From: an uncultured Pseudomonadota bacterium | GTDB lineage: Bacteria > Pseudomonadota > Gammaproteobacteria > Steroidobacterales > Woeseiaceae | DNA length: 64,000 nt | Assembly: GCA_963770585.1 (NCBI GenBank) | Contig: CAVYQH010000004.1 | Span: 48,453 to 112,452, forward strand | Reading direction: 5' to 3' | In this document: positions 1 through 64,000 of the stretch, piece by piece | How the letters are laid out: the number at the start of each line of letters is the position of its first letter | Numbering within the stretch: position 1 is the first letter of the stretch | The notes under the pieces: model-generated | The model's database searches: none | What the model was told of the DNA's origin: nothing | What the model saw: only the letters and a program-made list of their open reading frames with translations | Translations under genes and position numbers: made by a program

Positions 1-709
1 GAAAAGAATACTTGCTGTTTACGACTATTTTGTGATGTTTGGGCCGCCAAATCTCGACGAGCTTCGCTTTTTCGTAGGCGACTTCGACAGGTCCAGAATC
101 CAGTTGATTCCCAATTCGGTGCCGAAAGTTTCGACGACCCTGTCTAATAAGGAAAAGCGAATTCTCTGGCTTGGGAAGACTGACGGAGGAGCAGAAGCGA
201 GCCGATCTCATCGTTCCATACTGGATGGCCGTATGTGACCAGCTGCCAGAATGGCAGATTCGACGTTGTAGGTGACGGCCCTGCAAAAAGCCGAATCGAA
301 GGGCAGGTAAGAGATCTCGGCATTGAGCGAATTTGCCTGCACGGGAGGCAAGAGCCCGACAAGTACTTCGAACGCGCTTCGATCTTCGTTATGACGTCCG
401 CCTGGGAGGGCTTTCCAAATACTCTCATTGAAGCTCAAAGTTTTGGGGCGGTTCCCGTTCTATTTGACTCATTTCCGAATGCTAGCTGGATCGTAGAGAC
501 AGGCGTCAATGGGATTTCTCGTTCAACCTTTCGATATTCACCGTATGGCGAAAGAAACAGTCGCTTTGGCGAACTCAACAGATCTCTACGCCTTCATGCG
601 CCGATCGCTGGAAAATGCAGTGCGGTTCCAGATAGATAACGTGGGCGGCATGTGGTTCGAGCTATTCGAAAAGTATGCCCCTTCATCCGCTTCACCCCGG
701 CGACATTAG
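1..709 (+). pseudogene. GT-B/GT4-family glycosyltransferase, C-terminal part (5' end outside window), about three frame switches
   Basis: ORF fragments 32-238, 235-639 and 509-709 plus an unlisted frame-0 stretch (RLTEEQKRADLIVPYWMAVCDQLPEWQ) join into one GT1-type C-domain: KRILWLG.., DVVGDGPAKS.., IFVMTSAWEGFPNTLIEAQSFGAVPV.., ETGVNG/FLVQPFD. Frame changes near 177, 261 and 512. Confidence 0.7.
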
Positions 710-767
710 CTACATCGACTGCCTGAAACTGCGACCAATCGACAGATCAATGGCATTGCCGTAAGAC

Positions 768-1911
768 ATGCGCGCTATCCACGTGTCACCGCTGACTTCC
801 ATAAAGAACCGAGCGCTGAGCGCTTGGACGAATTGCAGGGGCTGGCGAACGCGACGCCACCTTGTGCTCTTTGACAGCGACGATTGGGGTGCTGCTCATC
901 TCAAAGACTCGGCCACGCGACAGCAATTGGTACGAAAAGGTCTGGACCTGGATAGTTCTTCCTACCACAGGTTCGATACGCTCGAAAGCAGGAATGACCT
1001 CGAAGGACTTTTCGAAATACTCTCTCGCTATCGCGACAAGGACGGCAACCACCCGATTTTCACTTTCAATACAGTAATGAGCAATCCCCACTATGAGAAA
1101 ATCAAGAAGGATGAAATTTGAGACCTACCACAGGGAAGGGTTTTACGACACATATCGCCGTTATCACGGGGACGATCTAACCCAATTGTGGCGCGCGGCG
1201 ATCGATGAACGCCTGATCTGCCCACAGTTCCATGCAAGAGAACACCTGAATGTTGGTCTATGGCTGGAAGACCTAAGAAAAGGGTTGCCTGAAACAAGAC
1301 TTGCATTCCAGAACGAATTCTGCGGATTGACAGTACGAACGACGTCAAAGCGTCAAAATAACTATTTGGCCGCCTACTGGCCGGAATCAACGGCCCATCT
1401 TCGCGACATAGCGGCCATCTTGAGCGAGGGGCTTGATGAATTTCGTAAGACATTCGGGACGGAATCGCGGTCATTCGTTGCATGCCGATACATTTTCCCC
1501 AAGGAACTCGAGACCGTGCTGTGCAACGAGGGAGTCGAACTACTAAAGGGCCAGAGAGGGCAATCGATGCCATCGATGGACGGAAGTCGTCTATCGACGC
1601 GCCGAATCTATACAGGAAAGGTCAACGACCTAGGTCAACGATACTGTGTTCGAAATGTTTTTTTTGAGCCTCACGAAGATGCAAACATAGATTGGGTAGC
1701 TGCGGCCCTCCAAAAAATTGACGAGGCATTTGCTTTCAGGAAGCCAGCAGTAGTCTCAACTCATAGAATCAACTTTGTTGGCGGTCTAAGCGTAAAGCAC
1801 AGAGATCGAAGTCTTAGACTGCTAGAGCAATTGCTGTCACAGATTGTCTTGCGCTGGCCGCAAGTCGAATTCATTACGTCCGACCAACTGATTGATCAAA
1901 TCACTGAATAA
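768..1911 (+). pseudogene. polysaccharide deacetylase-like protein (paralog of 6249-7373), one frame switch near 1100
   Basis: ORFs 768-1121 and 1093-1911 align end to end with the intact 374-aa ORF at 6249-7373. Shared motifs: F(D/A)xDDxxxx, RFDxxExRxDLExLFExL, PQFH(A/G)REHLNV, (V/I)SxHRxNFxG. The join falls at ..YEKIKKDE / KFETYHREG. Confidence 0.65.
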
Positions 1912-1947
1912 CTTGCGACTGATCAGGCCCGTCGGGAGAAAGCTGCG

Positions 1948-3021
1948 TTGAGACTGGCGGTTGTCTGTGTATCGCTAAAGGCAGGGGGCACCGAACGTGT
2001 AGTGTCGATGCTCGCGAATTACCTTGCTGAAAGACACGAAGTGCAAATTATTTCGCTCAGCAACATCGAGCCGTTCTATCCTTTGGAAAGCGCTGTGAAC
2101 GTCGTCCGGTTCAGACGTCGTGGGCGCGGCGTCAAGCGCCTGATTTACTATCCACAAGTGGCGCAGTTTATCCGCTCGAATGTCAAAGATTGGGGCGCCG
2201 ACACAGTATTGTCGTGCGGTGAAATGATCAGCCCATTCGTTACCTGCGCGCTTTTTGGCCTCCACGTTCGAAAGATAATCTACAACCAAGGCACTCCGCT
2301 GCGTAGCCTTGGGGGCGCTGCCGGATGGATAAATCCAAAGCTGTACTCACATGCCGGTGCGTTGATCCTTCAAACAGAAGCCTCCAGGCAAATGCTGGCT
2401 CAGAAGTATGAGAGAACGAAAATTGTAGTCATTCCAAATCCCGTCGAGGTCCCCGAGCAACTAAAGCCTATTGCAGATCGGCCAAGGGTGATTTTGAACG
2501 TCGGATCGATAGGCCGCTTGAAGAATCAAGAATTCTTGCTCCGTGTTTTTGCCAAACTCGAAGAAAAAGTTCATTGGGAGCTGAAATTCGTAGGCGAGGG
2601 ACCGGACCGGGCGAAGCTCGAAGCTGTTGCTGCATCTCTTGGGGTTCAAGGGCGCGTTCAATTTCTTGGAGAAAGAAGGGACGTCGGTCGCTTGCTCGCT
2701 GAGGCGCAGGTATTTGCCTTTACGTCTTTGTCGGAAGGCTTGCCTAATGCGCTTGCCGAAGCCCTTGCGAGCGGCTGTGCGTGCATTAGCTTCGATTGCT
2801 TAACTGGGCCGGCGGAGCTCATTGTCAATGACGAGAATGGCCTGCTAATTCAAATGGGCAAGGAAATGGAGTACCAGCAACAACTTTCGAGACTGCTGAG
2901 TGACGAAGGGTTGCGAGCGCGGTTGAGCAAGCAGGCAAACCAAGACATGCGAGCGTATTCGAAAGAAAAAGTACTTCGCCAGTTCGAGGAAGTTCTTCTT
3001 GCGAGTCTAGACTCAACTTGA
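1948..3021 (+). CDS. glycosyltransferase family 4
   Basis: N-terminal GGTERVV motif. C-domain has GSIGRLKNQEFLL.., FAFTSLSEGLPNALAEALASGCACISFD. TTG start; the stop abuts the next start (TGA ATG at 3019-3024). Confidence 0.85.
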   Translation: MRLAVVCVSLKAGGTERVVSMLANYLAERHEVQIISLSNIEPFYPLESAVNVVRFRRRGRGVKRLIYYPQVAQFIRSNVKDWGADTVLSCGEMISPFVTCALFGLHVRKIIYNQGTPLRSLGGAAGWINPKLYSHAGALILQTEASRQMLAQKYERTKIVVIPNPVEVPEQLKPIADRPRVILNVGSIGRLKNQEFLLRVFAKLEEKVHWELKFVGEGPDRAKLEAVAASLGVQGRVQFLGERRDVGRLLAEAQVFAFTSLSEGLPNALAEALASGCACISFDCLTGPAELIVNDENGLLIQMGKEMEYQQQLSRLLSDEGLRARLSKQANQDMRAYSKEKVLRQFEEVLLASLDST

Positions 3022-4200
3022 ATGCGACTTCTGGTTAATACTGCAAGTATTCTGAAAGGAGGCTCCGTTCAGGTCGCCTCCTCTTTTCTTCACGAGTGCA
3101 ATGAACTCGTCGAGCATGACTTCGGGGTAATCTTAGGGCCCGGACTCAAAGACGTTATCCAAAAGGAGCAATTCGGGAAAAACTTCACGTTTTTCGAACT
3201 GCCCTATCGCCCTGCACAACGGCTTCTTTTGCCAAGAAACGCTCAAGCGGAATTGAGGACTTTCGAATCAGAATTCGTGCCGGATGTAGTGTTTACGACG
3301 TCAGGCCCTTCCTACTGGCGTCCGAAAGCGCCACACCTGATGGGATTTAACATCCCACACTGCTTGTACCGTGATTCGCCGTACTTCAGTCGGAAGCTAG
3401 GTCCGCTGCAGCGAATGCGATGGAACCTCAAAACGCAAGTTACCCGTTATTTTACAAAGCATTTTGCCGACACTTGGGTCGTCCAGACCGATGACGTCAA
3501 CCAAAGGTTACAAGATTGGATTTCCTCAAATCGTGTTATCACGGTGCCAAATACCGTAGCGAGCTTTTACGAAACAAATGCACTGAATACCACGAATCGA
3601 AGTGAATTTACCGTAGTCGACCATCAGAAGTTTCGGCTCTTGGTTCTCAATAGCTACTATCCGCATAAAGACTTGGAGCTTGTTGACCGGCTTATCGATT
3701 TGATGCGGGAAGAAGGCCTCACCGACTTTCGATTCACCATGACGCTGCCAAAGACGGACTTCGAGAAAACGATTAGCGCTCGCAATCGGAGTTGGGTCAC
3801 GAATGTCGGCCAAGTTTCGCCTGAGGAATGCCCCCCGCTCTACCGACAAGCAGACGCAATGTTGATGCCCAGCCTACTCGAATGCTTTTCAGCCAACTAC
3901 GTTGAAGCAATGGCAATGCGGTGCCCAATAGTTGCAACGGACATGGGATTTGCCCGGACGATCTGCGCAGACGGAGCGACGTATTTTGAGCCGATGAACG
4001 CTTTCAGCGCGCTGGAAAAGATTCTTGAGCTTCGCTCAGATAAAGATCTTCGCCAGCAACTCGTGCATCATGGAGAAAGACAGTTGTCTCGGTTCGGCAC
4101 GTCCCGAACGCGTGCGGCTTCCTACCTGAATATTTGCCAGCGTCTAGTCGACGAAAGAAAGGAAGTTGGAGACAGCATTCGTGTCACAAACGAATCCTGA
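3022..4200 (+). CDS. glycosyltransferase (GT-B fold, GT1/GT4-like)
   Basis: 392-aa ORF. C-terminal E-x7-E-type region LMPSLLECFSANYVEAMAMRCPIVATDMGFARTICADGATYFEP is typical of retaining GT4 enzymes. Confidence 0.75.
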   Translation: MRLLVNTASILKGGSVQVASSFLHECNELVEHDFGVILGPGLKDVIQKEQFGKNFTFFELPYRPAQRLLLPRNAQAELRTFESEFVPDVVFTTSGPSYWRPKAPHLMGFNIPHCLYRDSPYFSRKLGPLQRMRWNLKTQVTRYFTKHFADTWVVQTDDVNQRLQDWISSNRVITVPNTVASFYETNALNTTNRSEFTVVDHQKFRLLVLNSYYPHKDLELVDRLIDLMREEGLTDFRFTMTLPKTDFEKTISARNRSWVTNVGQVSPEECPPLYRQADAMLMPSLLECFSANYVEAMAMRCPIVATDMGFARTICADGATYFEPMNAFSALEKILELRSDKDLRQQLVHHGERQLSRFGTSRTRAASYLNICQRLVDERKEVGDSIRVTNES

Positions 4201-5062
4201 CCTCTCAATCGTCTATATCGCCGGCAACGGACACTCCGGGTCAACGTTGCTCGACATGATTATCGGCTCGGCTCCAAAGTGCTTTAGTGCGGGTGAGATA
4301 ACCCACTTTGCAAGAGACGGAATTTCACAGGAGTATTGTAGCTGCGGCAGCACGATCAGAAACTGTGAAGTGTGGCAGTCCGTGTATGAATCTTGGAAAA
4401 CTTCGCAGCGTTTGACCGTTGAGGATTATCGCCGACTTAGATTCCGGTTTGAACGAAACAAGACGCTGCCACGACTCTTCAAGAATTTGATCTCGCCAAG
4501 TAGTGATTTTCAAGCGTACATTGAGTCTACAGAAACGCTTTTCAAAGCGATTCAAGCCGTTACGGGGGCCAGCCTGATAGTCGATTCATCCAAGTCAGCG
4601 GCAAGAATACTGATCCTAGGATCGTTTTCCGATGTCAAAGTGCTGCATCTGACCAGAAAGTTTACCGGCGTAATGAACTCACTAACCAGGTTTCATCCGA
4701 GAGACCTCAAAAAGGGCATCGAGGTTGACTTGCATCCTACTCGTCCACTGCGGGCTTTGCGAGACTGGGTGTTAAACAACGCGCTCGTGCGCGTGCTGAG
4801 CATAGGTGTCGAACGCCATCTCATTCACTACAGTGAATTGATTCGAGACCCAAGTTCAGTTCTGTCAATGTTCGATGCGGACTACAGCAACATTACTGAG
4901 CGGAATCTTGCGCCGCCCCATATGATCGCGGGCAACATGATACGACTCAGCAAAGACGTTCGTCTGGACCCTAAGATAGGAACCACGAGTGCCAAGCTTA
5001 CCGATAGGCAGAAAAAGTTCGGAGGAATGGTTGATACCTTGTTCTGGTTTTGGGCTAAGTAG
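4166..5062 (+). CDS. sulfotransferase family protein
   Basis: N-terminal PAPS 5'-phosphosulfate-binding-type loop IAGNGHSGSTLLDMI and a later VLHLTRKFTGVMNS (R...S, 3'-phosphate-binding-type). Overlaps the upstream GT by 35 nt; a GTG at 4181 is an alternative start. Confidence 0.7.
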   Translation: METAFVSQTNPDLSIVYIAGNGHSGSTLLDMIIGSAPKCFSAGEITHFARDGISQEYCSCGSTIRNCEVWQSVYESWKTSQRLTVEDYRRLRFRFERNKTLPRLFKNLISPSSDFQAYIESTETLFKAIQAVTGASLIVDSSKSAARILILGSFSDVKVLHLTRKFTGVMNSLTRFHPRDLKKGIEVDLHPTRPLRALRDWVLNNALVRVLSIGVERHLIHYSELIRDPSSVLSMFDADYSNITERNLAPPHMIAGNMIRLSKDVRLDPKIGTTSAKLTDRQKKFGGMVDTLFWFWAK

Positions 5063-5088
5063 CTGTTTAGCCAAACGGCGGACATTCG

Positions 5089-6237
5089 ATGTTACGGTCG
5101 GACAGAAAAATCGTCGTATTCAATCAAGCAGCAAACTACCTGACAATTGGCTTAGCAAACGCGTTCAAAAAGCGCTTTGGTCAAGTGGCGTTAATAACAG
5201 GTAGTGTCCATGTCCAGGGCGAAGAATTGGACGCGGACATTTCGGTCAGCAAGATCAATCACTGGTGTGAACGGCCGCCATGGCGAAAAGCGGTCTCCTA
5301 TATCATGGCGCTAGCAAGAGCCTGGCTCTTGCTCTTGACCAAGTATCGTAAGTATGAAGTGCTCTTTGTCTCCGTACCTCCAATGGGCTATCTCTTGAAT
5401 CTGGTGGTTCCCAATCGGTTTAGCATGGTCATCTGGGATGTCTACCCAGACGTCTTGAAAGTAACGGGAATGCGGGAATCCAGTCCAGTGTATAGAGCGT
5501 GGTCTGCGCTTAATAGAAAGTCGTTTGCGAAAGCATGGAAGCTATTTACGATCAGCAAATCGATGGCAGCGTCTTTGGCCAAGTACGGCAATCGAAGAGA
5601 ATTCATTGTTCACCCCATTTGGTCGATTTTCCAAGAATGCTCGCGGATACCGGCGTCAGAAAATCCATTCGTTCAAGAACACGGCTTGGACAAGAAATTC
5701 GTGGTTCAATATTCCGGAAACATTGGCGTGAGTCACAATGTTGAGGCGCTAGTCGAGATCGCAGAACTATTGAGGGGCGAAGAAGGTATCGTCTTTCAAA
5801 TAATTGGCAGGGGTCCTCGCAAACCAATGATCGAACGCTTGGTAAGAGAGCGAAATCTGCGCAATACACAGGTGCTCCCATTCCAGTCCGATGACATGTT
5901 CCCGTACTCCTTGTCCGCCGCCCATTTGGGGGTCGTAATTTTGCACGACGCTGTGGGCCAAGGAAGCGTACCGAGCAAAACATACAATCTGATGAGTTTT
6001 GGTATTCCCGCGTTGTACATTGCGGGAGAAGATACCGAGCTCGCCCGCTATGCTTCTACTTATGAGAATGCCCGCTGTTTTCGCGCAACGGATTCGGGCG
6101 CAAGTTCTTCTTTCATTCGCGAAATCGCTTTAGATATAAGCCTTTATCGGACGATGCAATCCAACGCAGAGCAAGCCGCCCAAAACTTTCGGCGATCCAA
6201 CGCAGATCTGTTCGTCGAAAGTTATCTGCTTTCATAG
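5089..6237 (+). CDS. glycosyltransferase family 4 (WcaI/WbuB-like)
   Basis: KIVVFNQAANYLTIGLANA N-terminus. C-domain has VVQYSGNIGVSHNVEALVE.., GRGPRKP.., GQGSVPSKTYNLMSFGIPALYIA. Confidence 0.8.
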   Translation: MLRSDRKIVVFNQAANYLTIGLANAFKKRFGQVALITGSVHVQGEELDADISVSKINHWCERPPWRKAVSYIMALARAWLLLLTKYRKYEVLFVSVPPMGYLLNLVVPNRFSMVIWDVYPDVLKVTGMRESSPVYRAWSALNRKSFAKAWKLFTISKSMAASLAKYGNRREFIVHPIWSIFQECSRIPASENPFVQEHGLDKKFVVQYSGNIGVSHNVEALVEIAELLRGEEGIVFQIIGRGPRKPMIERLVRERNLRNTQVLPFQSDDMFPYSLSAAHLGVVILHDAVGQGSVPSKTYNLMSFGIPALYIAGEDTELARYASTYENARCFRATDSGASSSFIREIALDISLYRTMQSNAEQAAQNFRRSNADLFVESYLLS

Positions 6238-6248
6238 AAGATTTCGAC

Positions 6249-7373
6249 ATGAGGCGTTCGGTACTCGACAACCTGAAGAACATTTCAGGCTGGCGTACTT
6301 CTGACAAGCTTGTCGTTTTTGCCGTCGACGATTATTGCAATGTTCGTATCGACTCCAAGTCCGCGCGTGATCACATGGTCAAGGAGGGGCTGGACCTGAG
6401 CAACCGTTTCGATCGCTTCGATGCTTTCGAAACGCGGGAAGACCTGGAAGCGCTTTTCGAGGTACTTTCGTCGGTAGTAGACAGTGCGGGCAAGAACGCA
6501 AGCATTTCGTCGTATTCACTATGCGCAAACTTGTCGTTTAGGACGACGTCTATGAAGGAGGGTTGTTACAACTACGAAAAAGTGACGGACACATTCTGTC
6601 GTCTGGCCGCGCAGCAACCGCGCGCCTACGAGGGAACATGGGATTTGCTCGGCGAAGGCATCAAGCGAGGATTGATCAAGCCTCAATTCCACGGCCGAGA
6701 ACACTTGAATGTCGAACTTATAGAGCGAAAGTTGAGAGCTGGCGATAGAAACCTTGAGATGAACTTGGCGCATAACTCAGTGGCGGGAATCGGTGCTGAG
6801 GCGACCATGCCAGGCGTTGGCTACACTCACGCATTCGGACTGTCAAAATATAGCGAAATTGACCGCCACACCGATATCATTGCAGAAGGCGTAAAGTTGT
6901 TCCAAGAAGTATTTGGATTTGCCGCTCGTACTTTTGCTCCACCAGCACAGAAGCTGCATCCTAAGTTGTACGGTTTCGTCGAGTCACTGGGCATATTGTC
7001 TATCGACAAGCCTTTAAGCTGTGTTCGTACACTCGACCAGAACAAGTCGTTGAGAGAATTGAACAGGCTTGGCAAACAACACGGTCAGCACCATGTTTCA
7101 GTCGTCAGAAACGTGGTATTCGAGCCGACGTCCGATTCGTCGATTGACTCTGTGGCTTTGGCGCTCAATCAGATCCGTGCCGCGTTCCGCTGGAGAAAGC
7201 CGGCAATCATAAGCTCGCACAGAGTCAATTTCGCAGGACACATCGATCCGGGTAATCGCAAGCGTGGCTTGGCAGATCTCAGGCGCTTACTCGATGGGAT
7301 TACGTCACAATGGCCGGACGCGCGTTTCTTGACGGTCGATGAACTGGTCGCACAAATATGGTCGGTGCCATGA
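6249..7373 (+). CDS. polysaccharide deacetylase-like protein (intact paralog of 768-1911)
   Basis: 374-aa ORF. A DD motif (FAVDDY) and HGREHLNV resemble NodB-type metal-binding motifs 1 and 2. Function inferred only from these motifs and the glycan-locus context. Confidence 0.55.
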   Translation: MRRSVLDNLKNISGWRTSDKLVVFAVDDYCNVRIDSKSARDHMVKEGLDLSNRFDRFDAFETREDLEALFEVLSSVVDSAGKNASISSYSLCANLSFRTTSMKEGCYNYEKVTDTFCRLAAQQPRAYEGTWDLLGEGIKRGLIKPQFHGREHLNVELIERKLRAGDRNLEMNLAHNSVAGIGAEATMPGVGYTHAFGLSKYSEIDRHTDIIAEGVKLFQEVFGFAARTFAPPAQKLHPKLYGFVESLGILSIDKPLSCVRTLDQNKSLRELNRLGKQHGQHHVSVVRNVVFEPTSDSSIDSVALALNQIRAAFRWRKPAIISSHRVNFAGHIDPGNRKRGLADLRRLLDGITSQWPDARFLTVDELVAQIWSVP

Positions 7374-8377
7374 CTACGAAGCTTCGGCGGCTGGCGTATC
7401 TCGCCTACTACTTCAAACAGCTGGATTGGCCGCTGGTCGCGAAGTTCATGAACTATGTCGAAGATCAAACAGGGCGGTCATCGGCGAAGCAGTGGCGTTA
7501 CATATTGACTGATAGCCTGCGGTACAACATTTCGCCGCTCGAATACTTTCAGTTTCGATTCTTCGAGCAAACGGACGATGAGAAAGCTCAGTGGGCTGGT
7601 ACTGGCACAATGTACGAGTTCCAGCGAAAAGCCAATCCGGCTGGATCGCGAATGCTTCTACTCGATAAGCGTTTGTTTTTCAAGAAGTATCGGAAGTTTT
7701 TTCGGCACGAGCTCTATACGCTCGATGAACTACAATCGTCACACTCGCTTTTGGCTGACATACTTGCCGATAACGACAAACTTGTCTTCAAAGAGTCGAC
7801 GGGAAATTGCGGATCAGGCGTAGCAATTCGAAGCACAGGCACCATCTCGACCGGAGACATGTTCGAGTATATGAAAGATCACGAATTCGACCTGGTCGAA
7901 ACATATATTGAGCAGCATCCGAGTCTTATGAGCCTGTCGCCGTCGGCTGTAAATACCGTGCGCATCATCACCCAAATTAGGGAGTCTGGAGCATACGAAA
8001 TTCTCGGATGCCGCCTGCGGATTTCAGTCAATTCCGAAGTCGATAACCTTGCGGCCGGAAATTTGGCGGCACCGATTGACACGGAAACCGGCATTGTCGA
8101 CGGCCCAGGCGTCTATGCCGACATGACTCGCGAGCCCGAAAGTATTCATCCCACGTCAGGGCAAGCAATCGTTGGGTTTCAAGTGCCATTTTGGAGCGAT
8201 ACCCTGGCAATGGTCCGCGAGGCAAGCCTGCTGGATACTCAGAATCGTTCGATAGGTTGGGACATAGCTATCACCGAGGAAGGACCTGGGCTGATCGAAG
8301 GAAATCACGATTGGTGCAAGCTCGTCTGGCAATTGCCGGTGAACCGGGGCCTGAAGCATCTGCTCGATGCGGCCTAG
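7358..8377 (+). CDS. sugar-transfer-associated ATP-grasp family protein
   Basis: The N-terminal region (LAYLAYYFKQLDW.., ISPLEYFQFRFFEQTDDEKAQW) and C-terminal GWDIAITEEGPGLIEGNHDW are characteristic of the ATPgrasp_ST family as I recall it. Overlaps the upstream gene by 16 nt. Confidence 0.65.
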   Translation: MVGAMTTKLRRLAYLAYYFKQLDWPLVAKFMNYVEDQTGRSSAKQWRYILTDSLRYNISPLEYFQFRFFEQTDDEKAQWAGTGTMYEFQRKANPAGSRMLLLDKRLFFKKYRKFFRHELYTLDELQSSHSLLADILADNDKLVFKESTGNCGSGVAIRSTGTISTGDMFEYMKDHEFDLVETYIEQHPSLMSLSPSAVNTVRIITQIRESGAYEILGCRLRISVNSEVDNLAAGNLAAPIDTETGIVDGPGVYADMTREPESIHPTSGQAIVGFQVPFWSDTLAMVREASLLDTQNRSIGWDIAITEEGPGLIEGNHDWCKLVWQLPVNRGLKHLLDAA

Positions 8378-8380
8378 GGC

Positions 8381-9049
8381 TTGCTGATGAAGCCGGCAGT
8401 GTATCGCTCCCTCAAGCGCTTGCTGGACATCACCGTCTCTGCCGCAGCGCTCTTTTTCCTGGCGCCCTTGCTTGTCGTCCTGGCAGTCCTTGTCTGGTTC
8501 AAGCTCGGCAGCCCGACACTGTACCGGCAAACGCGACCCGGGTGTCGTGGCAAGCCGTTCGAGTTGATCAAGTTTCGCAGCATGCTCGATGCGTACGACG
8601 CGCAGGGAAACTCACTGCCGAACGCCGAACGAATGACGCCGTTCGGGAACTTCCTCAGGCATTCAAGCCTCGACGAGCTGCCGGAGTTCTGGAACATACT
8701 CAAGGGAAACATGAGCGTCGTCGGACCGCGGCCACTGCTGATGGAGTACCTGCCGCTGTACTCGGCGCACCAACGGCGCCGGCACGACGTGCCGCCAGGG
8801 CTGACGGGGTGGTGCCAGGTCAACGGCCGGAACGCATTGTCCTGGGACGAGAAATTCGATCTGGACGTTTGGTACGTCGACAATGCGTCCCTTGTCCTGG
8901 ATATCCGGATCATCCTGATGACTGTCTCCAAGGTGTTTCGCCGCGAAGGCATTACTCACGAAGGCGATGTTGCGATGCCCAGATTCCGCGGCTCCGAGGA
9001 CCAGACCAGTTCCGTTAACGCGAGCGAGGACAGGCATTGCGCATCCTGA
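8381..9049 (+). CDS. small (PglC/WbaP-C-type) phosphoglycosyl transferase, initiating sugar transferase
   Basis: Bacterial sugar-transferase hallmarks: KRLLDITVSAAALFFLAPLL (re-entrant helix), KPFELIKFRSM, DELPEFWNILKGNMSVVGPRPLL, GLTGWCQVNGRN, DLDVWYVDNASL. Confidence 0.9.
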   Translation: MLMKPAVYRSLKRLLDITVSAAALFFLAPLLVVLAVLVWFKLGSPTLYRQTRPGCRGKPFELIKFRSMLDAYDAQGNSLPNAERMTPFGNFLRHSSLDELPEFWNILKGNMSVVGPRPLLMEYLPLYSAHQRRRHDVPPGLTGWCQVNGRNALSWDEKFDLDVWYVDNASLVLDIRIILMTVSKVFRREGITHEGDVAMPRFRGSEDQTSSVNASEDRHCAS

Positions 9050-10113
9050 TTACGGGCGTCGGCGGTCCCACTCCGGCGAGTGTTGCGCTGTCCCTCAAGC
9101 GCTTCAGCCGATACAAGGACTGTTGGTTGCTTGGCATCGATGCGAATCCGCTGGGCACTGGTCTGTATCGCAAGAACCTTTTTGACAAGGCCGTCGTTGT
9201 GCCGGTCGCCGCTTCTGCCGATTACTGGCCCGCCATCAAACGCCTGGTCGGGGAGAACGACATTGACCTCGCGCTGGTGCAGCCGGAAGCGGAGGTCGTG
9301 GAATGGAGCCGGCGAGCCCTCGGCGCCGAGCTGCCGTGCAAGGCCTTGTTACCGGCGTACGAGCTGGCGAGCCTGCTCGTCGACAAAGCCGCGATGACCG
9401 GCGTCCTGCAGGAGACAGACCTGGCTCCGATCTCTGTTCGCCTGTCCCGGGACCTGGCCGGCGTGGCCGACGTCGAAAGTCAGTTGCCGTACCCCTTTTG
9501 GGTCCGGGCGTCGTCCGGCAGCAGCGGGCTTGGCTCATTGCTGGTCGTGGACCGCGACTCGTTGGCAAGCTGGGTGAAAATCAACAAGGGTGTGAAGTCC
9601 TTCTTGTGCAGCGAATACCTGCCCGGGAGAAACCTCGCCTGCAAGTTGCTCTATTTCGACGGGCGATTGCTTCGCTCCGCCTGCGCCGAGCGCATTCACT
9701 ACATCATGTCCAAGGTCGCGCCTTCCGGCGTGACCGGCAACACCGCGTTCGGGCGCTTTCTCAATGAGAACCGGCCTGTGGATGTCTCCGTCAAGGCCAT
9801 GGACCTCCTATTTGCACAGTGCGGCGCAGACAAGCATGGCTTCTTTACCGTAGACCTCAAGGAGGACGCTCTGGGCAAGCCGAAAATTACCGAAGTGAAT
9901 GTCCGCAACGTCGCCTTCAACGGCTGTTTCGCGCAGCTCGGCGCCAACTTTTCCGAGGACGTCGTCAGATTGTTGACGAACGATCCGGAGTTCGATGCCG
10001 TCTACCGGCAATACCAATTCGACGACGACTACGTTTTCATCCGTGATGTGGACGTCGAGCCCATCGTGTTGCGATGCTCGGAGTTGCTGCCGGGGAATGG
10101 CCAGTTTTCCTAG
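9037..10113 (+). CDS. ATP-grasp domain protein (carboxylate-amine ligase-like)
   Basis: MRILITGVGGP Rossmann-like start, then an ATP-grasp-like central part (PFWVRASSGSSGLG.., CSEYLPGRNLACK.., TEVNVRN). Overlaps the PGT gene by 13 nt. Confidence 0.65.
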   Translation: MRILITGVGGPTPASVALSLKRFSRYKDCWLLGIDANPLGTGLYRKNLFDKAVVVPVAASADYWPAIKRLVGENDIDLALVQPEAEVVEWSRRALGAELPCKALLPAYELASLLVDKAAMTGVLQETDLAPISVRLSRDLAGVADVESQLPYPFWVRASSGSSGLGSLLVVDRDSLASWVKINKGVKSFLCSEYLPGRNLACKLLYFDGRLLRSACAERIHYIMSKVAPSGVTGNTAFGRFLNENRPVDVSVKAMDLLFAQCGADKHGFFTVDLKEDALGKPKITEVNVRNVAFNGCFAQLGANFSEDVVRLLTNDPEFDAVYRQYQFDDDYVFIRDVDVEPIVLRCSELLPGNGQFS

Positions 10114-10151
10114 TTGTTTGATTTGCGTCTCGAGAGCTGGCGAAACATTCA

Positions 10152-10871
10152 ATGATTCGGAAGACCGGGCTAGCCATTATTCGGTTGATCCGCAGAAGGC
10201 CTCGGTTGTATCTGATTTGGTTTTATCTATACCGAAGTCGCAGAGGTGTACGCGTCGCCCGCCCAAGCGAATTCTCGAAACTGCATTTGGACGGCTACCC
10301 GAGGTCCGGGAACACATATTCAGCGAATTTGATCAAAAACTTGCTGCCAGGCATGCGCGAGCGCATGTTCGTTCACCACCTTCATGCTGTCGCCCCGCTG
10401 ATGTTGTCCTCAAAGTATGGCACACCGATCCTGGTCCTGATCAGGAACCCGAAAGACGCGATTGCTTCCAACTATCTCAAATACTTTGCACTTCGAAACA
10501 TCCGGTTGCCGAATGCTCTCGATGGAGAACTAGTATGGCATGAGATACAAAGCTACATTGACTTCTATCGGTACGTAAGGAGGCACAAGGCCAGGATTCA
10601 CATTGTCGAGTTTGACAAGATGATTTCCGAGCCAATCGCATTTCTCACGTTGGCTCTTCATTTACTGGGCGAAGATGGTCGTACGATAACCAAAGACGCG
10701 GTGGACCGAGTCGAATCGGATTTTCGGGCAGTGGAGAAGCGGAAAAATCCCTTGGGGAGCTCTTTGCCCAATACGGATCGAGCCCAAGCTACCGAAAGGG
10801 TTGCGAGCGCTCTGTATGGCTTTCCCGAGTTTGCGGAATGCGAGACTCTTTATAAAGAGCTAACTAGCTAG
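10152..10871 (+). CDS. sulfotransferase family protein (second, unrelated to 4166-5062)
   Basis: GYPRSGNTYS (PKSGTT-like 5'-PSB loop) and LIRNPKDAIAS (RNPxDxxxS-type 3'-PB motif). Visibly AT-richer than the flanking genes. Confidence 0.65.
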   Translation: MIRKTGLAIIRLIRRRPRLYLIWFYLYRSRRGVRVARPSEFSKLHLDGYPRSGNTYSANLIKNLLPGMRERMFVHHLHAVAPLMLSSKYGTPILVLIRNPKDAIASNYLKYFALRNIRLPNALDGELVWHEIQSYIDFYRYVRRHKARIHIVEFDKMISEPIAFLTLALHLLGEDGRTITKDAVDRVESDFRAVEKRKNPLGSSLPNTDRAQATERVASALYGFPEFAECETLYKELTS

Positions 10872-11031
10872 CGGGCTGATTTCCGACCTTGCTCAGCCCA
10901 GAACGGCTTCAACAAGATATGGTATTTTCTCTTGTGTCGGCACAGTGGAGTGCCTTACTCATGCGCGCTACCGGTACCAAGTATCGCTTGATTCGGGTTT
11001 GGCGGCGCATCGCTAGAGTGTTCGTTGACGC

Positions 11032-13022
11032 TTGGTGCTATCCATCCATCTTCCTTTCGTGAAATCCGTAATCCTCACTGCGTTCGTACTGGCGCTACCT
11101 GCGACTGGCCTCGCGGATCTCACTCTGGTCAGGGACGGTGTCAGTGTCGCGCCGATCATCATTTTTGAAAATGCGCCGCCGCTAACGCGTGCCGCGGTAA
11201 ATTCGTTGGTCGAGTATCTCGAGAAAACGAGCGGAGCTCGCCCGAAAGTGATCGAGGGTCCGCCGGATCCGGTGCCGGAACATGCCATTTGGGTTGGTTG
11301 GCAACCGGTACTCAAAGAATTGTTTCCCGGCACGACCTTCGAGTTTTCTCATCCGGAAGAAATCCTCATCGCCGTTAATTCGAATCACCTCGTCATCGCC
11401 GGTCGCGACCGTTGGGATCCAGAACACCTCACGGTGATGGGCGACGATCAGAAGATCGAGGGGAAACAGCTCGAATACGGGACGGCAAATGCAATCTACA
11501 CGTTTCTGCAGGACCAACTCGGCGTACGCTGGCTTTGGCCGGGCGAGCTCGGTGAGGATATCAAGCAGACGAAAACAATTGTCTTCAAGCCCTTCGAGTA
11601 TCGGCATCATCCGCAGATTCGCTCGCGAGGAGGCGTGTTCAGATTTTCGTCGCTCGGGACCAAAAGTCATGGGCGCGCCCACGACTGGGTCCGTTTCCAA
11701 CGCCTGCAACTGGATTCCCTGCAGATGAGCGGTGGGCACGCCTTCGCCGACTGGTGGGATCGTTACCACGAAAAGTATCCGGAGATTTTCGCCCTCCAGC
11801 CAGACGGCACGCGAAGCGGATTTCCAGACGCTCGGAGGGCCAAGTTATGCGTATCGAATCCAAAGGTCCGGGAACTCTGGCTCGAAGACGTGTCGGAACA
11901 GTTGGAGAAGGACCCCAACCTGACGGTGTTCAACGCCTCGCCGAACGACGGTTGGGCGAGCGGGCACTGCGTCTGCCGAAATGTACGGCCTGGGACGATC
12001 CCGACCGGCGAACCGCGGGTCTTCAACTGGTACAAGCACAACGAAACCCGGCCCGCCCTCAGCGACCGGGACGTAACCTTTGCCAACAAGCTGGGCGAAT
12101 CGCTGGAGGCGAAGTATCCCGGCCGTGGTTACCGGGTGCTGATGATGAGCTATGGGCACTCGCGGCCCGTGCCGGTCGAGGCGAGGCCGACGAAGAACGT
12201 CATCATGTCCATCGTGGCGAATTTCTTCGGCCGGACCGGGCTTCGTGGACCGCGGATCGACGCGTGGCGATACCTACCGCGAGCAGTTCGAGGGCTGGGC
12301 GAAGATCGTGCCCTCGATGTTGTGGCGGCCGAATACCGGCAGTCCCGCGGGCTGGCAGCAGGGCTTGCCTGACCTGTCAATTCAGCAAACCGTACGCGAC
12401 CTTAAGGACGTCGCCGCCGCCCATTGTGAGGGCATTTTTATCGATACCGTTTGGGAACATTGGGCGACGCAAGGCCCGCAGTACTACGTAATGGCACAGC
12501 TGGTGTGGAATCCGGATGTCGACGCGGAGGCGATTCTCGCCGACTACTACACTCGCGCCTTCGGGCCAGCGGCCAGACGCAGTGCGCGAGTATTTCGAAG
12601 CGCTCGAAGCAGAACGCATGACCTTCACGGCCGAATAGCGAGGGCGGTTCAACCTTGGCAAACTTTATACAGAAGAATTGTTAGACGCGTCTCAGGCCCG
12701 CCTCAACCGCGCGGCCGCGGCGGTGCCGCCAGATTCGCTTTTCGCGAAGCGCGTAGCCTTTGTCCAGGCCGGACTGACCTACACGGTGATGCAAGTGAAG
12801 AATATCCGCCTGATGGACGGCTATTGGGAGAGCCCGGATCCCGCGGTTGCGAAGCAGGTTAAGCAGAACTGGAAAGCCATCGAAAAACACGTCGCCGCGC
12901 ATCCCTATGCCATCAACTGGGGACCGGTTCGGCCGAACACCGAGCGCATGGCCGGTTTGAATCCGGAAGCCTCCCCACCCAAAAAGAAGAAGCCGCGCGC
13001 TAATGACCTCGACCTGGACTAA
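11032..13022 (+). pseudogene. DUF4838-type secreted glycan-binding/hydrolase-like protein, two frame switches plus an in-frame TAG
   Basis: Signal peptide, then the typical N-terminus (DLTLVRDGVSVAPIIIFENAPP..). Coding continuity runs frame 1 to 2 near 12240, and frame 2 to 0 near 12575 (..YYTRAFGPAA / DAVREYFEALEAERMTFTAE). An in-frame TAG lies at 12636-12638, followed by RGRFNLGKLYTEELLDASQARL.. in the same frame. Confidence 0.65.
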
Positions 13023-13103
13023 CGGTGTTTTGTTTTCCCTTCGTGAGCTGACTCATGAACACGACCGTCGAGTAAAGCTCCTCGGCGCGGGCGTTCTGAT
13101 CAA

Positions 13104-14276
13104 ATGCTAAACACACCTTTTGCCCCTTGGCCCAATTACACGGACGAAGAAGCGAGTGCCGTAACGAGGGTGCTCAAGTCGAACCGAGTCAACTACTGGA
13201 CCGGCGAAGAATGCCGGGCATTCGAGCGCGAGTTCGCGGAGTTTGGCGACACCTCATACGCCATTGCATTGTCGAATGGCACGGTGGCGCTTGAATTGGC
13301 GGTAAAAGCGCTAGGCATCGGCGAGGGTGACGAAGTCATTGTCACACCTCGGTCGTTCCTGGCATCGGCCTCTTGCGTGACCGAAACCGGCGCCGTGCCC
13401 GTATTCGTAGATGTCGATCCGGATTCCCAGAATATTACGGCCGCGACCATCGACGCAGCGATTGGCACCAGTACGCGAGCTATTCTTTGCGTGCATCATG
13501 CCGGTTGGCCCTGCGACATGAAGGGCATCCTGGAGTCGGCGCGCCAGCGTGGTCTTGCAGTGATCGAAGACTGCGCACAGGCACACGGCGCGAGATACCG
13601 CGGCCGGCCTGTCGGCTCCTTTGGCGACATTGGCGCATGGTCCTTTTGCCAGGACAAGATCATGACCACGGGTGGCGAAGGCGGCATGGTAACGACCAAT
13701 GATCGCGAACTGTGGTCCAAAATGTGGTCCTTGAAAGACCACGGCAAGAGTTACGACGCAGTTTATGAGCGCGAGCATCCACCGGGTTTTCGCTGGCTGC
13801 ATGAATCATTCGGGACCAATGGCCGTATGACTGAAATGCAGGCGGCCATCGGGCGCATCCAGCTCAAGCGCATGCCCGAATGGCACAAGCGACGCCTCGA
13901 GATAGCCAACACGATCTGGAACGCGGCGCGGGCACTACCCGGACTTCGTGTCCCGGAGATTCCGGAGCACATCGAGCACGCGGCGTACAAGTGTTACGTG
14001 TTCGTTCGCCCCGACGCGCTCAAGGCAGGCGGGGATCGCGATCGGATCATGGCCGAAATCAACGAACTCGGCGTGCCGTGCTACACGGGCAGCTGCCCGG
14101 AGGTCTATCTCGAAAAAGCCTTCGACGGTGGGTTCCGGCCGGACAAACGATTGCCGAATGCGCGACAGCTCGGCGAGACCAGCCTGATGTTTCTCTGCCA
14201 TCCCACCTTGACGGAAACCGAGGTTGCCAAGACCTGCCAGGTACTCGAATCCGTGATGCGCCGCGCGACGAAGTAG
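13104..14276 (+). CDS. DegT/DnrJ/EryC1/StrS (PglE-like) sugar aminotransferase
   Basis: NYWTGEECRAFEREFAEF, ALSNGTVALELA, IEDCAQAHGA, and the catalytic-lysine context SFCQDKIMTTGGEGGMV. Confidence 0.9.
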   Translation: MLNTPFAPWPNYTDEEASAVTRVLKSNRVNYWTGEECRAFEREFAEFGDTSYAIALSNGTVALELAVKALGIGEGDEVIVTPRSFLASASCVTETGAVPVFVDVDPDSQNITAATIDAAIGTSTRAILCVHHAGWPCDMKGILESARQRGLAVIEDCAQAHGARYRGRPVGSFGDIGAWSFCQDKIMTTGGEGGMVTTNDRELWSKMWSLKDHGKSYDAVYEREHPPGFRWLHESFGTNGRMTEMQAAIGRIQLKRMPEWHKRRLEIANTIWNAARALPGLRVPEIPEHIEHAAYKCYVFVRPDALKAGGDRDRIMAEINELGVPCYTGSCPEVYLEKAFDGGFRPDKRLPNARQLGETSLMFLCHPTLTETEVAKTCQVLESVMRRATK

Positions 14277-14305
14277 CCCGCCGTCAAGATGGCGTGCATT
14301 AGTGC

Positions 14306-15076
14306 ATGTACGAGCTAACGAAACTCGCCTCGCTGTTTCTCTATCCGCTCGGCAGTACTTTTCTTTTCCTCATCGCCGGTGCGGCACTTTGCATCAAGAA
14401 CCGACGTCGTTCAGGCACGGCGGTCGTCGCTTGCGCAATCGGCTGGCTCTGGATCTGGTCGATGCAGGCAACGGCCGATGCGCTGCTGGGATCATTCGAA
14501 CGTCGCTATCCGAACGTCCCAGTTGAGGTTGCGCCAAGCGCTGATGCCGCAGTCGTTCTTGGCGGAGCATTTGCTTTTGATCCAAGCTGGCCCTATCCGA
14601 CTGCCTCCGCCGCGGTCAACCGGTACTGGCATGGAGCACGCTTGTATCACGCCGGACGAGTGAAGGTGGTCGTCCTGACCGGCGGCGGCGATACGCAACA
14701 ATCCGAGAATGCAACGGAAGCGAAGGCGGGCGCTATTTTCATGCGAGACATTGGCGTACCGGAGGAACACATCCTGCTCGACAACGCCGCGCGGACCACG
14801 CAGGAGCATGTTGGTTACGTCGCCAAACTTCTCGAGAAAAACGGCCTGGAATCGTTCCTGCTGGTGACGTCGGCGGTTCACATGCGGCGCGCTGAAGCCG
14901 TGTTCCGTGCGGGCGGACTCCAGCCGATTCCCGTTGCAACGGATTTCCACGTCGAACCGGCCCCGGCATTTCGGCTGTGGCGCTTCGTGCCTAGCGTCAG
15001 CGGCCTGAAAGGAAGCACGGAAGCCGTACATGAATACATTGGCTACTGGTACTACCGATTGCGCGGCTGGATCTGA
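14306..15076 (+). CDS. YdcF/ElyC (DUF218) family envelope-biogenesis protein
   Basis: Two N-terminal TM helices. AVVLGG..., VVVLTGGG.., LVTSAVHMRRA are typical DUF218 motifs. Confidence 0.75.
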   Translation: MYELTKLASLFLYPLGSTFLFLIAGAALCIKNRRRSGTAVVACAIGWLWIWSMQATADALLGSFERRYPNVPVEVAPSADAAVVLGGAFAFDPSWPYPTASAAVNRYWHGARLYHAGRVKVVVLTGGGDTQQSENATEAKAGAIFMRDIGVPEEHILLDNAARTTQEHVGYVAKLLEKNGLESFLLVTSAVHMRRAEAVFRAGGLQPIPVATDFHVEPAPAFRLWRFVPSVSGLKGSTEAVHEYIGYWYYRLRGWI

Positions 15077-15499
15077 AGGCCTGCCAGTTATTCCGTCCTT
15101 TTCGAGAAACGCGGGGCGCTACAAAATGGCCCACTGCTGAACCAAAGCTTTGCTTAAGAAGACCAAACTGGAGTAGTTTCCCTGCGGGGATTGACGATGG
15201 TTTGAGCGCGACGGGCGCCGCCAATAAGAATAGGTCTGGGTTGGCCAATGGTCTGAGCGTTGGTGGCCAAGACAAGAAAAAGGGGAACGCCAAATAAAGC
15301 GTTTGAAACTCCGTGTGATTTTCAAATCACGCGCACAGCTTGCGTGCTATTCGCGCAGTCCGTGAGGTTCGCGGGTTCTCGCTTACCCGCCGTGCTGTCC
15401 AAGGCGACCGGTCCGCGTTCACCGGCCGGCACCAACGTTGTTTCATACGTCGATCGGGGGCCGACCTTGGGGGCGGAGAAGTTCCAATTGGGGCGTCGC

Positions 15500-15751
15500 A
15501 TGAACGAGATCCGTACGTCGAATAGCGGTGCGCAAGTGCCTGGGCCGGAGTTCGCAGCGTGGTGGCGTGTCGCCCTGCTGTTGCTGTCGGGTGCAGCGGT
15601 AATCATTTCATTGATACCATCCTTCAAAGAAGCCATTGAGCTGCCACATACGTACAGAATGCAACAGAACAAACGCTCATGGCTGCGGTTTCAATCGGTC
15701 GATGCTGGTGACCGCAAATTTACCTACGTCGATTTCGCTACCGCAGCGTAA
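15500..15751 (+). CDS. hypothetical small membrane protein (weak call)
   Basis: An internal ATG of ORF 15260-15751 gives an 83-aa product with one hydrophobic helix (WWRVALLLLSGAAVIISLI). No recognisable family. Confidence 0.2.
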   Translation: MNEIRTSNSGAQVPGPEFAAWWRVALLLLSGAAVIISLIPSFKEAIELPHTYRMQQNKRSWLRFQSVDAGDRKFTYVDFATAA

Positions 15752-17741
15752 CGTCCATGTAGTCCGCATACTGCTCAACATAAAATGGTCGAAAATGTTG
15801 TCTATCTCTGAAGATCAGCTTTCCAGTTGGCGTGGTGGCCCTACAACGTAGGCCCTCGCACAAGCGTAATGAAGGATCAATCGTCTCTGCACCACTACGT
15901 AGCGCCATAGCTTTCATTTCGTCGCGCAGATGCCGCTGCGCCGGATCGAATGTGACCATCAATTCTCCTGCCGCAGGCAAGTTCAATTGAATCTGAGTAA
16001 GTCGAGATCCAACCAAATAAGAATACGGTGCAAACTCACGGGCGTTGGGGTTATCCAATATCAAATACACTTTCCGATTCTTTGAGATCGAGCGCATGAA
16101 TGACTCCAATTCTTGCATTGCCAAAGTTGCACCCGCTCCTCCCTTGAACATTATCTTCCTTCCGTTGTCATCCAAATAGTAAAAGGAATTCGATGACGAC
16201 TCCTCCGTTGCGGAGAGGAAGTAGCGATTCCACATACCACCAATTACAACGACTTCGACCTCCGCTTTGTCTAGATACGTGCGTGCTTCTGCCATTGCGT
16301 TGGAGCAACGATTTGTTTTGATATCCAATACATTAGGTATAGGTGGACAATTTGTATGTGTTATGAAGATAGCTGTGTTTTGGTCAGGATCTTCTTCCAG
16401 TAAGCGAACTACTCTCGTGGCGTACTGCTGAATATGCGAATCGCCAAGAAACAACGTTGTCGCTTCCCTTCCGATTGCGGTATACGCATTTGTGGTTCCA
16501 TTTGACACCGGCTTGAGACCACCTGGGTAATCCCAATCGTGCGCCGCCGCGACTACCCCTTCGACAGAGTGCGAGTTGAGCCTCGGAGCCACGCCTCCTT
16601 TCCATACAATTAGACCGGCGATGAACAAGACAAACATCGAGCATGCAAGAACTGAGATATCCGCTTTGCTATAGCTTTTCCTAAATCTCTTCTCCACTAG
16701 AATGTATGTACCAGATGCAAGCAATATGCTCACTACTATCAGAGAAAATCGAATAGTTCTGTCTGGCAAACCACGTTCGAGAATTCGGGCATACGCCAGG
16801 AGTGGCCAGTGCCACAAGTATAGTGGATAGCTTATTAGACCTATCCAGACCATTATGGGGTGACTCAGAAAGAATTGATTTAGCCATCCTGTCGGGTGTC
16901 CTGCAATTACCAACGCAGAACCAATTGTTGGCACTAGTGCCCACCAGCCTGGGAAGGGTGTGTTCTTATTGAACCAGAGGACGCTACAGACTATTAGCAC
17001 AAGTCCAATTGGTGCGAATAGGGGTAAAAATCTATTGCTGCAATGAGGTTTATCGCACCGGAAGAGATAGACGTAGGCCAACAGGCCACCCACCATCAAC
17101 TCCCAAACTCGGCTAAATGGAGAAAAGAACAAGGCTGCCGGATCGCGACCAATCCAGTAAATGTTGATTACAAATGACAGGGCTGCAACGAGAAAAGCAA
17201 TAAGTAAGAAACTCAGCTTTCTCCGCCACACAATGCCAAGCAAAAGAGGCCACAGGATGTAGAATTGCTCTTCAATACCGAGCGACCACAAGTGAAGCAG
17301 AGGCTTAATTTCTGCGGCTCTATCGAAGTACCCGGCCTCGCTCCACAAGACGAAATTGGAGACAAAGCCGGCTCCTCCCGCGACATGCTTGCCTAACTGA
17401 GAATGCTCATCTGGAAAAAGGACATACCACCCAAATGCCATGCTGGATAACAACACCAGCAATAGAGCGGGGAAAATCCTCTTGATTCGTCTGGCGTAGA
17501 ACTCAACATAGCTAAATCTATTGTTGTCAAGATTGCCCAAAATTATGGTCGAAATCAGAAAGCCTGAAATGACGAAGAAAACGTCAACCCCGATGAATCC
17601 GCCCGGCACTATTCCAGCAAAGTAGTGATACCCAACTACGGAGAGCACAGCTATTGCGCGTAGTCCATCAATATCTGGCCGATATGTTGGGTGCGCTAAA
17701 TTGTACTTCTTTGATTTCATGGTTGTTTCAATCGACCACAA
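15738..17741 (-). CDS. acyltransferase family 3 (OafA/YrhL-type) with C-terminal SGNH-like domain
   Basis: RPDIDGLRAIAVLSVVGYH start and about ten TM helices. The C-terminal soluble domain has LFLGDSH. Length 667 aa, AT-richer segment. Confidence 0.85.
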   Translation of the reverse strand: MWSIETTMKSKKYNLAHPTYRPDIDGLRAIAVLSVVGYHYFAGIVPGGFIGVDVFFVISGFLISTIILGNLDNNRFSYVEFYARRIKRIFPALLLVLLSSMAFGWYVLFPDEHSQLGKHVAGGAGFVSNFVLWSEAGYFDRAAEIKPLLHLWSLGIEEQFYILWPLLLGIVWRRKLSFLLIAFLVAALSFVINIYWIGRDPAALFFSPFSRVWELMVGGLLAYVYLFRCDKPHCSNRFLPLFAPIGLVLIVCSVLWFNKNTPFPGWWALVPTIGSALVIAGHPTGWLNQFFLSHPIMVWIGLISYPLYLWHWPLLAYARILERGLPDRTIRFSLIVVSILLASGTYILVEKRFRKSYSKADISVLACSMFVLFIAGLIVWKGGVAPRLNSHSVEGVVAAAHDWDYPGGLKPVSNGTTNAYTAIGREATTLFLGDSHIQQYATRVVRLLEEDPDQNTAIFITHTNCPPIPNVLDIKTNRCSNAMAEARTYLDKAEVEVVVIGGMWNRYFLSATEESSSNSFYYLDDNGRKIMFKGGAGATLAMQELESFMRSISKNRKVYLILDNPNAREFAPYSYLVGSRLTQIQLNLPAAGELMVTFDPAQRHLRDEMKAMALRSGAETIDPSLRLCEGLRCRATTPTGKLIFRDRQHFRPFYVEQYADYMDVTLR

Positions 17742-18124
17742 CGGACGGCGACCAAAGAGTCCTAGACCAAATGAGGCAAATGGATTCGACCTGAAAAGGT
17801 TTCGACTACGGGACTACGGCGCAGTTTCCGACGTCAATATCGTACTGATATGTTTACCGAACCTTTTCTCAAAAGCTTGTTATTTAAGTCGACAACCGCG
17901 GACGCTGATCTCACGGCGAGTGGGAGTTTCTTGAAGGGCAGTTTACCGGTGATACACAGGCCTTTGCGTTTACTTGGTTGGCATCGATGAGGCTGCTCGA
18001 TGAACTACAACTTCGAACGTACGCCCCAGGGCAAAATGTGCTTCGGCAGGGCGTCGACGGTAACCCTCGAGGATGGCAGTCGCCTCCGCAGAACCGGTAA
18101 TTGTCAGACGGCGTCCTTCTGCAT

Positions 18125-18892
18125 CTAAGGCCGACGCTTGCGTAAGAGCATAGAACCTTTTGATCCCAGCTTTGGCAAGTACATTGATGACAACACCTCA
18201 ACTCGCTTCCAAACCGGCAGCGCAAACCCAGGGAGAGCCGAGATAAAGTGACTGCTTAGGAGAAAGTACCCGTGGCTGGCCAGAACTTCGCAGTTACCTT
18301 CGATTGCCACCGTGGCAAGCTCATTGAATGAGAAGAGCGGAGGGTGTCCTGGCCTCGGTAGGGGAAAACCTGACGTTGCGAAATCAATAAGAACATAGCC
18401 TCCCGGTGCTACTACCCGCATTTTCTCTTTGACAACGTCAATAGCAGCCTGTTTTGTGTCCAACCTGTTAAGAACGCGGGTAGAAAAAACAAAGTCGAAC
18501 GCACCATCTTCGAACCCTGTGTCCTGGCCGCTTCGCACGACAAAAGATATGTTGTCGAGGCTTCTCGCCTTCGACTTGCCCTCCTCCAGCATGTATTCTG
18601 AGGGATCGAGAGCCGTGACATTGAAACCTTGCTTCGCGAGCTCGATAGCGAATCGAGCTGTGCCGGCGCCGATTTCAAGAATTCGTGCACCGGGCGCCAA
18701 ATAACTGACTGCGCGCTCGAGCTGCCGATCCTCAATCCAATGTATCAATCGACCTTGTGGAGTGGTGAAGCGGGCACGGTCGTAATTCCTTGCCTGAACT
18801 TCCGAATAGGCTGTCAACAAACCATCCTCATGTTCTACAGATCTCGTATTTAAAGTGGATCTCGATTCCGACGCCGGGCATGATGCTGTCAT
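18125..18892 (-). CDS. class I SAM-dependent methyltransferase
   Basis: Motif I ILEIGAGTARFAIELAKQG, post-I VTALDPSEYML, motif II FDFVFSTRVLNRL. Confidence 0.85.
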   Translation of the reverse strand: MTASCPASESRSTLNTRSVEHEDGLLTAYSEVQARNYDRARFTTPQGRLIHWIEDRQLERAVSYLAPGARILEIGAGTARFAIELAKQGFNVTALDPSEYMLEEGKSKARSLDNISFVVRSGQDTGFEDGAFDFVFSTRVLNRLDTKQAAIDVVKEKMRVVAPGGYVLIDFATSGFPLPRPGHPPLFSFNELATVAIEGNCEVLASHGYFLLSSHFISALPGFALPVWKRVEVLSSMYLPKLGSKGSMLLRKRRP

Positions 18893-19620
18893 TCGGTATG
18901 AGCTGCGCGTCGATTCCGAACAGCAGCAACAACGTCCTGAAGGTCAGGGTGTTCAATTGCGTCGAGCTGAGCCAGGGATATTTCACCGTCGTGTCCTTTC
19001 CGATACAGCTCATCGCGATATGCTTGCCACTTCCAATGCCTGGCAGAGATTCGAGCTGGTATTGCCGCTACTCCCGCAACTTTTGCCAAAGCCAATCGAT
19101 GTTTTCCAGTCATGAAGAGGAATTCGCCGTTAGCCCCAATGCTCAAACAGAACGGGTCCGTTGCGCGGTTCGGCCATGTAGGGATCGCAAACCCCTTAGT
19201 GGACAATGTCTCGAAAAGCGACCGATAACGTAATAGATCCGGCGGTTTCTGATGCGGTAGCGGCGATTCGGTGACAAAGAGTTTCCTGAACTGATCGACA
19301 AGCCTGCTGTGCTTCGGAGGGAGGCGCATCATACGCTCCCACTCCTTCCTTTGGATCAATCCACTGAATCGATATAGTTTCCGCCGGACGAATTTCGAAG
19401 ATTCAATTGAGTATTCGATAGTGTGGGGTGGCACGTAAACCGTCGCGATTGGGCAAGCCGGTTTGGCATATGCAAAGTAATGCACAACAAATAGTAGACA
19501 GGACTGGACATCGAAGACGGTAAGAACCAGCCACTTTAGTGCGGCGTTCAAGACACTATATATCTCACGAAGGTGGAGACTCGGGAGTCGGCGTCCCTGT
19601 TGTTGCTTAACGCGACTCAT
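18889..19620 (-). CDS. hypothetical protein with ParB/Srx-like motif
   Basis: Its stop overlaps the methyltransferase start (4-nt overlap). GEFLFMTGKHRLALAKVAGVAAIPARI resembles the ParB N-terminal/sulfiredoxin-fold GxHRxxAA..G...IP signature. Start placed at ATG 19620, because the longer ORF (to 19824) would overlap the capD-like start. Confidence 0.45.
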   Translation of the reverse strand: MSRVKQQQGRRLPSLHLREIYSVLNAALKWLVLTVFDVQSCLLFVVHYFAYAKPACPIATVYVPPHTIEYSIESSKFVRRKLYRFSGLIQRKEWERMMRLPPKHSRLVDQFRKLFVTESPLPHQKPPDLLRYRSLFETLSTKGFAIPTWPNRATDPFCLSIGANGEFLFMTGKHRLALAKVAGVAAIPARISARHWKWQAYRDELYRKGHDGEISLAQLDAIEHPDLQDVVAAVRNRRAAHTE

Positions 19621-19800
19621 ACATCCATGTTCCAGTCTAACCCACCCGGTCAATTTAGCGACGAGAGTTCTGCCTCCCGGCCCGCCATTTGTGCTAAGTT
19701 TCTGGTCCGTACGGATAACAAAAACAAGTGCCGATACCGGTATGACAAAAACAACAAATGGTAGCTTACATCCGCCGGCGAGAAGCCAAGGGAGGCCAGG

Positions 19801-21810
19801 ATGATGGACCATCCAGGTCAGCAAGATCCCCGATTTTCAAGGGAGCGAGCGCTCCGTATCTCGCTGATCCAGCTTCCGCGCCTTACCAAGCGGCTCATCA
19901 TGTTGGGATCCGACATTGCCGGTGTCCTGGGCTGCTTCGCGCTTTGCCTCTGGCTGAGCCTGATCATTCCCGTGTCGGTCGGCGACCTGGCGCTGCTCGC
20001 AACCGCGACACTCCTCGTGGCGCTGGCCCTGGCCCGGTATCTCGGCTTCTATCATTCCATCGTCCGCTACCTCGGCATCGGGCTGCTCACGGCGGCCGCG
20101 CGGGTAGCTGTCGGCGCTGCGATTGCACTGGCGCTATTTGCCTGGATGTCGGGCATGACCACGCAGCCAGGCCGCTTGGCCGTGGTCTACGCCGCGTATT
20201 GCGGCCTGTACCTCGTCAGCAGCCGCTACCTCGCCCAGTTCTTCCTGGTGCGGCGCTCGTTGGGCAAGAGCAAGGTCATAATCTACGGTGCCGGCGAGGC
20301 CGGTGCGCGGGTAGTACAGGCCATGCAGGGCGCCGCTTCGTACCGCCCGATTGCCTTCATCGACGACAAGCCGGCACTGCAGGGCATCCAGATCGACGGC
20401 TTGACGGTCTATCCGCGTTCCAGTTTGCCGTTCTTGATTAAAAAGTATGACGTCGCGCGCGTGCTGCTCGCGATCCCGAGCGCGTCGCGGCGGGAACGCC
20501 AGGACATCATCGCGGAACTCGAGCAATTGTCGGTGCATGTGCAGACCGTGCCGGATTTCGTCGACCTGATCACCGGCAAAGCACGCGTCGATGACATTCG
20601 CGACGTGGATGTCGAAGACCTGCTGAGCCGGCCGCCGGTGGCACCGAACGAGCATCTCATGGCAGCCACGTTGCTGAACAAGTCGGTCCTCGTGACCGGC
20701 GCCGGCGGTTCCATCGGCTCCGAGCTGTGCCGGCAGATCGTTCGGGTTGGTCCAAGGCGGCTCGTGCTGTTCGAGATTTCCGAGCCGGCGCTGTACGTAA
20801 TCGACCGGGATCTCCGCGCTCTGGCGGCCAAGATCGGCATGCAGTGCGAGATCGTGCCGCTGCTCGGGTCGGTGCAGGACGAACGTCGCGTCAACGAAGT
20901 GATGAGCAGTTTCCATATCGACACGGTGTATCACGCGGCGGCCTACAAGCACGTGCCCATCGTGGAGCAGAACATCATCGAGGGCGCCTGCAACAACGTG
21001 CTGGGCACGGTGACCACCGCGGCAGCGGCCATCGCCAACCGCGTCAAGACTTTTGTCCTGGTATCCACCGACAAGGCCGTCAGCCCCACGAACGTCATGG
21101 GCGCCACGAAACGCTTTGCCGAACAGATCCTGCAGTCGATGCAAAAGCCCTCGCACTCCACCTGCTTCTCCATGGTGCGCTTCGGCAACGTTCTGGAATC
21201 GTCCGGCTCGGTCGTGCCCCTGTTCCGCGAACAGATTCGGCACGGTGGCCCGGTCACGGTGACCCACCCGGAAATCATTCGCTATTTCATGACCATCCCC
21301 GAGGCGGCGCAGCTCGTCATCCAGGCCGGCGCCATGGCCCGCGGCGGCGACGTCTTCGTGCTGGACATGGGCGAGCCTGTGAAGATCAAGGACCTCGCCG
21401 CGCGCATGATCAATCTGACGGGACTCACGGTGCGCAACGCGGACAACCCGGACGGTGACATCGAGATCCAGTTCACGGGGCTCAGGCCCGCCGAAAAGCT
21501 CTACGAGGAGTTGCTGATCGGCGAGAACGTATCCGGCACCCGGCACCCGCGCATCATGCGGGCCGAAGAGGACTTCATACCGGAGGAGGCTTTAAAGCCC
21601 CTGCTCGGCGACCTCGTGCTGGCCGCCCACCAGCTCGATCGCGAACGCATGCGCAATATCCTGCGCGACACTGTGAAGGAATATCGGCCGACCAACGACA
21701 TCGGCGACCTGATCTGGGGCCAGCGCCGGACGCAGAAGGCGGGCGCCGAAGACAATGTCGTGGAACTCAAGACCGTCGCCAGGCCCGACCGGGGTTCTTC
21801 CGTAGCTTAG
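19801..21810 (+). CDS. membrane-bound UDP-HexNAc 4,6-dehydratase (CapD/WbpM/PglF family)
   Basis: Four N-terminal TM helices, IIYGAGEAG and VTGAGGSIGSEL Rossmann motifs, HAAAYKHVPIVE, VLVSTDKAV. 669 aa. Confidence 0.9.
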   Translation: MMDHPGQQDPRFSRERALRISLIQLPRLTKRLIMLGSDIAGVLGCFALCLWLSLIIPVSVGDLALLATATLLVALALARYLGFYHSIVRYLGIGLLTAAARVAVGAAIALALFAWMSGMTTQPGRLAVVYAAYCGLYLVSSRYLAQFFLVRRSLGKSKVIIYGAGEAGARVVQAMQGAASYRPIAFIDDKPALQGIQIDGLTVYPRSSLPFLIKKYDVARVLLAIPSASRRERQDIIAELEQLSVHVQTVPDFVDLITGKARVDDIRDVDVEDLLSRPPVAPNEHLMAATLLNKSVLVTGAGGSIGSELCRQIVRVGPRRLVLFEISEPALYVIDRDLRALAAKIGMQCEIVPLLGSVQDERRVNEVMSSFHIDTVYHAAAYKHVPIVEQNIIEGACNNVLGTVTTAAAAIANRVKTFVLVSTDKAVSPTNVMGATKRFAEQILQSMQKPSHSTCFSMVRFGNVLESSGSVVPLFREQIRHGGPVTVTHPEIIRYFMTIPEAAQLVIQAGAMARGGDVFVLDMGEPVKIKDLAARMINLTGLTVRNADNPDGDIEIQFTGLRPAEKLYEELLIGENVSGTRHPRIMRAEEDFIPEEALKPLLGDLVLAAHQLDRERMRNILRDTVKEYRPTNDIGDLIWGQRRTQKAGAEDNVVELKTVARPDRGSSVA

Positions 21811-21816
21811 GGATAA

Positions 21817-21866
21817 GGGGTCAGAGTACATTTTTGCCGAATACGGCAAAAATGTACTCTGACCCC
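21817..21866. terminator. perfect 23-bp-stem hairpin between convergent genes
   Basis: GGGGTCAGAGTACATTTTTGCCG - AATA - CGGCAAAAATGTACTCTGACCCC. Lies 7 nt after the dehydratase stop and 27 nt after the mqsA stop. The flanks extend the pairing with one bulge. Confidence 0.55.
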
Positions 21867-21893
21867 CTTATTCCGACAGGCACTCCCGAGTAA

Positions 21894-22295
21894 CTACGCC
21901 ACTCGGATTTCGTTGAGCAGTTCCGGGTGACGGTCCAGCACTTTAAGCAGTTTGACCAACGCCAGCGGCGGCCTGGTCTTTCCGTTCTCGTACCGTGAGA
22001 ACGCATTGACACCCCCACCGAAAATCTCGGCAGCCTCGCGCTGGTCCAACGCGAGCTTCTTGCGCACGCGGGCAATGAAGTCAGGATCGATAATCGCCGC
22101 GTTCACTTGCTTGTTGAATGCCAGCATGGCCGCGCTGACGCGCGACGATTCGGCGGCATCAAGCATGCTCTCGCCGCAGGCCGGACAGAAGTCGCCAACC
22201 ACGGCCGGAATGGAGGTCGTTTCGCCCTTGTAGGTGTACGGCATGTCGCGGGTGTCATGCACGAGTTCCGCAGCCCCGCAGGCTGGACACTTCAT
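21894..22295 (-). CDS. mqsA: MqsA-type antitoxin (Zn-finger + HTH-XRE)
   Basis: MKCPACG...CPACGE zinc ribbon. C-terminal HTH: LDQREAAEIFGGGVNAFSRYENGKTRP. Lies immediately downstream of mqsR. Confidence 0.9.
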   Translation of the reverse strand: MKCPACGAAELVHDTRDMPYTYKGETTSIPAVVGDFCPACGESMLDAAESSRVSAAMLAFNKQVNAAIIDPDFIARVRKKLALDQREAAEIFGGGVNAFSRYENGKTRPPLALVKLLKVLDRHPELLNEIRVA

Positions 22296-22297
22296 GT

Positions 22298-22594
22298 TTA
22301 TAGCTCCTTGAAGGACACGATCAGCACATCGTCGATGACTGTCAGTTTCAGGTAGACCTCGCCGACCGCCGTCATGGGGCGGTACACGTCCTGCCAGATG
22401 CGGTGGTCGGCGTGCGTGGTCATGCTCTTGTGGAAATCCTTGGGCGTCAGCGCCTTAACGACGCCGACAATCCCCTCGAAGTCCAGACCAAGGGCCGCAC
22501 CACCGGCCAGTGCCGCAAACGTGGCTCTGACCTTGCCGGCGTCGACCAGCGCCTTGACCACCGACAGCTTGCGGTGAGGTGTCCACTTCTCCAT
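22298..22594 (-). CDS. mqsR: MqsR-type toxin (mRNA interferase)
   Basis: 98 aa. Matches my recollection of E. coli MqsR along the whole length (MEK.TPH..L..VK.LV.AG.VR.T..A.., LGLDF.G.., DF.KSMTT..DH.IWQDVYRP...G.VYLK.TVI.DVLIVSFKE). The toxin-first gene order is typical of mqsRA. Confidence 0.9.
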   Translation of the reverse strand: MEKWTPHRKLSVVKALVDAGKVRATFAALAGGAALGLDFEGIVGVVKALTPKDFHKSMTTHADHRIWQDVYRPMTAVGEVYLKLTVIDDVLIVSFKEL

Positions 22595-22602
22595 GTCGAA
22601 GA

Positions 22603-22617
22603 TAACCTAGGAGGTTA
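22603..22617. promoter_or_regulatory. candidate MqsA operator palindrome
   Basis: TAACCT-AGG-AGGTTA sits 9 nt upstream of the mqsR start. It fits the ACCT(N2-4)AGGT palindrome bound by E. coli MqsA. A further AGGTTA half-site lies at 22631-22636. Confidence 0.5.
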
Positions 22618-22832
22618 TTATTTGGCAAGTAGGTTAGTCCGTTGCGCCGGCGGGTCCCGGGCCGTCCTCCGCATGGACATATCCATAAACATGGTGGCGG
22701 TCTTGTGCGCGGTCAGCACCATGCCGAATTTCACGGACATCCTCGAATTGGCGATGTCGGTCGCTGACCGATAGTGGATGCCGTGCGTCCCCTACGTGGG
22801 GCACTCTAACGGGCGCGACCTTTCATTTGAGA

Positions 22833-23015
22833 TCAAATAGGCCGTCGTTCTTTGAGCGTATGACCGTCGTCTGGATTGCCCGGCATCGATTGTGCGCCAA
22901 CCAACAGGTTGGAGCGGTTGCTGGTGGCAATACTGACTTTGACGCCGAACTGATAGCGCTTGGACACCTTGCCCTTGCAATGCGTTTTATCGTAGGAAGG
23001 TGAGAGTCCAAACAA
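22833..23015 (-). mobile_element. IS5-family transposase fragment (remnant)
   Basis: The 60-aa ORF contains ..KRYQFGVKVSIATSN....LVGAQSMPGNPDDGHTL, matching the K.YEFG.KVS.A / GNPYDGHTL core of IS5-group transposases. No intact ends or full-length ORF. Confidence 0.55.
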
Positions 23016-23018
23016 GAC

Positions 23019-23306
23019 CTAGAACGCGTCGCCCAAGCTTTGATGCTTCAAAATACGTACTATCTCCACACCGTTTTCGGCGACACGGTAATAGATCGAA
23101 TGTACACCGCATACGCTCCGGCGGTCGCCTGGTCGAATATGGTCAACGTCGGGATATCGTTGCGGCTGCTCTGCCAAGATCGAAAAACGTTTCTTGAGTT
23201 GCTCGCGGTATCGATCCGACCGGGCAATCCCGAAATGCTCGTCGCCGTATCTCGCGATGGCAATCAAATCGTCTTTGGCGCGCTGAGCTAACCGATACCT
23301 ACGCAC
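23019..23306 (-). CDS. parE: ParE/RelE-family toxin
   Basis: YRLAQRAKDDLIAIARYGDEHFGIARSDRYREQLKKRFSILAEQP..G..R.....HSIYYRV..NGVEIVRILH. Start moved to GTG 23306, which overlaps the parD stop by 8 nt. Confidence 0.8.
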   Translation of the reverse strand: MRRYRLAQRAKDDLIAIARYGDEHFGIARSDRYREQLKKRFSILAEQPQRYPDVDHIRPGDRRSVCGVHSIYYRVAENGVEIVRILKHQSLGDAF

Positions 23307-23565
23307 CCTTCGCTCGGTGACTTTGCCGAGCTTCTTCCCATATTTCGTCGACGCTGCGATCACTGAATCCGCTTTTCTCGCCTTCTATCAACGCGGCCCG
23401 GATAGCCTCAATCTCGCCAGGAGTTTCCAGTTCGCGAAGTTGCCGCTCCCGAATCAACTCGCGAACGACTTCGCTTTCGTTGCCGTAATGCCCAGACTTG
23501 ATCTGCGCCTTGATCCAACTGTCTTGCTGGTCAGTTAGGGAAATACTTTTCTTCACCATCGGCAC
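23299..23565 (-). CDS. parD: ParD-type (RHH) antitoxin
   Basis: KKSISLTDQQDSWIKAQIKSGHYGNESEVVRELIRERQ..EIEAIRAALIEGEKSG is typical of the ParD1/3/4 family. Confidence 0.85.
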   Translation of the reverse strand: MPMVKKSISLTDQQDSWIKAQIKSGHYGNESEVVRELIRERQLRELETPGEIEAIRAALIEGEKSGFSDRSVDEIWEEARQSHRAKGA

Positions 23566-23673
23566 CGGTCGTCCTCCCTAAGAGCAACTGTGACTTCCCT
23601 ACTTGGTAGTATATTCTACTACCCATCGTCCGAACAAGCTCACTCCCTAAGATCGATCCTCGGTCGAGCGCGC

Positions 23674-23876
23674 GTTGGAGCGCGCCATGCGCGCGACCAG
23701 GTCGCACCTGTGAGGCGCTCCAACTCAGTGACGTCGTGCCTGTTGGAGCGCGCCATGCGCGCGACCTTTCGCGTGAAAGCGGTCGCGCCTATGAGGCGCT
23801 CCAACAGCCTTGAAGGTCGCGGCCGAGGGGCGCTCCTGCGGGCGATGTTAGAGTCGCGCTTATGAGGCGCTCCAAC
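23674..23876. repeat. REP-like repeat block (6 copies)
   Basis: Units at 23674-97 (fwd), 23701-24 (rev), 23742-65 (fwd), 23782-805 (rev), 23816-39 (rev, degenerate) and 23853-76 (rev). Forward form GTTGGAGCGCGCCATGCGCGCGAC; reverse form GTCGCGCCTATGAGGCGCTCCAAC. Confidence 0.85.
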
Positions 23877-23887
23877 AGCAGGCATGA

Positions 23888-25564
23888 ATGCTCGCCCGCC
23901 ATTTCCTGGATCTGATCTGGCACGATGAGGCCCTGCGGCGCAGGGCGACCATCTGCGTCGCGCTCGCACTCGTCGCGGCCGGCAGCGAGATCGCCGTCGC
24001 GCTCGCTTTCCTCCCCATCCTGGCTTCGCTCGGCGTAGACGCCGGCGAGGAGTTGGGGAATTTCATCGACAAGTTGTCGCCGGCTGGCTGGCTGGTCCTG
24101 TTCGCCGCGGCTGCGTTCGTCCGCTCGTTCGTGAACTGGCAGTCCTCCGTCCAGGACGAGCGCGGCTTTCACGAGCTCACGGTCGCACTGCAAAGCCGGC
24201 TTTACCGGGCGCTTTCCCGCGCGCACTGGGACGCGGTACGCCGCATCTCGCCGCCAACGCTGACCAATGCGCTGCAAACGCAGGCGTACTCCGCGGGCGA
24301 CGGCTTCAGTTCCCTCGTGCTGATGACGACGGATGTCCTGCTGGTCATCGGCTACCTCATCTCGGCCGCTTTCGTCTTCCCCCTCGCAGTGCCGCTGGTG
24401 CTGTTGATGGTCGTCGTCATGTGGCGGCTCAACAAGGGCAGCTCCGGGCGGGTATACGAACATGCCGAGGATTTCTACGCGGCCCAGGAGGACCTCCACC
24501 AGCGCTACGAAGACTGGGTGGCGATCAGCCGCATTGCGTCGTTCGGCATGGATACGTCGAAACTCGCCAACCGCTTCGAGAACGATGCGCGCCAGGCGGC
24601 CGGCCATGCCGTGAAAATCTCCCGCTCCTTTGCCTTTACCCGGATCACGTACGACGCGGCCGCCGCCATCGCGATACTCGCCGGCGTGCCCATCGCCTGG
24701 AAGCTCGGAACACCACCGGCTTTGCTGGCCTTCGGCCTGGTGTTGCTCGTGCGGGTCCTGCCACGCATCGTCAGCATTCACTCCAACTACCAAGGCGTGA
24801 TTCGCTCCGTCGCGCCCGTACGCGCGATCACGGACCTTGCCGAACAGCTCGAACGCGACCCGGCGGTGCATGCGCCGACAACCGAGCGGCTAGCGTGGCA
24901 GTCGCTCGAACTCACCGACGTGGGAGTCGAGGACACGCTGCGCGACTCGGGCCGGCACTGGATACTGCACGACATCAGTCTCGAAGTGCGCCACGGCGAG
25001 TGGATCGCACTGAGCGGGCCGACCGGCGCCGGCAAGACGACTTTGGCCGACGTCATGCTGACGCTCGTGCGGCCCGATGCGGGGCATTTGCGCATCGACG
25101 GCCGCGACGTCGACGCCGAACTCGCGAGCCACTGGCGCAACCAGGCGGCCTACGTGCCGCAGGACGTCGTGCTGTTCGATGCATCGATCCGCGACAACCT
25201 GAAACTCTACGTGCCCGACGCGACCGACGCCGACCTCGAGGTGGCGCTCAGGCAATCGGCGGCCGAGTTCGTGTTCGAGCGCCTGCCGGAGGGGCTGGCT
25301 ACGCAGGCGGGCCCGGGCGGGCGCTGGCTATCCGGCGGCGAGCGCCAGCGGATCGGCATTGCACGCGCGCTGCTCAGGAAACCCGGCTTCCTCGTGCTCG
25401 ACGAGCCCACCGCCGCACTCGACTCGGCGACCCAAACGAATCTGATGCACGCACTCGCGGGCCTTGAGCAAACGATGAGCGTCGTGCTGATCACGCACCG
25501 GCACGAGCTTCTCGAACTCGCCGATCGCGTCATGAACATCGAGGACGGAACGATCAGCCGCTGA
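23888..25564 (+). CDS. ABC transporter, fused permease/ATPase (lasso-peptide exporter type)
   Basis: Six-TM N-domain. Walker A GPTGAGKTT, signature LSGGERQRIGIARAL, Walker B FLVLDEPTAALD. 558 aa, adjacent to lasso genes. Confidence 0.85.
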   Translation: MLARHFLDLIWHDEALRRRATICVALALVAAGSEIAVALAFLPILASLGVDAGEELGNFIDKLSPAGWLVLFAAAAFVRSFVNWQSSVQDERGFHELTVALQSRLYRALSRAHWDAVRRISPPTLTNALQTQAYSAGDGFSSLVLMTTDVLLVIGYLISAAFVFPLAVPLVLLMVVVMWRLNKGSSGRVYEHAEDFYAAQEDLHQRYEDWVAISRIASFGMDTSKLANRFENDARQAAGHAVKISRSFAFTRITYDAAAAIAILAGVPIAWKLGTPPALLAFGLVLLVRVLPRIVSIHSNYQGVIRSVAPVRAITDLAEQLERDPAVHAPTTERLAWQSLELTDVGVEDTLRDSGRHWILHDISLEVRHGEWIALSGPTGAGKTTLADVMLTLVRPDAGHLRIDGRDVDAELASHWRNQAAYVPQDVVLFDASIRDNLKLYVPDATDADLEVALRQSAAEFVFERLPEGLATQAGPGGRWLSGGERQRIGIARALLRKPGFLVLDEPTAALDSATQTNLMHALAGLEQTMSVVLITHRHELLELADRVMNIEDGTISR

Positions 25565-26021
25565 AGCGGTGGATCTCGGTATATCGGCCCAGGTGTTCGC
25601 CGCCGATCACCATCGCATCGCCGCAGGTCAGCCAGGCATGACCGGCCAGCGCGTCGTCCCCGGGCCGCTCGACGCCCAGGTGAATCGTCGGGAAGTGGCC
25701 GTAGCTTTTCAGCAGCGCTCGCGCCGCGATCGCCTTCGGCAGGCACGTCGAGCGCCAGGGCACATTGGCGGCGGCCGTGGTCACGGCGAACGCGATTCGC
25801 TTGAGCAGCTCGGGATCGTGATTGCCATCACCCTCTTTGCCGCCGTCCGACAAGCGGGCCGCAAGGCGTTCGAAAGGCATGGTCGAAAGCTGCACACGCG
25901 CAATAGCCAGTGCGGTGATCGCACGCAGGAACAGCCACTTGTCTGACGTGCGCAAGTCGCCGAAACGCCGCAGTTTCCTTTGCCAGTGCGAGGTCCGCAT
26001 GGCCGGATTATGCGCCCGCAA
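25554..26021 (-). CDS. lasso peptide biosynthesis B2 protein (transglutaminase-like Cys protease)
   Basis: WRSTCLPKAIAARALLKSYGHFPTIHLGV......LAGHAWLTCGD.VIGG shows the Cys and His of the catalytic triad in the usual B2 context. Alternative start at ATG 26000. Confidence 0.85.
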   Translation of the reverse strand: MRAHNPAMRTSHWQRKLRRFGDLRTSDKWLFLRAITALAIARVQLSTMPFERLAARLSDGGKEGDGNHDPELLKRIAFAVTTAAANVPWRSTCLPKAIAARALLKSYGHFPTIHLGVERPGDDALAGHAWLTCGDAMVIGGEHLGRYTEIHRFSG

Positions 26022-26035
26022 GGCATAATCCGGCC

Positions 26036-27179
26036 ATGAGTGAATCCCTCGACGAGCACTACGGGTATCTCGCCGATCGCGTGAAACTCGAGCGCTACCG
26101 GGCAGCGATCGAACGCCTCGTGCAGCCCGGGCACGTCGTGATGGACCTCGGTTGCGGCAGCGGGGTGTTGGGCCTGATGGCGTTGCGCGCAGGCGCGGGC
26201 AAAGTCCTGTTCGTCGACCAGAGCGCCATCATCGAGGTCGCGCGGCAGACGACTGCCCGGGCGGGCTTTGCCGGGCGTGCCGAGTTCTTCCTCGCGAACT
26301 CGTTCGAGCTCGACCTGCGAGAGCGCGCCGATATCATCGTTTGCGATCACGTCGGCTACTTCGGTTTCGACTACAGCATTCTCGCCCTGCTCGCCGATGC
26401 GCGGCAGCGTTTCCTGAAGCCCGGCGGCATCCTGGTACCCGCCGCCGTCGACCTCGCGCTCGCGCCGGTCGAGGCCGAAAGCGGCCGCGAACTCGTGGCG
26501 CGCTGGCGCAATGGCGCCGTGCCGGACGACTACGCCTGGGTCGGTGCATCGGCCGCCAATACGAAGCACGCCATCGAAGCAACGGCAGAGAACCTGCTTG
26601 CCGATGCGGCGACGCTTGCGACACTCGAACCCGGCGCGGGTGTCGCCGAATACTCTGAGCTGGCAGGCGGATTTCACGTGTACGCGCAGCGGCACCCTCG
26701 ACGGCCTGCTCGGCTGGTTCGACGCGCGGCTTTGCGACGACATTCGCATGAGCAATTCGCCGCTGTCGGCGGACAAGCTCGAGCGCCCGCAGGCGTTCCT
26801 GCCGCTGCTCGAAATGTACTCTGACCCCATTATTGTTCGCGAAGGGGAGCCGATTCGCGCCACGGTCATGGTGCGCCATGACGACCACATTCTTGCCTGG
26901 ACCGTCGAACTGCCGGAACAGGACCGGCGCTTTTCCCTGACGACGTTCAACGGCCTGTTGCTCGACGACGAGGCGCTCAAGCGCAGCCGGCCGGATCGCA
27001 TCGCCCGGCTCAACGAGCGCGGCCGGGCACAGCAGGTTGTGCTGTCCTACTGCGACGGGACGCGAACCGTCGCCGAAGTCGAGGCACTCGTTCGCAAGGA
27101 GCACCCGGACCTGTTCCCCTCGGCCCGGGCCGCCGAGAAGCTCGTAAGAAGCGTGCTGGCGTGGAGCACCGGCGAATGA
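26036..27179 (+). pseudogene. class I methyltransferase (PRMT-like layout) with C-terminal PqqD-like domain; one frame switch near 26650
   Basis: Frame 2: VVMDLGCGSGVLGLMALRAGAGKVLFVDQS.., ADIIVCDHVGYFG.., FLKPGGILVP. Frame 0 continues with TLSWQADFTCTRSGTLDGLLGWFDARL..NSPL... The tail LNERGRAQQVVLSYCDGTRTVAEVEALVRKEHPDLFPSARAAEKLVRSVLA resembles a PqqD/RRE domain. Confidence 0.65.
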
Positions 27180-28039
27180 CTTACCATTCGGTGGGCTACT
27201 CGGTGGCGCCCGATCGGCCGCAGCAACGCATAGCGACGAAGCCCTTTCACCGCTATACGCACCAGGACGGCACGGTCTGGACCGAGTTCTATCGCTCGGA
27301 ACAAGGCTACCTGTTGCGCTTTCCCGAGCTTGCCGACTTCGAGGTATCGGCGAGCGGCGACACGGTCATTGCCTACCCGGCCACCGGCACCGACGCGGCA
27401 ACGGTCGAGCATCTCTACATCAACCAGCTCGTGCCCCTCGCGTTGAGCCGCCAGGGTCGACCGGCTTTTCACGCGAGCGTCGTTACGGTGCCCGGCGGCG
27501 CTGTCGCCTTTCTCGGCAAGACCGGCATGGGCAAGTCCACGCTCGCGGCATCCTTCGCCCTCGAGGATGCGACGTTCCTGACCGACGACGCACTGCTGAT
27601 CGACGAAAGCAGCGGCATACGCGCGATGCCGAGCCACGCCTCGTTGCGCCTCTGGGAAGACAGCATCGAAGCGCTGATACCCGAAGACACGCCCAAGGCC
27701 GGGGCAATCAGTTACTCGAGCAAAGCGCGTTTACTCGCCGGCGACGCCTTGCGCTACACGAACGAGCCCGTGGCATTGCTCGCGGCGTTCGAACTCCAGT
27801 GGCAGGACATCGACGACATCAGGATCCAGCCGCTCGAAGGTTCCGAACGGCACATGGCCTGGATCGAAAACTCGTTCCTGCTCGACATCGAGGACAAGGA
27901 TCTATTGGCGCGGCATTTCGACTGGACGTACCGGGTCGCCGATCGCGTGCCGACGTTCCGGCTGGACTATCCGCGCGACTATGGCATGCTCGCCAGGGTT
28001 CGCGATGCCGTGCGTCGGCAAGTCGCGAAACCCGGATAA
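27161..28039 (+). CDS. HprK-related kinase (lasso-cluster type)
   Basis: AFHASVVTVPGGAVAFLGKTGMGKSTLAASFALEDATFLTDDALLID matches the HPr-kinase C-domain P-loop context (G.SG.GKST.A..L......L..DD). ATG 27176 (ATGA overlap with the upstream stop) is an alternative start. Confidence 0.75.
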   Translation: MEHRRMTYHSVGYSVAPDRPQQRIATKPFHRYTHQDGTVWTEFYRSEQGYLLRFPELADFEVSASGDTVIAYPATGTDAATVEHLYINQLVPLALSRQGRPAFHASVVTVPGGAVAFLGKTGMGKSTLAASFALEDATFLTDDALLIDESSGIRAMPSHASLRLWEDSIEALIPEDTPKAGAISYSSKARLLAGDALRYTNEPVALLAAFELQWQDIDDIRIQPLEGSERHMAWIENSFLLDIEDKDLLARHFDWTYRVADRVPTFRLDYPRDYGMLARVRDAVRRQVAKPG

Positions 28040-28072
28040 TCTGTTTCGATAAACAAGAAGTCTGGAAAACCA

Positions 28073-28357
28073 GTGAATCTCGATACCCGCCTTTCCGTAC
28101 CGCCGCAGGTCATGTCGCGCCCCGTCGGCGACGAGACCGTGCTGCTCGATCTCGCGAGCGGGATGTACTTCGGTCTCGACGGCGTCGGCAAGCGTATCTG
28201 GGAGTCCGTCTCCGGCGGCAGGAGCCTTGCCGAAACGGTGGATGCCATCGTCGCGGAGTACGACGTCGGCGAGGAACAGGCCCGGTGCGACGTGATCGAC
28301 TTCGCGCAGCGACTGGTCGAACGCGGCCTACTCGCTCAAAGACCGCCCGACAAGTAG
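28073..28357 (+). CDS. PqqD-family protein (lasso B1 / RiPP recognition element)
   Basis: 94 aa, GTG start. VGDETVLLDLASGMYFGLDGVGKRIWESVSGGRSLAETVDAIVAEYDV..EQARCDVIDFAQRLVERGLL has the canonical PqqD layout. Confidence 0.85.
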   Translation: MNLDTRLSVPPQVMSRPVGDETVLLDLASGMYFGLDGVGKRIWESVSGGRSLAETVDAIVAEYDVGEEQARCDVIDFAQRLVERGLLAQRPPDK

Positions 28358-29390
28358 ATCCGCAAACGCGTCGAGATCGGCCTTGCTGCGACGGCTCGCC
28401 GTTCGGCGGCCCCGCGCCGCGCGCAGCACGTCGCCAGGCGCGTCGTGCAGGAAGAGCGTAAAGCCGAGCAGGCGCGTCCAGCGGGCATTCGACGTGCGAC
28501 CCGGCAGGTCGTTTTGCAGCCAGTAGTCGAGCCAGGTTCGGCGCAAGCGCCCGGGCTCGAGGTCAGCCAGCATTTTCGGCAGCATCGCGGGAGCGTACCT
28601 TCCGGCAAGCAGGTCCACCCAGCGCAATGTCGCCCATGCGGCAACGCGCACGCCGTTCTCTTCGAGCAACGTCCGTACGCGATGCCAGTCGAACTGCTGG
28701 CCGCGCAAGCACTCGAGCAGATCGGCCACGCGATGCAAGCCCATGTTCCATCCCGCGAGGTGCTTGCCGAACGCGGGATGCACGAGGAGCGTGAACAGCG
28801 TGTCCTCGGGGCTTTGCATCCACATGTCGTGAAGCCGCCTGCGCCGCGCCAGCATCCCTTCGGTCGGGTCGGTGCCCAGCCGGCCTTCGCGCAACAAGCC
28901 CCAGTGCAGGTCGACGTTCGCATCGCTGCGTGTCAAGCACAAGCTCGCGGCTGATGCCTGCTTCATCGGCTACTGCGGCAAATCCCCGACCGACCAGGGC
29001 TTTCGCCGCGACGAATTTGTCTTCTGGCCGGACCAGGATGTCGAGGTCGAGGCACGCACGGACGGCCGGGTTCGCGTACCAAAGCATCCGGTTTGCAGCG
29101 CCCTTGAAGACGACGTGCTCGACTTCAGCGGCATCCAGGGCGGCACCGATCTCGCGTAGCGCCTTGTCCTGGGCGAGGAACATCGCCTCCGCCTGCATGC
29201 GCGACTCATGGAATTCCGAGCGCCCGGTACGCGCGTGCCACAGCGGCCCGAGGCCGTGGTCGACGACGAACGACACGAAGTCCCCGGAGCGTTCGTCGAG
29301 TACTGCTAACAGCGCGTCATCGGGTGCATCGACGTGCGCGGCCAGGAGCGCCGTTTGGTAATTATTGAGCCGTGGGTCGAGCCGTGGCAT
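28328..29390 (-). pseudogene. nucleotidyltransferase family protein (NTP_transf_5-like), one frame switch near 28940
   Basis: N-part (ORF 28563-29390): VVFKGAANRMLWYANPAVRACLDLDILVRPEDKFVAAKALVGRGF. The C-part continues in ORF 28328-28966 (..TRSDANVDLHWGLL.., TLLVHPAFGKHLAGW..). Confidence 0.7.
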
Positions 29391-29410
29391 GTGGTAATAG
29401 TAGCCGACTT

Positions 29411-31183
29411 ATGAGGGGCATCTGCGGCATCTTCAGCGCCGGCAACGCGACCGTCGACGAGGCGGACCTCGGCGCGACGGCGATCCGGCATGCGGAATCG
29501 GGTTGCAGCATCACCGCGGATGCTGCCCTGTATTACCGCGACGATCTGCTTTCGGCCCTGGGAACGCGGGACAATTCGCTCGACGACGCCGAACTGATCC
29601 TCGCCGCGTATCTTCGCTGGGGTGAGGAATGCGTCGAGCACCTGGAAGGGGATTTCGCGTTCGTCATCCACGACCCGCGCAAGCGGACATTGTTCTGCGC
29701 TCGCGATCCGTACGGCATGCGTCCGCTCTACTACCACTACGTTACGCCGGGCGAGTGTTTTGTCTTCGCCTCGGATGCGCGCGACGTGCTGTGCTACCCA
29801 CAGGTGCCGTTTGCGATCAACGAAGGGCGTATCGCCGACTTCATCGTCGAGGAACTCGAGTGGCTCGACCTCACGAGCACCTTCTACGAGGGCATCGATC
29901 GCCTGCCGCCGGCGCACAAGATCACGATCGATGCGGCGGGTCTGAAGATCGCCGAGTACCGGGCGCCGGCGTGCGGGCCGCTGCTGAACCTGGAAACGGA
30001 CGCAGACTACAACGAGGCTTTTCTCGACGTATTTTCGCGCGCCGTTTCCGAGCGGCAGCAGGTTCGGGGCAGCGAAGCCGGCTCGATGCTGAGCGGCGGC
30101 CTGGATTCGGGCTCGATCGTCGCCCTCGCGAAGAAACCGCTGCGCACCTACTCGCTCGCGAGGCGGCGCGATTCCGATTGCGCCGAGTCGCGCCGCATCT
30201 ACGCGACGCTCGACTTCCTGGGCCTGGAAGGTAAGCAGATCATCGCGGATGAGCCGGCCAGCCTGACGGAGGACCTCGGCGCCGATCTCGCGGAACCCTA
30301 CGACGGCCACTTCCTGTTCCTGAAGGCCATCTACGAAACGGCGAAGCGAGACGGGTTCAACGCCGTGCTCGACGGTTCCGCCGGTGATCTCGTGTTCAAC
30401 GAAGGCGCGTATGTCACCCGGCTCATGCGCCGTGGCCAGCTCGCGCAGGCCTGGCATGAGACCGTCGGCGAGCAGGCTTTCTGGGGCGGTTCGTCGGCTG
30501 CGCCCGCTTTTCTTCGATACTGCGCAAGCGCCTTCACACCGGGCTTGGTGAAGACGCTGCTCCGCGGACCCAGGCAGCGCAGGAACGAGCGAAGTCATGT
30601 CAAGGCATCCCTGATCAGTCCGGCTTTTGCGCAACACGTCGACATCGAGGCGCGCTTCGAGCGCATGCGCGAGACATTCTCCGGCCTCCAGTCAGGGGAT
30701 CCTGGCCTCGAGCGGGTTCGAAAGATCCGCCCAAACCTGACGGCCGGCCGTGAGCGCTACGGGCGCATTGCCGCAGCCGCAGGCATTGAGGCGCGCGATC
30801 CGTACACCGACCTGCGGGTCGTCGACTTCTGCTCGCGCCTTCCGGACGACCAGCTCGCGCGGGACGGCTGGCCCAAGTTCCTCCTGCGCAACGCAATGGA
30901 AGGCCGGCTGCCCGACGCCGTCCGCTGGGGCCGGGGCAAGCCGCATATCGGCGGGGTCTATAACGAGAATTTTCTCAAGCGGGAAAGATTGGCGGGTAGA
31001 CTGAATCTCGATGGCTTGCGTGCCGCGCTCGGAGCCTATGTCGATTCTGGGGCGCTGGGCCGTGCGTGGCATGAATTCGAGGCGGGCGGGGCGTGCGAAC
31101 CTGTCCATACAGCGTACATTTTGTCACTCTGGCTCGACCAGGCCGCCCGACGACCGATTGTTAATGATCGGGGGTTTGGCTAG
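29411..31183 (+). CDS. lasso peptide cyclase (asparagine synthetase-like, C protein)
   Basis: MRGICGIF N-terminus (Ntn-like). PP-loop region MLSGGLDSGSIV. About 590 aa. The precursor gene lies 81 nt downstream. Confidence 0.85.
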   Translation: MRGICGIFSAGNATVDEADLGATAIRHAESGCSITADAALYYRDDLLSALGTRDNSLDDAELILAAYLRWGEECVEHLEGDFAFVIHDPRKRTLFCARDPYGMRPLYYHYVTPGECFVFASDARDVLCYPQVPFAINEGRIADFIVEELEWLDLTSTFYEGIDRLPPAHKITIDAAGLKIAEYRAPACGPLLNLETDADYNEAFLDVFSRAVSERQQVRGSEAGSMLSGGLDSGSIVALAKKPLRTYSLARRRDSDCAESRRIYATLDFLGLEGKQIIADEPASLTEDLGADLAEPYDGHFLFLKAIYETAKRDGFNAVLDGSAGDLVFNEGAYVTRLMRRGQLAQAWHETVGEQAFWGGSSAAPAFLRYCASAFTPGLVKTLLRGPRQRRNERSHVKASLISPAFAQHVDIEARFERMRETFSGLQSGDPGLERVRKIRPNLTAGRERYGRIAAAAGIEARDPYTDLRVVDFCSRLPDDQLARDGWPKFLLRNAMEGRLPDAVRWGRGKPHIGGVYNENFLKRERLAGRLNLDGLRAALGAYVDSGALGRAWHEFEAGGACEPVHTAYILSLWLDQAARRPIVNDRGFG

Positions 31184-31264
31184 AGTAGGGGTATCCTCGC
31201 TCGATTGAGCACACGCAATGCGCTCGACTCTCGAAGAGCGACCTGCAGCGACCGTGGCATTCCG

Positions 31265-31561
31265 ATGAATAACACCAAGCAACATCCGCAAGAAGAACAC
31301 GGCTCGCCCGTCAAAGCGGCATACAAGAAGCCGAATTTGAAGGAGTTTGGGTCCGTCGGCATCCTGACCCAGGCGGGCACCGGAACCCTGACCGAGCTCA
31401 TGCTCAATATGATGTCGAGCATGGACCCGAATGCGCAGGAACTAGGGCCCCGTTCGAGCGCGCTGTTGGAGCGCCCCATGGGCGCGACTTCTTTACCCGG
31501 TAGACCCGTCGCGCCTATGAGGCGCTCCAACAGTTCCTGCGTAGCCTCGTCGCGCCTCTGA
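31265..31561 (+). CDS. lasso peptide precursor (3' end uncertain)
   Basis: MNNTKQHPQEEHGSPVKAAYKKPNLKEFGSVGILTQ|AGTGTLTELMLNMMSSMDPNAQ... The leader carries YKKPNLKEFGSVGILTQ, which is YxxPxLx3Gx5Tx. The predicted core starts at Ala1 with Glu8 as ring acceptor. As assembled, the ORF runs on through three REP units to 31561. Confidence 0.65.
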   Translation: MNNTKQHPQEEHGSPVKAAYKKPNLKEFGSVGILTQAGTGTLTELMLNMMSSMDPNAQELGPRSSALLERPMGATSLPGRPVAPMRRSNSSCVASSRL

Positions 31562-31572
31562 GGCGCTCCAAC
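31465..31572. repeat. REP-like repeats (3 copies)
   Basis: 31465-88 fwd (GTTGGAGCGCCCCATGGGCGCGAC), 31508-31 rev, 31549-72 rev. Confidence 0.85.
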
Positions 31573-31759
31573 AAATTCAGAAAATTTCACCGCCGGCATA
31601 AGGAATTTTCACCTGCCGCCGCGACATCCTCAGGGTCGAGCCCGCCCGTCTCGGACCCTAAGCAAATCAAAACGAGAAGTCGGGGTATTCGACGGAGCGG
31701 TTCCTGGATTCCTGCGCGATCGCAGGGAACCTACCTAAGAAGAACCGGGAGTACCGTCC

Positions 31760-33037
31760 ATGCGTAATCCGATACTACACAGCGCCAACCGCCGTTGGCC
31801 GACGCTGACCGCCCTGCTGGTCACGGCGTTGCCGCTCGGCTGGTCGCAAGCGATCCGAGCCGATGCCGTCACGGACTGGAGCGCCATCGCGCAGACCACG
31901 ATCGTGACCAACGCTTTACGACCGCCCTCGGGTTCCATCGTCGACGCGGCTTATGTGTTCGCCGCGATGTACGACGCGGTGAACGCGATCGATGGCCGCT
32001 ATACCCCGTTCGCGGTCGACGTGGATGCTTCGCCGCATGCTTCGCAGGACGCCGCCGCGGTGGCCGCCGCCCACCACGTCCTGAAGACCTTCTACCCGAC
32101 CCAACAGGCCTACCTCGATGCCTCCTATGCGAGCTCGATCGCTGTCATTCCGGCAGGCCGCGCCCGGGACAAGGGGATCGCCGTTGGCGTCGAGGCCGCC
32201 ACCGCTTTCCTCGCGCTGCGGGCCAACGACGGGCGCGACGCCATCGTGCCCTATGTTTTCGGTAGCGGCCCGGGCGTCTACCAGCTGACGCCAGGGGCGC
32301 CACCACCGCCGGCCTCGCCCGCGACCCCGTGGGTCGCGGTGATGAAGCCGTTCGCCCTGGAGCGCGCGTCCCAGTTCCGCGCCTACGGGCCTCCTGATCT
32401 CACGAGCGCCCGATGGGCTCGCGACTACAAGGAAGTGAAGGCGTACGGCGTGTTGAGCGGCTCGTCACGTACGGATGAGCAGACCGAGATCGGCCTCTTT
32501 TACGCGGAGCATCCCGGCGCCCAGCTCATGCGCAATTTCCGCAACTTTGCTGCCGCCCAGCGGATGAGCCTGGCGGATCGTGCCCGGCTCCTGGCGATAC
32601 TGCACATCAGCGCGGCCGACGCGCTCATCACCTGCTTCGATTCGAAGTACTTCTACAATTTCTGGCGTCCGGTGACCGCGATCGTAGCCGGCGACACGGA
32701 CGACAACGATGCGACCGAGGCGGACGGTGGCTGGATAGCGCTCGCCCCGACTCCGAATCATCCCGAGTATCCGGCGGCCCACGGCGCTGTCAGCACCGCG
32801 TATGCCGAGTCGCTGCGGCACTTTTTCGGCACCAAGAGAATGACGATCACTTTGGACAGCACCGTCACTCAAACGAGCCGCACCTTCCACAATACCGATG
32901 CCATCAGCGAGGAGATCATCCTCGCGCGTATCTATGGCGGCATGCACTACCGGACGTCCGGCGCGCACGGTGCGCAGATGGGTGAAAAAGTCGCGAACTG
33001 GGTCGCCAAGCATTACTTCAAGCCGGTGAAGCGGTAG
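31760..33037 (+). CDS. vanadium-dependent haloperoxidase / PAP2-superfamily protein, secreted
   Basis: Signal peptide. PAP2 motifs KYFYNFWRP (KxxxxxxRP), PEYPAAHG (PSGH-like), ARIYGGMHYRTS (SRxxxGxHxxxD-like). Confidence 0.8.
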   Translation: MRNPILHSANRRWPTLTALLVTALPLGWSQAIRADAVTDWSAIAQTTIVTNALRPPSGSIVDAAYVFAAMYDAVNAIDGRYTPFAVDVDASPHASQDAAAVAAAHHVLKTFYPTQQAYLDASYASSIAVIPAGRARDKGIAVGVEAATAFLALRANDGRDAIVPYVFGSGPGVYQLTPGAPPPPASPATPWVAVMKPFALERASQFRAYGPPDLTSARWARDYKEVKAYGVLSGSSRTDEQTEIGLFYAEHPGAQLMRNFRNFAAAQRMSLADRARLLAILHISAADALITCFDSKYFYNFWRPVTAIVAGDTDDNDATEADGGWIALAPTPNHPEYPAAHGAVSTAYAESLRHFFGTKRMTITLDSTVTQTSRTFHNTDAISEEIILARIYGGMHYRTSGAHGAQMGEKVANWVAKHYFKPVKR

Positions 33038-33083
33038 GACGGCTGTATCGCGGGAAAGCAGAACGAGACCTGGGGAGGCTCAC

Positions 33084-35627
33084 ATGTTTCATGCGTCTGC
33101 GTTCGGCCGCGCCCTTCTCGCGGCTTCCCTGCTCGGCATCGGCTACGCCTTTGCCGAGCCGGGTGATCTCGATCCTGAATTTGGAGACGCCGGGCTGCTG
33201 TCGCTGAGGTTGGCCGACGTAACCCGCGCCCGCGCGGTAATCCAGCAGGCCGACGGAAAGCTGCTCATTGTCGGCGTGGGCGTCCTCAGCTCTGGCAACG
33301 ATGGAAATTTCGTCATTGCGAGGCTCGAACCCGATGGCACACTGGATGCAAGTTTTGGCGCTACGGGCGCTGCAGTTGCGAACTACCGCGGGTACGCCGA
33401 CTTTCCCTACTCGGTACTTCAGCAACCCGATGGCAAGATCGTCCTCGCTGGCACCGTCGGAATCAGCGGCAAGGTGAGTGACATCGGCCTGGCCCGTTTC
33501 AACACGGATGGGACGCTCGATGTCACGTTTGGCGATGGCGGCTGGGCCGCGATCGATCTGGGCGGCGACGACGAAGCAGCCAACTGTCTTATCCTTCAAG
33601 ATGGCGGCCAACTCGTTGCTGCCGGCTATACCAATGCCGGCGGTACCGATCTTTCCGCTTTCGTGCGAGTCACCGGTACCGGAGCGCTCGACACTCGCTT
33701 TGGCACGGCAGGGATTGCGTTGCTCGATTTTGGAGCGGGCAGCCAGTCCTATGCGAATGATTGCGCCTCCCAATCTAGCGGCAAGCTCGTGTCAGTGGGC
33801 CGAGTTGTCACATCGGCTGGCGAAGAGAGCATCGGCGTTGCGAGGCTGACAGCGGATGGCACTCCGGATCCGTCGTTCGATGCAGACGGGCTACTTGCAC
33901 TCCCGATCGAAGCGGATTTCGAAGAGGCTCTTTCCGTCGTGATTCAATCCGACGATTCCATCGTAACTTCCGGTAACGAGTACATGTCGGGGGCGGAACA
34001 CTGGAACGCCGTATTGCGACGCCTGAGTCCGGACGGGGTCCCGGACGCAATGTTTGGTTCGGGCGGCAAGTCCGCCGTGGACTTTGGCAGCCAATCCGCT
34101 TTCCACGAGCCGTTCGTCCAGGCGGATTACACCATCGTCGCAACCGGCTATCGCCTCACCGGCGAGTCCTACCCGGACCTGATATTGGCCCGGTTCAATG
34201 CGGCGGGTCAGCTCGATAGGGGCTTCGGAATCGACGGTGTAGCGGTGGCGGACGTCGGTGCGGGAAACGTCCCTCCCTTTGGAGTTGGTTACGGCCTCGT
34301 GCAGCAAGCCGACGGAAAATATGTGGCGGTCGGTAACAACGTCCGGAAGAGGTCCATGCTTGTTGCGCGGTTCGATGACAATGCCGCCACCCCCGGACGT
34401 GTCGGTTTCACTAACGTGGACCGTTCGGCGGAGGAGGCCAAAGGTTTCGTCAGTTATACGGTACGTCGAACCGGAGGACGCACGGGCGCCGTCAGCGTCG
34501 ACTATGCAACCAGCGCCGGCGAGGCCGAGCCCGGTGTCGATTACGAGAGCCTCGCCGGCACGCTGACATGGAAGGATGGCGAGACGGACGAGAAGAGGCT
34601 GACCATTGCTCTCATAGACGACGCCGAAATTGAAGGACCCGAAACCTTTACGCTTAGCCTTACCGATCCGACGGGCGGTGCCGTGTTGGCGGCTAGCGAG
34701 GCCACATCGCAAATCCTTAGCAAGGACGGCAGCGACGTCGGACCCGGGACGTTTGCTTTCTTTTTTCAGCTGTGGGAAGGCGATGTTGTCGGCACCGAGG
34801 GCAAGTCGGGTTTGACCGTGCCTGTCTTGCGAATGTCCGGATCCCAAGGCGCAGTCAGTGTCTCCTATTCCGTTACAAGCGGAACGGCTACCGAGGGTGA
34901 GGACTTTGTCATGTCGGGTACGCTGAGCTGGGCGGACGGCAACAAATCACAGAAGTCGATCACGATCGACTACCTCGAAGACATACTAGTCGAGGGTACA
35001 GAAACATTTCGCATCACGCTCAATAGCCCAACTGGCGGCGCGACGCTTGGCTCCTATCGATCCCAGGATTGCACCATAAAGGACGATGAACTGTCATTTG
35101 GATTCCTAGGGCCATCGGCGTCCACTCCGGAGCAAGACGGCTTGCTGACCTTCTCGATCGAACGCAACGGTTCGCGGAAAGAGGCTGCGAGCGTCGATTA
35201 CTCGACCTCGGACGGTTCTGCGACAGACGGGTCGGATTTCGCGTCAACCAGTGGCACGCTTACCTGGGCCGCCGGCGACGCGGAAGCGAAGACTATTGAG
35301 ATACCGATCAATGATGACACGCTGGACGAACCGGACGAAACCTTCACTGTATCGCTCGACAACCCCACGGACGGCTTTGGCCTCACTGCGAATTCCGCGG
35401 TCACCGTGACGATCGTCGACAACGACTCGACGAGTGGTGGCGGTGATGGCGATGGCGATGGCGGTGGTGGTGGCGGAGGCAGCGGCGCGCTGGCATGGCT
35501 AGAGTTGCTGGGCCTCGCGGCCCTGGCCTGGCTTGGTCGAATCATCACGGGGCCGGGAACGAAACAGAAACGGCGTTCTCCGGGGTTTCGATGCGTTACC
35601 GCGGAATCGACCTGGCTGCACCATTGA
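33084..35627 (+). CDS. large secreted protein: delta-60 repeats + three Calx-beta domains + Gly-rich/hydrophobic C-terminal tail
   Basis: Signal peptide, then about 7-8 repeats of LDxxFGxxG...(Q)xDGK(I/L)V..G. Three Calx-beta units (e.g. GAVSVDYATSAGEAEPGVDYESLAGTLTWKDGETDEKRLTIALIDDAEIEGPETFTLSL). The tail is GGGDGDGDGGGGGGGSGALAWLELLGLAALAWLGR..KQKRR. Confidence 0.75.
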   Translation: MFHASAFGRALLAASLLGIGYAFAEPGDLDPEFGDAGLLSLRLADVTRARAVIQQADGKLLIVGVGVLSSGNDGNFVIARLEPDGTLDASFGATGAAVANYRGYADFPYSVLQQPDGKIVLAGTVGISGKVSDIGLARFNTDGTLDVTFGDGGWAAIDLGGDDEAANCLILQDGGQLVAAGYTNAGGTDLSAFVRVTGTGALDTRFGTAGIALLDFGAGSQSYANDCASQSSGKLVSVGRVVTSAGEESIGVARLTADGTPDPSFDADGLLALPIEADFEEALSVVIQSDDSIVTSGNEYMSGAEHWNAVLRRLSPDGVPDAMFGSGGKSAVDFGSQSAFHEPFVQADYTIVATGYRLTGESYPDLILARFNAAGQLDRGFGIDGVAVADVGAGNVPPFGVGYGLVQQADGKYVAVGNNVRKRSMLVARFDDNAATPGRVGFTNVDRSAEEAKGFVSYTVRRTGGRTGAVSVDYATSAGEAEPGVDYESLAGTLTWKDGETDEKRLTIALIDDAEIEGPETFTLSLTDPTGGAVLAASEATSQILSKDGSDVGPGTFAFFFQLWEGDVVGTEGKSGLTVPVLRMSGSQGAVSVSYSVTSGTATEGEDFVMSGTLSWADGNKSQKSITIDYLEDILVEGTETFRITLNSPTGGATLGSYRSQDCTIKDDELSFGFLGPSASTPEQDGLLTFSIERNGSRKEAASVDYSTSDGSATDGSDFASTSGTLTWAAGDAEAKTIEIPINDDTLDEPDETFTVSLDNPTDGFGLTANSAVTVTIVDNDSTSGGGDGDGDGGGGGGGSGALAWLELLGLAALAWLGRIITGPGTKQKRRSPGFRCVTAESTWLHH

Positions 35628-35686
35628 ACCGAAGGCTCTTCGCAGGGCTACTACCAATTAGTGGTACTCCAGCGAGGAGAATAGAA

Positions 35687-36252
35687 ATGAAACGGTGCTT
35701 AGCGTGTTCGGCTGCAGCGCTGCTGATAGTGGTGGCCGCGCCAGCCGCAGCGGATGACATCGTCTGCAAGAAAACCCTTACGAACCAGACCATCGACGGC
35801 AACATCGTCGTTCCCAACGGTGCGTCCTGCGTTCTCATAAACAATTACGTCAAAGGCAATATCGACCTTCTCGATCGTGCACAACTGGTCGTCCGTAACG
35901 AGACTTTCGTCGAGGGGAGCGTCCAGGCGGATGGCGCTCACCGGGTGCGCATACGCGACAGTGAGGTCAATGGCAACATCCAGTTGACCGGGGTCGACTA
36001 CAGTCTCGGCTCTCTCGTGGTGAACACACGAAAGTGGGCGGCTCCATCGACTGGAAGGACAACGACGCCGAGATGCTGATCCGTTACAACAGTGTGATCG
36101 GCGATATCAAGGTCGAAGAGAACAACCGCCTGGTCCGGATATTCGATAACAAGGTCGGCCATGATCTGCGGTGCCGGGATAACGAGCCGGAGCCGGTCGG
36201 CGCTCGAAACATGGTCGATGGCAGCAAGGAAGGTCAGTGCCGTAAGTTTTGA
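35687..36252 (+). pseudogene. small secreted beta-helix-like protein, one frame switch near 36032
   Basis: AGGAGA RBS, then MKRCLACSAAALLIVVAAPAAA signal peptide. Repetitive (G/N)NI.. strands. Continues in ORF 36034-36252 (VGGSIDWKDNDAEMLIRYNSVIGDIKVEEN..). This switch looks like a missing base, unlike the others. Confidence 0.45.
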
Positions 36253-36268
36253 ATCGCAGGCATGACCC

Positions 36269-36332
36269 GTTGGAGCGCCCCATGGGCGCGACTTCGCGCG
36301 GCAGATCGGTCGCGCGCATGGCGCGCTCCAAC
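36269..36332. repeat. REP-like convergent pair
   Basis: 36269-92 fwd and 36309-32 rev (GTCGCGCGCATGGCGCGCTCCAAC), between convergent genes. Confidence 0.85.
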
Positions 36333-36353
36333 AGGAGGCGGCCGCGCCCGCCT

Positions 36354-36755
36354 TCAGAACCAGAGATCCTTCACGCAACGCCCGTCGCGCGGCAGGTCGT
36401 CGAAGGAACCCAGCCCGTCGAAGTGATCGATGACGAGGTCCGCGACAGCTTCCGGCGGCGCGAGCCGGATATTGACGGCCATGCGTCGTCGCCCGTCCTC
36501 GTCCACGCGCGTGCTGCGCCAGCAGAGCACGCAGGCGCATGCGGAACAGAAGTGGATCTCGAGCGCAAGATCTTCCTTGCCTTGGCGCGTGTAAACCTTG
36601 CTCTGGCCCTCTATCCGGATGCGCTCGTTCTCGTAGTCGTAGGCCCAGAGCGCGCCGTAGCGCCGGCACAACGTGCAATTGCACGCGGTGATGGAGCCGG
36701 GATCGCCTTCGAGCGCCCAGCCGAGTTTCCCGCAGTGGCATCGGCCATTCAGCAT
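36354..36755 (-). CDS. GFA-family (glutathione-dependent formaldehyde-activating-like) protein
   Basis: CHCGK....CNCTLCRR..... and CSACA cysteine pattern of the GFA/CENP-V fold. 133 aa. Confidence 0.8.
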   Translation of the reverse strand: MLNGRCHCGKLGWALEGDPGSITACNCTLCRRYGALWAYDYENERIRIEGQSKVYTRQGKEDLALEIHFCSACACVLCWRSTRVDEDGRRRMAVNIRLAPPEAVADLVIDHFDGLGSFDDLPRDGRCVKDLWF

Positions 36756-36925
36756 AGCTATTTCCAGGGACAGCGACCGTGATACTCGATTGTGATCGAT
36801 AACGAAGCTGCTGGAAATACAGTCACTTTCCCGGTTGCAAAGTTTTGTATTGCAAGGCAGGACTTTCGCCGCGTTGGCATGTCATGTGCATCATCTTCAG
36901 TACGCCAATTGACAGGAGATGAACG

Positions 36926-37357
36926 ATGAACAACGTGATCAAAAATTCCGTGTCGGTGCTTGCTGCCGCCATCGCACTCGCTGGTGGCGGTGCGATAGCC
37001 CAAGAAAATCCGGTCAACCCGAATGTGCCGCCGGACTACCTGCCACCTCCGGAAACTGTGCCGGGGCCGCCCGATCGGGAACCGCTGCAGCCGGATTTGC
37101 AGCGTGAACCGGTGCGACCCGAACAGGTCGAAGAAGCGGTTGAGGAAGCGGTGAGTCCGTCACCCGATCCGTCGACACCCACAGATGACGGCAGCTCTCT
37201 CGACACCGACAGTACCGGGAATGACTCGCCAAGCGACGATCGAATAGCTGAGGAGCGAATCGACAGCACACTCGAGGAAGATGACGCAGTTCCGAACGAC
37301 ACCGCCGAGGACCCGAGCGCCGCGGAAGCGCTGGAAGAGGAAGAACCCGCAGAATAG
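36926..37357 (+). CDS. secreted acidic Pro/Asp/Glu-rich low-complexity protein
   Basis: AGGAGA RBS. Signal peptide VSVLAAAIALAGGGAIAQ, followed by a low-complexity acidic sequence. No family recognised. Confidence 0.45.
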   Translation: MNNVIKNSVSVLAAAIALAGGGAIAQENPVNPNVPPDYLPPPETVPGPPDREPLQPDLQREPVRPEQVEEAVEEAVSPSPDPSTPTDDGSSLDTDSTGNDSPSDDRIAEERIDSTLEEDDAVPNDTAEDPSAAEALEEEEPAE

Positions 37358-37387
37358 CTGGGCGGAGTTTCGCTGATCACATGCGGC

Positions 37388-37966
37388 TTGCAACATGCGC
37401 ACTATCGTCTGGTGACCTACCGAAGCAAGAAGGAGTACCCGCTGGACAAGGTCCGGGAGCATCTCGAGCCCGGGCCGGTTGTCCTCGTGACCTCCAAAAG
37501 CGGCGACAAAGTCGATGTCATGACCATGGGATGGCACATGATGCTGCAGTTCGAACCCGCGCTGCTCGCCTGCTATATCTGGAATGAGAACTGTAGCTAT
37601 CGGTTGATACGCGAATCCCGTGAATGCGTGATCAATGTCCCAACCGTAGAGCTTCTCGATACGGTCGTTGCCATAGGGAACACGCACGGCAGCGATCACA
37701 ACAAGATCGAGGATTTCGGGCTCACGCCGCGGGTGGCGGACAAGGTGGCGGCTCCGCTGATCGACGAATGCTATGCCAGCTTCGAATGCCGGTTACACGA
37801 CGACGTCATCGTCGAAACCTACGGCGTATTCATCTGGCACGTCGTCAAAGCTCATGTCGCTCCCCTGCGGGAGCCGCGCACGATCCACTACCGGGGCGAC
37901 GGACAGTTCATGGTCGCAGGCAAGGCGCGGTCGCGGCGATCGAAGTTCAAACCGGGTAATCTGTAA
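37388..37966 (+). CDS. flavin reductase-like (FMN-binding split-barrel) protein
   Basis: PGPVVLVTSKSGDKVDVMTMGWHMM.., RESRECVINVPT.., GNTHGSDHNKIEDFGLT.., LIDECYASFECRL are typical of Flavin_Reduct domain proteins. Confidence 0.8.
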   Translation: MQHAHYRLVTYRSKKEYPLDKVREHLEPGPVVLVTSKSGDKVDVMTMGWHMMLQFEPALLACYIWNENCSYRLIRESRECVINVPTVELLDTVVAIGNTHGSDHNKIEDFGLTPRVADKVAAPLIDECYASFECRLHDDVIVETYGVFIWHVVKAHVAPLREPRTIHYRGDGQFMVAGKARSRRSKFKPGNL

Positions 37967-37991
37967 GCGGATCGCGGCGATACCGCCGCCC

Positions 37992-38891
37992 TTACTGCGC
38001 GTCGACGTCAACTTCGTAGGTGCCGACCTTGAAAGTCGCGGGATCCGGGCCGGCGCGGCGGCCGGTATCGAGTGCGTCGATGCGGTCCAGCTCGTCGCGG
38101 CCGAGCTTGAAATCGAAGACGTCGAAGTTCGCCCGAATGCGCCCGGGATTCACCGACTTCGGAATGACCGAAAACCCGTGATCCAGGTGCCAGCGGATGA
38201 TGACCTGGGCCGGCGTCTTGCCGTATTTCCCCGCGAGCTCCGCGATCACGGGGTGCTCCAGCGGATGTTTCGCCGAGGCAGGCAATTCCAGGGGCCTGCG
38301 ATTGTAGATGCCGCCGATCGGCGCCCAGGACTGCGTCACGATACCGAGCCGGTCGTTCGCCTTTCGGGTTTCGGTCTGTATGAAGTAGGGATGTAGTTCG
38401 ACCTGGTTGACCGCCGGCACGACTTCGGACCGCTCGAGCAATGCGCTGAGGTGTTCCGGCATGAAATTGCTGACGCCGATGGCGCGGACCCGCCCGTCAG
38501 CTAGCAGCCTTTCGAGCGCATGGTATGACGCGACGGTCTTGTCGAACTCGCCTGCCAGTGGCCAGTGCAACAGGTACAGGTCGAGATAGTCGAGCCCGAG
38601 CCGTTCCATGCTTTGTTCGAATGCAGTAAGCGTCGCGTCATAACCGAACTGCGTGACCCAAACTTTGGTGGTAACAAATAACTCGGACCGCTCGATGCCT
38701 GCGCGACGAATGCCTTCGCCGACGGAACATTCATTGAGATAGGCGGAAGCCGTGTCGAACAGCCGGTAACCCGCTTCGACCGCGACTGCCATGCTCACCG
38801 CCGTTTGCGCGGCAGGGGCGAGGAACAGCCCCAGGCCGAGCGCCGGCATACGAACACCGTTGTTCAGGGTGATCGGGGGAACGAGATCCAT
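37992..38891 (-). CDS. aldo/keto reductase (2,5-diketo-D-gluconate reductase-like)
   Basis: ITLNNGVRMPALGLGLF.., GYRLFDTASAYLNE.., ELFVTTKVW.., LDYLDLYLLHWP.., VSNF.., VNQVELHP. Start moved to ATG 38891, because the MARSNS extension is REP-derived. Confidence 0.9.
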   Translation of the reverse strand: MDLVPPITLNNGVRMPALGLGLFLAPAAQTAVSMAVAVEAGYRLFDTASAYLNECSVGEGIRRAGIERSELFVTTKVWVTQFGYDATLTAFEQSMERLGLDYLDLYLLHWPLAGEFDKTVASYHALERLLADGRVRAIGVSNFMPEHLSALLERSEVVPAVNQVELHPYFIQTETRKANDRLGIVTQSWAPIGGIYNRRPLELPASAKHPLEHPVIAELAGKYGKTPAQVIIRWHLDHGFSVIPKSVNPGRIRANFDVFDFKLGRDELDRIDALDTGRRAGPDPATFKVGTYEVDVDAQ

Positions 38892-38894
38892 GCT

Positions 38895-39086
38895 GTTGGA
38901 GCGCGCCATGCGCGACCTTCACGAGTTGTTTGAGCACCCCACGGGCGCGACGAATCTAGCACACAGGGTCGCGCTTGTTGGAGCGCGCCATGCGCGCGAC
39001 CTTGCGGGTGAGACCGGTCGCGCCTATGAGGCGCTCCAACGGTGCTTCCGAGTCGCGTTCCGGTCGCGCCCGTGGGGCGCTCCAAC
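38895..39086. repeat. REP-like repeat block (5 copies plus partials)
   Basis: 38895-916 fwd (2 nt short), 38928-51 fwd (degenerate), 38977-39000 fwd, 39017-40 rev, 39063-86 rev. Confidence 0.85.
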
Positions 39087-39238
39087 AATAAGCCTTGCTT
39101 ACAGCAGCCGTAGGATTAACGTGACCAGCAGCAAGGCAACGACGATGCCGAGGCCGACAGCCGCCGGTTCGATGTCGTCGGGTGACTTATCGTCATGCAT
39201 GAATGCTCCCCTCTCTTGTACTTAGAGGCCGCATCGGC

Positions 39239-40666
39239 CTAGAGGTTCCATCCGCCGCCAAGCGCCTTGTAGATCGCGACGGCATTGGTATTGACCGCGG
39301 TTTCGGCGGCGGTGACCGCGTCCTCTGCCTCGAGCACCGTGCCCTCCGCATCCAGGAGGCGCAGGAAATCGACTGCGCCTTCCTGGTACTGGATACGGGC
39401 GAGGTCCGCCGCGCGCCGCGATGCCGCCGCGCTGTCGACGAGTGACGCGAGCCGCTTCTGCTCCTCGGCGTAGGCCACGAAAGCGTTCTCGGTTTCCTCG
39501 AGTGCGAGCAGCACGGTCTGCTCGTAAATCGCGAGTGCCGCATCCGTGCCTGCCTCCGCCGCACGCACGCGCGCCCGCGCGCTGCCGATGTCGAACGCCG
39601 CCCAGTCGAGGCGCGGCGTGACGAACCATGCTTCGGATTCACCGTTGAACAGGTTCGACGAAGTGCCCGACACGAAACCCACGAAGCCCGTGACGCTCAG
39701 GGTCGGGAACAGATCCGCGGTCGCGACGCCGACGCGCGCCGTCTGCGCCGCGAGCTGGCGCTCCGCGGCCTGCACGTCCGGCCGGCGGCGCAGGAGTTCG
39801 GCCGCATCGCCAATGCGGATCTCGTCGATGCGCGGGTCCGCCTCTGTCTTCACGAGCGCCGCGTCGAGTGCGCCGGGCCGCTCGCCGAGCAACACCGCGA
39901 GCCGGTACGCGGCGCGTTTTTCGGCCACGGAAAGCGGCGGCACGAGCGCCTCAGTCTCCGCAAGCCGCGCGGTTGCGCTCGCAACGTCGAGTTCCTGGCC
40001 CGCGCCGAGCTCGAGACGCACGCGCGTGAGCCTGAGAGCTTCGCGCTGGTTTTCGAGATTCGAGCGCGCCACGTCGAGTCGCTGCTGCGCGCCGCGCAGC
40101 TCGAAATATTCGCGCGCCACTTCGGCAGCGAGCCGCACCTGGGCGGCGCGATAGTCGGCCTCGGCCGCTTCGGCATCGGCACGCGCCGCTTCGACGCTGC
40201 GCCGTACGCGGCCGAACACGTCGATTTCCCACGCGGCATCGAAGCCGATGTCGTACACGTCGTAGTTCACGGGTATGACCGATCCGGACTGCGGTACCGG
40301 CGAGTCCTGCCGGCTGAAGCCTGCGTGCGTGGTCACCGTCGGCGCGTAGTCGAGCCGCTGCTCGCTGAACAGCGCACGTGCTTCGGCGACCCGCGCCTCC
40401 GCGACGCGAAGGTCTGGGCTGCCGGCGAGCGCCCGCGTAACGAGATCCTCGAGCACCGGGTCGCCGAACTGTTGCCACCATTCCGCTTCGAGGGGCGCGG
40501 CGACGAGGTCGTCATTCGCATCGTTCAGGAACTCCGCCGGCGCGGTATCCGGCGTCTCGTAGTCCGGACCCACCGCGCAGGAAGCAAGCAGCAGCGCCGC
40601 CAATGCGAGGCCGGATCGTGTCAACGCCGCGCTCGTCGAATCGTGATTCGTCGAAACGTGATTCAT
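39239..40666 (-). CDS. RND efflux outer-membrane factor lipoprotein (NodT family)
   Basis: Lipobox LLLASCAVGPDY. Two OEP repeats. Its ATG overlaps the RND stop (ATGA). Confidence 0.9.
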   Translation of the reverse strand: MNHVSTNHDSTSAALTRSGLALAALLLASCAVGPDYETPDTAPAEFLNDANDDLVAAPLEAEWWQQFGDPVLEDLVTRALAGSPDLRVAEARVAEARALFSEQRLDYAPTVTTHAGFSRQDSPVPQSGSVIPVNYDVYDIGFDAAWEIDVFGRVRRSVEAARADAEAAEADYRAAQVRLAAEVAREYFELRGAQQRLDVARSNLENQREALRLTRVRLELGAGQELDVASATARLAETEALVPPLSVAEKRAAYRLAVLLGERPGALDAALVKTEADPRIDEIRIGDAAELLRRRPDVQAAERQLAAQTARVGVATADLFPTLSVTGFVGFVSGTSSNLFNGESEAWFVTPRLDWAAFDIGSARARVRAAEAGTDAALAIYEQTVLLALEETENAFVAYAEEQKRLASLVDSAAASRRAADLARIQYQEGAVDFLRLLDAEGTVLEAEDAVTAAETAVNTNAVAIYKALGGGWNL

Positions 40667-43600
40667 ACCGCCTCCGCTTCCGGCTCGCGCCGCGCCGCCT
40701 TGAGGCGCAGTACCGCCTTGCGCACCACGAGGTAGAACACCGGCGTCAGGAACAGACCGAAGAACGTGACGCCGATCATGCCGGAGAACACGGCGACGCC
40801 CATCGCGTGGCGCATCTCGGCGCCGGCGCCGCGTCGAGAACACCAGCGGCATCACGCCCATGATGAACGCGAGCGACGTCATCAGGATCGGACGCAGGCG
40901 CAGGCGGCAGGCCTCGAGCGCGGCCTCCACAGGTCGATGCGCCCGTGCTGCCTCGCGCGTCGCTGCGCGAACTCGACGATCAGGATCGCGTTCTTGCAGG
41001 CGAGGCCGACCAGCACGATGAGCCCGATCTGGGTGAAGATGTTGTTGTCGCCGCCGGTGAGCCACACGCCGGCGATGGCGAACAGCAGGCACATCGGCAC
41101 GATCAGGATGACGACCAGCGGCAGGCGTCCAGCTCTCGTACTGCGCCGCGAGCACGAGGAACACGAGCAGCACGCACAGCGGGAAGATCGTAGACCGCCG
41201 TGTTGCCGGCGAGGATCTGCTGGTAGGTGAGGTCGGTCCATTCGAAGCTCATGCCGTTCGGCAGCTCGCTCGCGGCGAGTCCTGCCATCAGGGCCTCGGC
41301 CTGGCCGGAGCTGTAGCCCGGCGCCGGCCCGCCGTTGATTTCGGCGCTCGAGATAGCCGTTGTAATGCGGCACGCGGTCCGGCCCGTGCGCTGTGCTCGA
41401 CCTTCACGAAGCGCGCCGAGCGGCACCATCTCGCCGTCGGCGTTGCGCATCTTGAGCTGCAGCGATGTCCTCCGGCTGCAGGCGAAAGTCCACGTCGGCC
41501 TGCGCGATGACCTGGTAGGTGCGGCCGAAGCGGTTGAAGTCGTTCACGTACAGCGAGCCGAGGTAGATCTGCATCGTCTCGAACAGGTCTGTCGAGGCGA
41601 CGCCCTGCGCCTTCGCCTTCTCGCGGTCGACCTCGACGTCGAGCTGCGGCACGTTCACCTGGAAACCGGAGAAGAGTCCGCGCGAGGCCGGGTGTCTGCC
41701 AGGCCTTTGCACGACGGTTCTGCGTCGCCTGGTAGAGCGCCGTCGTGGCCGAGCCCGCCGCGATCCTCGATCTGCAGCTTGAAGCCGCCGATCGGTGCCG
41801 AGGCCCATGACCGGCGGCGGCGGGAAGATCGCGACGAACGCGTCCTGGATCGCGCCGAACTGCTGGTTCAACGCGCCGGCGATGGCGCCGGCCGACAGCG
41901 TCTCGTCGCTGCCGCTCCGTCGAACGGCGTCGAGCGTCACGAACACGATGCCGGCGTTCGGCGCATTCACGAAACCATTGATCGACAGGCCGGGGAATGC
42001 GACCGCGTGCGCGACACCCGGCTGCTCGAGGACGATGTCGCCCATGCGCCGGATCACCGCGTCGGTGCGGTCGAGCGTCGCCGCTTCCGGCAGCTGCGCG
42101 AAGGCGACGAGGTACTGCTTGTCCTGCTGCGGGACGAAACCGGTCGGCACCTGTGTGAAACCGAGCCAGGTCAGCGCGATCAGGCCCGCGTACAGGATGA
42201 GCGCGATGCGCGCGTCGGCGCAGGCTCTTGCCGGTCGCCGCGGCGTAGCGTTCCGTCGCGCGGCCGAAGAAGCGGTTGAACGGCCGGAACAACCAGCCGA
42301 ACAGCACGGTCGATGCACGCGCTGCAGGCGGTCGGCGGCGCGTGCCGTGCTCCTGCAGCAGGAGCGCGGACAGGGCCGGCGACAGCGTCAGCGAGTTGAA
42401 CGCCGAGATGACCGTGCGAGATCGCGATCGTGAGCGCGAATTGCTTGTAGAACTGGCCGGTCAGGCCGCTGATGAACGCGGTCGGCACGAACACGGCGCA
42501 CAGCACGCAGCGCGGTGGCGATGATCGGCCCGGTGACCTCGCGCATGGCCTGCTTGGTCGCTTCGATCGGCTTGCAGCCCCTCGCGGATGTTGCGTTCGA
42601 CGTTCTCGACCACCACGATCGCATCGTCGACGACGATGCCGATCGCCAGCACGAGTGCCGAACAGCGACAGGGTGTTGAGGGTGAAGCCGAACAGGTGCA
42701 TGACCGCGAGCGTGCCGACGAGCGAGACCGGCACCGCGGCCAGCGGGATGATGCGACGCCCGCCAGGTCTGCAGGAACAGCACGACGACCAGGACGACGA
42801 GCAGGAGCGCCTCGGCGAGCGTCGTCACGACCGCCTTGATCGAGGAGCGCACGAAAGTCGTCGGGTCGTACACGATCGCGTAGTCGATGCCGGCCGGGAA
42901 CTCCTCTTTCAGCTCCTCCATGCGCGCGCGCACGGAGTCCGAGATATCGAGCGCGTTCGATCCCGGCCGCTGAAAGATGCCGATGCCGGCGGCCGGCTGG
43001 TTGTCGAGCAGCGAGCGCAGCGAGTAACTGCTTGCGCCGAGCTCGATGCGCGCGACGTCGCCCAGGCGCACGATCTGCCCGGTGTCACCGGTCTTCACGA
43101 CGATGCGCTCGAATTCCGCCTCGTCGATCAGGCGGCCCTGCGTGTCGATCAGGAGCTGGAACTGCGCCGAGGATGGCGAGGGCGGCGAACCGATCTGGCC
43201 GGCCGCGACCTGGATATTCTGCTCGCGGATGGCCTGGACGACTTCGCTCGCCGACAGGTTCAGCGCGGCGACTTTTTCGGGGTCGAGCCAGACGCGCATC
43301 GAGTACTCGCCGGCGCCGAACACCTGCGCGCTGCCGACGCCGTCGAGCCGCGCCAGTTCGTCACGGACGCGCAGCGTGGCGTAGTTCGACAGGTATAGCA
43401 TGTCGTAGCGCTGGTCGGGGGACACCAGGTGCACGACCATCGTGAGGTCCGGCGAGGACTTCTCGGTCACGACGCCGAGCTGCTGTACTTCAGTCGGTAG
43501 CTTCGGCAGCGTCTGCTGCACGCGGTTCTGCACCAGCACCTGCGCGCGGTCGAGGTCGGTGCCGAGGCCGAAGGTGACGGTCAGCGTCATCAGGCCGTCG

Positions 43601-43857
43601 GCGGTCGCGAGCGAGGACATGTACAGCATGTCCTCGACGCCGTTGATCGCCTGCTCGAGCGGCGAAGCCACCGTCTCGGCGACCACCTGCGGATTGGCGC
43701 CCGGGTAGGTGGCGCGCACGACGACGGTCGGCGGCACGACCTCGGGGTACTCGCTGATCGGCAGGAGCCTGAGCGACAGCGCGCCGCTGATGAAGATGAT
43801 CATCGACAGCACGGCGGCGAAGATCGGCCGGTTTACGAAGAATTGCGGGAAGTTCAT
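40663..43857 (-). pseudogene. HAE1-type RND inner-membrane transporter (AcrB/MexB-like), about 17-18 frame switches
   Basis: Conserved segments hop between ORF-track fragments: MNFPQFFVNRPIFA..LFLQTWRA | PVSLVGTLAVMHLFGFTLNTLSLFG | LAIGIVVDDAIVVVENVERNIREGL | KPIEATKQAMREVTGPIIATAL | VLCAVFVPTAFISGLTGQFYKQFALTIAIS | TVISAFNSLTLSPALSALLL.. and so on, down to GAGAEMRHAMGVAVFSGMIGVTFFGLFLTPVFYLVV. The start and the stop are in the same frame. Confidence 0.85.
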
Positions 43858-43910
43858 GGTCTTGTCCGGGGCTTGTCGGGCTTACAGGTTGTTAACGGAT
43901 ATCGGCCGTA

Positions 43911-45098
43911 TTAGCGGTCGCTGGTTTCGGCGACGGACAGCACGGGGTCGGTCATGTTGCCGGCGCCCCGCGCGAGGCTAGCCATCTCGACCGCGTTCGG
44001 CGTCACGGGCGTTCCCGGGCGCACGCGCTGCAGGCCGTTGACGACGACCACGTCGCCGTCGGCAAGTCCGTCGGTCACGACCCGCAGGCCGTCCACGAAG
44101 CGTCCGATCTCGACGCCGCGGTACTCGGCGACGTTGTTCTCATCGACGACCAGTACATACTTGCGGTCGAGGTCGGTGCCGATCGCCCGGTCGTCCACCA
44201 GGGCCACCTCGTGCACGTCGTTGCCGAGGAGACGCACGCGCGCGAACAGGCCCGGCGTGAAGCGGCCGTCGGAGTTGTCGAGCACCGCGCGGCCGCGGAT
44301 CGTGCCGCTCTCGGGATCGACGCGGTTGTCGATGAAATCGAGGCGGCCTTCGTGCGGGAAGCCTTCCTCGTTGATGAGGCCGACCTGCACGCGCACGGCG
44401 TTGGTGCCCGCGTCTTGGGCGAGACCGGCGTAGCGCAGGAAGGTCTGCTCGTCGGCGTCGAAATGAACGTGGATCGGACCGCCGGAGACGACGGTCGTGA
44501 GCCAGCTCGCGTTGTCGACGAGATTGCCCGCGGTCACCAGCGCCCGCGATACGCGTCCGTCGATGGGCGACTCGATGCGCGTGAACTCGAGATTCAGGCG
44601 GGCGGCTTCGAGCGCGGCTTCAACCGCCGCGAGTTCGGCGACCTGGGTCGACTCGGCGGCCGCGAGGCTCTCGAGCTGTTCGCGCGAGGTCGCTCGCTGT
44701 TCGAACAGGCGCACGCCACGGGCATGGTTCGAGCGCGCGAGCCCGAGCTGGGCCTCGGCCCGCGCAAGTTCCGCCTCGAGGCGCGCGACTTCGGCGCGAA
44801 ACGGGCGCGCATCGATCTGGAACAGCAGGTCGCCCGCCGCTACCAGCGCGCCTTCCTCGAAGTTCACGGATTCGACGTAGCCACTCACGCGCGGCCGGAT
44901 CTCGACCGTCTCGACCGCGGCGAAGCGCCCGGTGAAATCGTCCCAGTCCGTGACCGGCCGGAGTTCGACCTCGGCGACCGTCACAGCCGGGGGCGGCGGC
45001 GTTGCAAGCTGTTCATCGCCGGCATCCTGGCTCGCGAAGACGGCCACGCCGGCGGCCGACGCGAGCAGGACGGGAATCAGTAAGTATCGGGCACGCAT
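43911..45098 (-). CDS. RND efflux periplasmic adaptor (MFP)
   Basis: Signal/anchor MRARYLLIPVLLASAAG. Lipoyl/hairpin motifs: RPRVSGYVESVNFEEGALVAAGDLLFQID.RPF.AE..R.EA.LA.AEAQ.., P.DGRVSR. Confidence 0.9.
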   Translation of the reverse strand: MRARYLLIPVLLASAAGVAVFASQDAGDEQLATPPPPAVTVAEVELRPVTDWDDFTGRFAAVETVEIRPRVSGYVESVNFEEGALVAAGDLLFQIDARPFRAEVARLEAELARAEAQLGLARSNHARGVRLFEQRATSREQLESLAAAESTQVAELAAVEAALEAARLNLEFTRIESPIDGRVSRALVTAGNLVDNASWLTTVVSGGPIHVHFDADEQTFLRYAGLAQDAGTNAVRVQVGLINEEGFPHEGRLDFIDNRVDPESGTIRGRAVLDNSDGRFTPGLFARVRLLGNDVHEVALVDDRAIGTDLDRKYVLVVDENNVAEYRGVEIGRFVDGLRVVTDGLADGDVVVVNGLQRVRPGTPVTPNAVEMASLARGAGNMTDPVLSVAETSDR

Positions 45099-45178
45099 GG
45101 CAAAATCCTTCTTGTTGGCACCGGTTCTTGTGCGGCCGGGAAAACTGGCTTGACAGTCACTCGTTACGGGCACATCAT

Positions 45179-45229
45179 TACCGGTGTTACGATACCGTTC
45201 GGTACCATTGCGACGATACTGACCGGTCA
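45179..45229. promoter_or_regulatory. candidate TetR operator region (ACCGGT-centred palindromes)
   Basis: In the 157-nt tetR/MFP divergent intergenic region: TACCGGTG (45179-86), GATACCGTTCGGTACC (45191-206, near-palindrome), TGACCGGTCA (45220-29, perfect 10-nt palindrome). A TTGACA at 45150-55 could be a -35 box for tetR. Confidence 0.3.
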
Positions 45230-45255
45230 CTCACCTGTCAAGGGGTAATTCGGTC

Positions 45256-45861
45256 ATGACTGCAGACCTCTTCAATCTAAGTGCCAAGGAAGCAGCGCCG
45301 GATACGGCGGGCGAGAAGATCTTCCAGGCAGCCCGGGAGCTGTTCTACCAGCAGGGCATTCGTGCGATCGGCGTCGATGCGATCGCGGCAGCGGCCGGCA
45401 CGACGAAGATGAGCCTGTATCGCAACTTCGGTTCCAAGGACCGCCTGGTCGCGGCGGTGATCAAGGAACAGGACCGCCTGTTCTGGGAATGGTGGGATGC
45501 AACGATTGCTCCCTACGCCGGCGACCCGCGGGCGCAGATCGAATGCCTGTTCCGCGAGTTCGAGCGCATTACGAGCGAGGACGATTCCTGTCGCGGCTGC
45601 CCCATCGCAAACGCCTCCGTCGAAATCACCGCGGCGGATCACCCGGCGCGGCTCCTGGTCGTCGAGCATCACCGAAAGATGCTGCAACGCCTGCGCGAGA
45701 TGGCGGCGGAAATGGGCGCGCGAGATCCCGACCAGCTCGGCGACGCGCTCATGCTCCTGATGGGCGGTTCCTTCCTGTCCCGTCTCTGCTTCGACGATCT
45801 CGGCCCGGTTCGCTCGGTGTCCGTGATTGCGCGCCAGCTGATTGACGCACACACCTCGTAA
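45256..45861 (+). CDS. TetR/AcrR-family transcriptional regulator
   Basis: The N-terminal HTH (IFQAARELFYQQGIRAIGVDAIAAAAGTTKMSLYRNFGSKDRLV) is canonical for TetR_N. Divergent from the efflux operon. Confidence 0.9.
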   Translation: MTADLFNLSAKEAAPDTAGEKIFQAARELFYQQGIRAIGVDAIAAAAGTTKMSLYRNFGSKDRLVAAVIKEQDRLFWEWWDATIAPYAGDPRAQIECLFREFERITSEDDSCRGCPIANASVEITAADHPARLLVVEHHRKMLQRLREMAAEMGARDPDQLGDALMLLMGGSFLSRLCFDDLGPVRSVSVIARQLIDAHTS

Positions 45862-45862
45862 T

Positions 45863-45920
45863 CAAATACGGTGACAGTTACCCTAATTTCTTCGAATTAG
45901 GGTAACTGTCACCGTATTTG
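45863..45920. repeat. perfect 26-bp-stem hairpin just after the tetR stop
   Basis: CAAATACGGTGACAGTTACCCTAATT - TCTTCG - AATTAGGGTAACTGTCACCGTATTTG. A degenerate copy of the arm (GGTGACAGTTACC) occurs at 56188-56200. Confidence 0.8.
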
Positions 45921-46038
45921 TGAGGTCACCTTCCCTCGCGCCTGATTTCCATGGCATGTATCTTGCTCCTCGATAGCGAGAAGCCCGGTGCCCGATTGAG
46001 AGACCGGTTCCCGGCGCTGGCGGCAGGAGAGAACAGTC

Positions 46039-46563
46039 ATGGGTGAATCGGATCGTCCGGACGGCATCTCGGAACGCAACATTCACGATGCCCACGGCTC
46101 CTTCTTCGTACGTTGGCCGTTCGGCCTGGCCGGCCTCGGGCTGCTCTTGCTGCTCGCGTTGTTGGGCGTGTTCGGCGCCAGCGGCAGGATTGTGGCGAGT
46201 GGCGACGGCATCGACTTCGTCGTCGAGGGCCCTGTTCGCATTCGCAACGGAAATTTTTACGAAACCCGCCTGGCCATCGATATCCGGCGCAACATTCGTG
46301 ACCTGGTCGTCCTCATCGAGGAGGACATCTGGCACGAAATGACCGTCAACTCCACTCGTCCGGAGCCTTCCGAATACAGCTTTCGCGATGGTGCATACGA
46401 ATTGCATTTCGGAAAATTCGAAGCAGGCGAGAACCTAGTCATAGTGTTCGATGCCCAGGTCAATTCCGGCCGGCGGCCAGGCACGAATGCCGGAACGATT
46501 ACACTGGCCGATGGCGACGCGGTTCTTGTAACGGCCGATTACGCTTTGGAGGTGCTTCCCTGA
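46039..46563 (+). CDS. hypothetical membrane-anchored protein
   Basis: One TM helix (WPFGLAGLGLLLLLALLGVF), then a soluble domain. Its stop overlaps the next start (TGATG). No family recognised. Confidence 0.45.
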   Translation: MGESDRPDGISERNIHDAHGSFFVRWPFGLAGLGLLLLLALLGVFGASGRIVASGDGIDFVVEGPVRIRNGNFYETRLAIDIRRNIRDLVVLIEEDIWHEMTVNSTRPEPSEYSFRDGAYELHFGKFEAGENLVIVFDAQVNSGRRPGTNAGTITLADGDAVLVTADYALEVLP

Positions 46564-47045
46564 TGGAAATCGTGCTGCGTGCAACGGTGATGTTCTTCGT
46601 GTTGTTCCTGCTGATCCGACTGATGGGGACGCGGGAACTTGGGCAGATGACTCCTTTTGAACTGATCGTTCTCATCGTCTTCGGCGACCTGATCCAGCAG
46701 GGCGTGACACACAATGACTTTTCTCTGGTCGGTGCGATCCTGGCGATCGCGACGATGGCCTTCTGGGGGCTTGCGATCAGCTGGCTGGTCTACTGGCATC
46801 CGACAATCGAAACGGTTCTCGACGGCTGTCCGCGTGTGATCGTGAAACAAGGCCGCATCGTGCAGGAGAACCTGCGTCGCGACCGACTGACGCGCGCGGA
46901 AATCCTGTCCGAGATGCGCTTGGCCGGGATCGCCCACCTGGAGGACGTTGACTGGGCCATCCTCGAGCCGCGCGGCAAGATGAGTTTCATTAAACGCGAC
47001 GGTGGGGATTCAGCGCCAGCAAGGGCGAGCGACGACATACTGTGA
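46563..47045 (+). CDS. DUF421 (YetF-like) membrane protein
   Basis: RATVMFFVLFLLIRLMGTRELGQMTPFELIVLIVFGDL.., then the C-terminal domain ..RRDRLTRAEILSEMRLAGIAHLEDVDWAILEPRGKMSF. Confidence 0.8.
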   Translation: MEIVLRATVMFFVLFLLIRLMGTRELGQMTPFELIVLIVFGDLIQQGVTHNDFSLVGAILAIATMAFWGLAISWLVYWHPTIETVLDGCPRVIVKQGRIVQENLRRDRLTRAEILSEMRLAGIAHLEDVDWAILEPRGKMSFIKRDGGDSAPARASDDIL

Positions 47046-47062
47046 GCGGACCGACAAGCACG

Positions 47063-47086
47063 GTCGCGCCCGCGGGGCGCTCCAAC
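47063..47086. repeat. REP-like unit (single, reverse form)
   Basis: GTCGCGCCCGCGGGGCGCTCCAAC between convergent genes. Confidence 0.75.
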
Positions 47087-47094
47087 AGGCGCAG

Positions 47095-48088
47095 CTACAG
47101 TTCCACCATCAGCTTGCCCTGGTTGCCGCCGCTAAAGAGCAGGTTGATGCCGTCGATCGCGCTTTCGAGGCCGTGCAGGACGTGCGCGCGATAGCGGAGC
47201 TTGCCAGCCAGCAGGTACTCGCCGATCTTTTGCGACATCGCCGGCACTCTCGTCCCAGTGATCCGGCATCGTGAAGCCACGTATCGTCAGCCGCTTGCGA
47301 ATGATATTGAGCCAGTTCGGGCCGGGCGCCGGCGCCGGGTTGTTGTAGTCCGAGATCATCCCGCAGACGACGATGCGGCCGTGCGCGTTCATCCGCTGGT
47401 AGGCGGCGAACTGGATCGGACCGCCGGTGTTCTCGAAGTAGATGTCGACGCCATCCGGAGCCGCCGCGGCAAGCTCCTCCTGCAAGGTCTTGCTGCGGTA
47501 GTCGAGCGCTGCATCGAAGCCGAGTTTCCCGGTCAGCCAGTCGCGCTTTTCCCGGCTGCCCGCGCTGCCGATCACGCGCAGGCCGACGATCTTGCCGAGC
47601 TGGCCGGCGATCGAGCCGACGGAACCTGCGGCCCCCGACACGAGCAGCGTTTCGCCGGCCCTCGGTTCGGCCAGCACCATCAGTCCCTGCCAGGCGGTGA
47701 CGCCGGGGAGCGCGAGCACGCACAGCGCGGCCTCGGCCGGGATGCCGGGCGGAACCGCGTTGAGCCGCGTGCCGTCGCTCAGCGCATATTCGGCCCAGCC
47801 GAACATGCCCATGACGCGCGTGCCGACGGGAAATCGCGCATTGCGGCTCTCGACGACTTCGCCGAATCCGCTCGAACGCATCACTGCACCGAGTTCCACC
47901 GGCGGGATGTAGCTGCCGCGGTCGGCCGACATCCAGCCCTTCATCGCCGGGTCGAGCGACATGTGCGTCTGGCGGATCAACAGTTGGCCTTCGGCCAGCG
48001 CCGGCGCTTCGAGTTTCACGACCTCGAAGAGGTCCGGGGTGATGCGCGGCTCGGGACGTTTGACGAGCCGGATAGCGGTGTATTGCAT
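47095..48088 (-). pseudogene. NADP-dependent oxidoreductase (MDR family, YncB/CurA/PTGR-like), one frame switch near 47250
   Basis: MQYTAIRLVKRPEPRITPDLFEV.., VSGAAGSVGSIAGQLGKIVG.RVIGSAGS.EK.. The C-terminus continues in ORF 47095-47280 (..IGEYLLAGKLRYRAHVLHGLESAIDGINLLFSGGNQGKLMVEL). Confidence 0.8.
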
Positions 48089-48135
48089 GACGCTGCCTCG
48101 TGCGGGACGTCGTGATACCGGGACGATAGCACGCT

Positions 48136-48200
48136 GTTGGAGCGCGCCGTGCGCGCGACTTTTGCCGGACGATTCATCGCGCCCATGGGGCGCGCCTACA
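48136..48200. repeat. REP-like pair (second copy degenerate)
   Basis: 48136-59 fwd (GTTGGAGCGCGCCGTGCGCGCGAC); 48177-200 is a degenerate reverse form. Confidence 0.7.
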
Positions 48201-48222
48201 GGCGACGCTTTAGAATCGCTCC

Positions 48223-49230
48223 ATGGCAACCGCCTTCGAATGGCCCGGCACCATCACCTACAGCGAGACGGCAAACCTGCCGATCCGGCGCGTCCGCTGC
48301 GGGCGCGGATTCACCTACCGCGACGCCGCCGGTGCCGCCGTGCGCGACGATCACGTACGCCGGAGGATAAAAGCGCTTGCGATCCCGCCCGCCTGGGAAA
48401 ACGTACGCATCGCGGCCTTCGCCACCTGGCACGTCCAGGCGATCGGTCGCGATGCGCGCGGGCGCCGCCAGTACCGCTACCACCCGCTGTGGATCGAACA
48501 GAACAAGCTCAGGGACTTCGGCCGGCTCGTCGCGTTCGCCGGCAAGCTGCCGGCGATTCGCGACTACGTGGATGCACAGCTCCGCCGCCGGCAACTCGAC
48601 AAGGAGCAGGTCACCGGCATCGCGCTGCACCTGCTCGATACGACGCTCATTCGCGTCGGGAACGCGGCCTATGCTGAAGCCAACGGCAGCTTCGGGCTGA
48701 CGACTCTGCGGAACCACCATGTGCAGCTCGACGGCTCGAGCATCCTGTTCACATTCGCCGGCAAAGGCGGCAAGCGGCGACGGCTGTGGCTGGATGATCC
48801 GCGCGCCGCTCGCGCCGTGCGGCACTGCCACGAGTTGCCCGGCCACCAGCTGTTGCAATACGTGGCGGACGACGGCGAGCTCGTCGCGCTGACCTCGACA
48901 GACGTCAACGACGCATTGCAGCAGCTCACCGGCGAATCGTTCACGGCGAAAACCTTTCGCACCTGGGGCGCGTCGAGCGATGCATTCGAGCGCCTCGTGC
49001 TGGTCGGGCCGGCGGAGTCCCAGGCGGAGGGCATGCGCAACCTGAACGCCGCCTTGCTGGACACGGCGGGCAGGCTCGGCAACACGCTGGCCGTGTGCCG
49101 GAAATACTATGTGCATCCCGCGATCGGCGAGGTCTATCTCGAAGGCGCATTGCCGCCGTCGTTCGGACAGGCGCGCAAGGGGCTGAGCGAGGCCGAATCG
49201 GCGCTCGCGAGATTTCTCGAAGGTTTGTAG
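48223..49230 (+). CDS. DNA topoisomerase IB (poxvirus-like bacterial type)
   Basis: IKALAIPPAWENV.., QAIGRDARGRRQYRYHP.W...., GLTTLRN.HV.., F.F.GKGGK.., TAKTFRTWGAS.., CRKYYVHP (active-site Tyr context). Confidence 0.85.
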   Translation: MATAFEWPGTITYSETANLPIRRVRCGRGFTYRDAAGAAVRDDHVRRRIKALAIPPAWENVRIAAFATWHVQAIGRDARGRRQYRYHPLWIEQNKLRDFGRLVAFAGKLPAIRDYVDAQLRRRQLDKEQVTGIALHLLDTTLIRVGNAAYAEANGSFGLTTLRNHHVQLDGSSILFTFAGKGGKRRRLWLDDPRAARAVRHCHELPGHQLLQYVADDGELVALTSTDVNDALQQLTGESFTAKTFRTWGASSDAFERLVLVGPAESQAEGMRNLNAALLDTAGRLGNTLAVCRKYYVHPAIGEVYLEGALPPSFGQARKGLSEAESALARFLEGL

Positions 49231-49234
49231 TAGC

Positions 49235-49258
49235 GCGCTCCAACAGGGGCGCTCCAAC
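49235..49258. repeat. two partial REP half-sites
   Basis: GCGCTCCAAC at 49235-44 and 49249-58, between convergent genes. Confidence 0.6.
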
Positions 49259-49259
49259 A

Positions 49260-51401
49260 TCAAGGGCTGAGCACGAGTTCCACGCCGCCGCCGAGACCCG
49301 AGGGCACGACTTTGGTGTCGCCGGAGGCGTCGCGCTCGAAGCTCAGGTTCAGCAATTCCTCGCCGATGCGGAGCGATCCGATCCGCAGCATGCGGAGAAA
49401 CGGCGGCAGCACCGGCCCCTCGATGCGCACCTGTTGCTCCGAGGCGTCGATCGACAGCCCGAGCGCGGCGGTGACAAGGCCGTAGCAGGCCGCGCTCGAC
49501 CAGGCTTGCGGCGAGCAGGCATCCGCGTAATTCACCGGGCTCCGTCCGCGTTTCTTCGCGAAGCCGCAGAACAATTCGGGCAGGCGGTTCAGGCGCATGT
49601 GGAGCGAGGCCTCGAACAGGCCGGTGAGCAGCCGTGCCGCCGCGCGGCGGTAACCGTGGCGGGCCATGCCGAGCGCGACGAGCGTCGTATCGTGCGGCCA
49701 CACCGAGCCGTTGTGGTAGGACAGCGGGCTGTAGCGTACTTCGCGTGCGCTGAGCGTGCGCACGCCCCAGCCGGAATACATGCCGGCGCGGCTCAGCGTG
49801 TCCACCAGCCGGCGTGCACGGTCCGGGTCGACGACGTCGGTCAGGAGTAGATGACCCGCGTTGGAGGTAATGACGCGGCACGGCTCCTTGTTGCCGTCGA
49901 GTGCCAGGGCATAGGCGCCGAGCCCATCGTCCCAGAACGCCGCATTGATACGCACCGCGAGTTCCCGCGCTTCGCCGGCCAGGCGATCCGCGAGAGCGGC
50001 CTCGCCGAGCATCGCTGCCAGCGTGCTTGCGCCCTGCTTGGCTGCGTACACGTAGGCCTGCACCTCGCAAAGCGCAATCGGCCCAGGCGCAAGCTCCCCG
50101 TCGGCATGGCTGATCGCCGTCTCCGAATCCTTCCAGCCCTGGTTTCGCAGGCCGGTGTCGCATTCCCGCTGGTACTCGACGAAGCCGTCGTCGTCGACGT
50201 CGCCGTAGCGATCGATCCACTCCAGCGCGCTCGTGATGTTCGGCCAGATTGCACGGATCAGGTCTGTGTCGCCCGTGCGCTCCCAGTAACGGCTCGCGAG
50301 CATCACGAACAGCGGCGTCGCGTCGACGCTGCCGTAGTAGGCCGCGAACGGTACCTCGCCGGTGCGTGCCATTTCCCCGCGCCGCGATTCGTGCAGGATC
50401 TTGCCCGGCGTCGCGTCGCGGAATGCGTCCTCCGTGGTCGCCTGCACCGCCGCCAGGTGGCGCAATACGCCCGCCGCGATGCCGGGCTCGAAGACCAGGG
50501 ACAAAAGCGCGGTGATCAGGCCGTCGCGCCCGAACACGGTGTTGAACCAGGGTGTGCCGGCATGCGGATAGAGTCCCTGCGGCGTCTCGGACATGAGCAT
50601 GTGCAGGTCGTTCACCGAACGGCCGGCGAAACCGTTGAACAATTCGTTGCTGCTGGAGAGTGCGGGGCGGTCGCGCTCGACATCGAGCGCGCGGCGCCGC
50701 ATGCCGCGATAGTTTTCGCGCAGGTCCTGCGCCGGCAGCGCCGCGGCGCCGTCCAGCACCTGGCGCGCTTCGGCGAGCATGTGCACCACGCACTCGGCGT
50801 CCGGTGCGAGCTTCAGGTTGTGCACAGCGGAACTCGCGGCGAGGGACTGCGGCGCCGGCACGAAGCGCAGCGTCGTGCTGCGCGCGATGCCGTCCTGCCC
50901 GGTGTAGCGCAGGACGACCGAGTCGCGATTGGTCTCCGCCGGCGCGCGCGGTCCCCTGCCTGAGCGCGGCGTGCCGCGGATCTCGAAGATGTCCGTGAAA
51001 TCGGCATCGAACACGTGCTGCAGCATGAGTAACAGCGGGTCCTTGCAATAGGAGCGGATTTTCAGGCGTTGGTGCAGCGTGTCGTTCCAGATGAACAGCT
51101 GGCGCACGACGTGGATGGTCTCGCGAACGAGTGGTTCCTGGCTGCCGATGCCGTAAACATCGGAGTTGGCGAGATCGACCGACAGGAGCGCGCCGTCGGG
51201 CGTCACGTTCGAGGCGAGGAGTAGCGGCGTCACCGCGCCGATCCGGAGCTCCAGCCGCGACAGGTGCCGGCAATCGTTGAGGTAGAAGCCCTGATCGGCA
51301 TGCAGGTCGGCACGCACATCGCCGAAGTCATCGGGTACGCAGAAAGCATCGTCGCACTTGAGGACGTAGGCCTTGGTGGTCGGGCGAGTCGACGCTTCCA
51401 T
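49260..51401 (-). CDS. amylo-alpha-1,6-glucosidase / glycogen-debranching-enzyme-like protein (GDE_N_bis + GDE_C)
   Basis: 713 aa. N-domain GFYLNDCRHLSRLEL.. The (alpha/alpha)6 C-domain has PWFNTVFGRDGLITAL.., EYQRE...GLRNQGWKDS.., SYHNGSVWPHD. Confidence 0.85.
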   Translation of the reverse strand: MEASTRPTTKAYVLKCDDAFCVPDDFGDVRADLHADQGFYLNDCRHLSRLELRIGAVTPLLLASNVTPDGALLSVDLANSDVYGIGSQEPLVRETIHVVRQLFIWNDTLHQRLKIRSYCKDPLLLMLQHVFDADFTDIFEIRGTPRSGRGPRAPAETNRDSVVLRYTGQDGIARSTTLRFVPAPQSLAASSAVHNLKLAPDAECVVHMLAEARQVLDGAAALPAQDLRENYRGMRRRALDVERDRPALSSSNELFNGFAGRSVNDLHMLMSETPQGLYPHAGTPWFNTVFGRDGLITALLSLVFEPGIAAGVLRHLAAVQATTEDAFRDATPGKILHESRRGEMARTGEVPFAAYYGSVDATPLFVMLASRYWERTGDTDLIRAIWPNITSALEWIDRYGDVDDDGFVEYQRECDTGLRNQGWKDSETAISHADGELAPGPIALCEVQAYVYAAKQGASTLAAMLGEAALADRLAGEARELAVRINAAFWDDGLGAYALALDGNKEPCRVITSNAGHLLLTDVVDPDRARRLVDTLSRAGMYSGWGVRTLSAREVRYSPLSYHNGSVWPHDTTLVALGMARHGYRRAAARLLTGLFEASLHMRLNRLPELFCGFAKKRGRSPVNYADACSPQAWSSAACYGLVTAALGLSIDASEQQVRIEGPVLPPFLRMLRIGSLRIGEELLNLSFERDASGDTKVVPSGLGGGVELVLSP

Positions 51402-51416
51402 CGCCCGCGCCGGACT

Positions 51417-52508
51417 TCACACGATCCGGATCGTGGACTCGCGCTCGAGCAGCGCTTCGTACACCGTGCAGTACTGGTCCACCATGCGCCGCGCGTTGAA
51501 GCGCTGTTCAAACTCCCGGCGGAGCGCGCGCCGGTCGAGTCCAGCAAGCTGCGGGACGCATGCGACAGCCCCGGCGACGTCGTCGACGATGAAGCCCGTC
51601 TCCCCGTGCCGGATCAGCTCCGGCACCGAGCCGGCATTGAAGGCGATGGTCGGTGTGCCGCAGGCCAGCGCTTCGATGATGGTGAGCCCGAACGGTTCCG
51701 GCCAGTCGATGGGCAGCAGCACGCCGAGTGAATCGCCGAGCAGCGCCTGCTTTTCCGCGTCGTTGACCTCGCCGACGAATTCCACCAGCGGATTGTCGAG
51801 GAGCGGCCGGATGACGGTTTCGAAGTACACCTGGTCGGCACGATCGACTTTCGCCGCGATCCGCAGCGGCAAGCCCGCCTCGGTGGCGATCCGGATGGCG
51901 CGGTCGGGACGCTTCTCCGGAGCGATACGGCCGAGAAAAAGCAGGCTCTCGGACGGCGTCGGCGAAAAGGCGAAGGTCGCCGGGTCGTAGCCATGGTAGA
52001 TGTTCTCCACCCAGTTCGCCCACGGCATGGGCTCGCGCTGGGCGTAGGAGATCGACACCATCGGCAGCGTGCGGAATTCCTTCTGCAGAATCAGGAAGTC
52101 CGGCAGGTCGAGGCGCCCGTGCACCGTCGTAACGTTCGGCGGGAAGCAGTGCGTCGCCGCGATGTAATTCAGGAACGGTTCGTGGCAGTGAACGACATCG
52201 AACTCAGCGGCGCGGCGGATGACCTGTTCGAGTTGCACGAGCAGGTAGGGCATGTGGGTCTCGCAGGCCGGTTCGGAGCGCAGCGCGCGCGGCACGATGG
52301 GCGCGAGCCGCGCCGAAGTTACCGAGTCGCCGCTCGCGAACAGCGTCACTTCATGGCCGCGCCGGACCAGTTCCTCGGTGATGGCGGACACCACGCGCTC
52401 CGTGCCGCCGTATTTCGCGGGCGGGACGCTCTCGGCGAGCGGCGCGAGCTGCGCGATGCGCAGCTTCCGGTCGGCGACGGGTGCAGGCAGCGATACGGCG
52501 GCGTTCAC
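51417..52508 (-). CDS. glycosyltransferase family 4
   Basis: LRIAQLAPLAESVPPAKYGGTERVVSAITEELVRRGHEVTLFASGDS. C-domain has LLFLGRIAPEKRPD.., PIDWPEPFGLTIIEALACGTPTIAFNAGSVPELI.HGETGFIV. Confidence 0.85.
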   Translation of the reverse strand: MNAAVSLPAPVADRKLRIAQLAPLAESVPPAKYGGTERVVSAITEELVRRGHEVTLFASGDSVTSARLAPIVPRALRSEPACETHMPYLLVQLEQVIRRAAEFDVVHCHEPFLNYIAATHCFPPNVTTVHGRLDLPDFLILQKEFRTLPMVSISYAQREPMPWANWVENIYHGYDPATFAFSPTPSESLLFLGRIAPEKRPDRAIRIATEAGLPLRIAAKVDRADQVYFETVIRPLLDNPLVEFVGEVNDAEKQALLGDSLGVLLPIDWPEPFGLTIIEALACGTPTIAFNAGSVPELIRHGETGFIVDDVAGAVACVPQLAGLDRRALRREFEQRFNARRMVDQYCTVYEALLERESTIRIV

Positions 52509-52524
52509 GGCGCGGACCGGCTCG

Positions 52525-52824
52525 TCACGCGCGCTTGCGGATGGCGCTGATCAGCTCATCCCTCTTCATCTTGCTGCGGCCCGCGATATTGAGCTCGCTG
52601 GCCCGGTTGCGCAGTTCACGCACGCTGCGTGCCTCGAGGCTGGTGTTCGGGTTGCCGGTGCCCTGGGATTCGCGGTTCGGCGTACGGCCTTCCTTGCGGC
52701 GGTCCCTGTTTACCGTGCGGGCAGCGATTTCCTTCGCCCGTTTCGCGCTCTTGCCTTCATCCCGGGCACTCTTGCTGATGTGCTCGTATTTGCGTTCGTC
52801 TTTTTCTGACCACGCGGTTGGCAT
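52525..52824 (-). CDS. small basic protein with C-terminal Rho_N/SAP-like motif
   Basis: Start at an internal ATG (52824): MPTAWSEKDERKYEHISKSARDEGKS.KRAKEIAARTVN..RRKEGRTPN...QGTGNPNTSLE.RS..EL.N.A.EL.I.GRS.M.RDELI.AI. Confidence 0.65.
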   Translation of the reverse strand: MPTAWSEKDERKYEHISKSARDEGKSAKRAKEIAARTVNRDRRKEGRTPNRESQGTGNPNTSLEARSVRELRNRASELNIAGRSKMKRDELISAIRKRA

Positions 52825-53016
52825 TTTCGACTCCTTAGCAGCGGGCACCGGCAATTCCTGCCTGTGCTCTGTAAAAGATTCCCGGCAGACTGCGCAGGCG
52901 CCGCGGTCTTCGTGTTCGTATCGTGGCGGCATCTCTGATGGAGCAAGATTTGTGCCAGCGGCGTCGTGCGCGGGCTCTGCTTGCAATAAAGGTACCAATG
53001 TACCAATATACCGGCC

Positions 53017-53271
53017 ATGAAGACCGTGACTCGCATCCAGACCGGTGTCCGCCTCGAGAAGCGCCTTCTGAAAGTACTCAAAGGCCTGGCGGAACACCTG
53101 GACCTTTCCCTGGGCGACCTGATCGAGGGCGTCGTCCTGCACAGCTTCGAGAACAAGCCGCCCTTCGGCAAGGCAACGATCGACAAGATCGCGCAGTTGA
53201 AAGCGGTCTACGAACTCGAGCTGACCGCGGCCGACAGCCATCGGCTCAGGGAAACGAAGGGGCGAAAATGA
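53017..53271 (+). CDS. hypothetical small protein (possible DNA-binding)
   Basis: 84 aa. Its stop overlaps the next start (ATGA at 53268-71). No family recognised with certainty. Confidence 0.4.
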   Translation: MKTVTRIQTGVRLEKRLLKVLKGLAEHLDLSLGDLIEGVVLHSFENKPPFGKATIDKIAQLKAVYELELTAADSHRLRETKGRK

Positions 53272-53645
53272 GCAGCATCAGCCTCTTCGAACGGCTCGAG
53301 GCGCGCAGCATTGAGCCCGCTGGCTTCGGCCACCGTGAACACCTGCAGGCGGCCTATGAACTGCTGGAGCGCGAGCCGTTTCTCGACGCCGCGGTCCGCT
53401 ACACGCGAGCGATCGACGGCTTCGCGCGCTCGGCGGGTGCTGCGGACAAGTTCAACCTGACCATGACCATCGCGTTTCTGAGCGTCATCGCCGAGCGCAT
53501 GGCGGCGCGGCCGTATCCGTCGTTTGCCGCGTTCCTCGACGCCAACCCCGGGCTCGCGGCGAATGCGCTGGCGCGGTACTACTCCGGCGCGCGGCTCGAG
53601 AGCGCGCTCGCACGCCGGACTTTCCTGTTGCCGGACCGGTCGTAG
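53268..53645 (+). CDS. hypothetical protein
   Basis: 125-aa helical protein, translationally coupled to 53017-53271. Start at an internal ATG of ORF 52923-53645. Confidence 0.4.
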   Translation: MSSISLFERLEARSIEPAGFGHREHLQAAYELLEREPFLDAAVRYTRAIDGFARSAGAADKFNLTMTIAFLSVIAERMAARPYPSFAAFLDANPGLAANALARYYSGARLESALARRTFLLPDRS

Positions 53646-53690
53646 CAGCGTTCGAAGGGCGCGATGCGCGGGCGGGGCCCGCTCCCGGGA

Positions 53691-54215
53691 TCAGGCCCAG
53701 CTGCGCACGGGGTCGGGTTTCTCGAACAGGGTACGCATGCGCTGGAGGTGTTCCTGCTGCACCGGCGTCGGGCCGCCACCGACCACAGCGATACTTTCCA
53801 TCATCTCGAGCAACGACCGTGCCTGCTCCGGCGAGAACGAATCCTTGAGCTTTCCGGCCAGGCCATTGAGCTGCATTTCGATGATTTGCGGTGCGCCGAG
53901 CAGGTGCGCCGCCGAGCCGAGCAGGCCGGAAGCCTCTTTGTCGTTCAGCGAAAACCGCTTTGCGAACAGGTCGAGGATCGCCTGTTTTTGCTCCTGGCTG
54001 AGATCGCCGTCCAGTTTCGCCACGCCGGTGACGAAGATTGCCGCAGCATGGATCGGATCCTCGACCGAGTAGATCGGATCACCGTCGTACTTCTTCGCCC
54101 AGGCGCGCCGCCGGCGCCAGGACCAGGGGTTGTACCAGCCTATGTCTATGCCGACGCGATCGAGTACGTAGAGGATCGTGACGATTGCGCTCAGCAGGCC
54201 GAACAGTATGTGCAT
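53691..54215 (-). CDS. TerB-like (tellurite-resistance/DjlA N-domain-like) membrane-anchored protein
   Basis: N-terminal TM helix (ILFGLLSAIVTILYVL), then AAIFVTGVAKLDGDLSQEQKQAILDLFAKRFSL.. and SPEQARSLLEMMESIAVVGG, typical of the TerB fold. The upstream extension is REP-derived. Confidence 0.6.
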   Translation of the reverse strand: MHILFGLLSAIVTILYVLDRVGIDIGWYNPWSWRRRRAWAKKYDGDPIYSVEDPIHAAAIFVTGVAKLDGDLSQEQKQAILDLFAKRFSLNDKEASGLLGSAAHLLGAPQIIEMQLNGLAGKLKDSFSPEQARSLLEMMESIAVVGGGPTPVQQEHLQRMRTLFEKPDPVRSWA

Positions 54216-54257
54216 AGCTGAGTTTCTTTCCTTCGAACCCTGCCGCGGTTTGCGCCT

Positions 54258-54318
54258 GTTGGAGCGCGCCATGCGCGCGACCCGTCGCGCCCATGGGGCG
54301 ATCCAACAGCGCTCCAAC
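54258..54318. repeat. REP-like pair plus half-site
   Basis: 54258-81 fwd, 54284-307 rev, extra GCGCTCCAAC at 54309-18. Confidence 0.8.
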
Positions 54319-54322
54319 AGCG

Positions 54323-54991
54323 CTACGGCGTTGCCTGGCCGAAATCCGGGCTGTCGGCCGAGAGGTACTCGTCCTCGGCGGGTGTGTTCTGCCGGCCCAG
54401 CATCTGGTTGCGATGGGGAAAGCGGCCGAACTGCTCGATGATGTCGCGGTGCAGCTCCGCGTAGTACGCCACCGTCTGGAAGGTCTCGCGGAGCGTCGGC
54501 GATACCGACTCCGCGAGCTTCGTGTAGAGCTCCACCGACTTCGCCTGGATCTTCGAAGATTCCGCATGTTGCAGCGGCATGTAGAAGAACACGCGTTCGA
54601 TCGGCAATAGTCCCTTGTCGTTCTTCCCCATCGCGCCCTCGACGCAGAGCTTCAGCGCCGCCTTGTCCTTGTCGAAAGCTTTCGGCGTGCCGCGGTAGAT
54701 GTTGCGGCGGAACTGGTCGAGCAGCAGGATCAGCGCGAGCCGCCCGCGCGGCGCCTTGGCCCAGTGGTCGAGCTTCCCTTCCGATGCCGCAAGCACGTCG
54801 TCCCCGAATTCGCGTTCGATCTCCAGGTCGAAGGCTTCGTCCTCTCCGAACCAGAGATCCATGCGCCGGTCTATCTGCGGCGCCGATAGCTGTTGTTCCT
54901 TGAACCAGAACTCGAGAATCTTGTCGATGCGGACCTGATCGACATCGGTGATCGTCGCTTCGCCCGCTTCACTCAACAGTTTTACTGCCAT
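54323..54991 (-). CDS. DUF924 family protein
   Basis: ILEFWF.., RLALILLLDQF.RNIYRGT..AF..D..AL.., FFYMPL.H.E.., H.DII..FGRFPHRN..LGR..T..E..YL. Confidence 0.85.
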   Translation of the reverse strand: MAVKLLSEAGEATITDVDQVRIDKILEFWFKEQQLSAPQIDRRMDLWFGEDEAFDLEIEREFGDDVLAASEGKLDHWAKAPRGRLALILLLDQFRRNIYRGTPKAFDKDKAALKLCVEGAMGKNDKGLLPIERVFFYMPLQHAESSKIQAKSVELYTKLAESVSPTLRETFQTVAYYAELHRDIIEQFGRFPHRNQMLGRQNTPAEDEYLSADSPDFGQATP

Positions 54992-55156
54992 CGTTCCTTC
55001 CCGGCCGCGCCAGTGCGGCCCCGCCATCCACCCAATGTCGCCCTGAAATGCCGATGGCCGCGCCAGAAAGTGCGACCTGGTTCACGAATCCGCGGCCGAG
55101 GCGAGGACGCGGATTCCGGGCTCAGTAGACTGTAACAGGTTCCGGCTTCGCGGGTT

Positions 55157-55693
55157 TTGAACCGCTCGACGAAAATGACGACTCGTCCATGGCGAGCCAG
55201 TGGGACTGACCGGCTCGCACTCGCAATTCGAATTGCCGCCTCGCTGATGGCGCTCGCCCTGCTGTTGCTGGCCAGCGGCTGTGGCGCCGAGCGCGGGACG
55301 CCGGAGGAGCAGCTGCACGCATGGGTCGCCGCGGTGGAAAGCGCTGCGGAGGACAAGTCACGCGCGCCGATCATGGATCTCATCGCCGTCGCCTACAACG
55401 ACGCGCGCGGTCATGCCCGCGACGACGTCGACAAATTGCTGCGGCTGTGTTTCCTGCGCCAAAACACGATTGCAGTCCTGACCGCAATCGAAGAGATCGA
55501 CGTCACCGGTGGCAACGCCGCCATGATGACCGTGACGGTCGGCATGGCAGGCACCGACGGTCGCGCACTGGGTCTGTCGGCGGATGCATATCGCTTTGAA
55601 CTCGAGCTCGAAGCGGAGGGCGAGCCGGAGTCGTACGCCGACTGGCGCCTGCTTTCCGCCCGCTGGGCCGAACTCGGCGAGCCGGTGCGCTAG
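55157..55693 (+). CDS. hypothetical lipoprotein
   Basis: Lipobox LLLLASGCG. No family recognised. The start may be an internal ATG. Confidence 0.5.
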   Translation: MNRSTKMTTRPWRASGTDRLALAIRIAASLMALALLLLASGCGAERGTPEEQLHAWVAAVESAAEDKSRAPIMDLIAVAYNDARGHARDDVDKLLRLCFLRQNTIAVLTAIEEIDVTGGNAAMMTVTVGMAGTDGRALGLSADAYRFELELEAEGEPESYADWRLLSARWAELGEPVR

Positions 55694-55716
55694 GCCGGCT
55701 GCGCCAGGGGACGAAC

Positions 55717-56223
55717 ATGTACCGGTTCAACGCCACGCGCAGCACGATCGCCATCGCGGGACTCGTGATCGCCGCCTGCGCGAGCCTCGAGGACCTGGTC
55801 AGCCCGCCGAATGTGAGCCTCCGGAACGTCCATGCGGAGGAACTCGGCTTCGAGCGCCAGACCTTCCTGTTGTCCTTCGACGTTACGAATCCGAATCCTT
55901 TCCCGCTGCCGCTGACCGAGATCCGCTACGGAATCGAACTCGACGGCATGCGATTCGCGAGCGGCAAGACGCCGGCCAGCCTTAACATCCCGGCCGGCAG
56001 CGAGAGCGAGTTTGCGATCCGCGTGGAGATGGACCTCGTGAGCACTGTTCCCGACCTGTTGTTCGTACTCCGGAACGGCATGGACCGGGACATTCCCTAC
56101 AGCCTCGAAGGCGAGTTGCATACCTCGATCCCGGGCGCCCGGCCGGTGCACTTCGCGAGCGCCGGCGCGGTCCGCCTTCTCAATTCAGGTGACAGTTACC
56201 TTATCTCGCGAGAGACAAGATAA
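55717..56223 (+). CDS. LEA_2 / WHy-domain lipoprotein
   Basis: Lipobox GLVIAACAS. P.VSLRNV....L.F.RQTFLLSFDV.NPNPFPLPL..I.Y.I.L.G..FASG matches the late-embryogenesis-abundant type-2 fold. The last 12 codons run into a hairpin-arm repeat. Confidence 0.7.
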   Translation: MYRFNATRSTIAIAGLVIAACASLEDLVSPPNVSLRNVHAEELGFERQTFLLSFDVTNPNPFPLPLTEIRYGIELDGMRFASGKTPASLNIPAGSESEFAIRVEMDLVSTVPDLLFVLRNGMDRDIPYSLEGELHTSIPGARPVHFASAGAVRLLNSGDSYLISRETR

Positions 56224-56438
56224 AGTCATCCTGATTGTCCCGATCTAAGGTTACGCGCGAAACCTACATTTTCGGGCGCGGACGATTTTTTCGCCGGGCG
56301 GCGTAACTTTCTGATAAGCAAAAAGTTTCAATCGTAATATTGCGCTCTATTGGCGGCTGCGCTTGACCAGCCGCTATAGTGAGTTTTGGTAAACGCGGGA
56401 GTCGGCCCGCGATACCCGCCGCGGCGCCGGGCGCCGCA

Positions 56439-56462
56439 TTCGCGCGCATGGCGCGCTCCTAC
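56439..56462. repeat. degenerate REP-like unit upstream of gltB
   Basis: TTCGCGCGCATGGCGCGCTCCTAC. Confidence 0.55.
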
Positions 56463-56510
56463 GGACAACACACGATTCGGGGCACGTGCCTGACGTGCTT
56501 CAGGGGACGC

Positions 56511-62374
<5,864 letters not shown>

Positions 62375-62382
62375 GAATCAGG

Positions 62383-62473
62383 GTGGCTTTACCTTGATTC
62401 CCGATCGCGCCTGTGAGGCGCTCCAACAGTTGGAGCGCGCCATGCGCGCGACCGGGAATCAAGGTAAAGCCAC
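62383..62473. repeat. 91-nt composite palindrome: REP pair nested in a 21-bp inverted repeat (likely terminator of gltBD)
   Basis: GTGGCTTTACCTTGATTCCCG + [rev REP 62404-27] A [fwd REP 62429-52] + CGGGAATCAAGGTAAAGCCAC. Symmetric about 62428; begins 9 nt after the gltD stop. Confidence 0.85.
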
Positions 62474-62717
62474 GCTAATTGACTATGCTGGTGCCATGAA
62501 CAAAATACTTTCGTGCGCGTCGTCGAAAGCGGTTACGGAGGCAGCGACGACGACGTCATCACCCGGGCGCTGGATTCGACCGGCGGCTTTCATCTCGTGC
62601 TTGCAGCAGCCAAGGCCTGGCTGGAACACGGCGTCCCGCTGAATATCGTGCGCGATCACGCCCCGGGGAGCTGAATCAAGCCTGTCCGCTGCGTGCACGC
62701 AGAAACCAGAAAATAAA

Positions 62718-63377
62718 GTGAGGCTTGCAATGGATTTCGCGGTAATTGACGTCGACTTGGTGCTGAAAATGCTCCTGCTCCTGCTAATCGGCATGGGACC
62801 AAAGATTGCGCTGGTCCCGTTTCTCGAGAAGACCAAACATTTCGATCCTGAGACACAGAGGGCGATTGGCCGCGACATGGTCGTGATCGCTGTCGCGACG
62901 GCAATTGTTCTGTTCGCCACCGGCTGGCTGCTCATGCGGCTCCTTCATATCACCGGCGGCGCAGTCGCCGTCGGCGGTGCGATCATCCTCATGATCTTCG
63001 CTATCGGCATGGTTTCCGGACCGGTCAAGAACCCGGAGACGAACGAAAATGGTGTTGCGCAGGATCCGAGACATATTGCGGCATACCCGCTGGCAGTACC
63101 TTATCTCCTGAACCCGGTGGGTATTACGCTGCTTGTCATCGCATCCGCCGAAGTCGTTTCAGTCGCGAGCGCCGGTCTCGTCCTGGGACTCGTCCTCCTG
63201 GTTGGCGCATTCGACTACCTGATATTTGCCAACATCGACAAACTGTCGAAACGACTCAACCCGATCAGTGTCGTCATTTCTGAGGTCGTGTTCGGCGTTT
63301 TGTTGGCGGCAGTGGCGATTCAGCTGATGGTGTATGGACTGGAGATGCTCGGGATTGTTGACGCAGCGGGTCACTAG
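62718..63377 (+). CDS. MarC-family (UPF0056) integral membrane protein
   Basis: Six hydrophobic helices. LLLLLIGMGPKIALVPFLE.., AYPLAVPYLLNPVGIT are typical. ATG 62730 is an alternative start. Confidence 0.8.
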   Translation: MRLAMDFAVIDVDLVLKMLLLLLIGMGPKIALVPFLEKTKHFDPETQRAIGRDMVVIAVATAIVLFATGWLLMRLLHITGGAVAVGGAIILMIFAIGMVSGPVKNPETNENGVAQDPRHIAAYPLAVPYLLNPVGITLLVIASAEVVSVASAGLVLGLVLLVGAFDYLIFANIDKLSKRLNPISVVISEVVFGVLLAAVAIQLMVYGLEMLGIVDAAGH

Positions 63378-63401
63378 GGCAACAGCTCCGCGGTGTGTGC
63401 G

Positions 63402-64000
63402 GTGAGGACATGGCGCGGCGTTCCGTCAGTGCAACCCTTGTGTTCCGCAGGTCTGTTGGTGGGGACCGTGCTTGCCGTGTTTTCCGTTACGCCGAGCCTC
63501 CTGCCGCGCTCGGCAGTGATGCAAGGCGTGGTAACCGGTCTGTCGTTCAGCGTCGGCTATGCAATCGGTGCAATTGGCAACTCATGCTGGAACTACCTCG
63601 AGCTGCCCATGCCGGGGCCCCGGCATGCACGCATCGGCAGACTCGTTGCGGGTATTGTTTGCCTGATCGTCGGCATCGCCTTCCTCCGGCAAGCGTCGGA
63701 GTGGCAGAACTTCATCCGGATCCGCATGGACATGGAGCCGGTCGAAGGAACGCGGCCTTTTACCATCGGGCTGATTGCATTTCTCCTGTGCAGCATGCTG
63801 CTCGTCGCGGCAAGACTGTTTCGGCTAACTTGGGGAGTGATTGGAAGATCTTTGTCACGTTTCGTTCCCCGGCGCGTTTCATACGTCGTCGGCATCGTGA
63901 CGGCCACCGCGCTGTTCTGGACGCTGATCGACGGATTGCTCCTCCGCTACCTTGTTCACATCGCCGATGAGACGTTCCAACAGCTCGATGCACTTGTGGA
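63402..64000 (+). CDS. membrane protein, probable alpha/beta-hydrolase-family N-terminal domain (3' end outside window)
   Basis: Not in the ORF track because it has no stop inside the window. Frame 0 reads ..LLVGTVLAVFSVTPSLLPRSAVMQGVVTGLSFSVGYAIGAIG...RIGRLVAGIVCLIVGIAFL...FTIGLIAFLLCSMLLVAA.. open to the window end. GTG starts at 63393, 63402 and 63429. Confidence 0.6.
   Translation, partial: MRTWRGVPSVQPLCSAGLLVGTVLAVFSVTPSLLPRSAVMQGVVTGLSFSVGYAIGAIGNSCWNYLELPMPGPRHARIGRLVAGIVCLIVGIAFLRQASEWQNFIRIRMDMEPVEGTRPFTIGLIAFLLCSMLLVAARLFRLTWGVIGRSLSRFVPRRVSYVVGIVTATALFWTLIDGLLLRYLVHIADETFQQLDALV

Follow-up and report, generated by a model that had tools for sequence, protein, structure and literature searches.

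The diNAcBac pathway of Campylobacter and Psychrobacter employs a PglF dehydratase, the aminotransferase PglE or Pcryo_0638, the left-handed β-helix (LbH) N-acetyltransferase PglD or Pcryo_0637, and the phosphoglycosyl transferase (PGT) PglC (PMC8040287). Acylation of a 4-amino sugar by an ATP-grasp enzyme is also already established, for Pyl in Bacillus cereus and PglB2 in Neisseria. According to PMC11626204 and PMC8987622, the UDP-yelosamine pathway of B. cereus ATCC 14579 (Hwang et al., J Biol Chem 2014) consists of the dehydratase Pdeg, the aminotransferase Pat and the ATP-grasp ligase Pyl, which ligates 2-oxoglutarate to UDP-4-amino-FucNAc; an adjacent gene encodes a small PGT (Q814Z7) whose predicted substrate is the acylated sugar. 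In N. meningitidis, PglB2 is described in PMC11130364 (citing Chamot-Rooke 2007) as a bifunctional ATP-grasp/PGT fusion that makes a glyceramido-acetamido-trideoxyhexose (GATDH). A different target is used by the C-terminal TupA-like ATP-grasp amidoligase of C. jejuni Cj1438, which activates the C6 carboxylate of a sugar on the growing chain (PMC11800379).

The window analyzed here is the whole 64,000-nucleotide stretch, which lies on contig C4 of a 4.0-Mb draft assembly (90.65% complete). An earlier note had placed in it genes for a dehydratase, an aminotransferase, a PGT and two ATP-grasp proteins, and all five were found at those positions and in those families (Table 1). The two ligases are referred to below as ATPgrasp_ST, after the 'sugar-transfer associated ATP-grasp' family, and AG2. 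What the earlier note missed is that they form half of a four-gene cassette, in which the gene at 6249-7373, left unconnected there, is the first.

Table 1. Features of the locus, in window coordinates
Feature	Position	Strand	Basis
CE4/GH57-clan-like putative de-N-acetylase, 374 aa, soluble (cassette gene 1)	6249..7373	+	weak family matches, conserved residues
ATPgrasp_ST ligase	7358..8377	+	PF14397, E 6.8e-43
PglC-type small monotopic PGT	8381..9049	+	Bac_transf, E 1.6e-61
AG2, second ATP-grasp ligase, three-domain carboxylate-amine-ligase fold	9037..10113	+	PRK12767-type, structure model
DegT aminotransferase, Pcryo_0638-like	13104..14276	+	DegT, E 2.6e-96
DUF218/ElyC-like envelope factor	14306..15076	+	DUF218, E 4.8e-29; ElyC model, E 4.8e-33, below cut-off
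AT3+SGNH O-acyltransferase	15738-17741	-	O-acyl type, not N-acetyl type
PglF/WbpM-type membrane-anchored UDP-GlcNAc 4,6-dehydratase	19801..21810	+	Polysacc_synt_2, E 1e-120; CoA_binding_3

The dehydratase, aminotransferase and PGT of the diNAcBac pathway are thus all present, whereas its PglD/Pcryo_0637-type N-acetyltransferase is missing from the locus. As in B. cereus, the predicted route leads from UDP-GlcNAc through a 4-keto to a 4-amino sugar, the genes lie beside a small monotopic PGT, and we propose that the 4-amine is capped by a carboxylate-amine ligase of the ATP-grasp type and not by an acetyl-CoA transferase. However, B. cereus has a single ligase where this locus has two of different families together with a CE4-like gene, its Pat forms FucNAc4N whereas this locus encodes a gluco-forming aminotransferase of the Pcryo_0638 type, and the present host is Gram-negative and carries the genes in an island rich in sulfotransferases. 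The resemblance to PglB2 lies in an ATP-grasp module that replaces the acetyltransferase module of a pgl-type pathway and is physically tied to a PglC-type transferase; in PglB2 the two are fused, whereas here they are encoded by separate overlapping genes and accompanied by the second ligase and the CE4-like gene. AG2 and ATPgrasp_ST are likened to Pyl and PglB2 by described function and gene context. With Cj1438 the locus shares an ATP-grasp ligase encoded among polysaccharide genes (capsule genes in C. jejuni) and, as proposed here, an amide on a sugar. However, in Cj1438 the ligase forms one protein with a glycosyltransferase, whereas the cassette is linked to an initiating transferase, and the TupA-type model has no match in ATPgrasp_ST.

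The product of the three pgl-like enzymes, which they also transfer, is almost certainly a derivative of UDP-2-acetamido-4-amino-2,4,6-trideoxy-D-glucose, as homology to Pcryo_0638, PglF and PglC indicates; this supports the earlier claim that the trio yields and transfers a UDP-4-amino sugar. The product is assigned on the basis of the aminotransferase, which is 63.5% identical (556 bits) to Pcryo_0638 (PDB 7l7x), an enzyme whose substrate and product were established by kinetics and crystallography (PMC8040287), and which retains its key residues. Equivalents of T60, D156, S180, Q183, K185 and N239 are all present, including the catalytic lysine and the glutamine contacting the 2-acetamido group, and Y229 is replaced by phenylalanine. 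The dehydratase aligns with C. jejuni PglF (5bju) at 296 bits. The PGT, which could alternatively start at ATG 8387, shares 46.5% identity with C. concisus PglC (8g1n) across 200 columns (218 bits), and its translation shows a single N-terminal hydrophobic helix and the LDELP and GPRP motifs.

The statement that the window encodes no N-acetyltransferase stood, as neither a PglD-type nor a GNAT protein was found on the contig. A scan of the whole assembly with the PglD-family model TIGR03570 returned nothing above the cut-off, and on C4 it matched nothing but PglF itself, in its Rossmann-like N-domain. GNAT domains (PF00583) were matched 19 times in the genome and never on C4. The search of the 20 kb that precede the window likewise found no acetyltransferase, PglD-like or other. 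The only NeuD-like LbH protein of the genome (196 aa, contig C8) reaches 89 bits, where the cut-off is 160.8. Its gene adjoins a second DegT gene in a cluster with a UDP-GlcNAc 3-dehydrogenase-like oxidoreductase and a 2-epimerase, which by its gene content is a predicted WbpB/E/D/I-type 3-amino pathway.

Both ligases give confident ATP-grasp models with AlphaFold and Foldseek, the structural check that the earlier note had proposed. The start of ATPgrasp_ST is more likely ATG 7370 than 7358, since this codon and the stop codon of the gene before it overlap as ATGA and the copy in the protein collection has 335 residues. Its model (pLDDT 83.3) has a helical N-domain in residues 1-110 ahead of the ATP-grasp core, and Foldseek aligns it with Ddl, RimK and PurK at a TM of about 0.4. 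The family comprises 1918 homolog clusters, and its invariant residues include K141, D298, E310 and N312. AG2 starts at TTG 9037, seven nucleotides after a GAGGA. A Pfam search at 1e-3 gave no match for this protein, and it matches the NCBIfam model PRK12767 ('carbamoyl phosphate synthase-like') at E 1.8e-12 and 46.8 bits, far under the cut-off of 218. Its model (pLDDT 88.7, pTM 0.88) retrieves 2pn1, PurK, the L-amino-acid ligases RizA and BacD, PylC and Ddl in Foldseek with E-values of 1e-14 to 1e-17, and the family profile matches 2pn1 at E 2.5e-4. The AG2 family (149 clusters of 50% identity at E<=1e-30) includes homologs in Bacteroidota that are 50-59% identical, and among its invariants are the loop G7-x-G9-G10-P-T-P, K203, D273, E286, N288 and R290. 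The metal-binding positions, E-x-N and an aspartate, are invariant in both families.

For the first cassette protein, Pfam and NCBIfam searches with the window sequence gave no match. However, of 35 homologs, six touch Glyco_hydro_57, four DUF2334 and one Polysacc_deac_1, all with weak E-values; we take these three families to belong to a single Pfam clan. The invariant or near-invariant residues D27-D28, H148/H152 (in HGREH), R287 and H324 can be read as CE4 motifs 1, 2, 3 and 5. The protein has no transmembrane segment and is 42% identical to its homolog in the Flavobacterium pallidum cassette.

The cassette has the conserved order CE4-like gene, ATPgrasp_ST or a CapK-like adenylating enzyme, PglC-like PGT, and AG2. 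Its members are coupled by the ATGA overlap, the 13-nt overlap of the PGT and AG2 genes, and the GAGGA. The PGT gene had been described as overlapped on both sides by ATP-grasp genes, which is true downstream; upstream, the ATPgrasp_ST stop codon (8375-8377) is separated from it by a 3-nt gap. Used as a marker, AG2 occurs in 201 representative species, mostly Bacteroidota. We surveyed 80 species-level loci, of which 66 could be counted upstream of AG2 and 65 downstream. Within 5 kb upstream there is a CE4-like homolog in 49 loci and a PGT of the PglC-like subfamily in 60. The position between them is filled in 64 of the 66 loci, by ATPgrasp_ST (54) or a CapK-like protein (10), and this exchange of non-homologous proteins argues that its job is carboxylate activation. 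A DegT gene follows within 5 kb downstream in 53 of the 65 loci, and the DUF218/ElyC homolog lies within or adjoins the cassette in L010, L014 and 15 further loci. In the nearest gammaproteobacterial contigs the block from the CE4-like gene to DegT is co-inherited at 57-80% identity. However, the DegT beside the cassette in most Bacteroidota loci shares only about 30% identity with that of the window and is accompanied by a second, divergent PGT, so part of the co-occurrence with DegT and PglF may reflect ordinary locus architecture.

Some variants carry a PIG-L de-N-acetylase (18 loci) or a formyltransferase (15 loci), inserted after the PGT gene and before AG2. These additional enzymes free or acylate amines, and they suggest that the N-acyl groups of the priming diamino sugar are remodelled. 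A true PglD-family gene lies directly between AG2 and DegT in 9 of the 65 loci (170-196 bits in the eight that were scored, against the cut-off of 160.8), and one distant relative, P0309, is PglD fused to an AG2-like domain. The ligases are therefore not simply substitutes for PglD. Where a PglD-family gene is present, its product may well acetylate the 4-amine, which would leave the ligases another job.

The island has a GC content of about 50%, against 65% in the host, and AG2 was not found in any of the 40 relatives of the genome that were searched, from which we infer that the cassette came by horizontal transfer. The PglF gene has a host-like GC content and homologs in 14 of 25 relatives (37-68% identity), and is probably a resident enzyme with which the acquired cassette works.

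We propose that the locus directs synthesis of the sugar that primes a polysaccharide, probably a sulfated one. By close homology, the aminotransferase would form UDP-2-acetamido-4-amino-2,4,6-trideoxy-D-glucose, and the PGT would transfer a bacillosamine-type sugar phosphate to undecaprenyl phosphate. As no acetyl-CoA-dependent N-acetyltransferase is available, the 4-amine would be acylated by an ATP-grasp ligase, which would convert a carboxylic or amino acid to an acyl phosphate for attack by the sugar amine. AG2 is the better candidate for this step, given its complete three-domain fold, its glycine-rich N-terminal loop like that of ATP-grasp enzymes with nucleotide substrates, and its near-constant adjacency to the PGT. 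ATPgrasp_ST, or the CapK-like protein elsewhere, could add a second acyl or aminoacyl group, either extending the first residue or acylating a second amine that the CE4-like enzyme, encoded just upstream, has exposed. On this view the four genes, which are translationally coupled, would form a cassette for N-acyl tailoring of the first sugar and would act with the resident PglF. We hold this explanation as a whole with about even confidence. The earlier idea of an amide on the 4-amine is partly supported: at this locus the ATP-grasp proteins are the obvious candidates and PglD is lacking, but replacement of PglD is not the general logic of the cassette, given the loci that have PglD.

One alternative, already raised in the earlier note, is amidation of a uronate: the C6 carboxylate of a HexNAc uronic acid in the repeat unit would be activated by one or both ligases and linked to an amine such as an amino acid or ethanolamine, leaving the 4-amine of the priming sugar free or otherwise modified. 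The island opens at C4:27215-29614 with two genes, one for a TviB-like UDP-GlcNAc C6 dehydrogenase that scores 577 bits (equivalog cut-off 592) and one for a WbpP-like epimerase; these make a GalNAcA or GlcNAcA residue likely, and the TupA-like domain of Cj1438 is a precedent, on glucuronate. The distant AG2 relatives P0366 and P0357 appear from their sequences to be fused to HAD-type phosphatases, and in L012 an ATP-grasp_3 gene is followed by a HAD gene; both arrangements recall the C. jejuni gene order of ligase then phosphatase. However, a TviB-like gene occurs within 10 kb of AG2 in none of 85 related loci, in contrast to the PGT and DegT; the dehydrogenase gene lies 27 kb from the cassette in this genome; and ATPgrasp_ST has no match to the TupA-type model even with the threshold relaxed to E<=1. 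Nor would a uronate at another place in the repeat account for the tight linkage to a single subfamily of initiating transferases, and we consider uronate amidation unlikely.

The ligases could also act indirectly, making an activated acyl donor (a CoA or carrier thioester) or a small acyl-amino acid or dipeptide for attachment by another enzyme, or the amine could stay free in a zwitterionic AATGal-like motif while the ligases decorate something else. The AG2 relative P0246 (44.6% identical) carries a C-terminal tail with LGFDSLELAEL that can be read as an acyl-carrier domain, which would allow a thioester-forming role over direct amide formation, and P0309 and the PglD-family genes beside AG2 fit a ligase that feeds an acyltransferase. 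Free 4-amino sugars are well known from Bacteroides PSA and Shigella sonnei. However, the window has neither an LbH or GNAT acyltransferase nor a carrier-protein gene to take the donor, the PGT is closest to the diNAcBac-specific PglC and not of an obviously different class, and both characterised precedents, Pyl and PglB2, are direct carboxylate-amine ligases; we give this explanation little credence. It is more improbable still that the cassette is intact in an island whose polysaccharide pathway no longer functions and yields no product. The DUF4838 gene is split across two frames (11032-12372 and 12152-12862), a CE4-like paralog at 768-1911 is broken, and a group 1 glycosyltransferase (Glycos_transf_1) is reduced to a 134-aa fragment at 235-639; the foreign GC content and the absence of AG2 from relatives would also fit. 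However, all seven core genes are full length with conserved catalytic motifs, the four cassette genes keep their coupling signals, the breaks may stem from misassembly in a nine-contig draft, and broken accessory genes would leave priming-sugar synthesis unaffected.

The preferred reading remains acylation of the priming sugar by an ATP-grasp ligase. The four-gene cassette is widespread and most likely attaches other acids to the amino groups of the priming sugar.

The dehydratase of the window, in which CoA_binding_3 accompanies Polysacc_synt_2, is of the membrane-anchored UDP-GlcNAc 4,6-dehydratase type found in pgl-type pathways, and its dehydratase domain matches C. jejuni PglF (PDB 5bju) with 296 bits. 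Over its entire length the aminotransferase shares 63.5% identity with Pcryo_0638 of Psychrobacter cryohalolentis (PDB 7l7x; 556 bits). The aldimine in Pcryo_0638 is contacted by T60, D156, S180, K185, N239 and Q183, the last of which binds the 2-acetamido group (PMC8040287). The equivalents of all six, including the catalytic lysine, are kept in the window enzyme, while Y229 is replaced by phenylalanine, and we infer that this enzyme makes UDP-2-acetamido-4-amino-2,4,6-trideoxyglucose. The small phosphoglycosyl transferase (PGT) is 46.5% identical to C. concisus PglC (PDB 8g1n), a diNAcBac-1-phosphate transferase, and its translation contains a DE dyad and a PRP motif. By close homology, the dehydratase and the aminotransferase would together produce the 4-amino sugar and the PglC-like enzyme would start a lipid-linked glycan. 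Because the enzymes were compared with solved structures, the pathway is much firmer than family names alone would make it. All genes named in the earlier note were recovered in an ORF listing and in Pfam and NCBIfam scans of the window.

Positions of the features discussed. Positions without a prefix are those of the window; G000 is the source genome, C4 and C8 are two of its contigs, L009 is the 20 kb upstream of the window (C4:28453-48452), and other L numbers are related loci.
Feature	Position	Strand	Match or remark
CE4-like gene	6249-7373	+	first cassette gene, directly 5' of ATPgrasp_ST
ATPgrasp_ST, first ligase	7358-8377	+	PF14397, E 6.8e-43
Small Bac_transf phosphoglycosyl transferase	8381-9049	+	E 1.6e-61
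AG2, second ATP-grasp ligase	9037-10113	+	no Pfam match at 1e-3; weak match to NCBIfam PRK12767 'carbamoyl phosphate synthase-like' models, E 1.8e-12
DegT aminotransferase	13104-14276	+	E 2.6e-96
PglF/WbpM-type dehydratase, 669 aa	19801-21810	+	Polysacc_synt_2, E 1e-120
TviB-like UDP-GlcNAc C6 dehydrogenase	G000:C4:27215-28495		island start; 577 bits, slightly below the equivalog cut-off of 592
WbpP/TviC-like epimerase	L009 155-1162		island start
Five clear sulfotransferases	L009 6739-7704, 11580-12446, 17452-18174; window 4166-5062, 10152-10871		three Pfam families
Possible sixth sulfotransferase	L009 16392-17447		E 0.021
Broken CE4-like paralog	768-1911 (ORFs 768-1121, 1093-1911)		34-36% identical to 6249-7373
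Split DUF4838 gene	11032-12372, 12152-12862		two overlapping frames
Glycosyltransferase-like fragment, 134 aa	235-639		Glycos_transf_1 and Glyco_trans_1_4 (group 1 models)
AT3+SGNH O-acyltransferase, class I methyltransferase, unannotated 311-aa protein with hydrophobic segments	15738-19824	-	
Second glycan locus	G000:C8:154800-163600 (L095 2832-11564)	-	
Formyltransferase and PIG-L inserts, Flavobacterium	L021 8299-9297, 9266-9967		

Compared with the diNAcBac pathway of Campylobacter and Psychrobacter, the PglF, aminotransferase and PglC types are all present, but the PglD-type left-handed beta-helix (LbH) N-acetyltransferase is missing. The earlier note had also recognised no N-acetyltransferase, and as far as the assembly shows this is borne out by several searches. 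No protein of the genome scores above the cut-off of TIGR03570 (the NeuD/PglB/VioB family), in an assembly that is 90.65% complete and may have lost a gene in a gap. On contig C4 the model matches solely the Rossmann-like N-domain of PglF itself. The genome encodes 19 GNATs of PF00583, none of them on C4. The 20 kb upstream of the window, where a PglD-like gene would have told against the note, contain no acetyltransferase.

A genome-wide check for PglD- or WbpD-like genes yielded no PglD above the cut-off and one WbpD-type LbH candidate on contig C8, a protein of 196 aa that is the best in the genome at 89 bits (cut-off 160.8). Its gene adjoins a second DegT gene of the genome in another glycan locus, which also encodes a polysaccharide deacetylase, a UDP-GlcNAc 2-epimerase, a UDP-GlcNAc 3-dehydrogenase-like oxidoreductase, an SDR epimerase/dehydratase, an amine oxidase-like flavoprotein and a GT2 glycosyltransferase. 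Judged by its gene content, this locus is a WbpB/E/D/I-type 2,3-diacetamido-sugar pathway with its own logic. The presence of a PglD-like gene 5' of the window or at another place in the genome was rejected, the LbH protein belonging to the WbpB/E/D/I-type set.

We scanned for AG2, the second ATP-grasp ligase of the window, in one genome per species. It occurs in at least 201 representative species, mostly Bacteroidota, with 50-59% identity to the window protein. Among cultured organisms, the cassette is carried by Flavobacterium pallidum (L014), F. lotistagni (L044), F. salilacus (L049), Polaribacter sp. IC073 (L032), Flavihumibacter cheonanensis (L081) and Carboxylicivirga fragile (L087). 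AG2 was found in none of 24 congeneric species and in none of 16 genomes of the same order, and PglF-like genes are common in these same relatives. We therefore conclude that the genes around AG2 were imported as a cassette next to a resident dehydratase; vertical inheritance was rejected on the absence of AG2 from the 40 relatives. The neighbourhoods of PglF differ among the relatives G005, G008, G014 and G031 (loci L099-L102). In one of them the PglF-like gene abuts a PGT 56% identical to that of the window, and in another it stands after TviB/WbpP-like genes. The dehydratase thus behaves like a resident gene that serves changing partner pathways. A classical PglD version at the same site in close relatives found no support, as the four PglF neighbourhoods inspected hold neither the cassette nor PglD and thus give no picture of a replacement at one fixed site.

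The window proteins were mapped onto 85 related loci, and counts were limited to those with enough flanking sequence. A second carboxylate-activating enzyme is encoded upstream of AG2 in 64 of 66 loci, either ATPgrasp_ST (54) or a CapK-like adenylating enzyme (10). A PGT of the window's PglC-like subfamily likewise lies upstream in 60 of the 66, and a homolog of the CE4-like gene lies within 5 kb upstream of AG2 in 49. Within 5 kb downstream of AG2 we found DegT in 53 and PglF in 35 of 65 loci. From the recurrence of the upstream partners, the unit consists of four genes encoding the CE4-like protein, the first ligase, the PglC-like PGT and the second ligase. That either of two non-homologous enzymes holds the position of the first ligase implies that this position serves to activate a carboxylate. 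Many Bacteroidota loci have a second, far more divergent PGT 5' of DegT and PglF. It scores 69 bits against PglC, compared with 142 bits for the cassette PGT in the same Bacteroidota locus, so that of the two it is the cassette PGT that resembles PglC.

Judged by their junctions, the four cassette genes are translationally coupled in the window. These consist of an ATGA overlap (7370-7373), a gap of 3 nt (8378-8380) and a 13-nt overlap in which AG2 starts at 9037, ahead of the PGT stop codon at 9047-9049, the two remaining separate ORFs. The AG2 start codon is TTG and is preceded at 7 nt by GAGGA. Of the overlaps with ATP-grasp genes that the earlier note placed on both sides of the PGT, the downstream one with AG2 is thus found, but the upstream gene, ATPgrasp_ST, is separated from the PGT by the 3-nt gap.

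A plain sequence search of both ATP-grasp proteins against the PDB gave matches at noise level only. Structure prediction, which the earlier note had proposed, modelled both as ATP-grasps. The AG2 model (pLDDT 88.7) is a full three-domain ATP-grasp. A fold search of the PDB returned 691 matches at E<=0.001, of which the best 50 are all ATP-grasp enzymes. The closest structures include 2pn1, a 'carbamoylphosphate synthase-like' protein that is itself uncharacterised and that the AG2 family profile also reaches by sequence, as well as PurK, the L-amino-acid ligases RizA, BacD and BL00235, PylC and Ddl. An N-terminal G-x-G-G-P-T-P loop, K203, D273, E286, N288 and R290 are invariant across 33 AG2 homologs and, by analogy, would be metal- and ATP-binding positions. 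ATPgrasp_ST matches PF14397 with 147.3 bits (gathering threshold 31.4). In its model (pLDDT 83.3) an all-helical N-domain of about 110 residues takes the place of the usual pre-ATP-grasp domain and is followed by an ATP-grasp core, in which K141, D298, E310 and N312 are invariant. Both ligases look catalytically competent from these predictions. Each has more than 1000 homolog clusters at 90% identity, and the ATPgrasp_ST homologs are single-domain proteins in all of the matches listed.

The product of the first cassette gene is soluble and has no Pfam match of its own. Its homologs show weak matches to GH57, DUF2334 and Polysacc_deac_1, which we take to be members of one Pfam clan. A DD pair, an H-x3-H motif (HGREH) and a late histidine (SSHRVN) are conserved; we read these as CE4 deacetylase motifs, with which their spacing fits. 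The CE4-like profile has no match in the PDB. The broken paralog of this gene is split near its N-terminal quarter, and many Bacteroidota loci likewise hold two CE4-like paralogs.

The related loci contain several variants of the cassette. A PIG-L family de-N-acetylase is found in the cassette neighbourhood in 18 loci and a sugar-type formyltransferase in 15, in most cases with both genes between the cassette PGT and AG2. In Flavobacterium such inserts occur in L021, L022, L027, L030, L035, L039, L042-L044, L047 and others. In L055 the interval from the cassette PGT to ATPgrasp_ST is occupied by a GNAT and a PIG-L gene. These inserts seem to represent modular versions of a cassette for N-acyl tailoring. 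The PIG-L and formyltransferase inserts, the exchange of ATPgrasp_ST for a CapK-like enzyme and the PglC-like nature of the cassette PGT together point to N-acyl remodelling.

In nine of 65 loci AG2 is directly followed by an LbH gene and this in turn by DegT. The eight that were scanned all exceed the TIGR03570 cut-off, with 170-196 bits. In addition, a distant AG2 relative (P0309, 28% identity) carries a PglD-like N-terminal half fused to the ATP-grasp, and this half matches the PglD-family proteins of cassette loci by BLAST (E 6e-24). These loci and the fusion argue against a simple replacement of PglD by an ATP-grasp enzyme. That notion agrees with the lack of PglD in this genome, but it does not extend to the loci where a PglD-family gene stands beside AG2. 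In PglD-bearing organisms the ligase and the acetyltransferase would be partners rather than alternatives. Other fusions to an AG2-like domain were read from motifs only, namely hydrolase-like N-domains in P0338 and P0363, a ComB-like phosphatase in P0390 and HAD-type phosphatases in P0366 and P0357. The CE4-like HMM does not match the N-domain of P0338. P0249, whose residues 6-355 match AG2 by BLAST, appears to have a second ATP-grasp besides this half.

The cassette lies in an island of about 35 kb with about 50% GC, in a genome of 4.0 Mb with about 65% GC. The upstream part of the island encodes Wzi, Wza, Wzc, an ABC transporter, a NusG-like protein, FkbM methyltransferases and at least three of the five clear sulfotransferases. 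The number of the latter suggests a heavily sulfated bacterial polysaccharide. The TviB-like and WbpP/TviC-like genes at the island start make a GalNAcA or GlcNAcA residue likely. Three divergent genes on the minus strand between the cassette and PglF may encode further decoration of the glycan. The DUF4838 gene downstream of AG2 is split by a frameshift or an assembly error. A 46% identical gene is also found 3' of AG2 in a Saprospiraceae locus (L037), and this family may thus be loosely associated with the cassette. The glycosyltransferase-like fragment near the start of the window is probably the remnant of such a gene.

Since no acetyltransferase is available, we favour an ATP-grasp ligase as the enzyme that caps the 4-amine. 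This ligase, for which AG2 is the favoured candidate, would activate a carboxylic or amino acid as an acyl phosphate and then attach it. The second ligase would extend the added residue, or acylate another amine that the CE4-like enzyme would have uncovered, and the tailoring could have either the UDP-sugar or the lipid-linked sugar as its substrate. Taken as a whole, this mechanism has in our estimate about an even chance of being correct. A bolder version, in which the four genes edit the N-acyl groups of the priming sugar, is considerably less likely and remains speculative. Here the CE4-like enzyme would remove the 2-N-acetyl group of a bacillosamine-type sugar, or the PglD-installed acetyl group where PglD is present, and the two ligases would then add two acyl or aminoacyl groups, different from each other and neither of them acetyl. 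Without any part played by ribosomes or NRPS, this would yield a diamino sugar with two N-acyl groups, or else a short arm resembling a peptide. The ATPgrasp_ST/CapK-like position and the optional PIG-L and formyltransferase inserts would be swappable specificity modules. If this version were true, the modules would diversify surface antigens across Bacteroidota, with occasional transfer into Proteobacteria.

An ATP-grasp ligase could instead amidate a uronate, as Cj1438C provides a precedent for (PMC11800379) and as the likely HexNAc uronate of the polymer would allow. However, none of 85 related loci has a TviB-like dehydrogenase within 10 kb of AG2, so that travelling of the cassette with a UDP-HexNAc dehydrogenase has no support, and uronate amidation would not account for the close association with a single PGT subfamily. 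ATPgrasp_ST does not match the TupA-type model, PF14397 being the only Pfam family listed at E<=1, and no TupA-type family is found for AG2 in Pfam at E<=10. We regard uronate amidation as unlikely, somewhat more so than the editing of N-acyl groups. An indirect role, with the ligases forming thioesters or a small acyl-amino acid, or a 4-amine that simply stays free, seems about as improbable as uronate amidation. The carrier-protein-like tail that motifs suggest for the AG2 relative P0246 and the PglD fusion P0309 fit such a role, but neither an acyltransferase nor a carrier protein that could take up a donor of this kind is encoded in the window. Least probable by some distance is a decaying island: the split DUF4838 gene, the broken CE4-like paralog and the glycosyltransferase fragment would agree with decay, yet the core genes are intact.

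Two characterised systems provide precedents. B. cereus Pyl (Bc5272) ligates 2-oxoglutarate to UDP-4-amino-FucNAc (PMC11626204, PMC8987622) and adjoins a small PGT whose cluster is predicted to use the Pyl product (PMC11626204). PglB2 of Neisseria is a fusion of ATP-grasp and PGT that makes a glyceramido sugar instead of diNAcBac (PMC11130364). AG2 resembles Pyl in having genes for a 4-aminotransferase and a small PGT as its neighbours, a likeness of superfamily and gene order. Unlike the single polypeptide of Neisseria, the ATP-grasp and the PGT of the window are separate ORFs. In contrast to both precedents, the cassette has two ligases of different families, a CE4-like gene and modular variants. 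Among the papers covered by a full-text literature search, there was no studied member of the AG2, ATPgrasp_ST or CE4-like families. The principle is already published with Pyl and PglB2, and the locus extends a known theme without adding a new principle.

In the assembly of a bacterial surface glycan, all later steps build on the acceptor that the first sugar provides, and this sugar also contributes strongly to antigenicity. Small PGTs whose donor is not known are a recognised gap, and assays of SmPGT specificity are limited by the available UDP-sugars (PMC11626204). The cassette holds three uncharacterised protein families, the AG2 ATP-grasps, ATPgrasp_ST and the CE4-like proteins. Their characterisation would add new ATP-dependent amide-forming enzymes for nucleotide sugars, and once the products of the cassette are defined, the donor sugar of an entire PGT subfamily would be known.

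What the first reader, a model, noticed from the sequence alone, without database searches (positions are those of the whole stretch)
23888..31561. Lasso-peptide gene cluster with a kinase, a nucleotidyltransferase and an RRE-fused methyltransferase
Seen: all core lasso functions lie within 7.7 kb. These are the ABC exporter (23888-25564), B2 Cys-protease (25554-26021), stand-alone PqqD/B1 (28073-28357), Asn-synthetase-like cyclase (29411-31183) and a precursor directly downstream (31265-). Interleaved with them are an HprK-like P-loop kinase (27161-28039), an NTP_transf_5-like nucleotidyltransferase (28328-29390) and a class I methyltransferase with its own PqqD-like tail (26036-27179). Established: split-B lasso clusters have this core. 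Kinase and kinase-plus-nucleotidyltransferase lasso clusters are known to phosphorylate a C-terminal Ser and further decorate that phosphate. Inference: three tailoring enzymes together, one with a private leader-recognition domain, predicts a multiply modified lasso peptide that I cannot match to any characterised one. This is my best candidate for a new system in the window.
Basis: partly seen in the sequence, partly recalled or inferred. Interest (0 to 1): 0.8.

Follow-up and report, generated by a model that had tools for sequence, protein, structure and literature searches.

The report
Triple-tailored lasso peptide cluster beside polysaccharide genes
This is a real gene cluster for a knotted "lasso" peptide that also carries a kinase, a nucleotidyltransferase and an arginine-methyltransferase-like enzyme; it belongs to a large, unstudied family in soil bacteria that nearly always sits inside sugar-coat (polysaccharide) export loci.

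Summary
There are four corrections. (1) B2 and the nucleotidyltransferase lie on the minus strand. (2) The methyltransferase, the nucleotidyltransferase and the precursor each carry a single-base insertion private to this window. Two relatives (97.7% and 92.6% identical) are intact at those sites, and the window has similar insertions in AcrB, so these are most likely assembly errors. (3) The corrected core is AGTGTLTELMLNMMSSMDPNRRN, with no C-terminal Ser, so paeninodin-type phosphorylation does not apply. Thr3 is the likely site, by analogy with BsfK of Bradymonas, which phosphorylates Ser3. (4) The methyltransferase is a PRMT-fold enzyme. Its three-helix tail shows no PqqD/RRE signal in Pfam, profile-profile or fold searches.

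The cassette is not unique. There are more than 570 methyltransferase homologues and 90 distinct cores (G2 and E8 invariant, T/S3 in 88 of 90). Gene order is strictly conserved. In all five independent more distant window-type loci with downstream sequence, Wzc/Wza/Wzb/Wzi follow the precursor.

The methyltransferase's target is unresolved: three clusters that carry it have cores without Arg or Lys. I found no paper on a PRMT-like lasso tailoring enzyme or on the polysaccharide link. Verdict: new variant of a known kind, moderately high interest.

The parts
23888..25564 (+). ABC exporter (lasso D protein), 558 aa
   Evidence: ABC_tran E 3.5e-31 with a weak ABC_membrane hit. It holds the first position in every related cassette.
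25554..26021 (-). B2 leader peptidase (transglutaminase-like Cys protease). It is on the minus strand and converges on the ABC gene with an 11-nt overlap. The likely ATG start is near 26000.
   Evidence: PF13471 E 8.9e-23; NF033537 lasso_biosyn_B2 at 88 bits against a cut-off of 33. The 'TCLPKA' Cys and 'GHAWL' His are present and match the B2 sequences in PMC10368454 supplement 3.
26036..27179 (+). PRMT-fold SAM methyltransferase with a C-terminal three-helix extension, 380 aa once the extra C at 26655 is removed. In the window it is split into ORFs 26036-26824 and 26511-27179.
   Evidence: Best PDB sequence hits are PRMT6, PRMT1, PRMT2, PRMT3 and CARM1, E about 1e-19. AF2 model of the 92%-identical P0001: pLDDT 81. 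Foldseek to PRMT6: E 1e-24, TM 0.65-0.78. The frameshift was located against L001 and L021. More than 570 homologues, mostly 376 aa.
27161..28039 (+). HPr-kinase-like P-loop peptide kinase (K). Its start overlaps the methyltransferase stop by 19 nt.
   Evidence: PF07475 E 0.0027 and TIGR04352 E 6.8e-8, both sub-threshold. His / GxxGxGKST / (D/E)D is invariant across 12 homologues. It matches the motif shown by mutagenesis to be essential in BsfK (PMC10368454).
28073..28357 (+). Stand-alone PqqD-type RRE (B1), 94 aa
   Evidence: PF05402 E 2.3e-19. Lasso PqqD NCBIfam models at E 7e-14 and 1e-11, below their cut-offs.
28328..29390 (-). NTP_transf_5 nucleotidyltransferase (N; same Pfam family as the psmN/bsfN-type genes), 353 aa once the extra base at about 28935-28937 is removed. 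It is on the minus strand and converges on B1 with a 30-nt overlap.
   Evidence: PF14907 hits on both halves (profile positions 39-123 and 132-247), E 3.2e-12 and 9.2e-11. The intact 353-aa orthologue is in L001. The 'DLDILV' DxD motif is present.
29411..31183 (+). Asn-synthetase-like lasso cyclase (C). It diverges from N with a 20-nt spacer.
   Evidence: Asn_synthase E 3.2e-33, GATase_7 E 1.1e-21. The best NCBIfam hit is the lasso isopeptide cyclase model, E 6.6e-95.
31265..31445 (+). Precursor peptide (A). Leader: MNNTKQHPQEEHGSPVKAAYKKPNLKEFGSVGILTQ. Core: AGTGTLTELMLNMMSSMDPNRRN. The window carries an extra G at 31433, so the ORF as written reads on to 31561.
   Evidence: Y(-17)xxP(-14)xL(-12), T(-2), A1 and E8 are all present. 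The identical core is encoded intact by P0121/L021, and a near-identical one by L001. A sub-threshold hit to a lasso peptide model supports the lasso-type precursor (NF033528 lasso_cyano, E 0.012, residues 17-37 of the precursor).
23650..23880 (.). Cluster of REP-like repeats bounding the cassette on the left
   Evidence: Core GGCGCTCCAACAG: 30 sites in the window against 3.0 expected. Sites at 23714, 23740, 23795 and 23866.
31463..31574 (.). Cluster of REP-like repeats bounding the cassette on the right. The hairpin at 31471-31485 lies 26 nt after the corrected stop.
1093..21810 (+). Context: polysaccharide biosynthesis locus upstream. It includes GT1/GT4 glycosyltransferases, two sulfotransferases, ATP-grasp_ST, Bac_transf, DegT, an AT3-SGNH acyltransferase and Polysacc_synt_2. 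A few of its genes are on the minus strand.
   Evidence: The same Polysacc_synt_2 neighbour is found in L001 and L021.

Best explanation
This is a functional split-B (B1/B2) lasso-peptide biosynthetic cluster. It belongs to a large, conserved and uncharacterised family.

Shown by sequence: a 59-aa precursor carries the canonical leader (YxxPxL at -17 to -12, Thr at -2). Its 23-residue core is AGTGTLTELMLNMMSSMDPNRRN. The cluster also encodes B1, B2, the cyclase, an ABC exporter and three accessory enzymes.

Inferred pathway:
1. B1 binds the leader.
2. The HPr-kinase-like enzyme, guided by B1, phosphorylates the linear precursor. The most likely site is Thr3 of the core, not a C-terminal Ser.
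3. The NTP_transf_5 enzyme further decorates that phosphate, by analogy with PsmN, which is needed for hexose addition.
4. The PRMT-fold methyltransferase adds one or more methyl groups. Its gene is always next to the kinase gene and is translationally coupled to it here. The acceptor is unresolved. Candidates are the group installed by K/N, or a tail Arg/Lys where one exists. The methyltransferase has no RRE of its own and probably depends on B1 or the kinase to reach the substrate.
5. B2 removes the leader.
6. The cyclase joins Ala1-NH2 to the Glu8 side chain.
7. The ABC transporter exports the product.

The three frameshifts in the window are most likely assembly errors.
For: Core enzymes are assigned by profiles.

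Precursor family: 92 members and 90 distinct cores. Y(-17) and P(-14) are present in 91 of 91. The TQ junction is present in 92 of 92. G2 and E8 are each 90 of 90. T/S at position 3 is 88 of 90. A C-terminal Ser is 0 of 90.

Kinase site: BsfK of Bradymonas sediminis phosphorylates core Ser3, accepts S3T, needs the leader and is stimulated by B1 (PMC10368454). The window's kinase keeps the H/G/K/S/D/D residues shown there to be essential.

Nucleotidyltransferase: PF14907 with a DxD motif. PsmN is needed for hexose addition on the phosphate (PMC6993621).

Methyltransferase: PRMT fold.

Linkage: the MT and K genes are adjacent in all four cluster architectures seen.

Conservation: identical gene order and strand pattern in L001, L002, L016, L017, L019/L020, L022, L023 and L098, and in the part of L018 that the contig covers.

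Frameshifts: each is a single-base insertion private to the window. L021 (97.7% identical) and L001 (92.6%) are intact at those three sites. L021 has its own different insertions. The window has at least 8 private insertions in AcrB, where L021 is intact.
Against: No product has been observed for any member of this family. No activity of K, N or the MT has been tested here.

The kinase matches HPr-kinase profiles only below threshold.

The tails are Met/Gly/Asn-rich and almost free of aromatic residues, so a stably threaded lasso is not assured. Pseudomycoidin made without K and N is not threaded (PMC6993621).

Thr3 could instead be conserved for recognition by B2 or the cyclase.

The PRMT double-E loop is replaced by an invariant D...D pair, so the acceptor chemistry is uncertain.

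Three MT-bearing clusters (L098, L100, L025) have cores without Arg, Lys or His. This argues against arginine methylation as the general role.

The frameshifts cannot be proven to be errors without the reads.
Confidence: 0.7

Rival explanations
1. Paeninodin/pseudomycoidin-type chemistry. The kinase phosphorylates a C-terminal Ser of the precursor and the nucleotidyltransferase decorates that phosphate.
For: All lasso kinases characterised before BsfK act on a C-terminal Ser (PMC9266682, PMC8498205). PsmA was once mis-sequenced at its last codon, so C-termini deserve caution.
Against: The corrected core ends in ...NRRN. None of 90 family cores ends in Ser; they end in P, A, C, L, N, I, V or T. 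PadeA, PsmA, ThcoA, PapoA, BaceA and SyanA all end in Ser, and their precursors share no core motif with this family.
Confidence: 0.03
2. The cluster is a decaying pseudogene cluster in this organism. The three frameshifts are real and knock out the methyltransferase, the nucleotidyltransferase and the precursor's stop codon.
For: There are three frameshifts in 7.7 kb, none in a homopolymer. The cassette has lost the Wzc/Wza/Wzi neighbours seen elsewhere. REP elements and a toxin-antitoxin pair flank it.
Against: The insertions are private to the window. L021 (97.7% identical, same flanks) and L001 lack them. L021 has other single-base insertions at different sites. The window shows the same kind of insertions in AcrB and DUF4838, and L021 is intact across the AcrB stretch that could be compared. 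Apart from the indels, all eight reading frames are conserved, with no premature stops.
Confidence: 0.1
3. The product is not a free antimicrobial lasso peptide. It is a component or regulator of the neighbouring polysaccharide pathway. One possibility is a phospho-(glyco)peptide that primes, caps, anchors or tunes Wzc/Wza-dependent export. In this view K, N and the MT build a phosphodiester-linked, methylated head group.
For: All five independent distant window-type loci that reach past the precursor (L016, L017, L019/L020, L022, L023) have Wzc-Wza-Wzb-Wzi immediately after it, except that no Wza or Wzb was found in L017. Polysaccharide genes lie before the ABC gene in L016, L018, L019/L020 and L023. 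Distant Acidobacterial kinase-lasso loci L003 and L004 also have Wza/Wzc about 5 kb downstream. The window, L021 and L001 abut a polysaccharide locus. From my own knowledge, as a lead only: WbdD, a kinase-methyltransferase, caps E. coli O9a polymannan with methyl phosphate for ABC export.
Against: The evidence is purely positional. Polysaccharide loci are hot spots for accessory genes. The cassette carries its own exporter, like ordinary lasso clusters. The window clade has lost the Wzc side with no visible change to the cassette. The bsf and psm clusters are not reported to lie in such loci.
Confidence: 0.15
4. The methyltransferase is a true protein arginine (or lysine) N-methyltransferase. 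It methylates the basic residue near the C-terminus of the tail (here Arg21/Arg22) and so creates a bulkier plug.
For: It has the PRMT fold, and the best sequence and structure matches are all PRMTs. An invariant acidic pair sits at the double-E position. Arg or Lys lies within the last six residues in 83 of 90 cores. The tails lack other bulky residues.
Against: L098 is a complete window-type cassette with a single precursor whose core is AGTGTMGEQGGGMMA. L100 and L025 also carry the MT. None of these three cores has Arg, Lys or His. The double-E glutamates are Asp here, and the second is shifted by one position.
Confidence: 0.2

Closest known systems
bsf cluster of Bradymonas sediminis FA350 (BsfA/B1/B2/C/D/K/N; PMC10368454)
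   Same: Split-B lasso cluster with an HPr-kinase-like kinase, an NTP_transf_5-type nucleotidyltransferase and an ABC exporter. YxxPxL leader. Eight-residue ring. Hydroxyl residue at core position 3, which BsfK phosphorylates on the leader-bearing precursor with help from B1. No C-terminal Ser. The kinase catalytic motif is shared.
   Different: bsf has no methyltransferase. It has Ile rather than Thr at -2, a Gly1-Asp8 ring rather than Ala1-Glu8, and a different core. It is flanked by FG-GAP and ribosomal protein genes, not by a polysaccharide locus. Its mature product was never detected. Sequence relatedness of the kinases could be compared only over the published motif block.
Pseudomycoidin (psm) cluster of Bacillus pseudomycoides (PMC6993621)
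   Same: Kinase plus PF14907-type nucleotidyltransferase tailoring of a split-B lasso peptide. The nucleotidyltransferase's DxD motif is needed for adding hexose(s) to the phosphate.
   Different: Firmicute cluster. The acceptor is the C-terminal Ser. There is no methyltransferase. The core and gene order differ.
Paeninodin / ThcoA / SyanA kinase clusters (Zhu et al. 2016, as reviewed in PMC9266682 and PMC8498205)
   Same: An HPr-kinase homologue acts on the linear precursor. The His-Lys-Asp-Asp motif is shared.
   Different: These require a C-terminal Ser, which this family lacks in all 90 cores. They have no methyltransferase. Only some have a nucleotidyltransferase.
Methylated lasso peptides: lassomycin/StspM C-terminal O-methylation, and PIMT-type aspartimide formation (cellulonodin-2, lihuanodin)
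   Same: A SAM-dependent methyltransferase encoded in a lasso cluster acts on the peptide.
   Different: Those enzymes are mitomycin-O-MT-like or PIMT-like, not PRMT-fold. Their targets are the C-terminal carboxylate or Asp6. They do not occur together with a kinase and a nucleotidyltransferase.
Eukaryotic type I protein arginine methyltransferases (PRMT6, PRMT1, CARM1)
   Same: Rossmann domain plus beta-barrel fold (Foldseek E 1e-24, TM up to 0.79). SAM motif I. Acidic residues on the loop equivalent to the double-E loop.
   Different: 19-25% identity. The glutamates are replaced by an invariant Asp104/Asp112 pair. There is an extra C-terminal three-helix domain found only in this bacterial family. 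The substrate is unknown, and Arg cannot be the universal target.

Membership tests
Lasso peptide biosynthetic gene cluster (split-B type) | Asn-synthetase-like macrolactam cyclase (C) | tested here: met
   PF00733 E 3.2e-33. The best NCBIfam model is the lasso cyclase, E 6.6e-95, at 319 bits against a 525-bit cut-off.
Lasso peptide biosynthetic gene cluster (split-B type) | Transglutaminase-like Cys protease B2 with catalytic Cys and His | tested here: met
   NF033537 at 88 bits, above the 33-bit cut-off. PF13471 E 8.9e-23. The TCLPKA and GHAWL motifs are present.
Lasso peptide biosynthetic gene cluster (split-B type) | PqqD-like RRE (B1) | tested here: met
   PF05402 at 69.9 bits, above the 23.4-bit cut-off.
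Lasso peptide biosynthetic gene cluster (split-B type) | Precursor with YxxPxL at -17 to -12, Thr at -2, a small residue at position 1 and Asp/Glu at positions 7-9 | tested here: met
   Y(-17), P(-14), L(-12), T(-2), A1 and E8 are present in the window. Across the family these are conserved in 91/91, 92/92 and 90/90 members.
Lasso peptide biosynthetic gene cluster (split-B type) | Threaded lariat topology of the product | not testable with these tools
   This needs MS/NMR, thermal or protease unthreading assays. The tails lack aromatic plug residues.
C-terminal-Ser phosphorylated lasso peptides (paeninodin, pseudomycoidin and SyanA type) | HPr-kinase homologue with the His/Lys/Asp/Asp motif | tested here: met
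   HAS...GKTGMGKST...TDD is invariant in 12 homologues and matches the published alignment.
C-terminal-Ser phosphorylated lasso peptides (paeninodin, pseudomycoidin and SyanA type) | Precursor ends in Ser | tested here: not met
   The core ends in Asn. No C-terminal Ser in any of 90 cores. All six known substrates end in Ser.
Residue-3 phosphorylated lasso peptides (Bsf type) | Ser/Thr at core position 3 together with a kinase and B1 | tested here: met
   Thr3 in the window. T/S at position 3 in 88 of 90 cores. The kinase gene lies next to the B1 gene.
Residue-3 phosphorylated lasso peptides (Bsf type) | Demonstrated phosphorylation at residue 3 | not testable with these tools
   This needs co-expression and MS/MS, as done in PMC10368454.
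Residue-3 phosphorylated lasso peptides (Bsf type) | Ile/Val at leader position -2 | tested here: not met
   Thr at -2 in 92 of 92 precursors.
RRE (PqqD-like) fusion on the methyltransferase | Winged-helix domain with a three-stranded sheet plus three helices, detectable as PqqD/RRE | tested here: not met
   No PF05402 hit in any of 24 tails at E up to 10. hhalign against the cassette's PqqDs gives E 0.32. The model shows three helices after a disordered linker and no sheet. Foldseek: best hit E 0.9; PqqD 3g2b at E 5.3.
Protein arginine methyltransferases (PRMT) | Rossmann plus beta-barrel PRMT fold | tested here: met
Protein arginine methyltransferases (PRMT) | Double-E loop glutamates that hold the guanidinium | tested here: not met
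   SEWMGY..HES in PRMT6 aligns with CDHVGYFGFDYS here. Asp104 and Asp112 are invariant instead.
Protein arginine methyltransferases (PRMT) | An arginine substrate | tested here: inconclusive
   Arg/Lys lies near the C-terminus in 83 of 90 cores, but is absent from the cores of the MT-bearing clusters L098, L100 and L025.
HprK-related kinase A system (TIGR04352) | Score above the model's cut-off | tested here: not met
   31.9 bits against a cut-off of 200.

The most novel reading that the evidence does not exclude
The cassette is a dedicated accessory of Wzx/Wzy-Wzc-type polysaccharide loci across phyla. In this reading the lasso-type peptide is phosphorylated on Thr3, extended on the phosphate by the nucleotidyltransferase, and methylated by a PRMT-fold enzyme that has been repurposed for a non-arginine acceptor. 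The modified peptide then acts on capsule or exopolysaccharide assembly as a cap, anchor, primer or Wzc/Wza modulator, rather than as an antibiotic.
Probability: 0.15. Interest if true: 0.85.

Novelty: new variant of a known kind. Interest (0 to 1): 0.6.

Why it matters
Lasso peptides are valued as very stable scaffolds, and only about nine tailoring chemistries are known for them. This family would add a PRMT-fold methyltransferase. That fold is hardly explored in bacteria and, in the literature I could search, is not reported in any RiPP pathway. Here the enzyme is tightly linked to a kinase and a nucleotidyltransferase.

The family is abundant in soil metagenomes: more than 570 methyltransferase homologues, more than 1,600 kinase homologues and 90 distinct cores. 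It therefore represents a sizeable untapped product class with a clear, testable mass prediction.

The near-constant insertion between glycosyltransferase/flippase genes and wzc-wza-wzb-wzi suggests a physiological link between a RiPP and capsule or exopolysaccharide production. No current model of either system includes such a link.

Tried and rejected
1. Exact-protein look-ups of the window's ABC exporter and of P0213 (100% identical kinase on a 220-kb contig) found nothing, so the source record could not be read. Cluster membership gave no names or accessions.

2. The metagenome-contig scan with the methyltransferase alignment was swamped by the generic SAM motif. Only L024-L028 were true relatives. 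L025 and L026 were still useful.

3. I first favoured arginine methylation of the tail, because of the PRMT fold and Arg/Lys in 83 of 90 cores. I demoted it after finding three MT-bearing clusters whose cores have no basic residue. I then considered Asn/Gln amide, Met sulfur and C-terminal carboxylate as universal acceptors. L025 has no Asn or Gln, and L006 and L007 have no Met. An acidic pocket does not suit a carboxylate.

4. I tested RRE status of the tail by Pfam, hhalign and Foldseek. All three were negative.

5. The promoter/terminator scan gave no more sites than shuffled sequence, so I drew no operon conclusions from it.

6. Literature searches for lasso plus arginine methyltransferase, exopolysaccharide/PqqD, Wzc, or arginine methylation in RiPPs returned nothing relevant. 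The Zhu 2016 JBC paper is not held.

7. I considered membership of the HprK-related kinase A/B systems and rejected it on score.


Full report
OBSERVATION

- ABC exporter, 23888-25564: ABC_tran E 3.5e-31.
- B2 protease, 25554-26021: PF13471 E 8.9e-23; NF033537 at 88 bits against a cut-off of 33.
- Class I methyltransferase, 26036-27179.
- HPr-kinase-like P-loop protein, 27161-28039: weak hits only (PF07475 E 0.0027; TIGR04352 E 6.8e-8).
- PqqD/B1, 28073-28357: PF05402 E 2.3e-19.
- NTP_transf_5, 28328-29390: E 3.2e-12 and 9.2e-11.
- Asn-synthetase-like cyclase, 29411-31183: PF00733 E 3.2e-33. The best NCBIfam model is the lasso cyclase, E 6.6e-95.
- A small ORF starting at 31265.

First, B2 and the nucleotidyltransferase are on the minus strand. 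The layout is + - + + + - + +, with convergent overlaps of 11 and 30 nt and divergent spacers of only 14-35 and 20 nt. Second, three of the genes are not intact as written. The methyltransferase is split between two frames (26036-26824 and 26511-27179). The nucleotidyltransferase is split too (28563-29390 and 28328-28966). The precursor ORF runs on for 118 codons into a REP-like repeat.

ARE THE FRAMESHIFTS REAL?

A genome scan with the cyclase found two close relatives in long-read soil MAGs labelled 'uncultured proteobacterium': L001 (89% identical cyclase) and L002 (75%). L001 has all eight genes intact. Aligned with L001 (92.6% DNA identity), the window has exactly three frame-breaking differences inside genes. 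All three are +1 insertions, at 26655, 28937 and 31433, and none is in a homopolymer.

A still closer relative, L021 (an ENA 173-kb contig), was reached through the precursor search. It is 97.7% identical to the window over 17.5 kb and has the same flanks. It also lacks these three bases, but it carries its own single-base insertions at other positions in the methyltransferase, nucleotidyltransferase and cyclase. The window in turn has at least 8 private single-base insertions in AcrB, where L021 is intact. In the window AcrB is in at least five pieces and is fused to the outer-membrane factor, and a DUF4838 gene is also split.

Independent, non-shared insertions scattered over both assemblies are the signature of assembly error, not of shared pseudogenisation. 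Removing the three bases restores a 380-aa methyltransferase, a 353-aa nucleotidyltransferase and a 59-aa precursor ending in TAG at 31443-31445. I treat the genes as intact in vivo, with about 10% reserved for real decay.

THE PRECURSOR

The corrected peptide is MNNTKQHPQEEHGSPVKAAYKKPNLKEFGSVGILTQ | AGTGTLTELMLNMMSSMDPNRRN. P0121/L021 encodes exactly this core.

A profile of six precursors retrieved 92 relatives with 90 distinct cores:
- Tyr(-17) and Pro(-14) in 91 of 91.
- Leu/Val/Ile at -12.
- Thr(-2)-Gln(-1) in 92 of 92.
- Position 1 is Ala, Gly or Ser.
- Gly2 in 90 of 90.
- Thr/Ser3 in 88 of 90.
- Glu8 in 90 of 90.

This is the canonical B1-recognition motif and cleavage site, and it predicts an eight-residue Ala1-Glu8 macrolactam. 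Core length is 13-31 residues (median 21). Tails, the residues after Glu8, contain 19% Met plus Gly, Asn and Arg, and almost no aromatic residues. Fourteen cores have two or more Cys. Arg or Lys lies within the last six residues in 83 of 90. No core ends in Ser.

By contrast, every previously characterised kinase substrate (PadeA, PsmA, ThcoA, PapoA, BaceA, SyanA) ends in Ser (PMC9266682, PMC8498205).

THE KINASE

One precedent fits. In the bsf cluster of Bradymonas sediminis (A, B1, B2, C, D, K, N), BsfK phosphorylates Ser3 of the core. It accepts S3T, acts only on the leader-bearing precursor and is strongly stimulated by B1. H148, G163, K169, S170, D186 and D187 are required (PMC10368454). 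The window's kinase has the same pattern, HAS...LGKTGMGKST...LTDD. These residues are invariant across 12 homologues, including distant Acidobacterial ones.

Thr3 phosphorylation is therefore my preferred inference. It remains an inference. Thr3 might instead be conserved for the protease or the cyclase.

THE NUCLEOTIDYLTRANSFERASE

This is a PF14907 protein with the DxD motif (DLDILV). A psmN gene, annotated as an uncharacterised NTP transferase, is required for adding one or two hexoses to the phosphate of pseudomycoidin. Its D134A/D136A mutant is inactive (PMC6993621). I did not compare the PsmN or BsfN sequences with the window protein. I infer a comparable decoration of the phosphate here.

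THE METHYLTRANSFERASE

It is much more specific than 'class I'. The best PDB sequence matches are all PRMTs (PRMT6, 1, 2, 3, CARM1; E about 1e-19), and some alignments run through the beta-barrel. An AlphaFold model of the 92%-identical P0001, built with 42 homologues, has pLDDT 81. It matches PRMT6 with Foldseek E 1e-24 and TM 0.65-0.79.

The double-E loop (SEWMGY..HES in PRMT6) reads CDHVGYFGFDYS here. Asp104 and Asp112 are invariant in the family.

THE METHYLTRANSFERASE TAIL IS NOT A DETECTABLE RRE

Residues of about 327-378 form three helices after a disordered linker. Three tests gave no PqqD/RRE signal:
- None of 24 tails matched PF05402, even at E up to 10.
- hhalign against the cassette's own PqqD proteins gave E 0.32.
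- Foldseek on a tail-only model found nothing better than E 0.9. PqqD 3g2b ranked 42nd at E 5.3.

An exhaustive HMM search shows that this domain occurs essentially only at the C-terminus of these 372-386-aa enzymes or of their fragments. There are 319 representatives, and it is never stand-alone or fused to other enzymes. In L100 the MT-kinase pair comes with its own second PqqD gene, while another PqqD sits next to B2. Leader recognition for tailing enzymes is thus supplied in trans, and the tail more likely mediates protein-protein contacts.

WHAT THE METHYLTRANSFERASE METHYLATES IS OPEN

Tail Arg/Lys is attractive, given the PRMT fold, the acidic pair and Arg/Lys in 83 of 90 cores. However, three clusters that encode the enzyme have cores with no Arg, Lys or His:
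- L098, a complete window-type cassette with a single precursor: AGTGTMGEQGGGMMA.
- L100: AGTGMTSESGLCMTFMGDYCGANSGMQMA.
- L025: GSGTMMMDGGTVMVLIP.

Met is absent from the cores of the MT-bearing loci L006 and L007. Asn and Gln are absent from L025. The only features common to all MT-bearing clusters are Ser/Thr residues and the adjacent kinase gene.

The MT and K genes are neighbours in all four architectures seen:
- window type: MT-K-B1, with a 19-nt overlap in the window
- L025 and L026: MT-K
- L100: MT-K-PqqD
- L005-L007: K-MT

This points to chemistry coupled to the phosphorylation, either on the phosphate or on what N attaches to it. I rate that at about 0.35 and Arg/Lys methylation at about 0.2.

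HOW COMMON IS IT, AND WHERE DOES IT SIT?

The methyltransferase has more than 570 homologues. The top 120 are nearly all 376 aa and 58-92% identical. The kinase has more than 1,600.

Every longer contig examined shows the same eight genes in the same order and orientation, with two partial cases: L018's contig ends after PqqD, and no B2 gene was called in L023, where B2 was found only by searching the translated DNA. The contigs are L016 (a 3.7-Mb contig), L017, L018, L019/L020, L022, L023 and L098.

In all five independent loci that extend beyond the precursor, the next genes, on the opposite strand, are wzc, wza, the LMW phosphatase and wzi, except that no wza or phosphatase gene was found in L017. 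A Polysacc_synt-family flippase and/or glycosyltransferases and a sulfotransferase lie before the ABC gene in L016, L018, L019/L020 and L023. The upstream genes of L017 and L022 gave no such hits.

Distant Acidobacterial kinase-lasso loci (cyclase about 30% identical) keep K. Three of five keep the PRMT-like MT (E 1e-36 to 1e-43). Two have Wza/Wzc about 5 kb away.

In the window's own clade (window, L021, L001) the cassette abuts a polysaccharide locus on the upstream side only. That locus has four GT1/GT4 genes, two sulfotransferases, ATP-grasp_ST, Bac_transf, DegT, AT3-SGNH and Polysacc_synt_2. No Wzc, Wza or Wzi was found there. The cassette is bracketed by REP clusters.

COMPARISON WITH WHAT IS KNOWN

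The cluster works like a split-B lasso system and passes every sequence-level membership test for one. Among tailored lasso systems it is closest to bsf (K plus N, hydroxyl residue at position 3) and next closest to psm (K plus N).

It fails the defining C-terminal Ser of the paeninodin/pseudomycoidin/SyanA group. It adds a PRMT-fold methyltransferase that none of these has. Known lasso methyltransferases (StspM-type, PIMT-type) belong to other families and have other targets (PMC9266682).

NCBIfam has no model that names the methyltransferase, the nucleotidyltransferase or the precursor. The precursors score just under the generic lasso-leader models. Full-text searches found no paper that combines lasso peptides with arginine methyltransferases, Wzc/capsule or exopolysaccharide loci. 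That library lacks most subscription journals, so prior description cannot be excluded.

VERDICT

The object is a genuine, probably functional lasso cluster of a widespread but uncharacterised family, and a new variant of a known kind.

The points of real interest are:
- the PRMT-fold tailoring enzyme with a non-canonical active-site loop and an unknown acceptor
- the predicted residue-3 phosphorylation and its further decoration
- the strikingly conserved placement within polysaccharide export loci

None of the chemistry has been demonstrated. Predicted masses for a direct test are given.

Noticed in passing
window 39239-43857 (minus strand) and 11032-12862: The AcrB gene is broken into at least five ORFs, and its C-terminus is fused in frame to the outer-membrane factor. 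A DUF4838 gene is split in two. Where L021 could be compared (window 40.8-41.4 kb), its AcrB reads without these insertions. This window's sequence is therefore rich in single-base insertions, which cluster locally (8 within about 600 bp at 40.8-41.4 kb).
   Followed up: partly
window-wide, e.g. 23714-23878, 31463-31574, 36267-36334, 38893-39088, 47076, 48134-48201, 49234-49260, 54256-54320, 62417-62439: A REP-like family with core GGCGCTCCAACAG occurs 30 times against 3.0 expected, in paired or inverted intergenic clusters. Translated, it yields the recurring 'LLERPMGAT...RRSNS' pseudo-peptides that lengthen spurious ORFs, including the read-through precursor.
   Followed up: partly
window 21894-22594 (minus strand): An MqsR/MqsA toxin-antitoxin pair (E 1.7e-33 and 3.3e-66) sits between the polysaccharide locus and the cassette. 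The 97.7%-identical relative L021 has a ParD-type antitoxin gene at that spot instead.
   Followed up: no
window 1-19800: The upstream polysaccharide genes have markedly lower G+C (47-60%) than the cassette and the rest of the window (about 65%). They include two sulfotransferases and a sugar-transfer-associated ATP-grasp, which hints at a sulfated, amino-acid-decorated polymer.
   Followed up: no
window 33084-35627: An 847-aa DUF5122 beta-propeller / Calx-beta protein ends in a Gly/Asp-rich run, a hydrophobic helix and KQKRR. This may be a C-terminal sorting signal. The protein and the PAP2/vanadium-haloperoxidase-like gene at 31760-33037 are present in L021 but absent from L001, so they were inserted next to the cassette in this sub-lineage.
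   Followed up: no
L002 11790-12340: This relative has two precursor genes after the cyclase. The first is degraded or frameshifted (...FGFVGMLT / GSIGPNDIL / MMSMK in three frames). The second is intact (core SGTIMTDEFAPGMMGPMRQMP).
   Followed up: partly
L003-L007 (Acidobacterial MAG contigs): These are distant kinase-lasso clusters ordered B1-B2-C-A-K(-MT). Their precursors share the YxxPxL leader, but the cores carry a conserved D-G-G after the presumed ring acid and Lys plus Thr near the C-terminus (IKTHM, TKTA, TKTH, PKTGV). The leader/core boundary is unclear, because the residue after TQ/TR is N, Q or T in several.
   Followed up: partly
L100 7358-9611 (minus strand) and 364-1106: This cluster has two PqqD genes. 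One is next to B2. The other forms an MT-kinase-PqqD module on the other strand. A HicA-like toxin gene lies inside the cluster.
   Followed up: no
window 25554-25564, 26021-26036, 28328-28357, 29390-29411: The alternating-strand layout has convergent gene ends that overlap by 11 and 30 nt, and divergent starts only 14-35 and 20 nt apart. It is conserved in every window-type relative. The promoters for B2 and N must therefore lie inside the neighbouring coding regions, and the transcripts must overlap in antisense.
   Followed up: no

Follow-up and report, generated by a model that had tools for sequence, protein, structure and literature searches.

The question raised by this locus is where its lasso-peptide precursor ends. 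The window (the whole stretch of 64,000 nucleotides that was analysed) contains an open reading frame (ORF) on the forward strand, 31265-31561, and its translation gave a protein of 98 aa, identical to the string quoted in an earlier reading made from the letters of the DNA, the sequence-only reading. According to that reading, the ORF has a textbook leader and then runs through REP DNA, giving an implausible core. Translation confirmed that the frame is open until a stop at 31559-31561, that REP DNA is translated, and that the core as assembled comprises 62 aa (98 minus 36).

The precursor and its gene cluster

The leader peptide of 36 aa (31265-31372, forward strand) reads Y20-KK-P23-N-L25-KEF-G29-SVGIL-T35-Q36, which is an exact instance of Y-x2-P-x-L-x3-G-x5-T-x. 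The exact motif with Thr at -2, as claimed in the earlier reading, was confirmed by translation (Y20, P23, L25, G29 and T35). Tyr, Pro, Leu and Thr are located at positions -17, -14, -12 and -2, respectively, and residues at these positions have been reported as B1/B2 recognition elements of lasso leaders (PMC10368454). The Y, P and T of the motif were invariant in seven of seven precursors, and L25 was replaced by Val in one of them. The core starts with AGTGTLTE and carries Ala1 as a small first residue and Glu8 as an acidic residue (Asp/Glu) within positions 7-9, in agreement with the earlier assignment; the Ala1-Glu8 lactam is a prediction. Across the relatives, Glu8 was invariant and core residue 1 was A, S or G.

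The precursor ORF starts 81 nt downstream of an Asn-synthetase-like lasso cyclase gene (C; 29372-31183, forward strand; NF033535, E 6.6e-95). Six further genes of the cluster lie upstream. These encode an ABC exporter (D; 23888-25564, forward strand), a B2 leader peptidase (25554-26021, reverse strand; NF033537, 88 bits against a cut-off of 33), a PRMT-like methyltransferase split over two frames (26036-27179, forward strand), an HPr-kinase-like lasso precursor kinase (K; 27161-28039, forward strand; weak TIGR04352 and PF07475 matches), a PqqD-type leader-recognition protein B1 (28073-28357, forward strand; PF05402, E 2.3e-19), and an NTP_transf_5 nucleotidyltransferase split over two frames (N; 28328-29390, reverse strand). 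The neighbours expected of a lasso precursor, namely the cyclase, the RRE (B1) and the B2 peptidase, all adjoin the ORF, which is gene A of a split-B lasso-peptide cluster. The leader motif by itself was not decisive for this assignment, because the expression matched twice in the six frames of the window. The decisive evidence was the position 81 nt past the cyclase, together with conservation in relatives. A six-frame search across the window found no second leader-bearing ORF or precursor.

No Shine-Dalgarno sequence was evident upstream of the precursor ATG. A scan of 31100-31800 for promoters and terminators gave no promoter-like site and two terminator-like matches, the relevant one being a hairpin inside the first REP unit (31471-31485).

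From the families involved, B1 would bind the leader and B2 would cleave after Gln-1, with recognition via Thr-2. The cyclase would close an isopeptide ring around the tail by joining the amine of Ala1 and the side chain of Glu8, and the ABC transporter would export the product. The leader-bearing linear peptide would be the substrate of the kinase and perhaps of the methyltransferase. More speculatively, the nucleotidyltransferase may decorate the phosphate, and the PRMT-like methyltransferase may be a further tailoring enzyme.

The surplus base at 31433 and the stop codon before the REP units

The window was aligned at the DNA level with six comparison loci drawn from four sources (GTDB genomes, ENA assemblies, JGI and Logan). 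In the alignment of these seven loci one extra G was present in the window only, at 31433 on the forward strand, and was absent from L001, L016, L017, L018, L019 and L020. The TAG at 31443-31445 (forward strand) was common to all seven. When G31433 was deleted, the gene (31265-31445, forward strand) comprised 59 codons plus TAG and encoded the 36-aa leader and a 23-aa core, AGTGTLTELMLNMMSSMDPNRRN (31373-31442, forward strand). One surplus G therefore shifts the frame, so that the stop is missed and a 98-aa product is read to 31561. Across the site the repaired frame reads AGG, AGA and AGG in the window, L001 and L016, respectively, all being synonymous Arg codons.

Reading in the +1 frame meets a TGA at 31410-31412 and then the TAG at 31443-31445; in the remaining frame the next stop is found only at 31501-31503. 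The sequence-only reading had placed a single-base frameshift hiding a 23-aa core within 31411-31442. This range was essentially right, with the TGA and the TAG bounding the +1 frame, and the hidden core was recovered by treating G31433 as surplus, with the TAG invariant in seven of seven loci. On a point of wording, the assembly holds one base too many; putting in a further base would lead to the frame stopping at 31501-31503. The alignment with precursors of related clusters that had been proposed as a check thus showed relatives without G31433 and with the same TAG.

The relatives were collected in several ways. GTDB species genomes were scanned with the cyclase, and two close syntenic loci were found in long-read soil MAGs, L001 (cyclase 89% identical; locus 91% identical to the window) and L002 (cyclase 75% identical). 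The precursor of L001 ends ...MVNMMSSMNPNRRN-TAG. When proteins were searched with the repaired peptide of 59 aa, four clusters with members of 59-62 aa were found, every one ending in RRN or RRV, and the contigs of these relatives were taken from ENA, JGI and Logan assemblies. The core of one cluster, P0001, equals the repaired window core, which is also identical to the core in a syntenic contig of 97% identity; L016 is syntenic with the window and has 97.1% DNA identity to it over 17.6 kb. A further Logan variant (P0006) ends ...NPMRRN. A second metagenome scan, with the precursor alignment as the query, gave only one distant relative, L021. Metagenome contigs were also searched with DNA patterns, exact or degenerate, that span the frameshift; this gave no matches and also missed the JGI locus L018, and the samples lie outside that collection.

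Lasso cores are usually roughly 13-30 aa long. The 62-aa core as assembled lies outside this range, the 23-aa core without G31433 lies inside it, and the cores of the relatives were 17-27 aa. The earlier view that a 62-aa core is implausible was borne out, as homologous precursors have 59-62 aa in total and none carries the extension. By comparison with these sequences, the ORF is a genuine lasso precursor gene whose real product very probably has 59 aa and ends at the TAG at 31443-31445, before the REP units. The calculated monoisotopic mass of the unmodified lasso of AGTGTLTELMLNMMSSMDPNRRN is 2521.155 Da, with [M+2H]2+ at 1261.585. The repaired 59-aa sequence had no exact entry in the public protein collection searched, and the 98-aa product was present there, in an entry derived from an NCBI/ENA contig; the artefact was therefore propagated into annotation.

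The surplus G is, in all likelihood, an error of an indel-prone long-read metagenome assembly. Private indels were assigned to the window or to L016 by using L001 as the outgroup. The window carried private insertions of 1 bp in the genes of the methyltransferase (26655), the nucleotidyltransferase (28936) and the precursor (31433), and all remaining coding indels in the cluster were multiples of three. Deletion of one base at each of these positions gave products of 380, 353 and 59 aa, respectively, with no other lesions. Relative to L016, there were 11 private 1-bp insertions in 40833-41413. The RND pump gene (ACR_tran; 40700-43900, reverse strand) is broken into at least six ORF pieces in different frames with successive profile coordinates, corresponding to at least five frameshifts, and this region is a local hotspot of assembly error. 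A DUF4838 gene (11032-12862, forward strand) is split over two frames (profile positions 8-199 and 215-317), probably as a frameshift artefact. The claim that the same type of error breaks other genes here was therefore upheld by the methyltransferase, the nucleotidyltransferase, the RND pump and the DUF4838 gene. In L016, the cluster contains eight or more private 1-bp insertions (polarised against L001), and they break its cyclase into pieces of 113 and 392 aa; a Logan contig with a precursor identical to that of L016 (62 aa) has an intact cyclase of 589 aa. Both assemblies show scattered one-base insertions typical of under-polished long-read assembly. Assembly error is the likeliest explanation because other genes in the window and the sister assembly carry private insertions too.

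It is improbable that G31433 is a real mutation of the strain and that the precursor, methyltransferase and nucleotidyltransferase are recent pseudogenes of a decaying cluster. This explanation draws on the three window frameshifts lying inside a cluster of about 7.5 kb, on the flanking ABC exporter and PAP2 genes being free of indels relative to the relatives, on the position of G31433 outside any homopolymer, unlike the classic context of nanopore errors, and on the 98-aa product in the deposited record. However, removal of one base from each of the three genes makes them full length, with no internal stops or deletions, the same class of insertion occurs 11 times in 600 bp of the RND pump and also in the DUF4838 gene, and L016 has the same pattern of artefacts, with its broken cyclase contradicted by an independent contig. 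As for the 98-aa protein being genuine, with an exceptionally long core of 62 aa partly recruited from REP DNA, the ORF is indeed open in the assembly and was included in the gene call of the record. The extension, however, is absent from every homologue and is a translation of palindromic REP units present in 21 copies in the window, so that this explanation is hardly credible.

The sequence-only reading had also offered an alternative, in which the core originally ended ...GPRSS, with a Ser terminus that would suit the kinase, and insertion of a REP removed the stop that followed. The published kinase-type precursors paeninodin, ThcoA, SyanA and pseudomycoidin do end in Ser (PMC8498205, PMC9266682), and the REP units are close to the end of the gene. 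Nevertheless, the GPRSS frame exists only through the private G, the TAG is found 17 nt upstream of the REP position in seven of seven loci, two of them free of REPs, and none of 11 family precursors has a Ser terminus. Loss of a stop to REP DNA is thus rejected. Loci L019 and L020 have no REP downstream of the precursor and are followed after 30 nt by a DUF218 gene, with the stop unchanged; the number of REP units varies among the remaining relatives in the seven-locus alignment. Because these two REP-free loci keep the same TAG, the REPs removed no stop, and they are lineage-specific intergenic insertions beginning 17 nt past the true stop.

With the precursor of 59 aa as the preferred reading, the public record is in error in giving a protein of 98 aa, and the correct product is the 59-aa lasso precursor. 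Genome mining with a length filter, or acceptance of the ORF at face value, would miss the precursor or mispredict its core and mass. Frameshifts in this window are to be read as assembly noise unless shown otherwise.

Three REP units follow the true stop, an array without assigned strand that starts 17 nt after the TAG. Unit 1 (31463-31497) is intergenic, unit 2 (31499-31533) is inverted relative to it, and unit 3 (31541-31573) is a direct copy of unit 2. Units 1 and 2 pair to form a hairpin with a folding energy of -74 kcal/mol (z = -5.9). The REP pattern occurred in 21 copies in the window, against 0 expected from shuffles. The units are short imperfect palindromes with many intergenic copies and an inverted array, as is characteristic of REPs. 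Like the REP/BIME elements of Proteobacteria, they are about 35 nt long, occur only between genes, and form both inverted and direct arrays directly after stop codons; the difference is a lineage-specific unit sequence. The hairpin directly after the stop probably protects the transcript, as a 3' mRNA stabiliser, or terminates it. The REP family (GTCGCGCC..GGCGCTCCAACA) brackets the lasso cluster on both sides, with copies at 23673-23877, 36268-36333, 38927-39087 and other sites in the window. Close relatives carry different numbers of copies, and short-read contigs break off within REPs.

Two further observations were made on the precursors of relatives. In L002 (L002:9790-9910), the cyclase is separated from the intact precursor by a second, truncated precursor-like ORF (..VAYNRPQLKDFGFVGMLTCGVA*), which may be a duplicate that has decayed or a further assembly error. 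The precursor of L016 (L016:10001-10189) has a 9-nt tandem duplication at the N-terminus of the leader (MNNTKNTKQ...). An independent Logan contig confirms this duplication, so that it is genuine variation, in a stretch of the leader that is not conserved.

The kinase and its probable acceptor residue

The window kinase has the motif H-x14-G-x2-G-x-G-K-S-x15-D-D at residues 104-143, with exactly the spacing of the catalytic motif described for BsfK and other lasso kinases (PMC10368454). The substrate of BsfK has a C-terminal Asp and is phosphorylated on core Ser3, a position at which Thr is also accepted; the BsfK cluster likewise has a nucleotidyltransferase (PMC10368454). Searches of PDB sequences with the window kinase and with the nucleotidyltransferase gave nothing informative. 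Among the 11 precursors of the present family, core residue 3 (31379-31381 in the window) was Thr in ten and Ser in one (L023), so that a Ser or Thr was found at core position 3 in all of them, as in BsfA. Gly2 and Glu8 of the core were invariant in the family. The Ile or Val at leader position -2 of the BsfA type was not found in the aligned precursors, all of which have Thr there.

Paeninodin, ThcoA, SyanA and pseudomycoidin have a common C-terminal Ser (PMC8498205, PMC9266682). The 11 family precursors end in N, V, P, A or C, and a C-terminal Ser acceptor of the paeninodin type was found in none of them. The suggestion that a Ser C-terminus would suit the kinase was therefore not supported, with Ser ending 0 of 11 precursors and BsfK acting on core residue 3 (PMC10368454). 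By analogy with BsfK, the HPr-kinase-like enzyme probably phosphorylates the invariant hydroxyl residue Thr3 of the core, not a C-terminal Ser. Thr3 would be the best candidate acceptor because of the BsfK precedent and the invariant Thr/Ser3, together with the lack of a terminal Ser in the family. The family adds evidence that lasso clusters bearing a kinase are not tied to a C-terminal Ser.

Among the closest described systems is that of Bradymonas sediminis FA350, the BsfA/BsfK/BsfN cluster (Duan et al. 2023, PMC10368454), which shares the split B1/B2, the cyclase, the ABC exporter, the kinase and the nucleotidyltransferase. The precursor shares with BsfA the YxxPxL at -17 to -12, the 8-membered ring (predicted here), the hydroxyl residue at core position 3 and a C-terminus other than Ser, and the kinase is likened to BsfK by the motif H...G..G.GKS...DD. 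The window precursor differs from BsfA in having Thr at -2 (Ile in BsfA) and a predicted Ala1-Glu8 ring (Gly1-Asp8 in BsfA), and its cluster has the PRMT-like methyltransferase in addition. Other phosphorylated lasso systems are PadeA/PadeK, ThcoK and SyanK (Zhu et al. 2016) and PsmK/PsmN (Zyubko et al. 2019), reviewed in PMC8498205 and PMC9266682. The paeninodin and pseudomycoidin types resemble the present cluster in a kinase acting on the linear precursor (as we infer here), in a nucleotidyltransferase as the second tailoring enzyme and in the split B, and the paeninodin core also begins with AG. However, a conserved C-terminal Ser acceptor is the defining feature of those families, while the family of the window ends in Asn, Val, Pro, Ala or Cys.

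At five Acidobacteriota loci (L003-L007), genes with the kinase motif adjoin lasso precursors. Most of these precursors have Gly at core position 3; they have neither a hydroxyl residue at that position nor a C-terminal Ser and carry a conserved Lys-Thr near the C-terminus, which may represent a third type of kinase acceptor site. Kinase acceptor sites differ between families, because the Acidobacteriota precursors mostly have Gly3.

The PRMT-like methyltransferase and the wider cassette

As a lasso precursor, the peptide is ordinary and of textbook type, and the unusual content of the cluster lies in its accessory enzymes and not in the 3' end of the precursor gene. The methyltransferase (26036-27179 in the window; L001:4689-5831) aligned to PRMT6 over the Rossmann domain (residues 7-149, E 3.5e-20), and its alignments to PRMT1, 2, 3 and 8 extended through the barrel to about residue 283. 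On these alignments it appears to be a clear type I PRMT homologue. The glutamates of the double-E loop of type I PRMTs bind the guanidinium group. In the present enzyme both of these positions are Asp, not Glu (CDH...FGFDY), and this was invariant across 120 members of the family. Compared with the type I enzymes PRMT1 and PRMT6, the protein thus has Asp in place of the double-E Glu, and about 90 aa at its C-terminus form an additional, conserved domain. An RRE-like nature of this C-terminal extension was considered and was unsupported, as BLASTP against B1 (PqqD) gave no similarity.

The methyltransferase family comprised at least 573 clusters at 90% identity in the protein collection, mostly of 376 aa. 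Three distant contexts with about 60% methyltransferase identity were inspected, L022:5947-13497, L023:1504-9379 and L024:5863-10256. L022 and L023 had the full order of exporter, B2, methyltransferase, kinase, B1, nucleotidyltransferase, cyclase and precursor, and L024 had the same order up to B1, where the contig ends. In the precursors of the distant contexts, x-G-[ST]-x4-E is conserved, as are a tail rich in Met and an Arg close to the C-terminus. No link between a lasso peptide and a PRMT-type enzyme was found in the literature searched, nor anything relevant on a cassette with an HprK-related kinase, and the combination of phosphorylation with PRMT-type methylation was absent from the lasso reviews PMC8498205 and PMC9266682 and from that literature. 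We tentatively propose, as a possibility, that the cluster represents a widespread, undescribed cassette of eight genes whose product would be phosphorylated and possibly further decorated on the ring residue Thr3, and methylated by the PRMT-type enzyme, perhaps on the conserved Arg of the tail. The findings point to a large cassette with a PRMT-like candidate tailoring enzyme.

The cassettes of L022, L023 and L024 were all located within exopolysaccharide or capsule loci (Wzz/Wzc, Wza, Wzi, glycosyltransferases and a sulfotransferase). The window cluster is likewise flanked by sugar-transferase and sulfotransferase genes (8381-21810). This recurring polysaccharide or capsule setting suggests a functional link to the cell surface.
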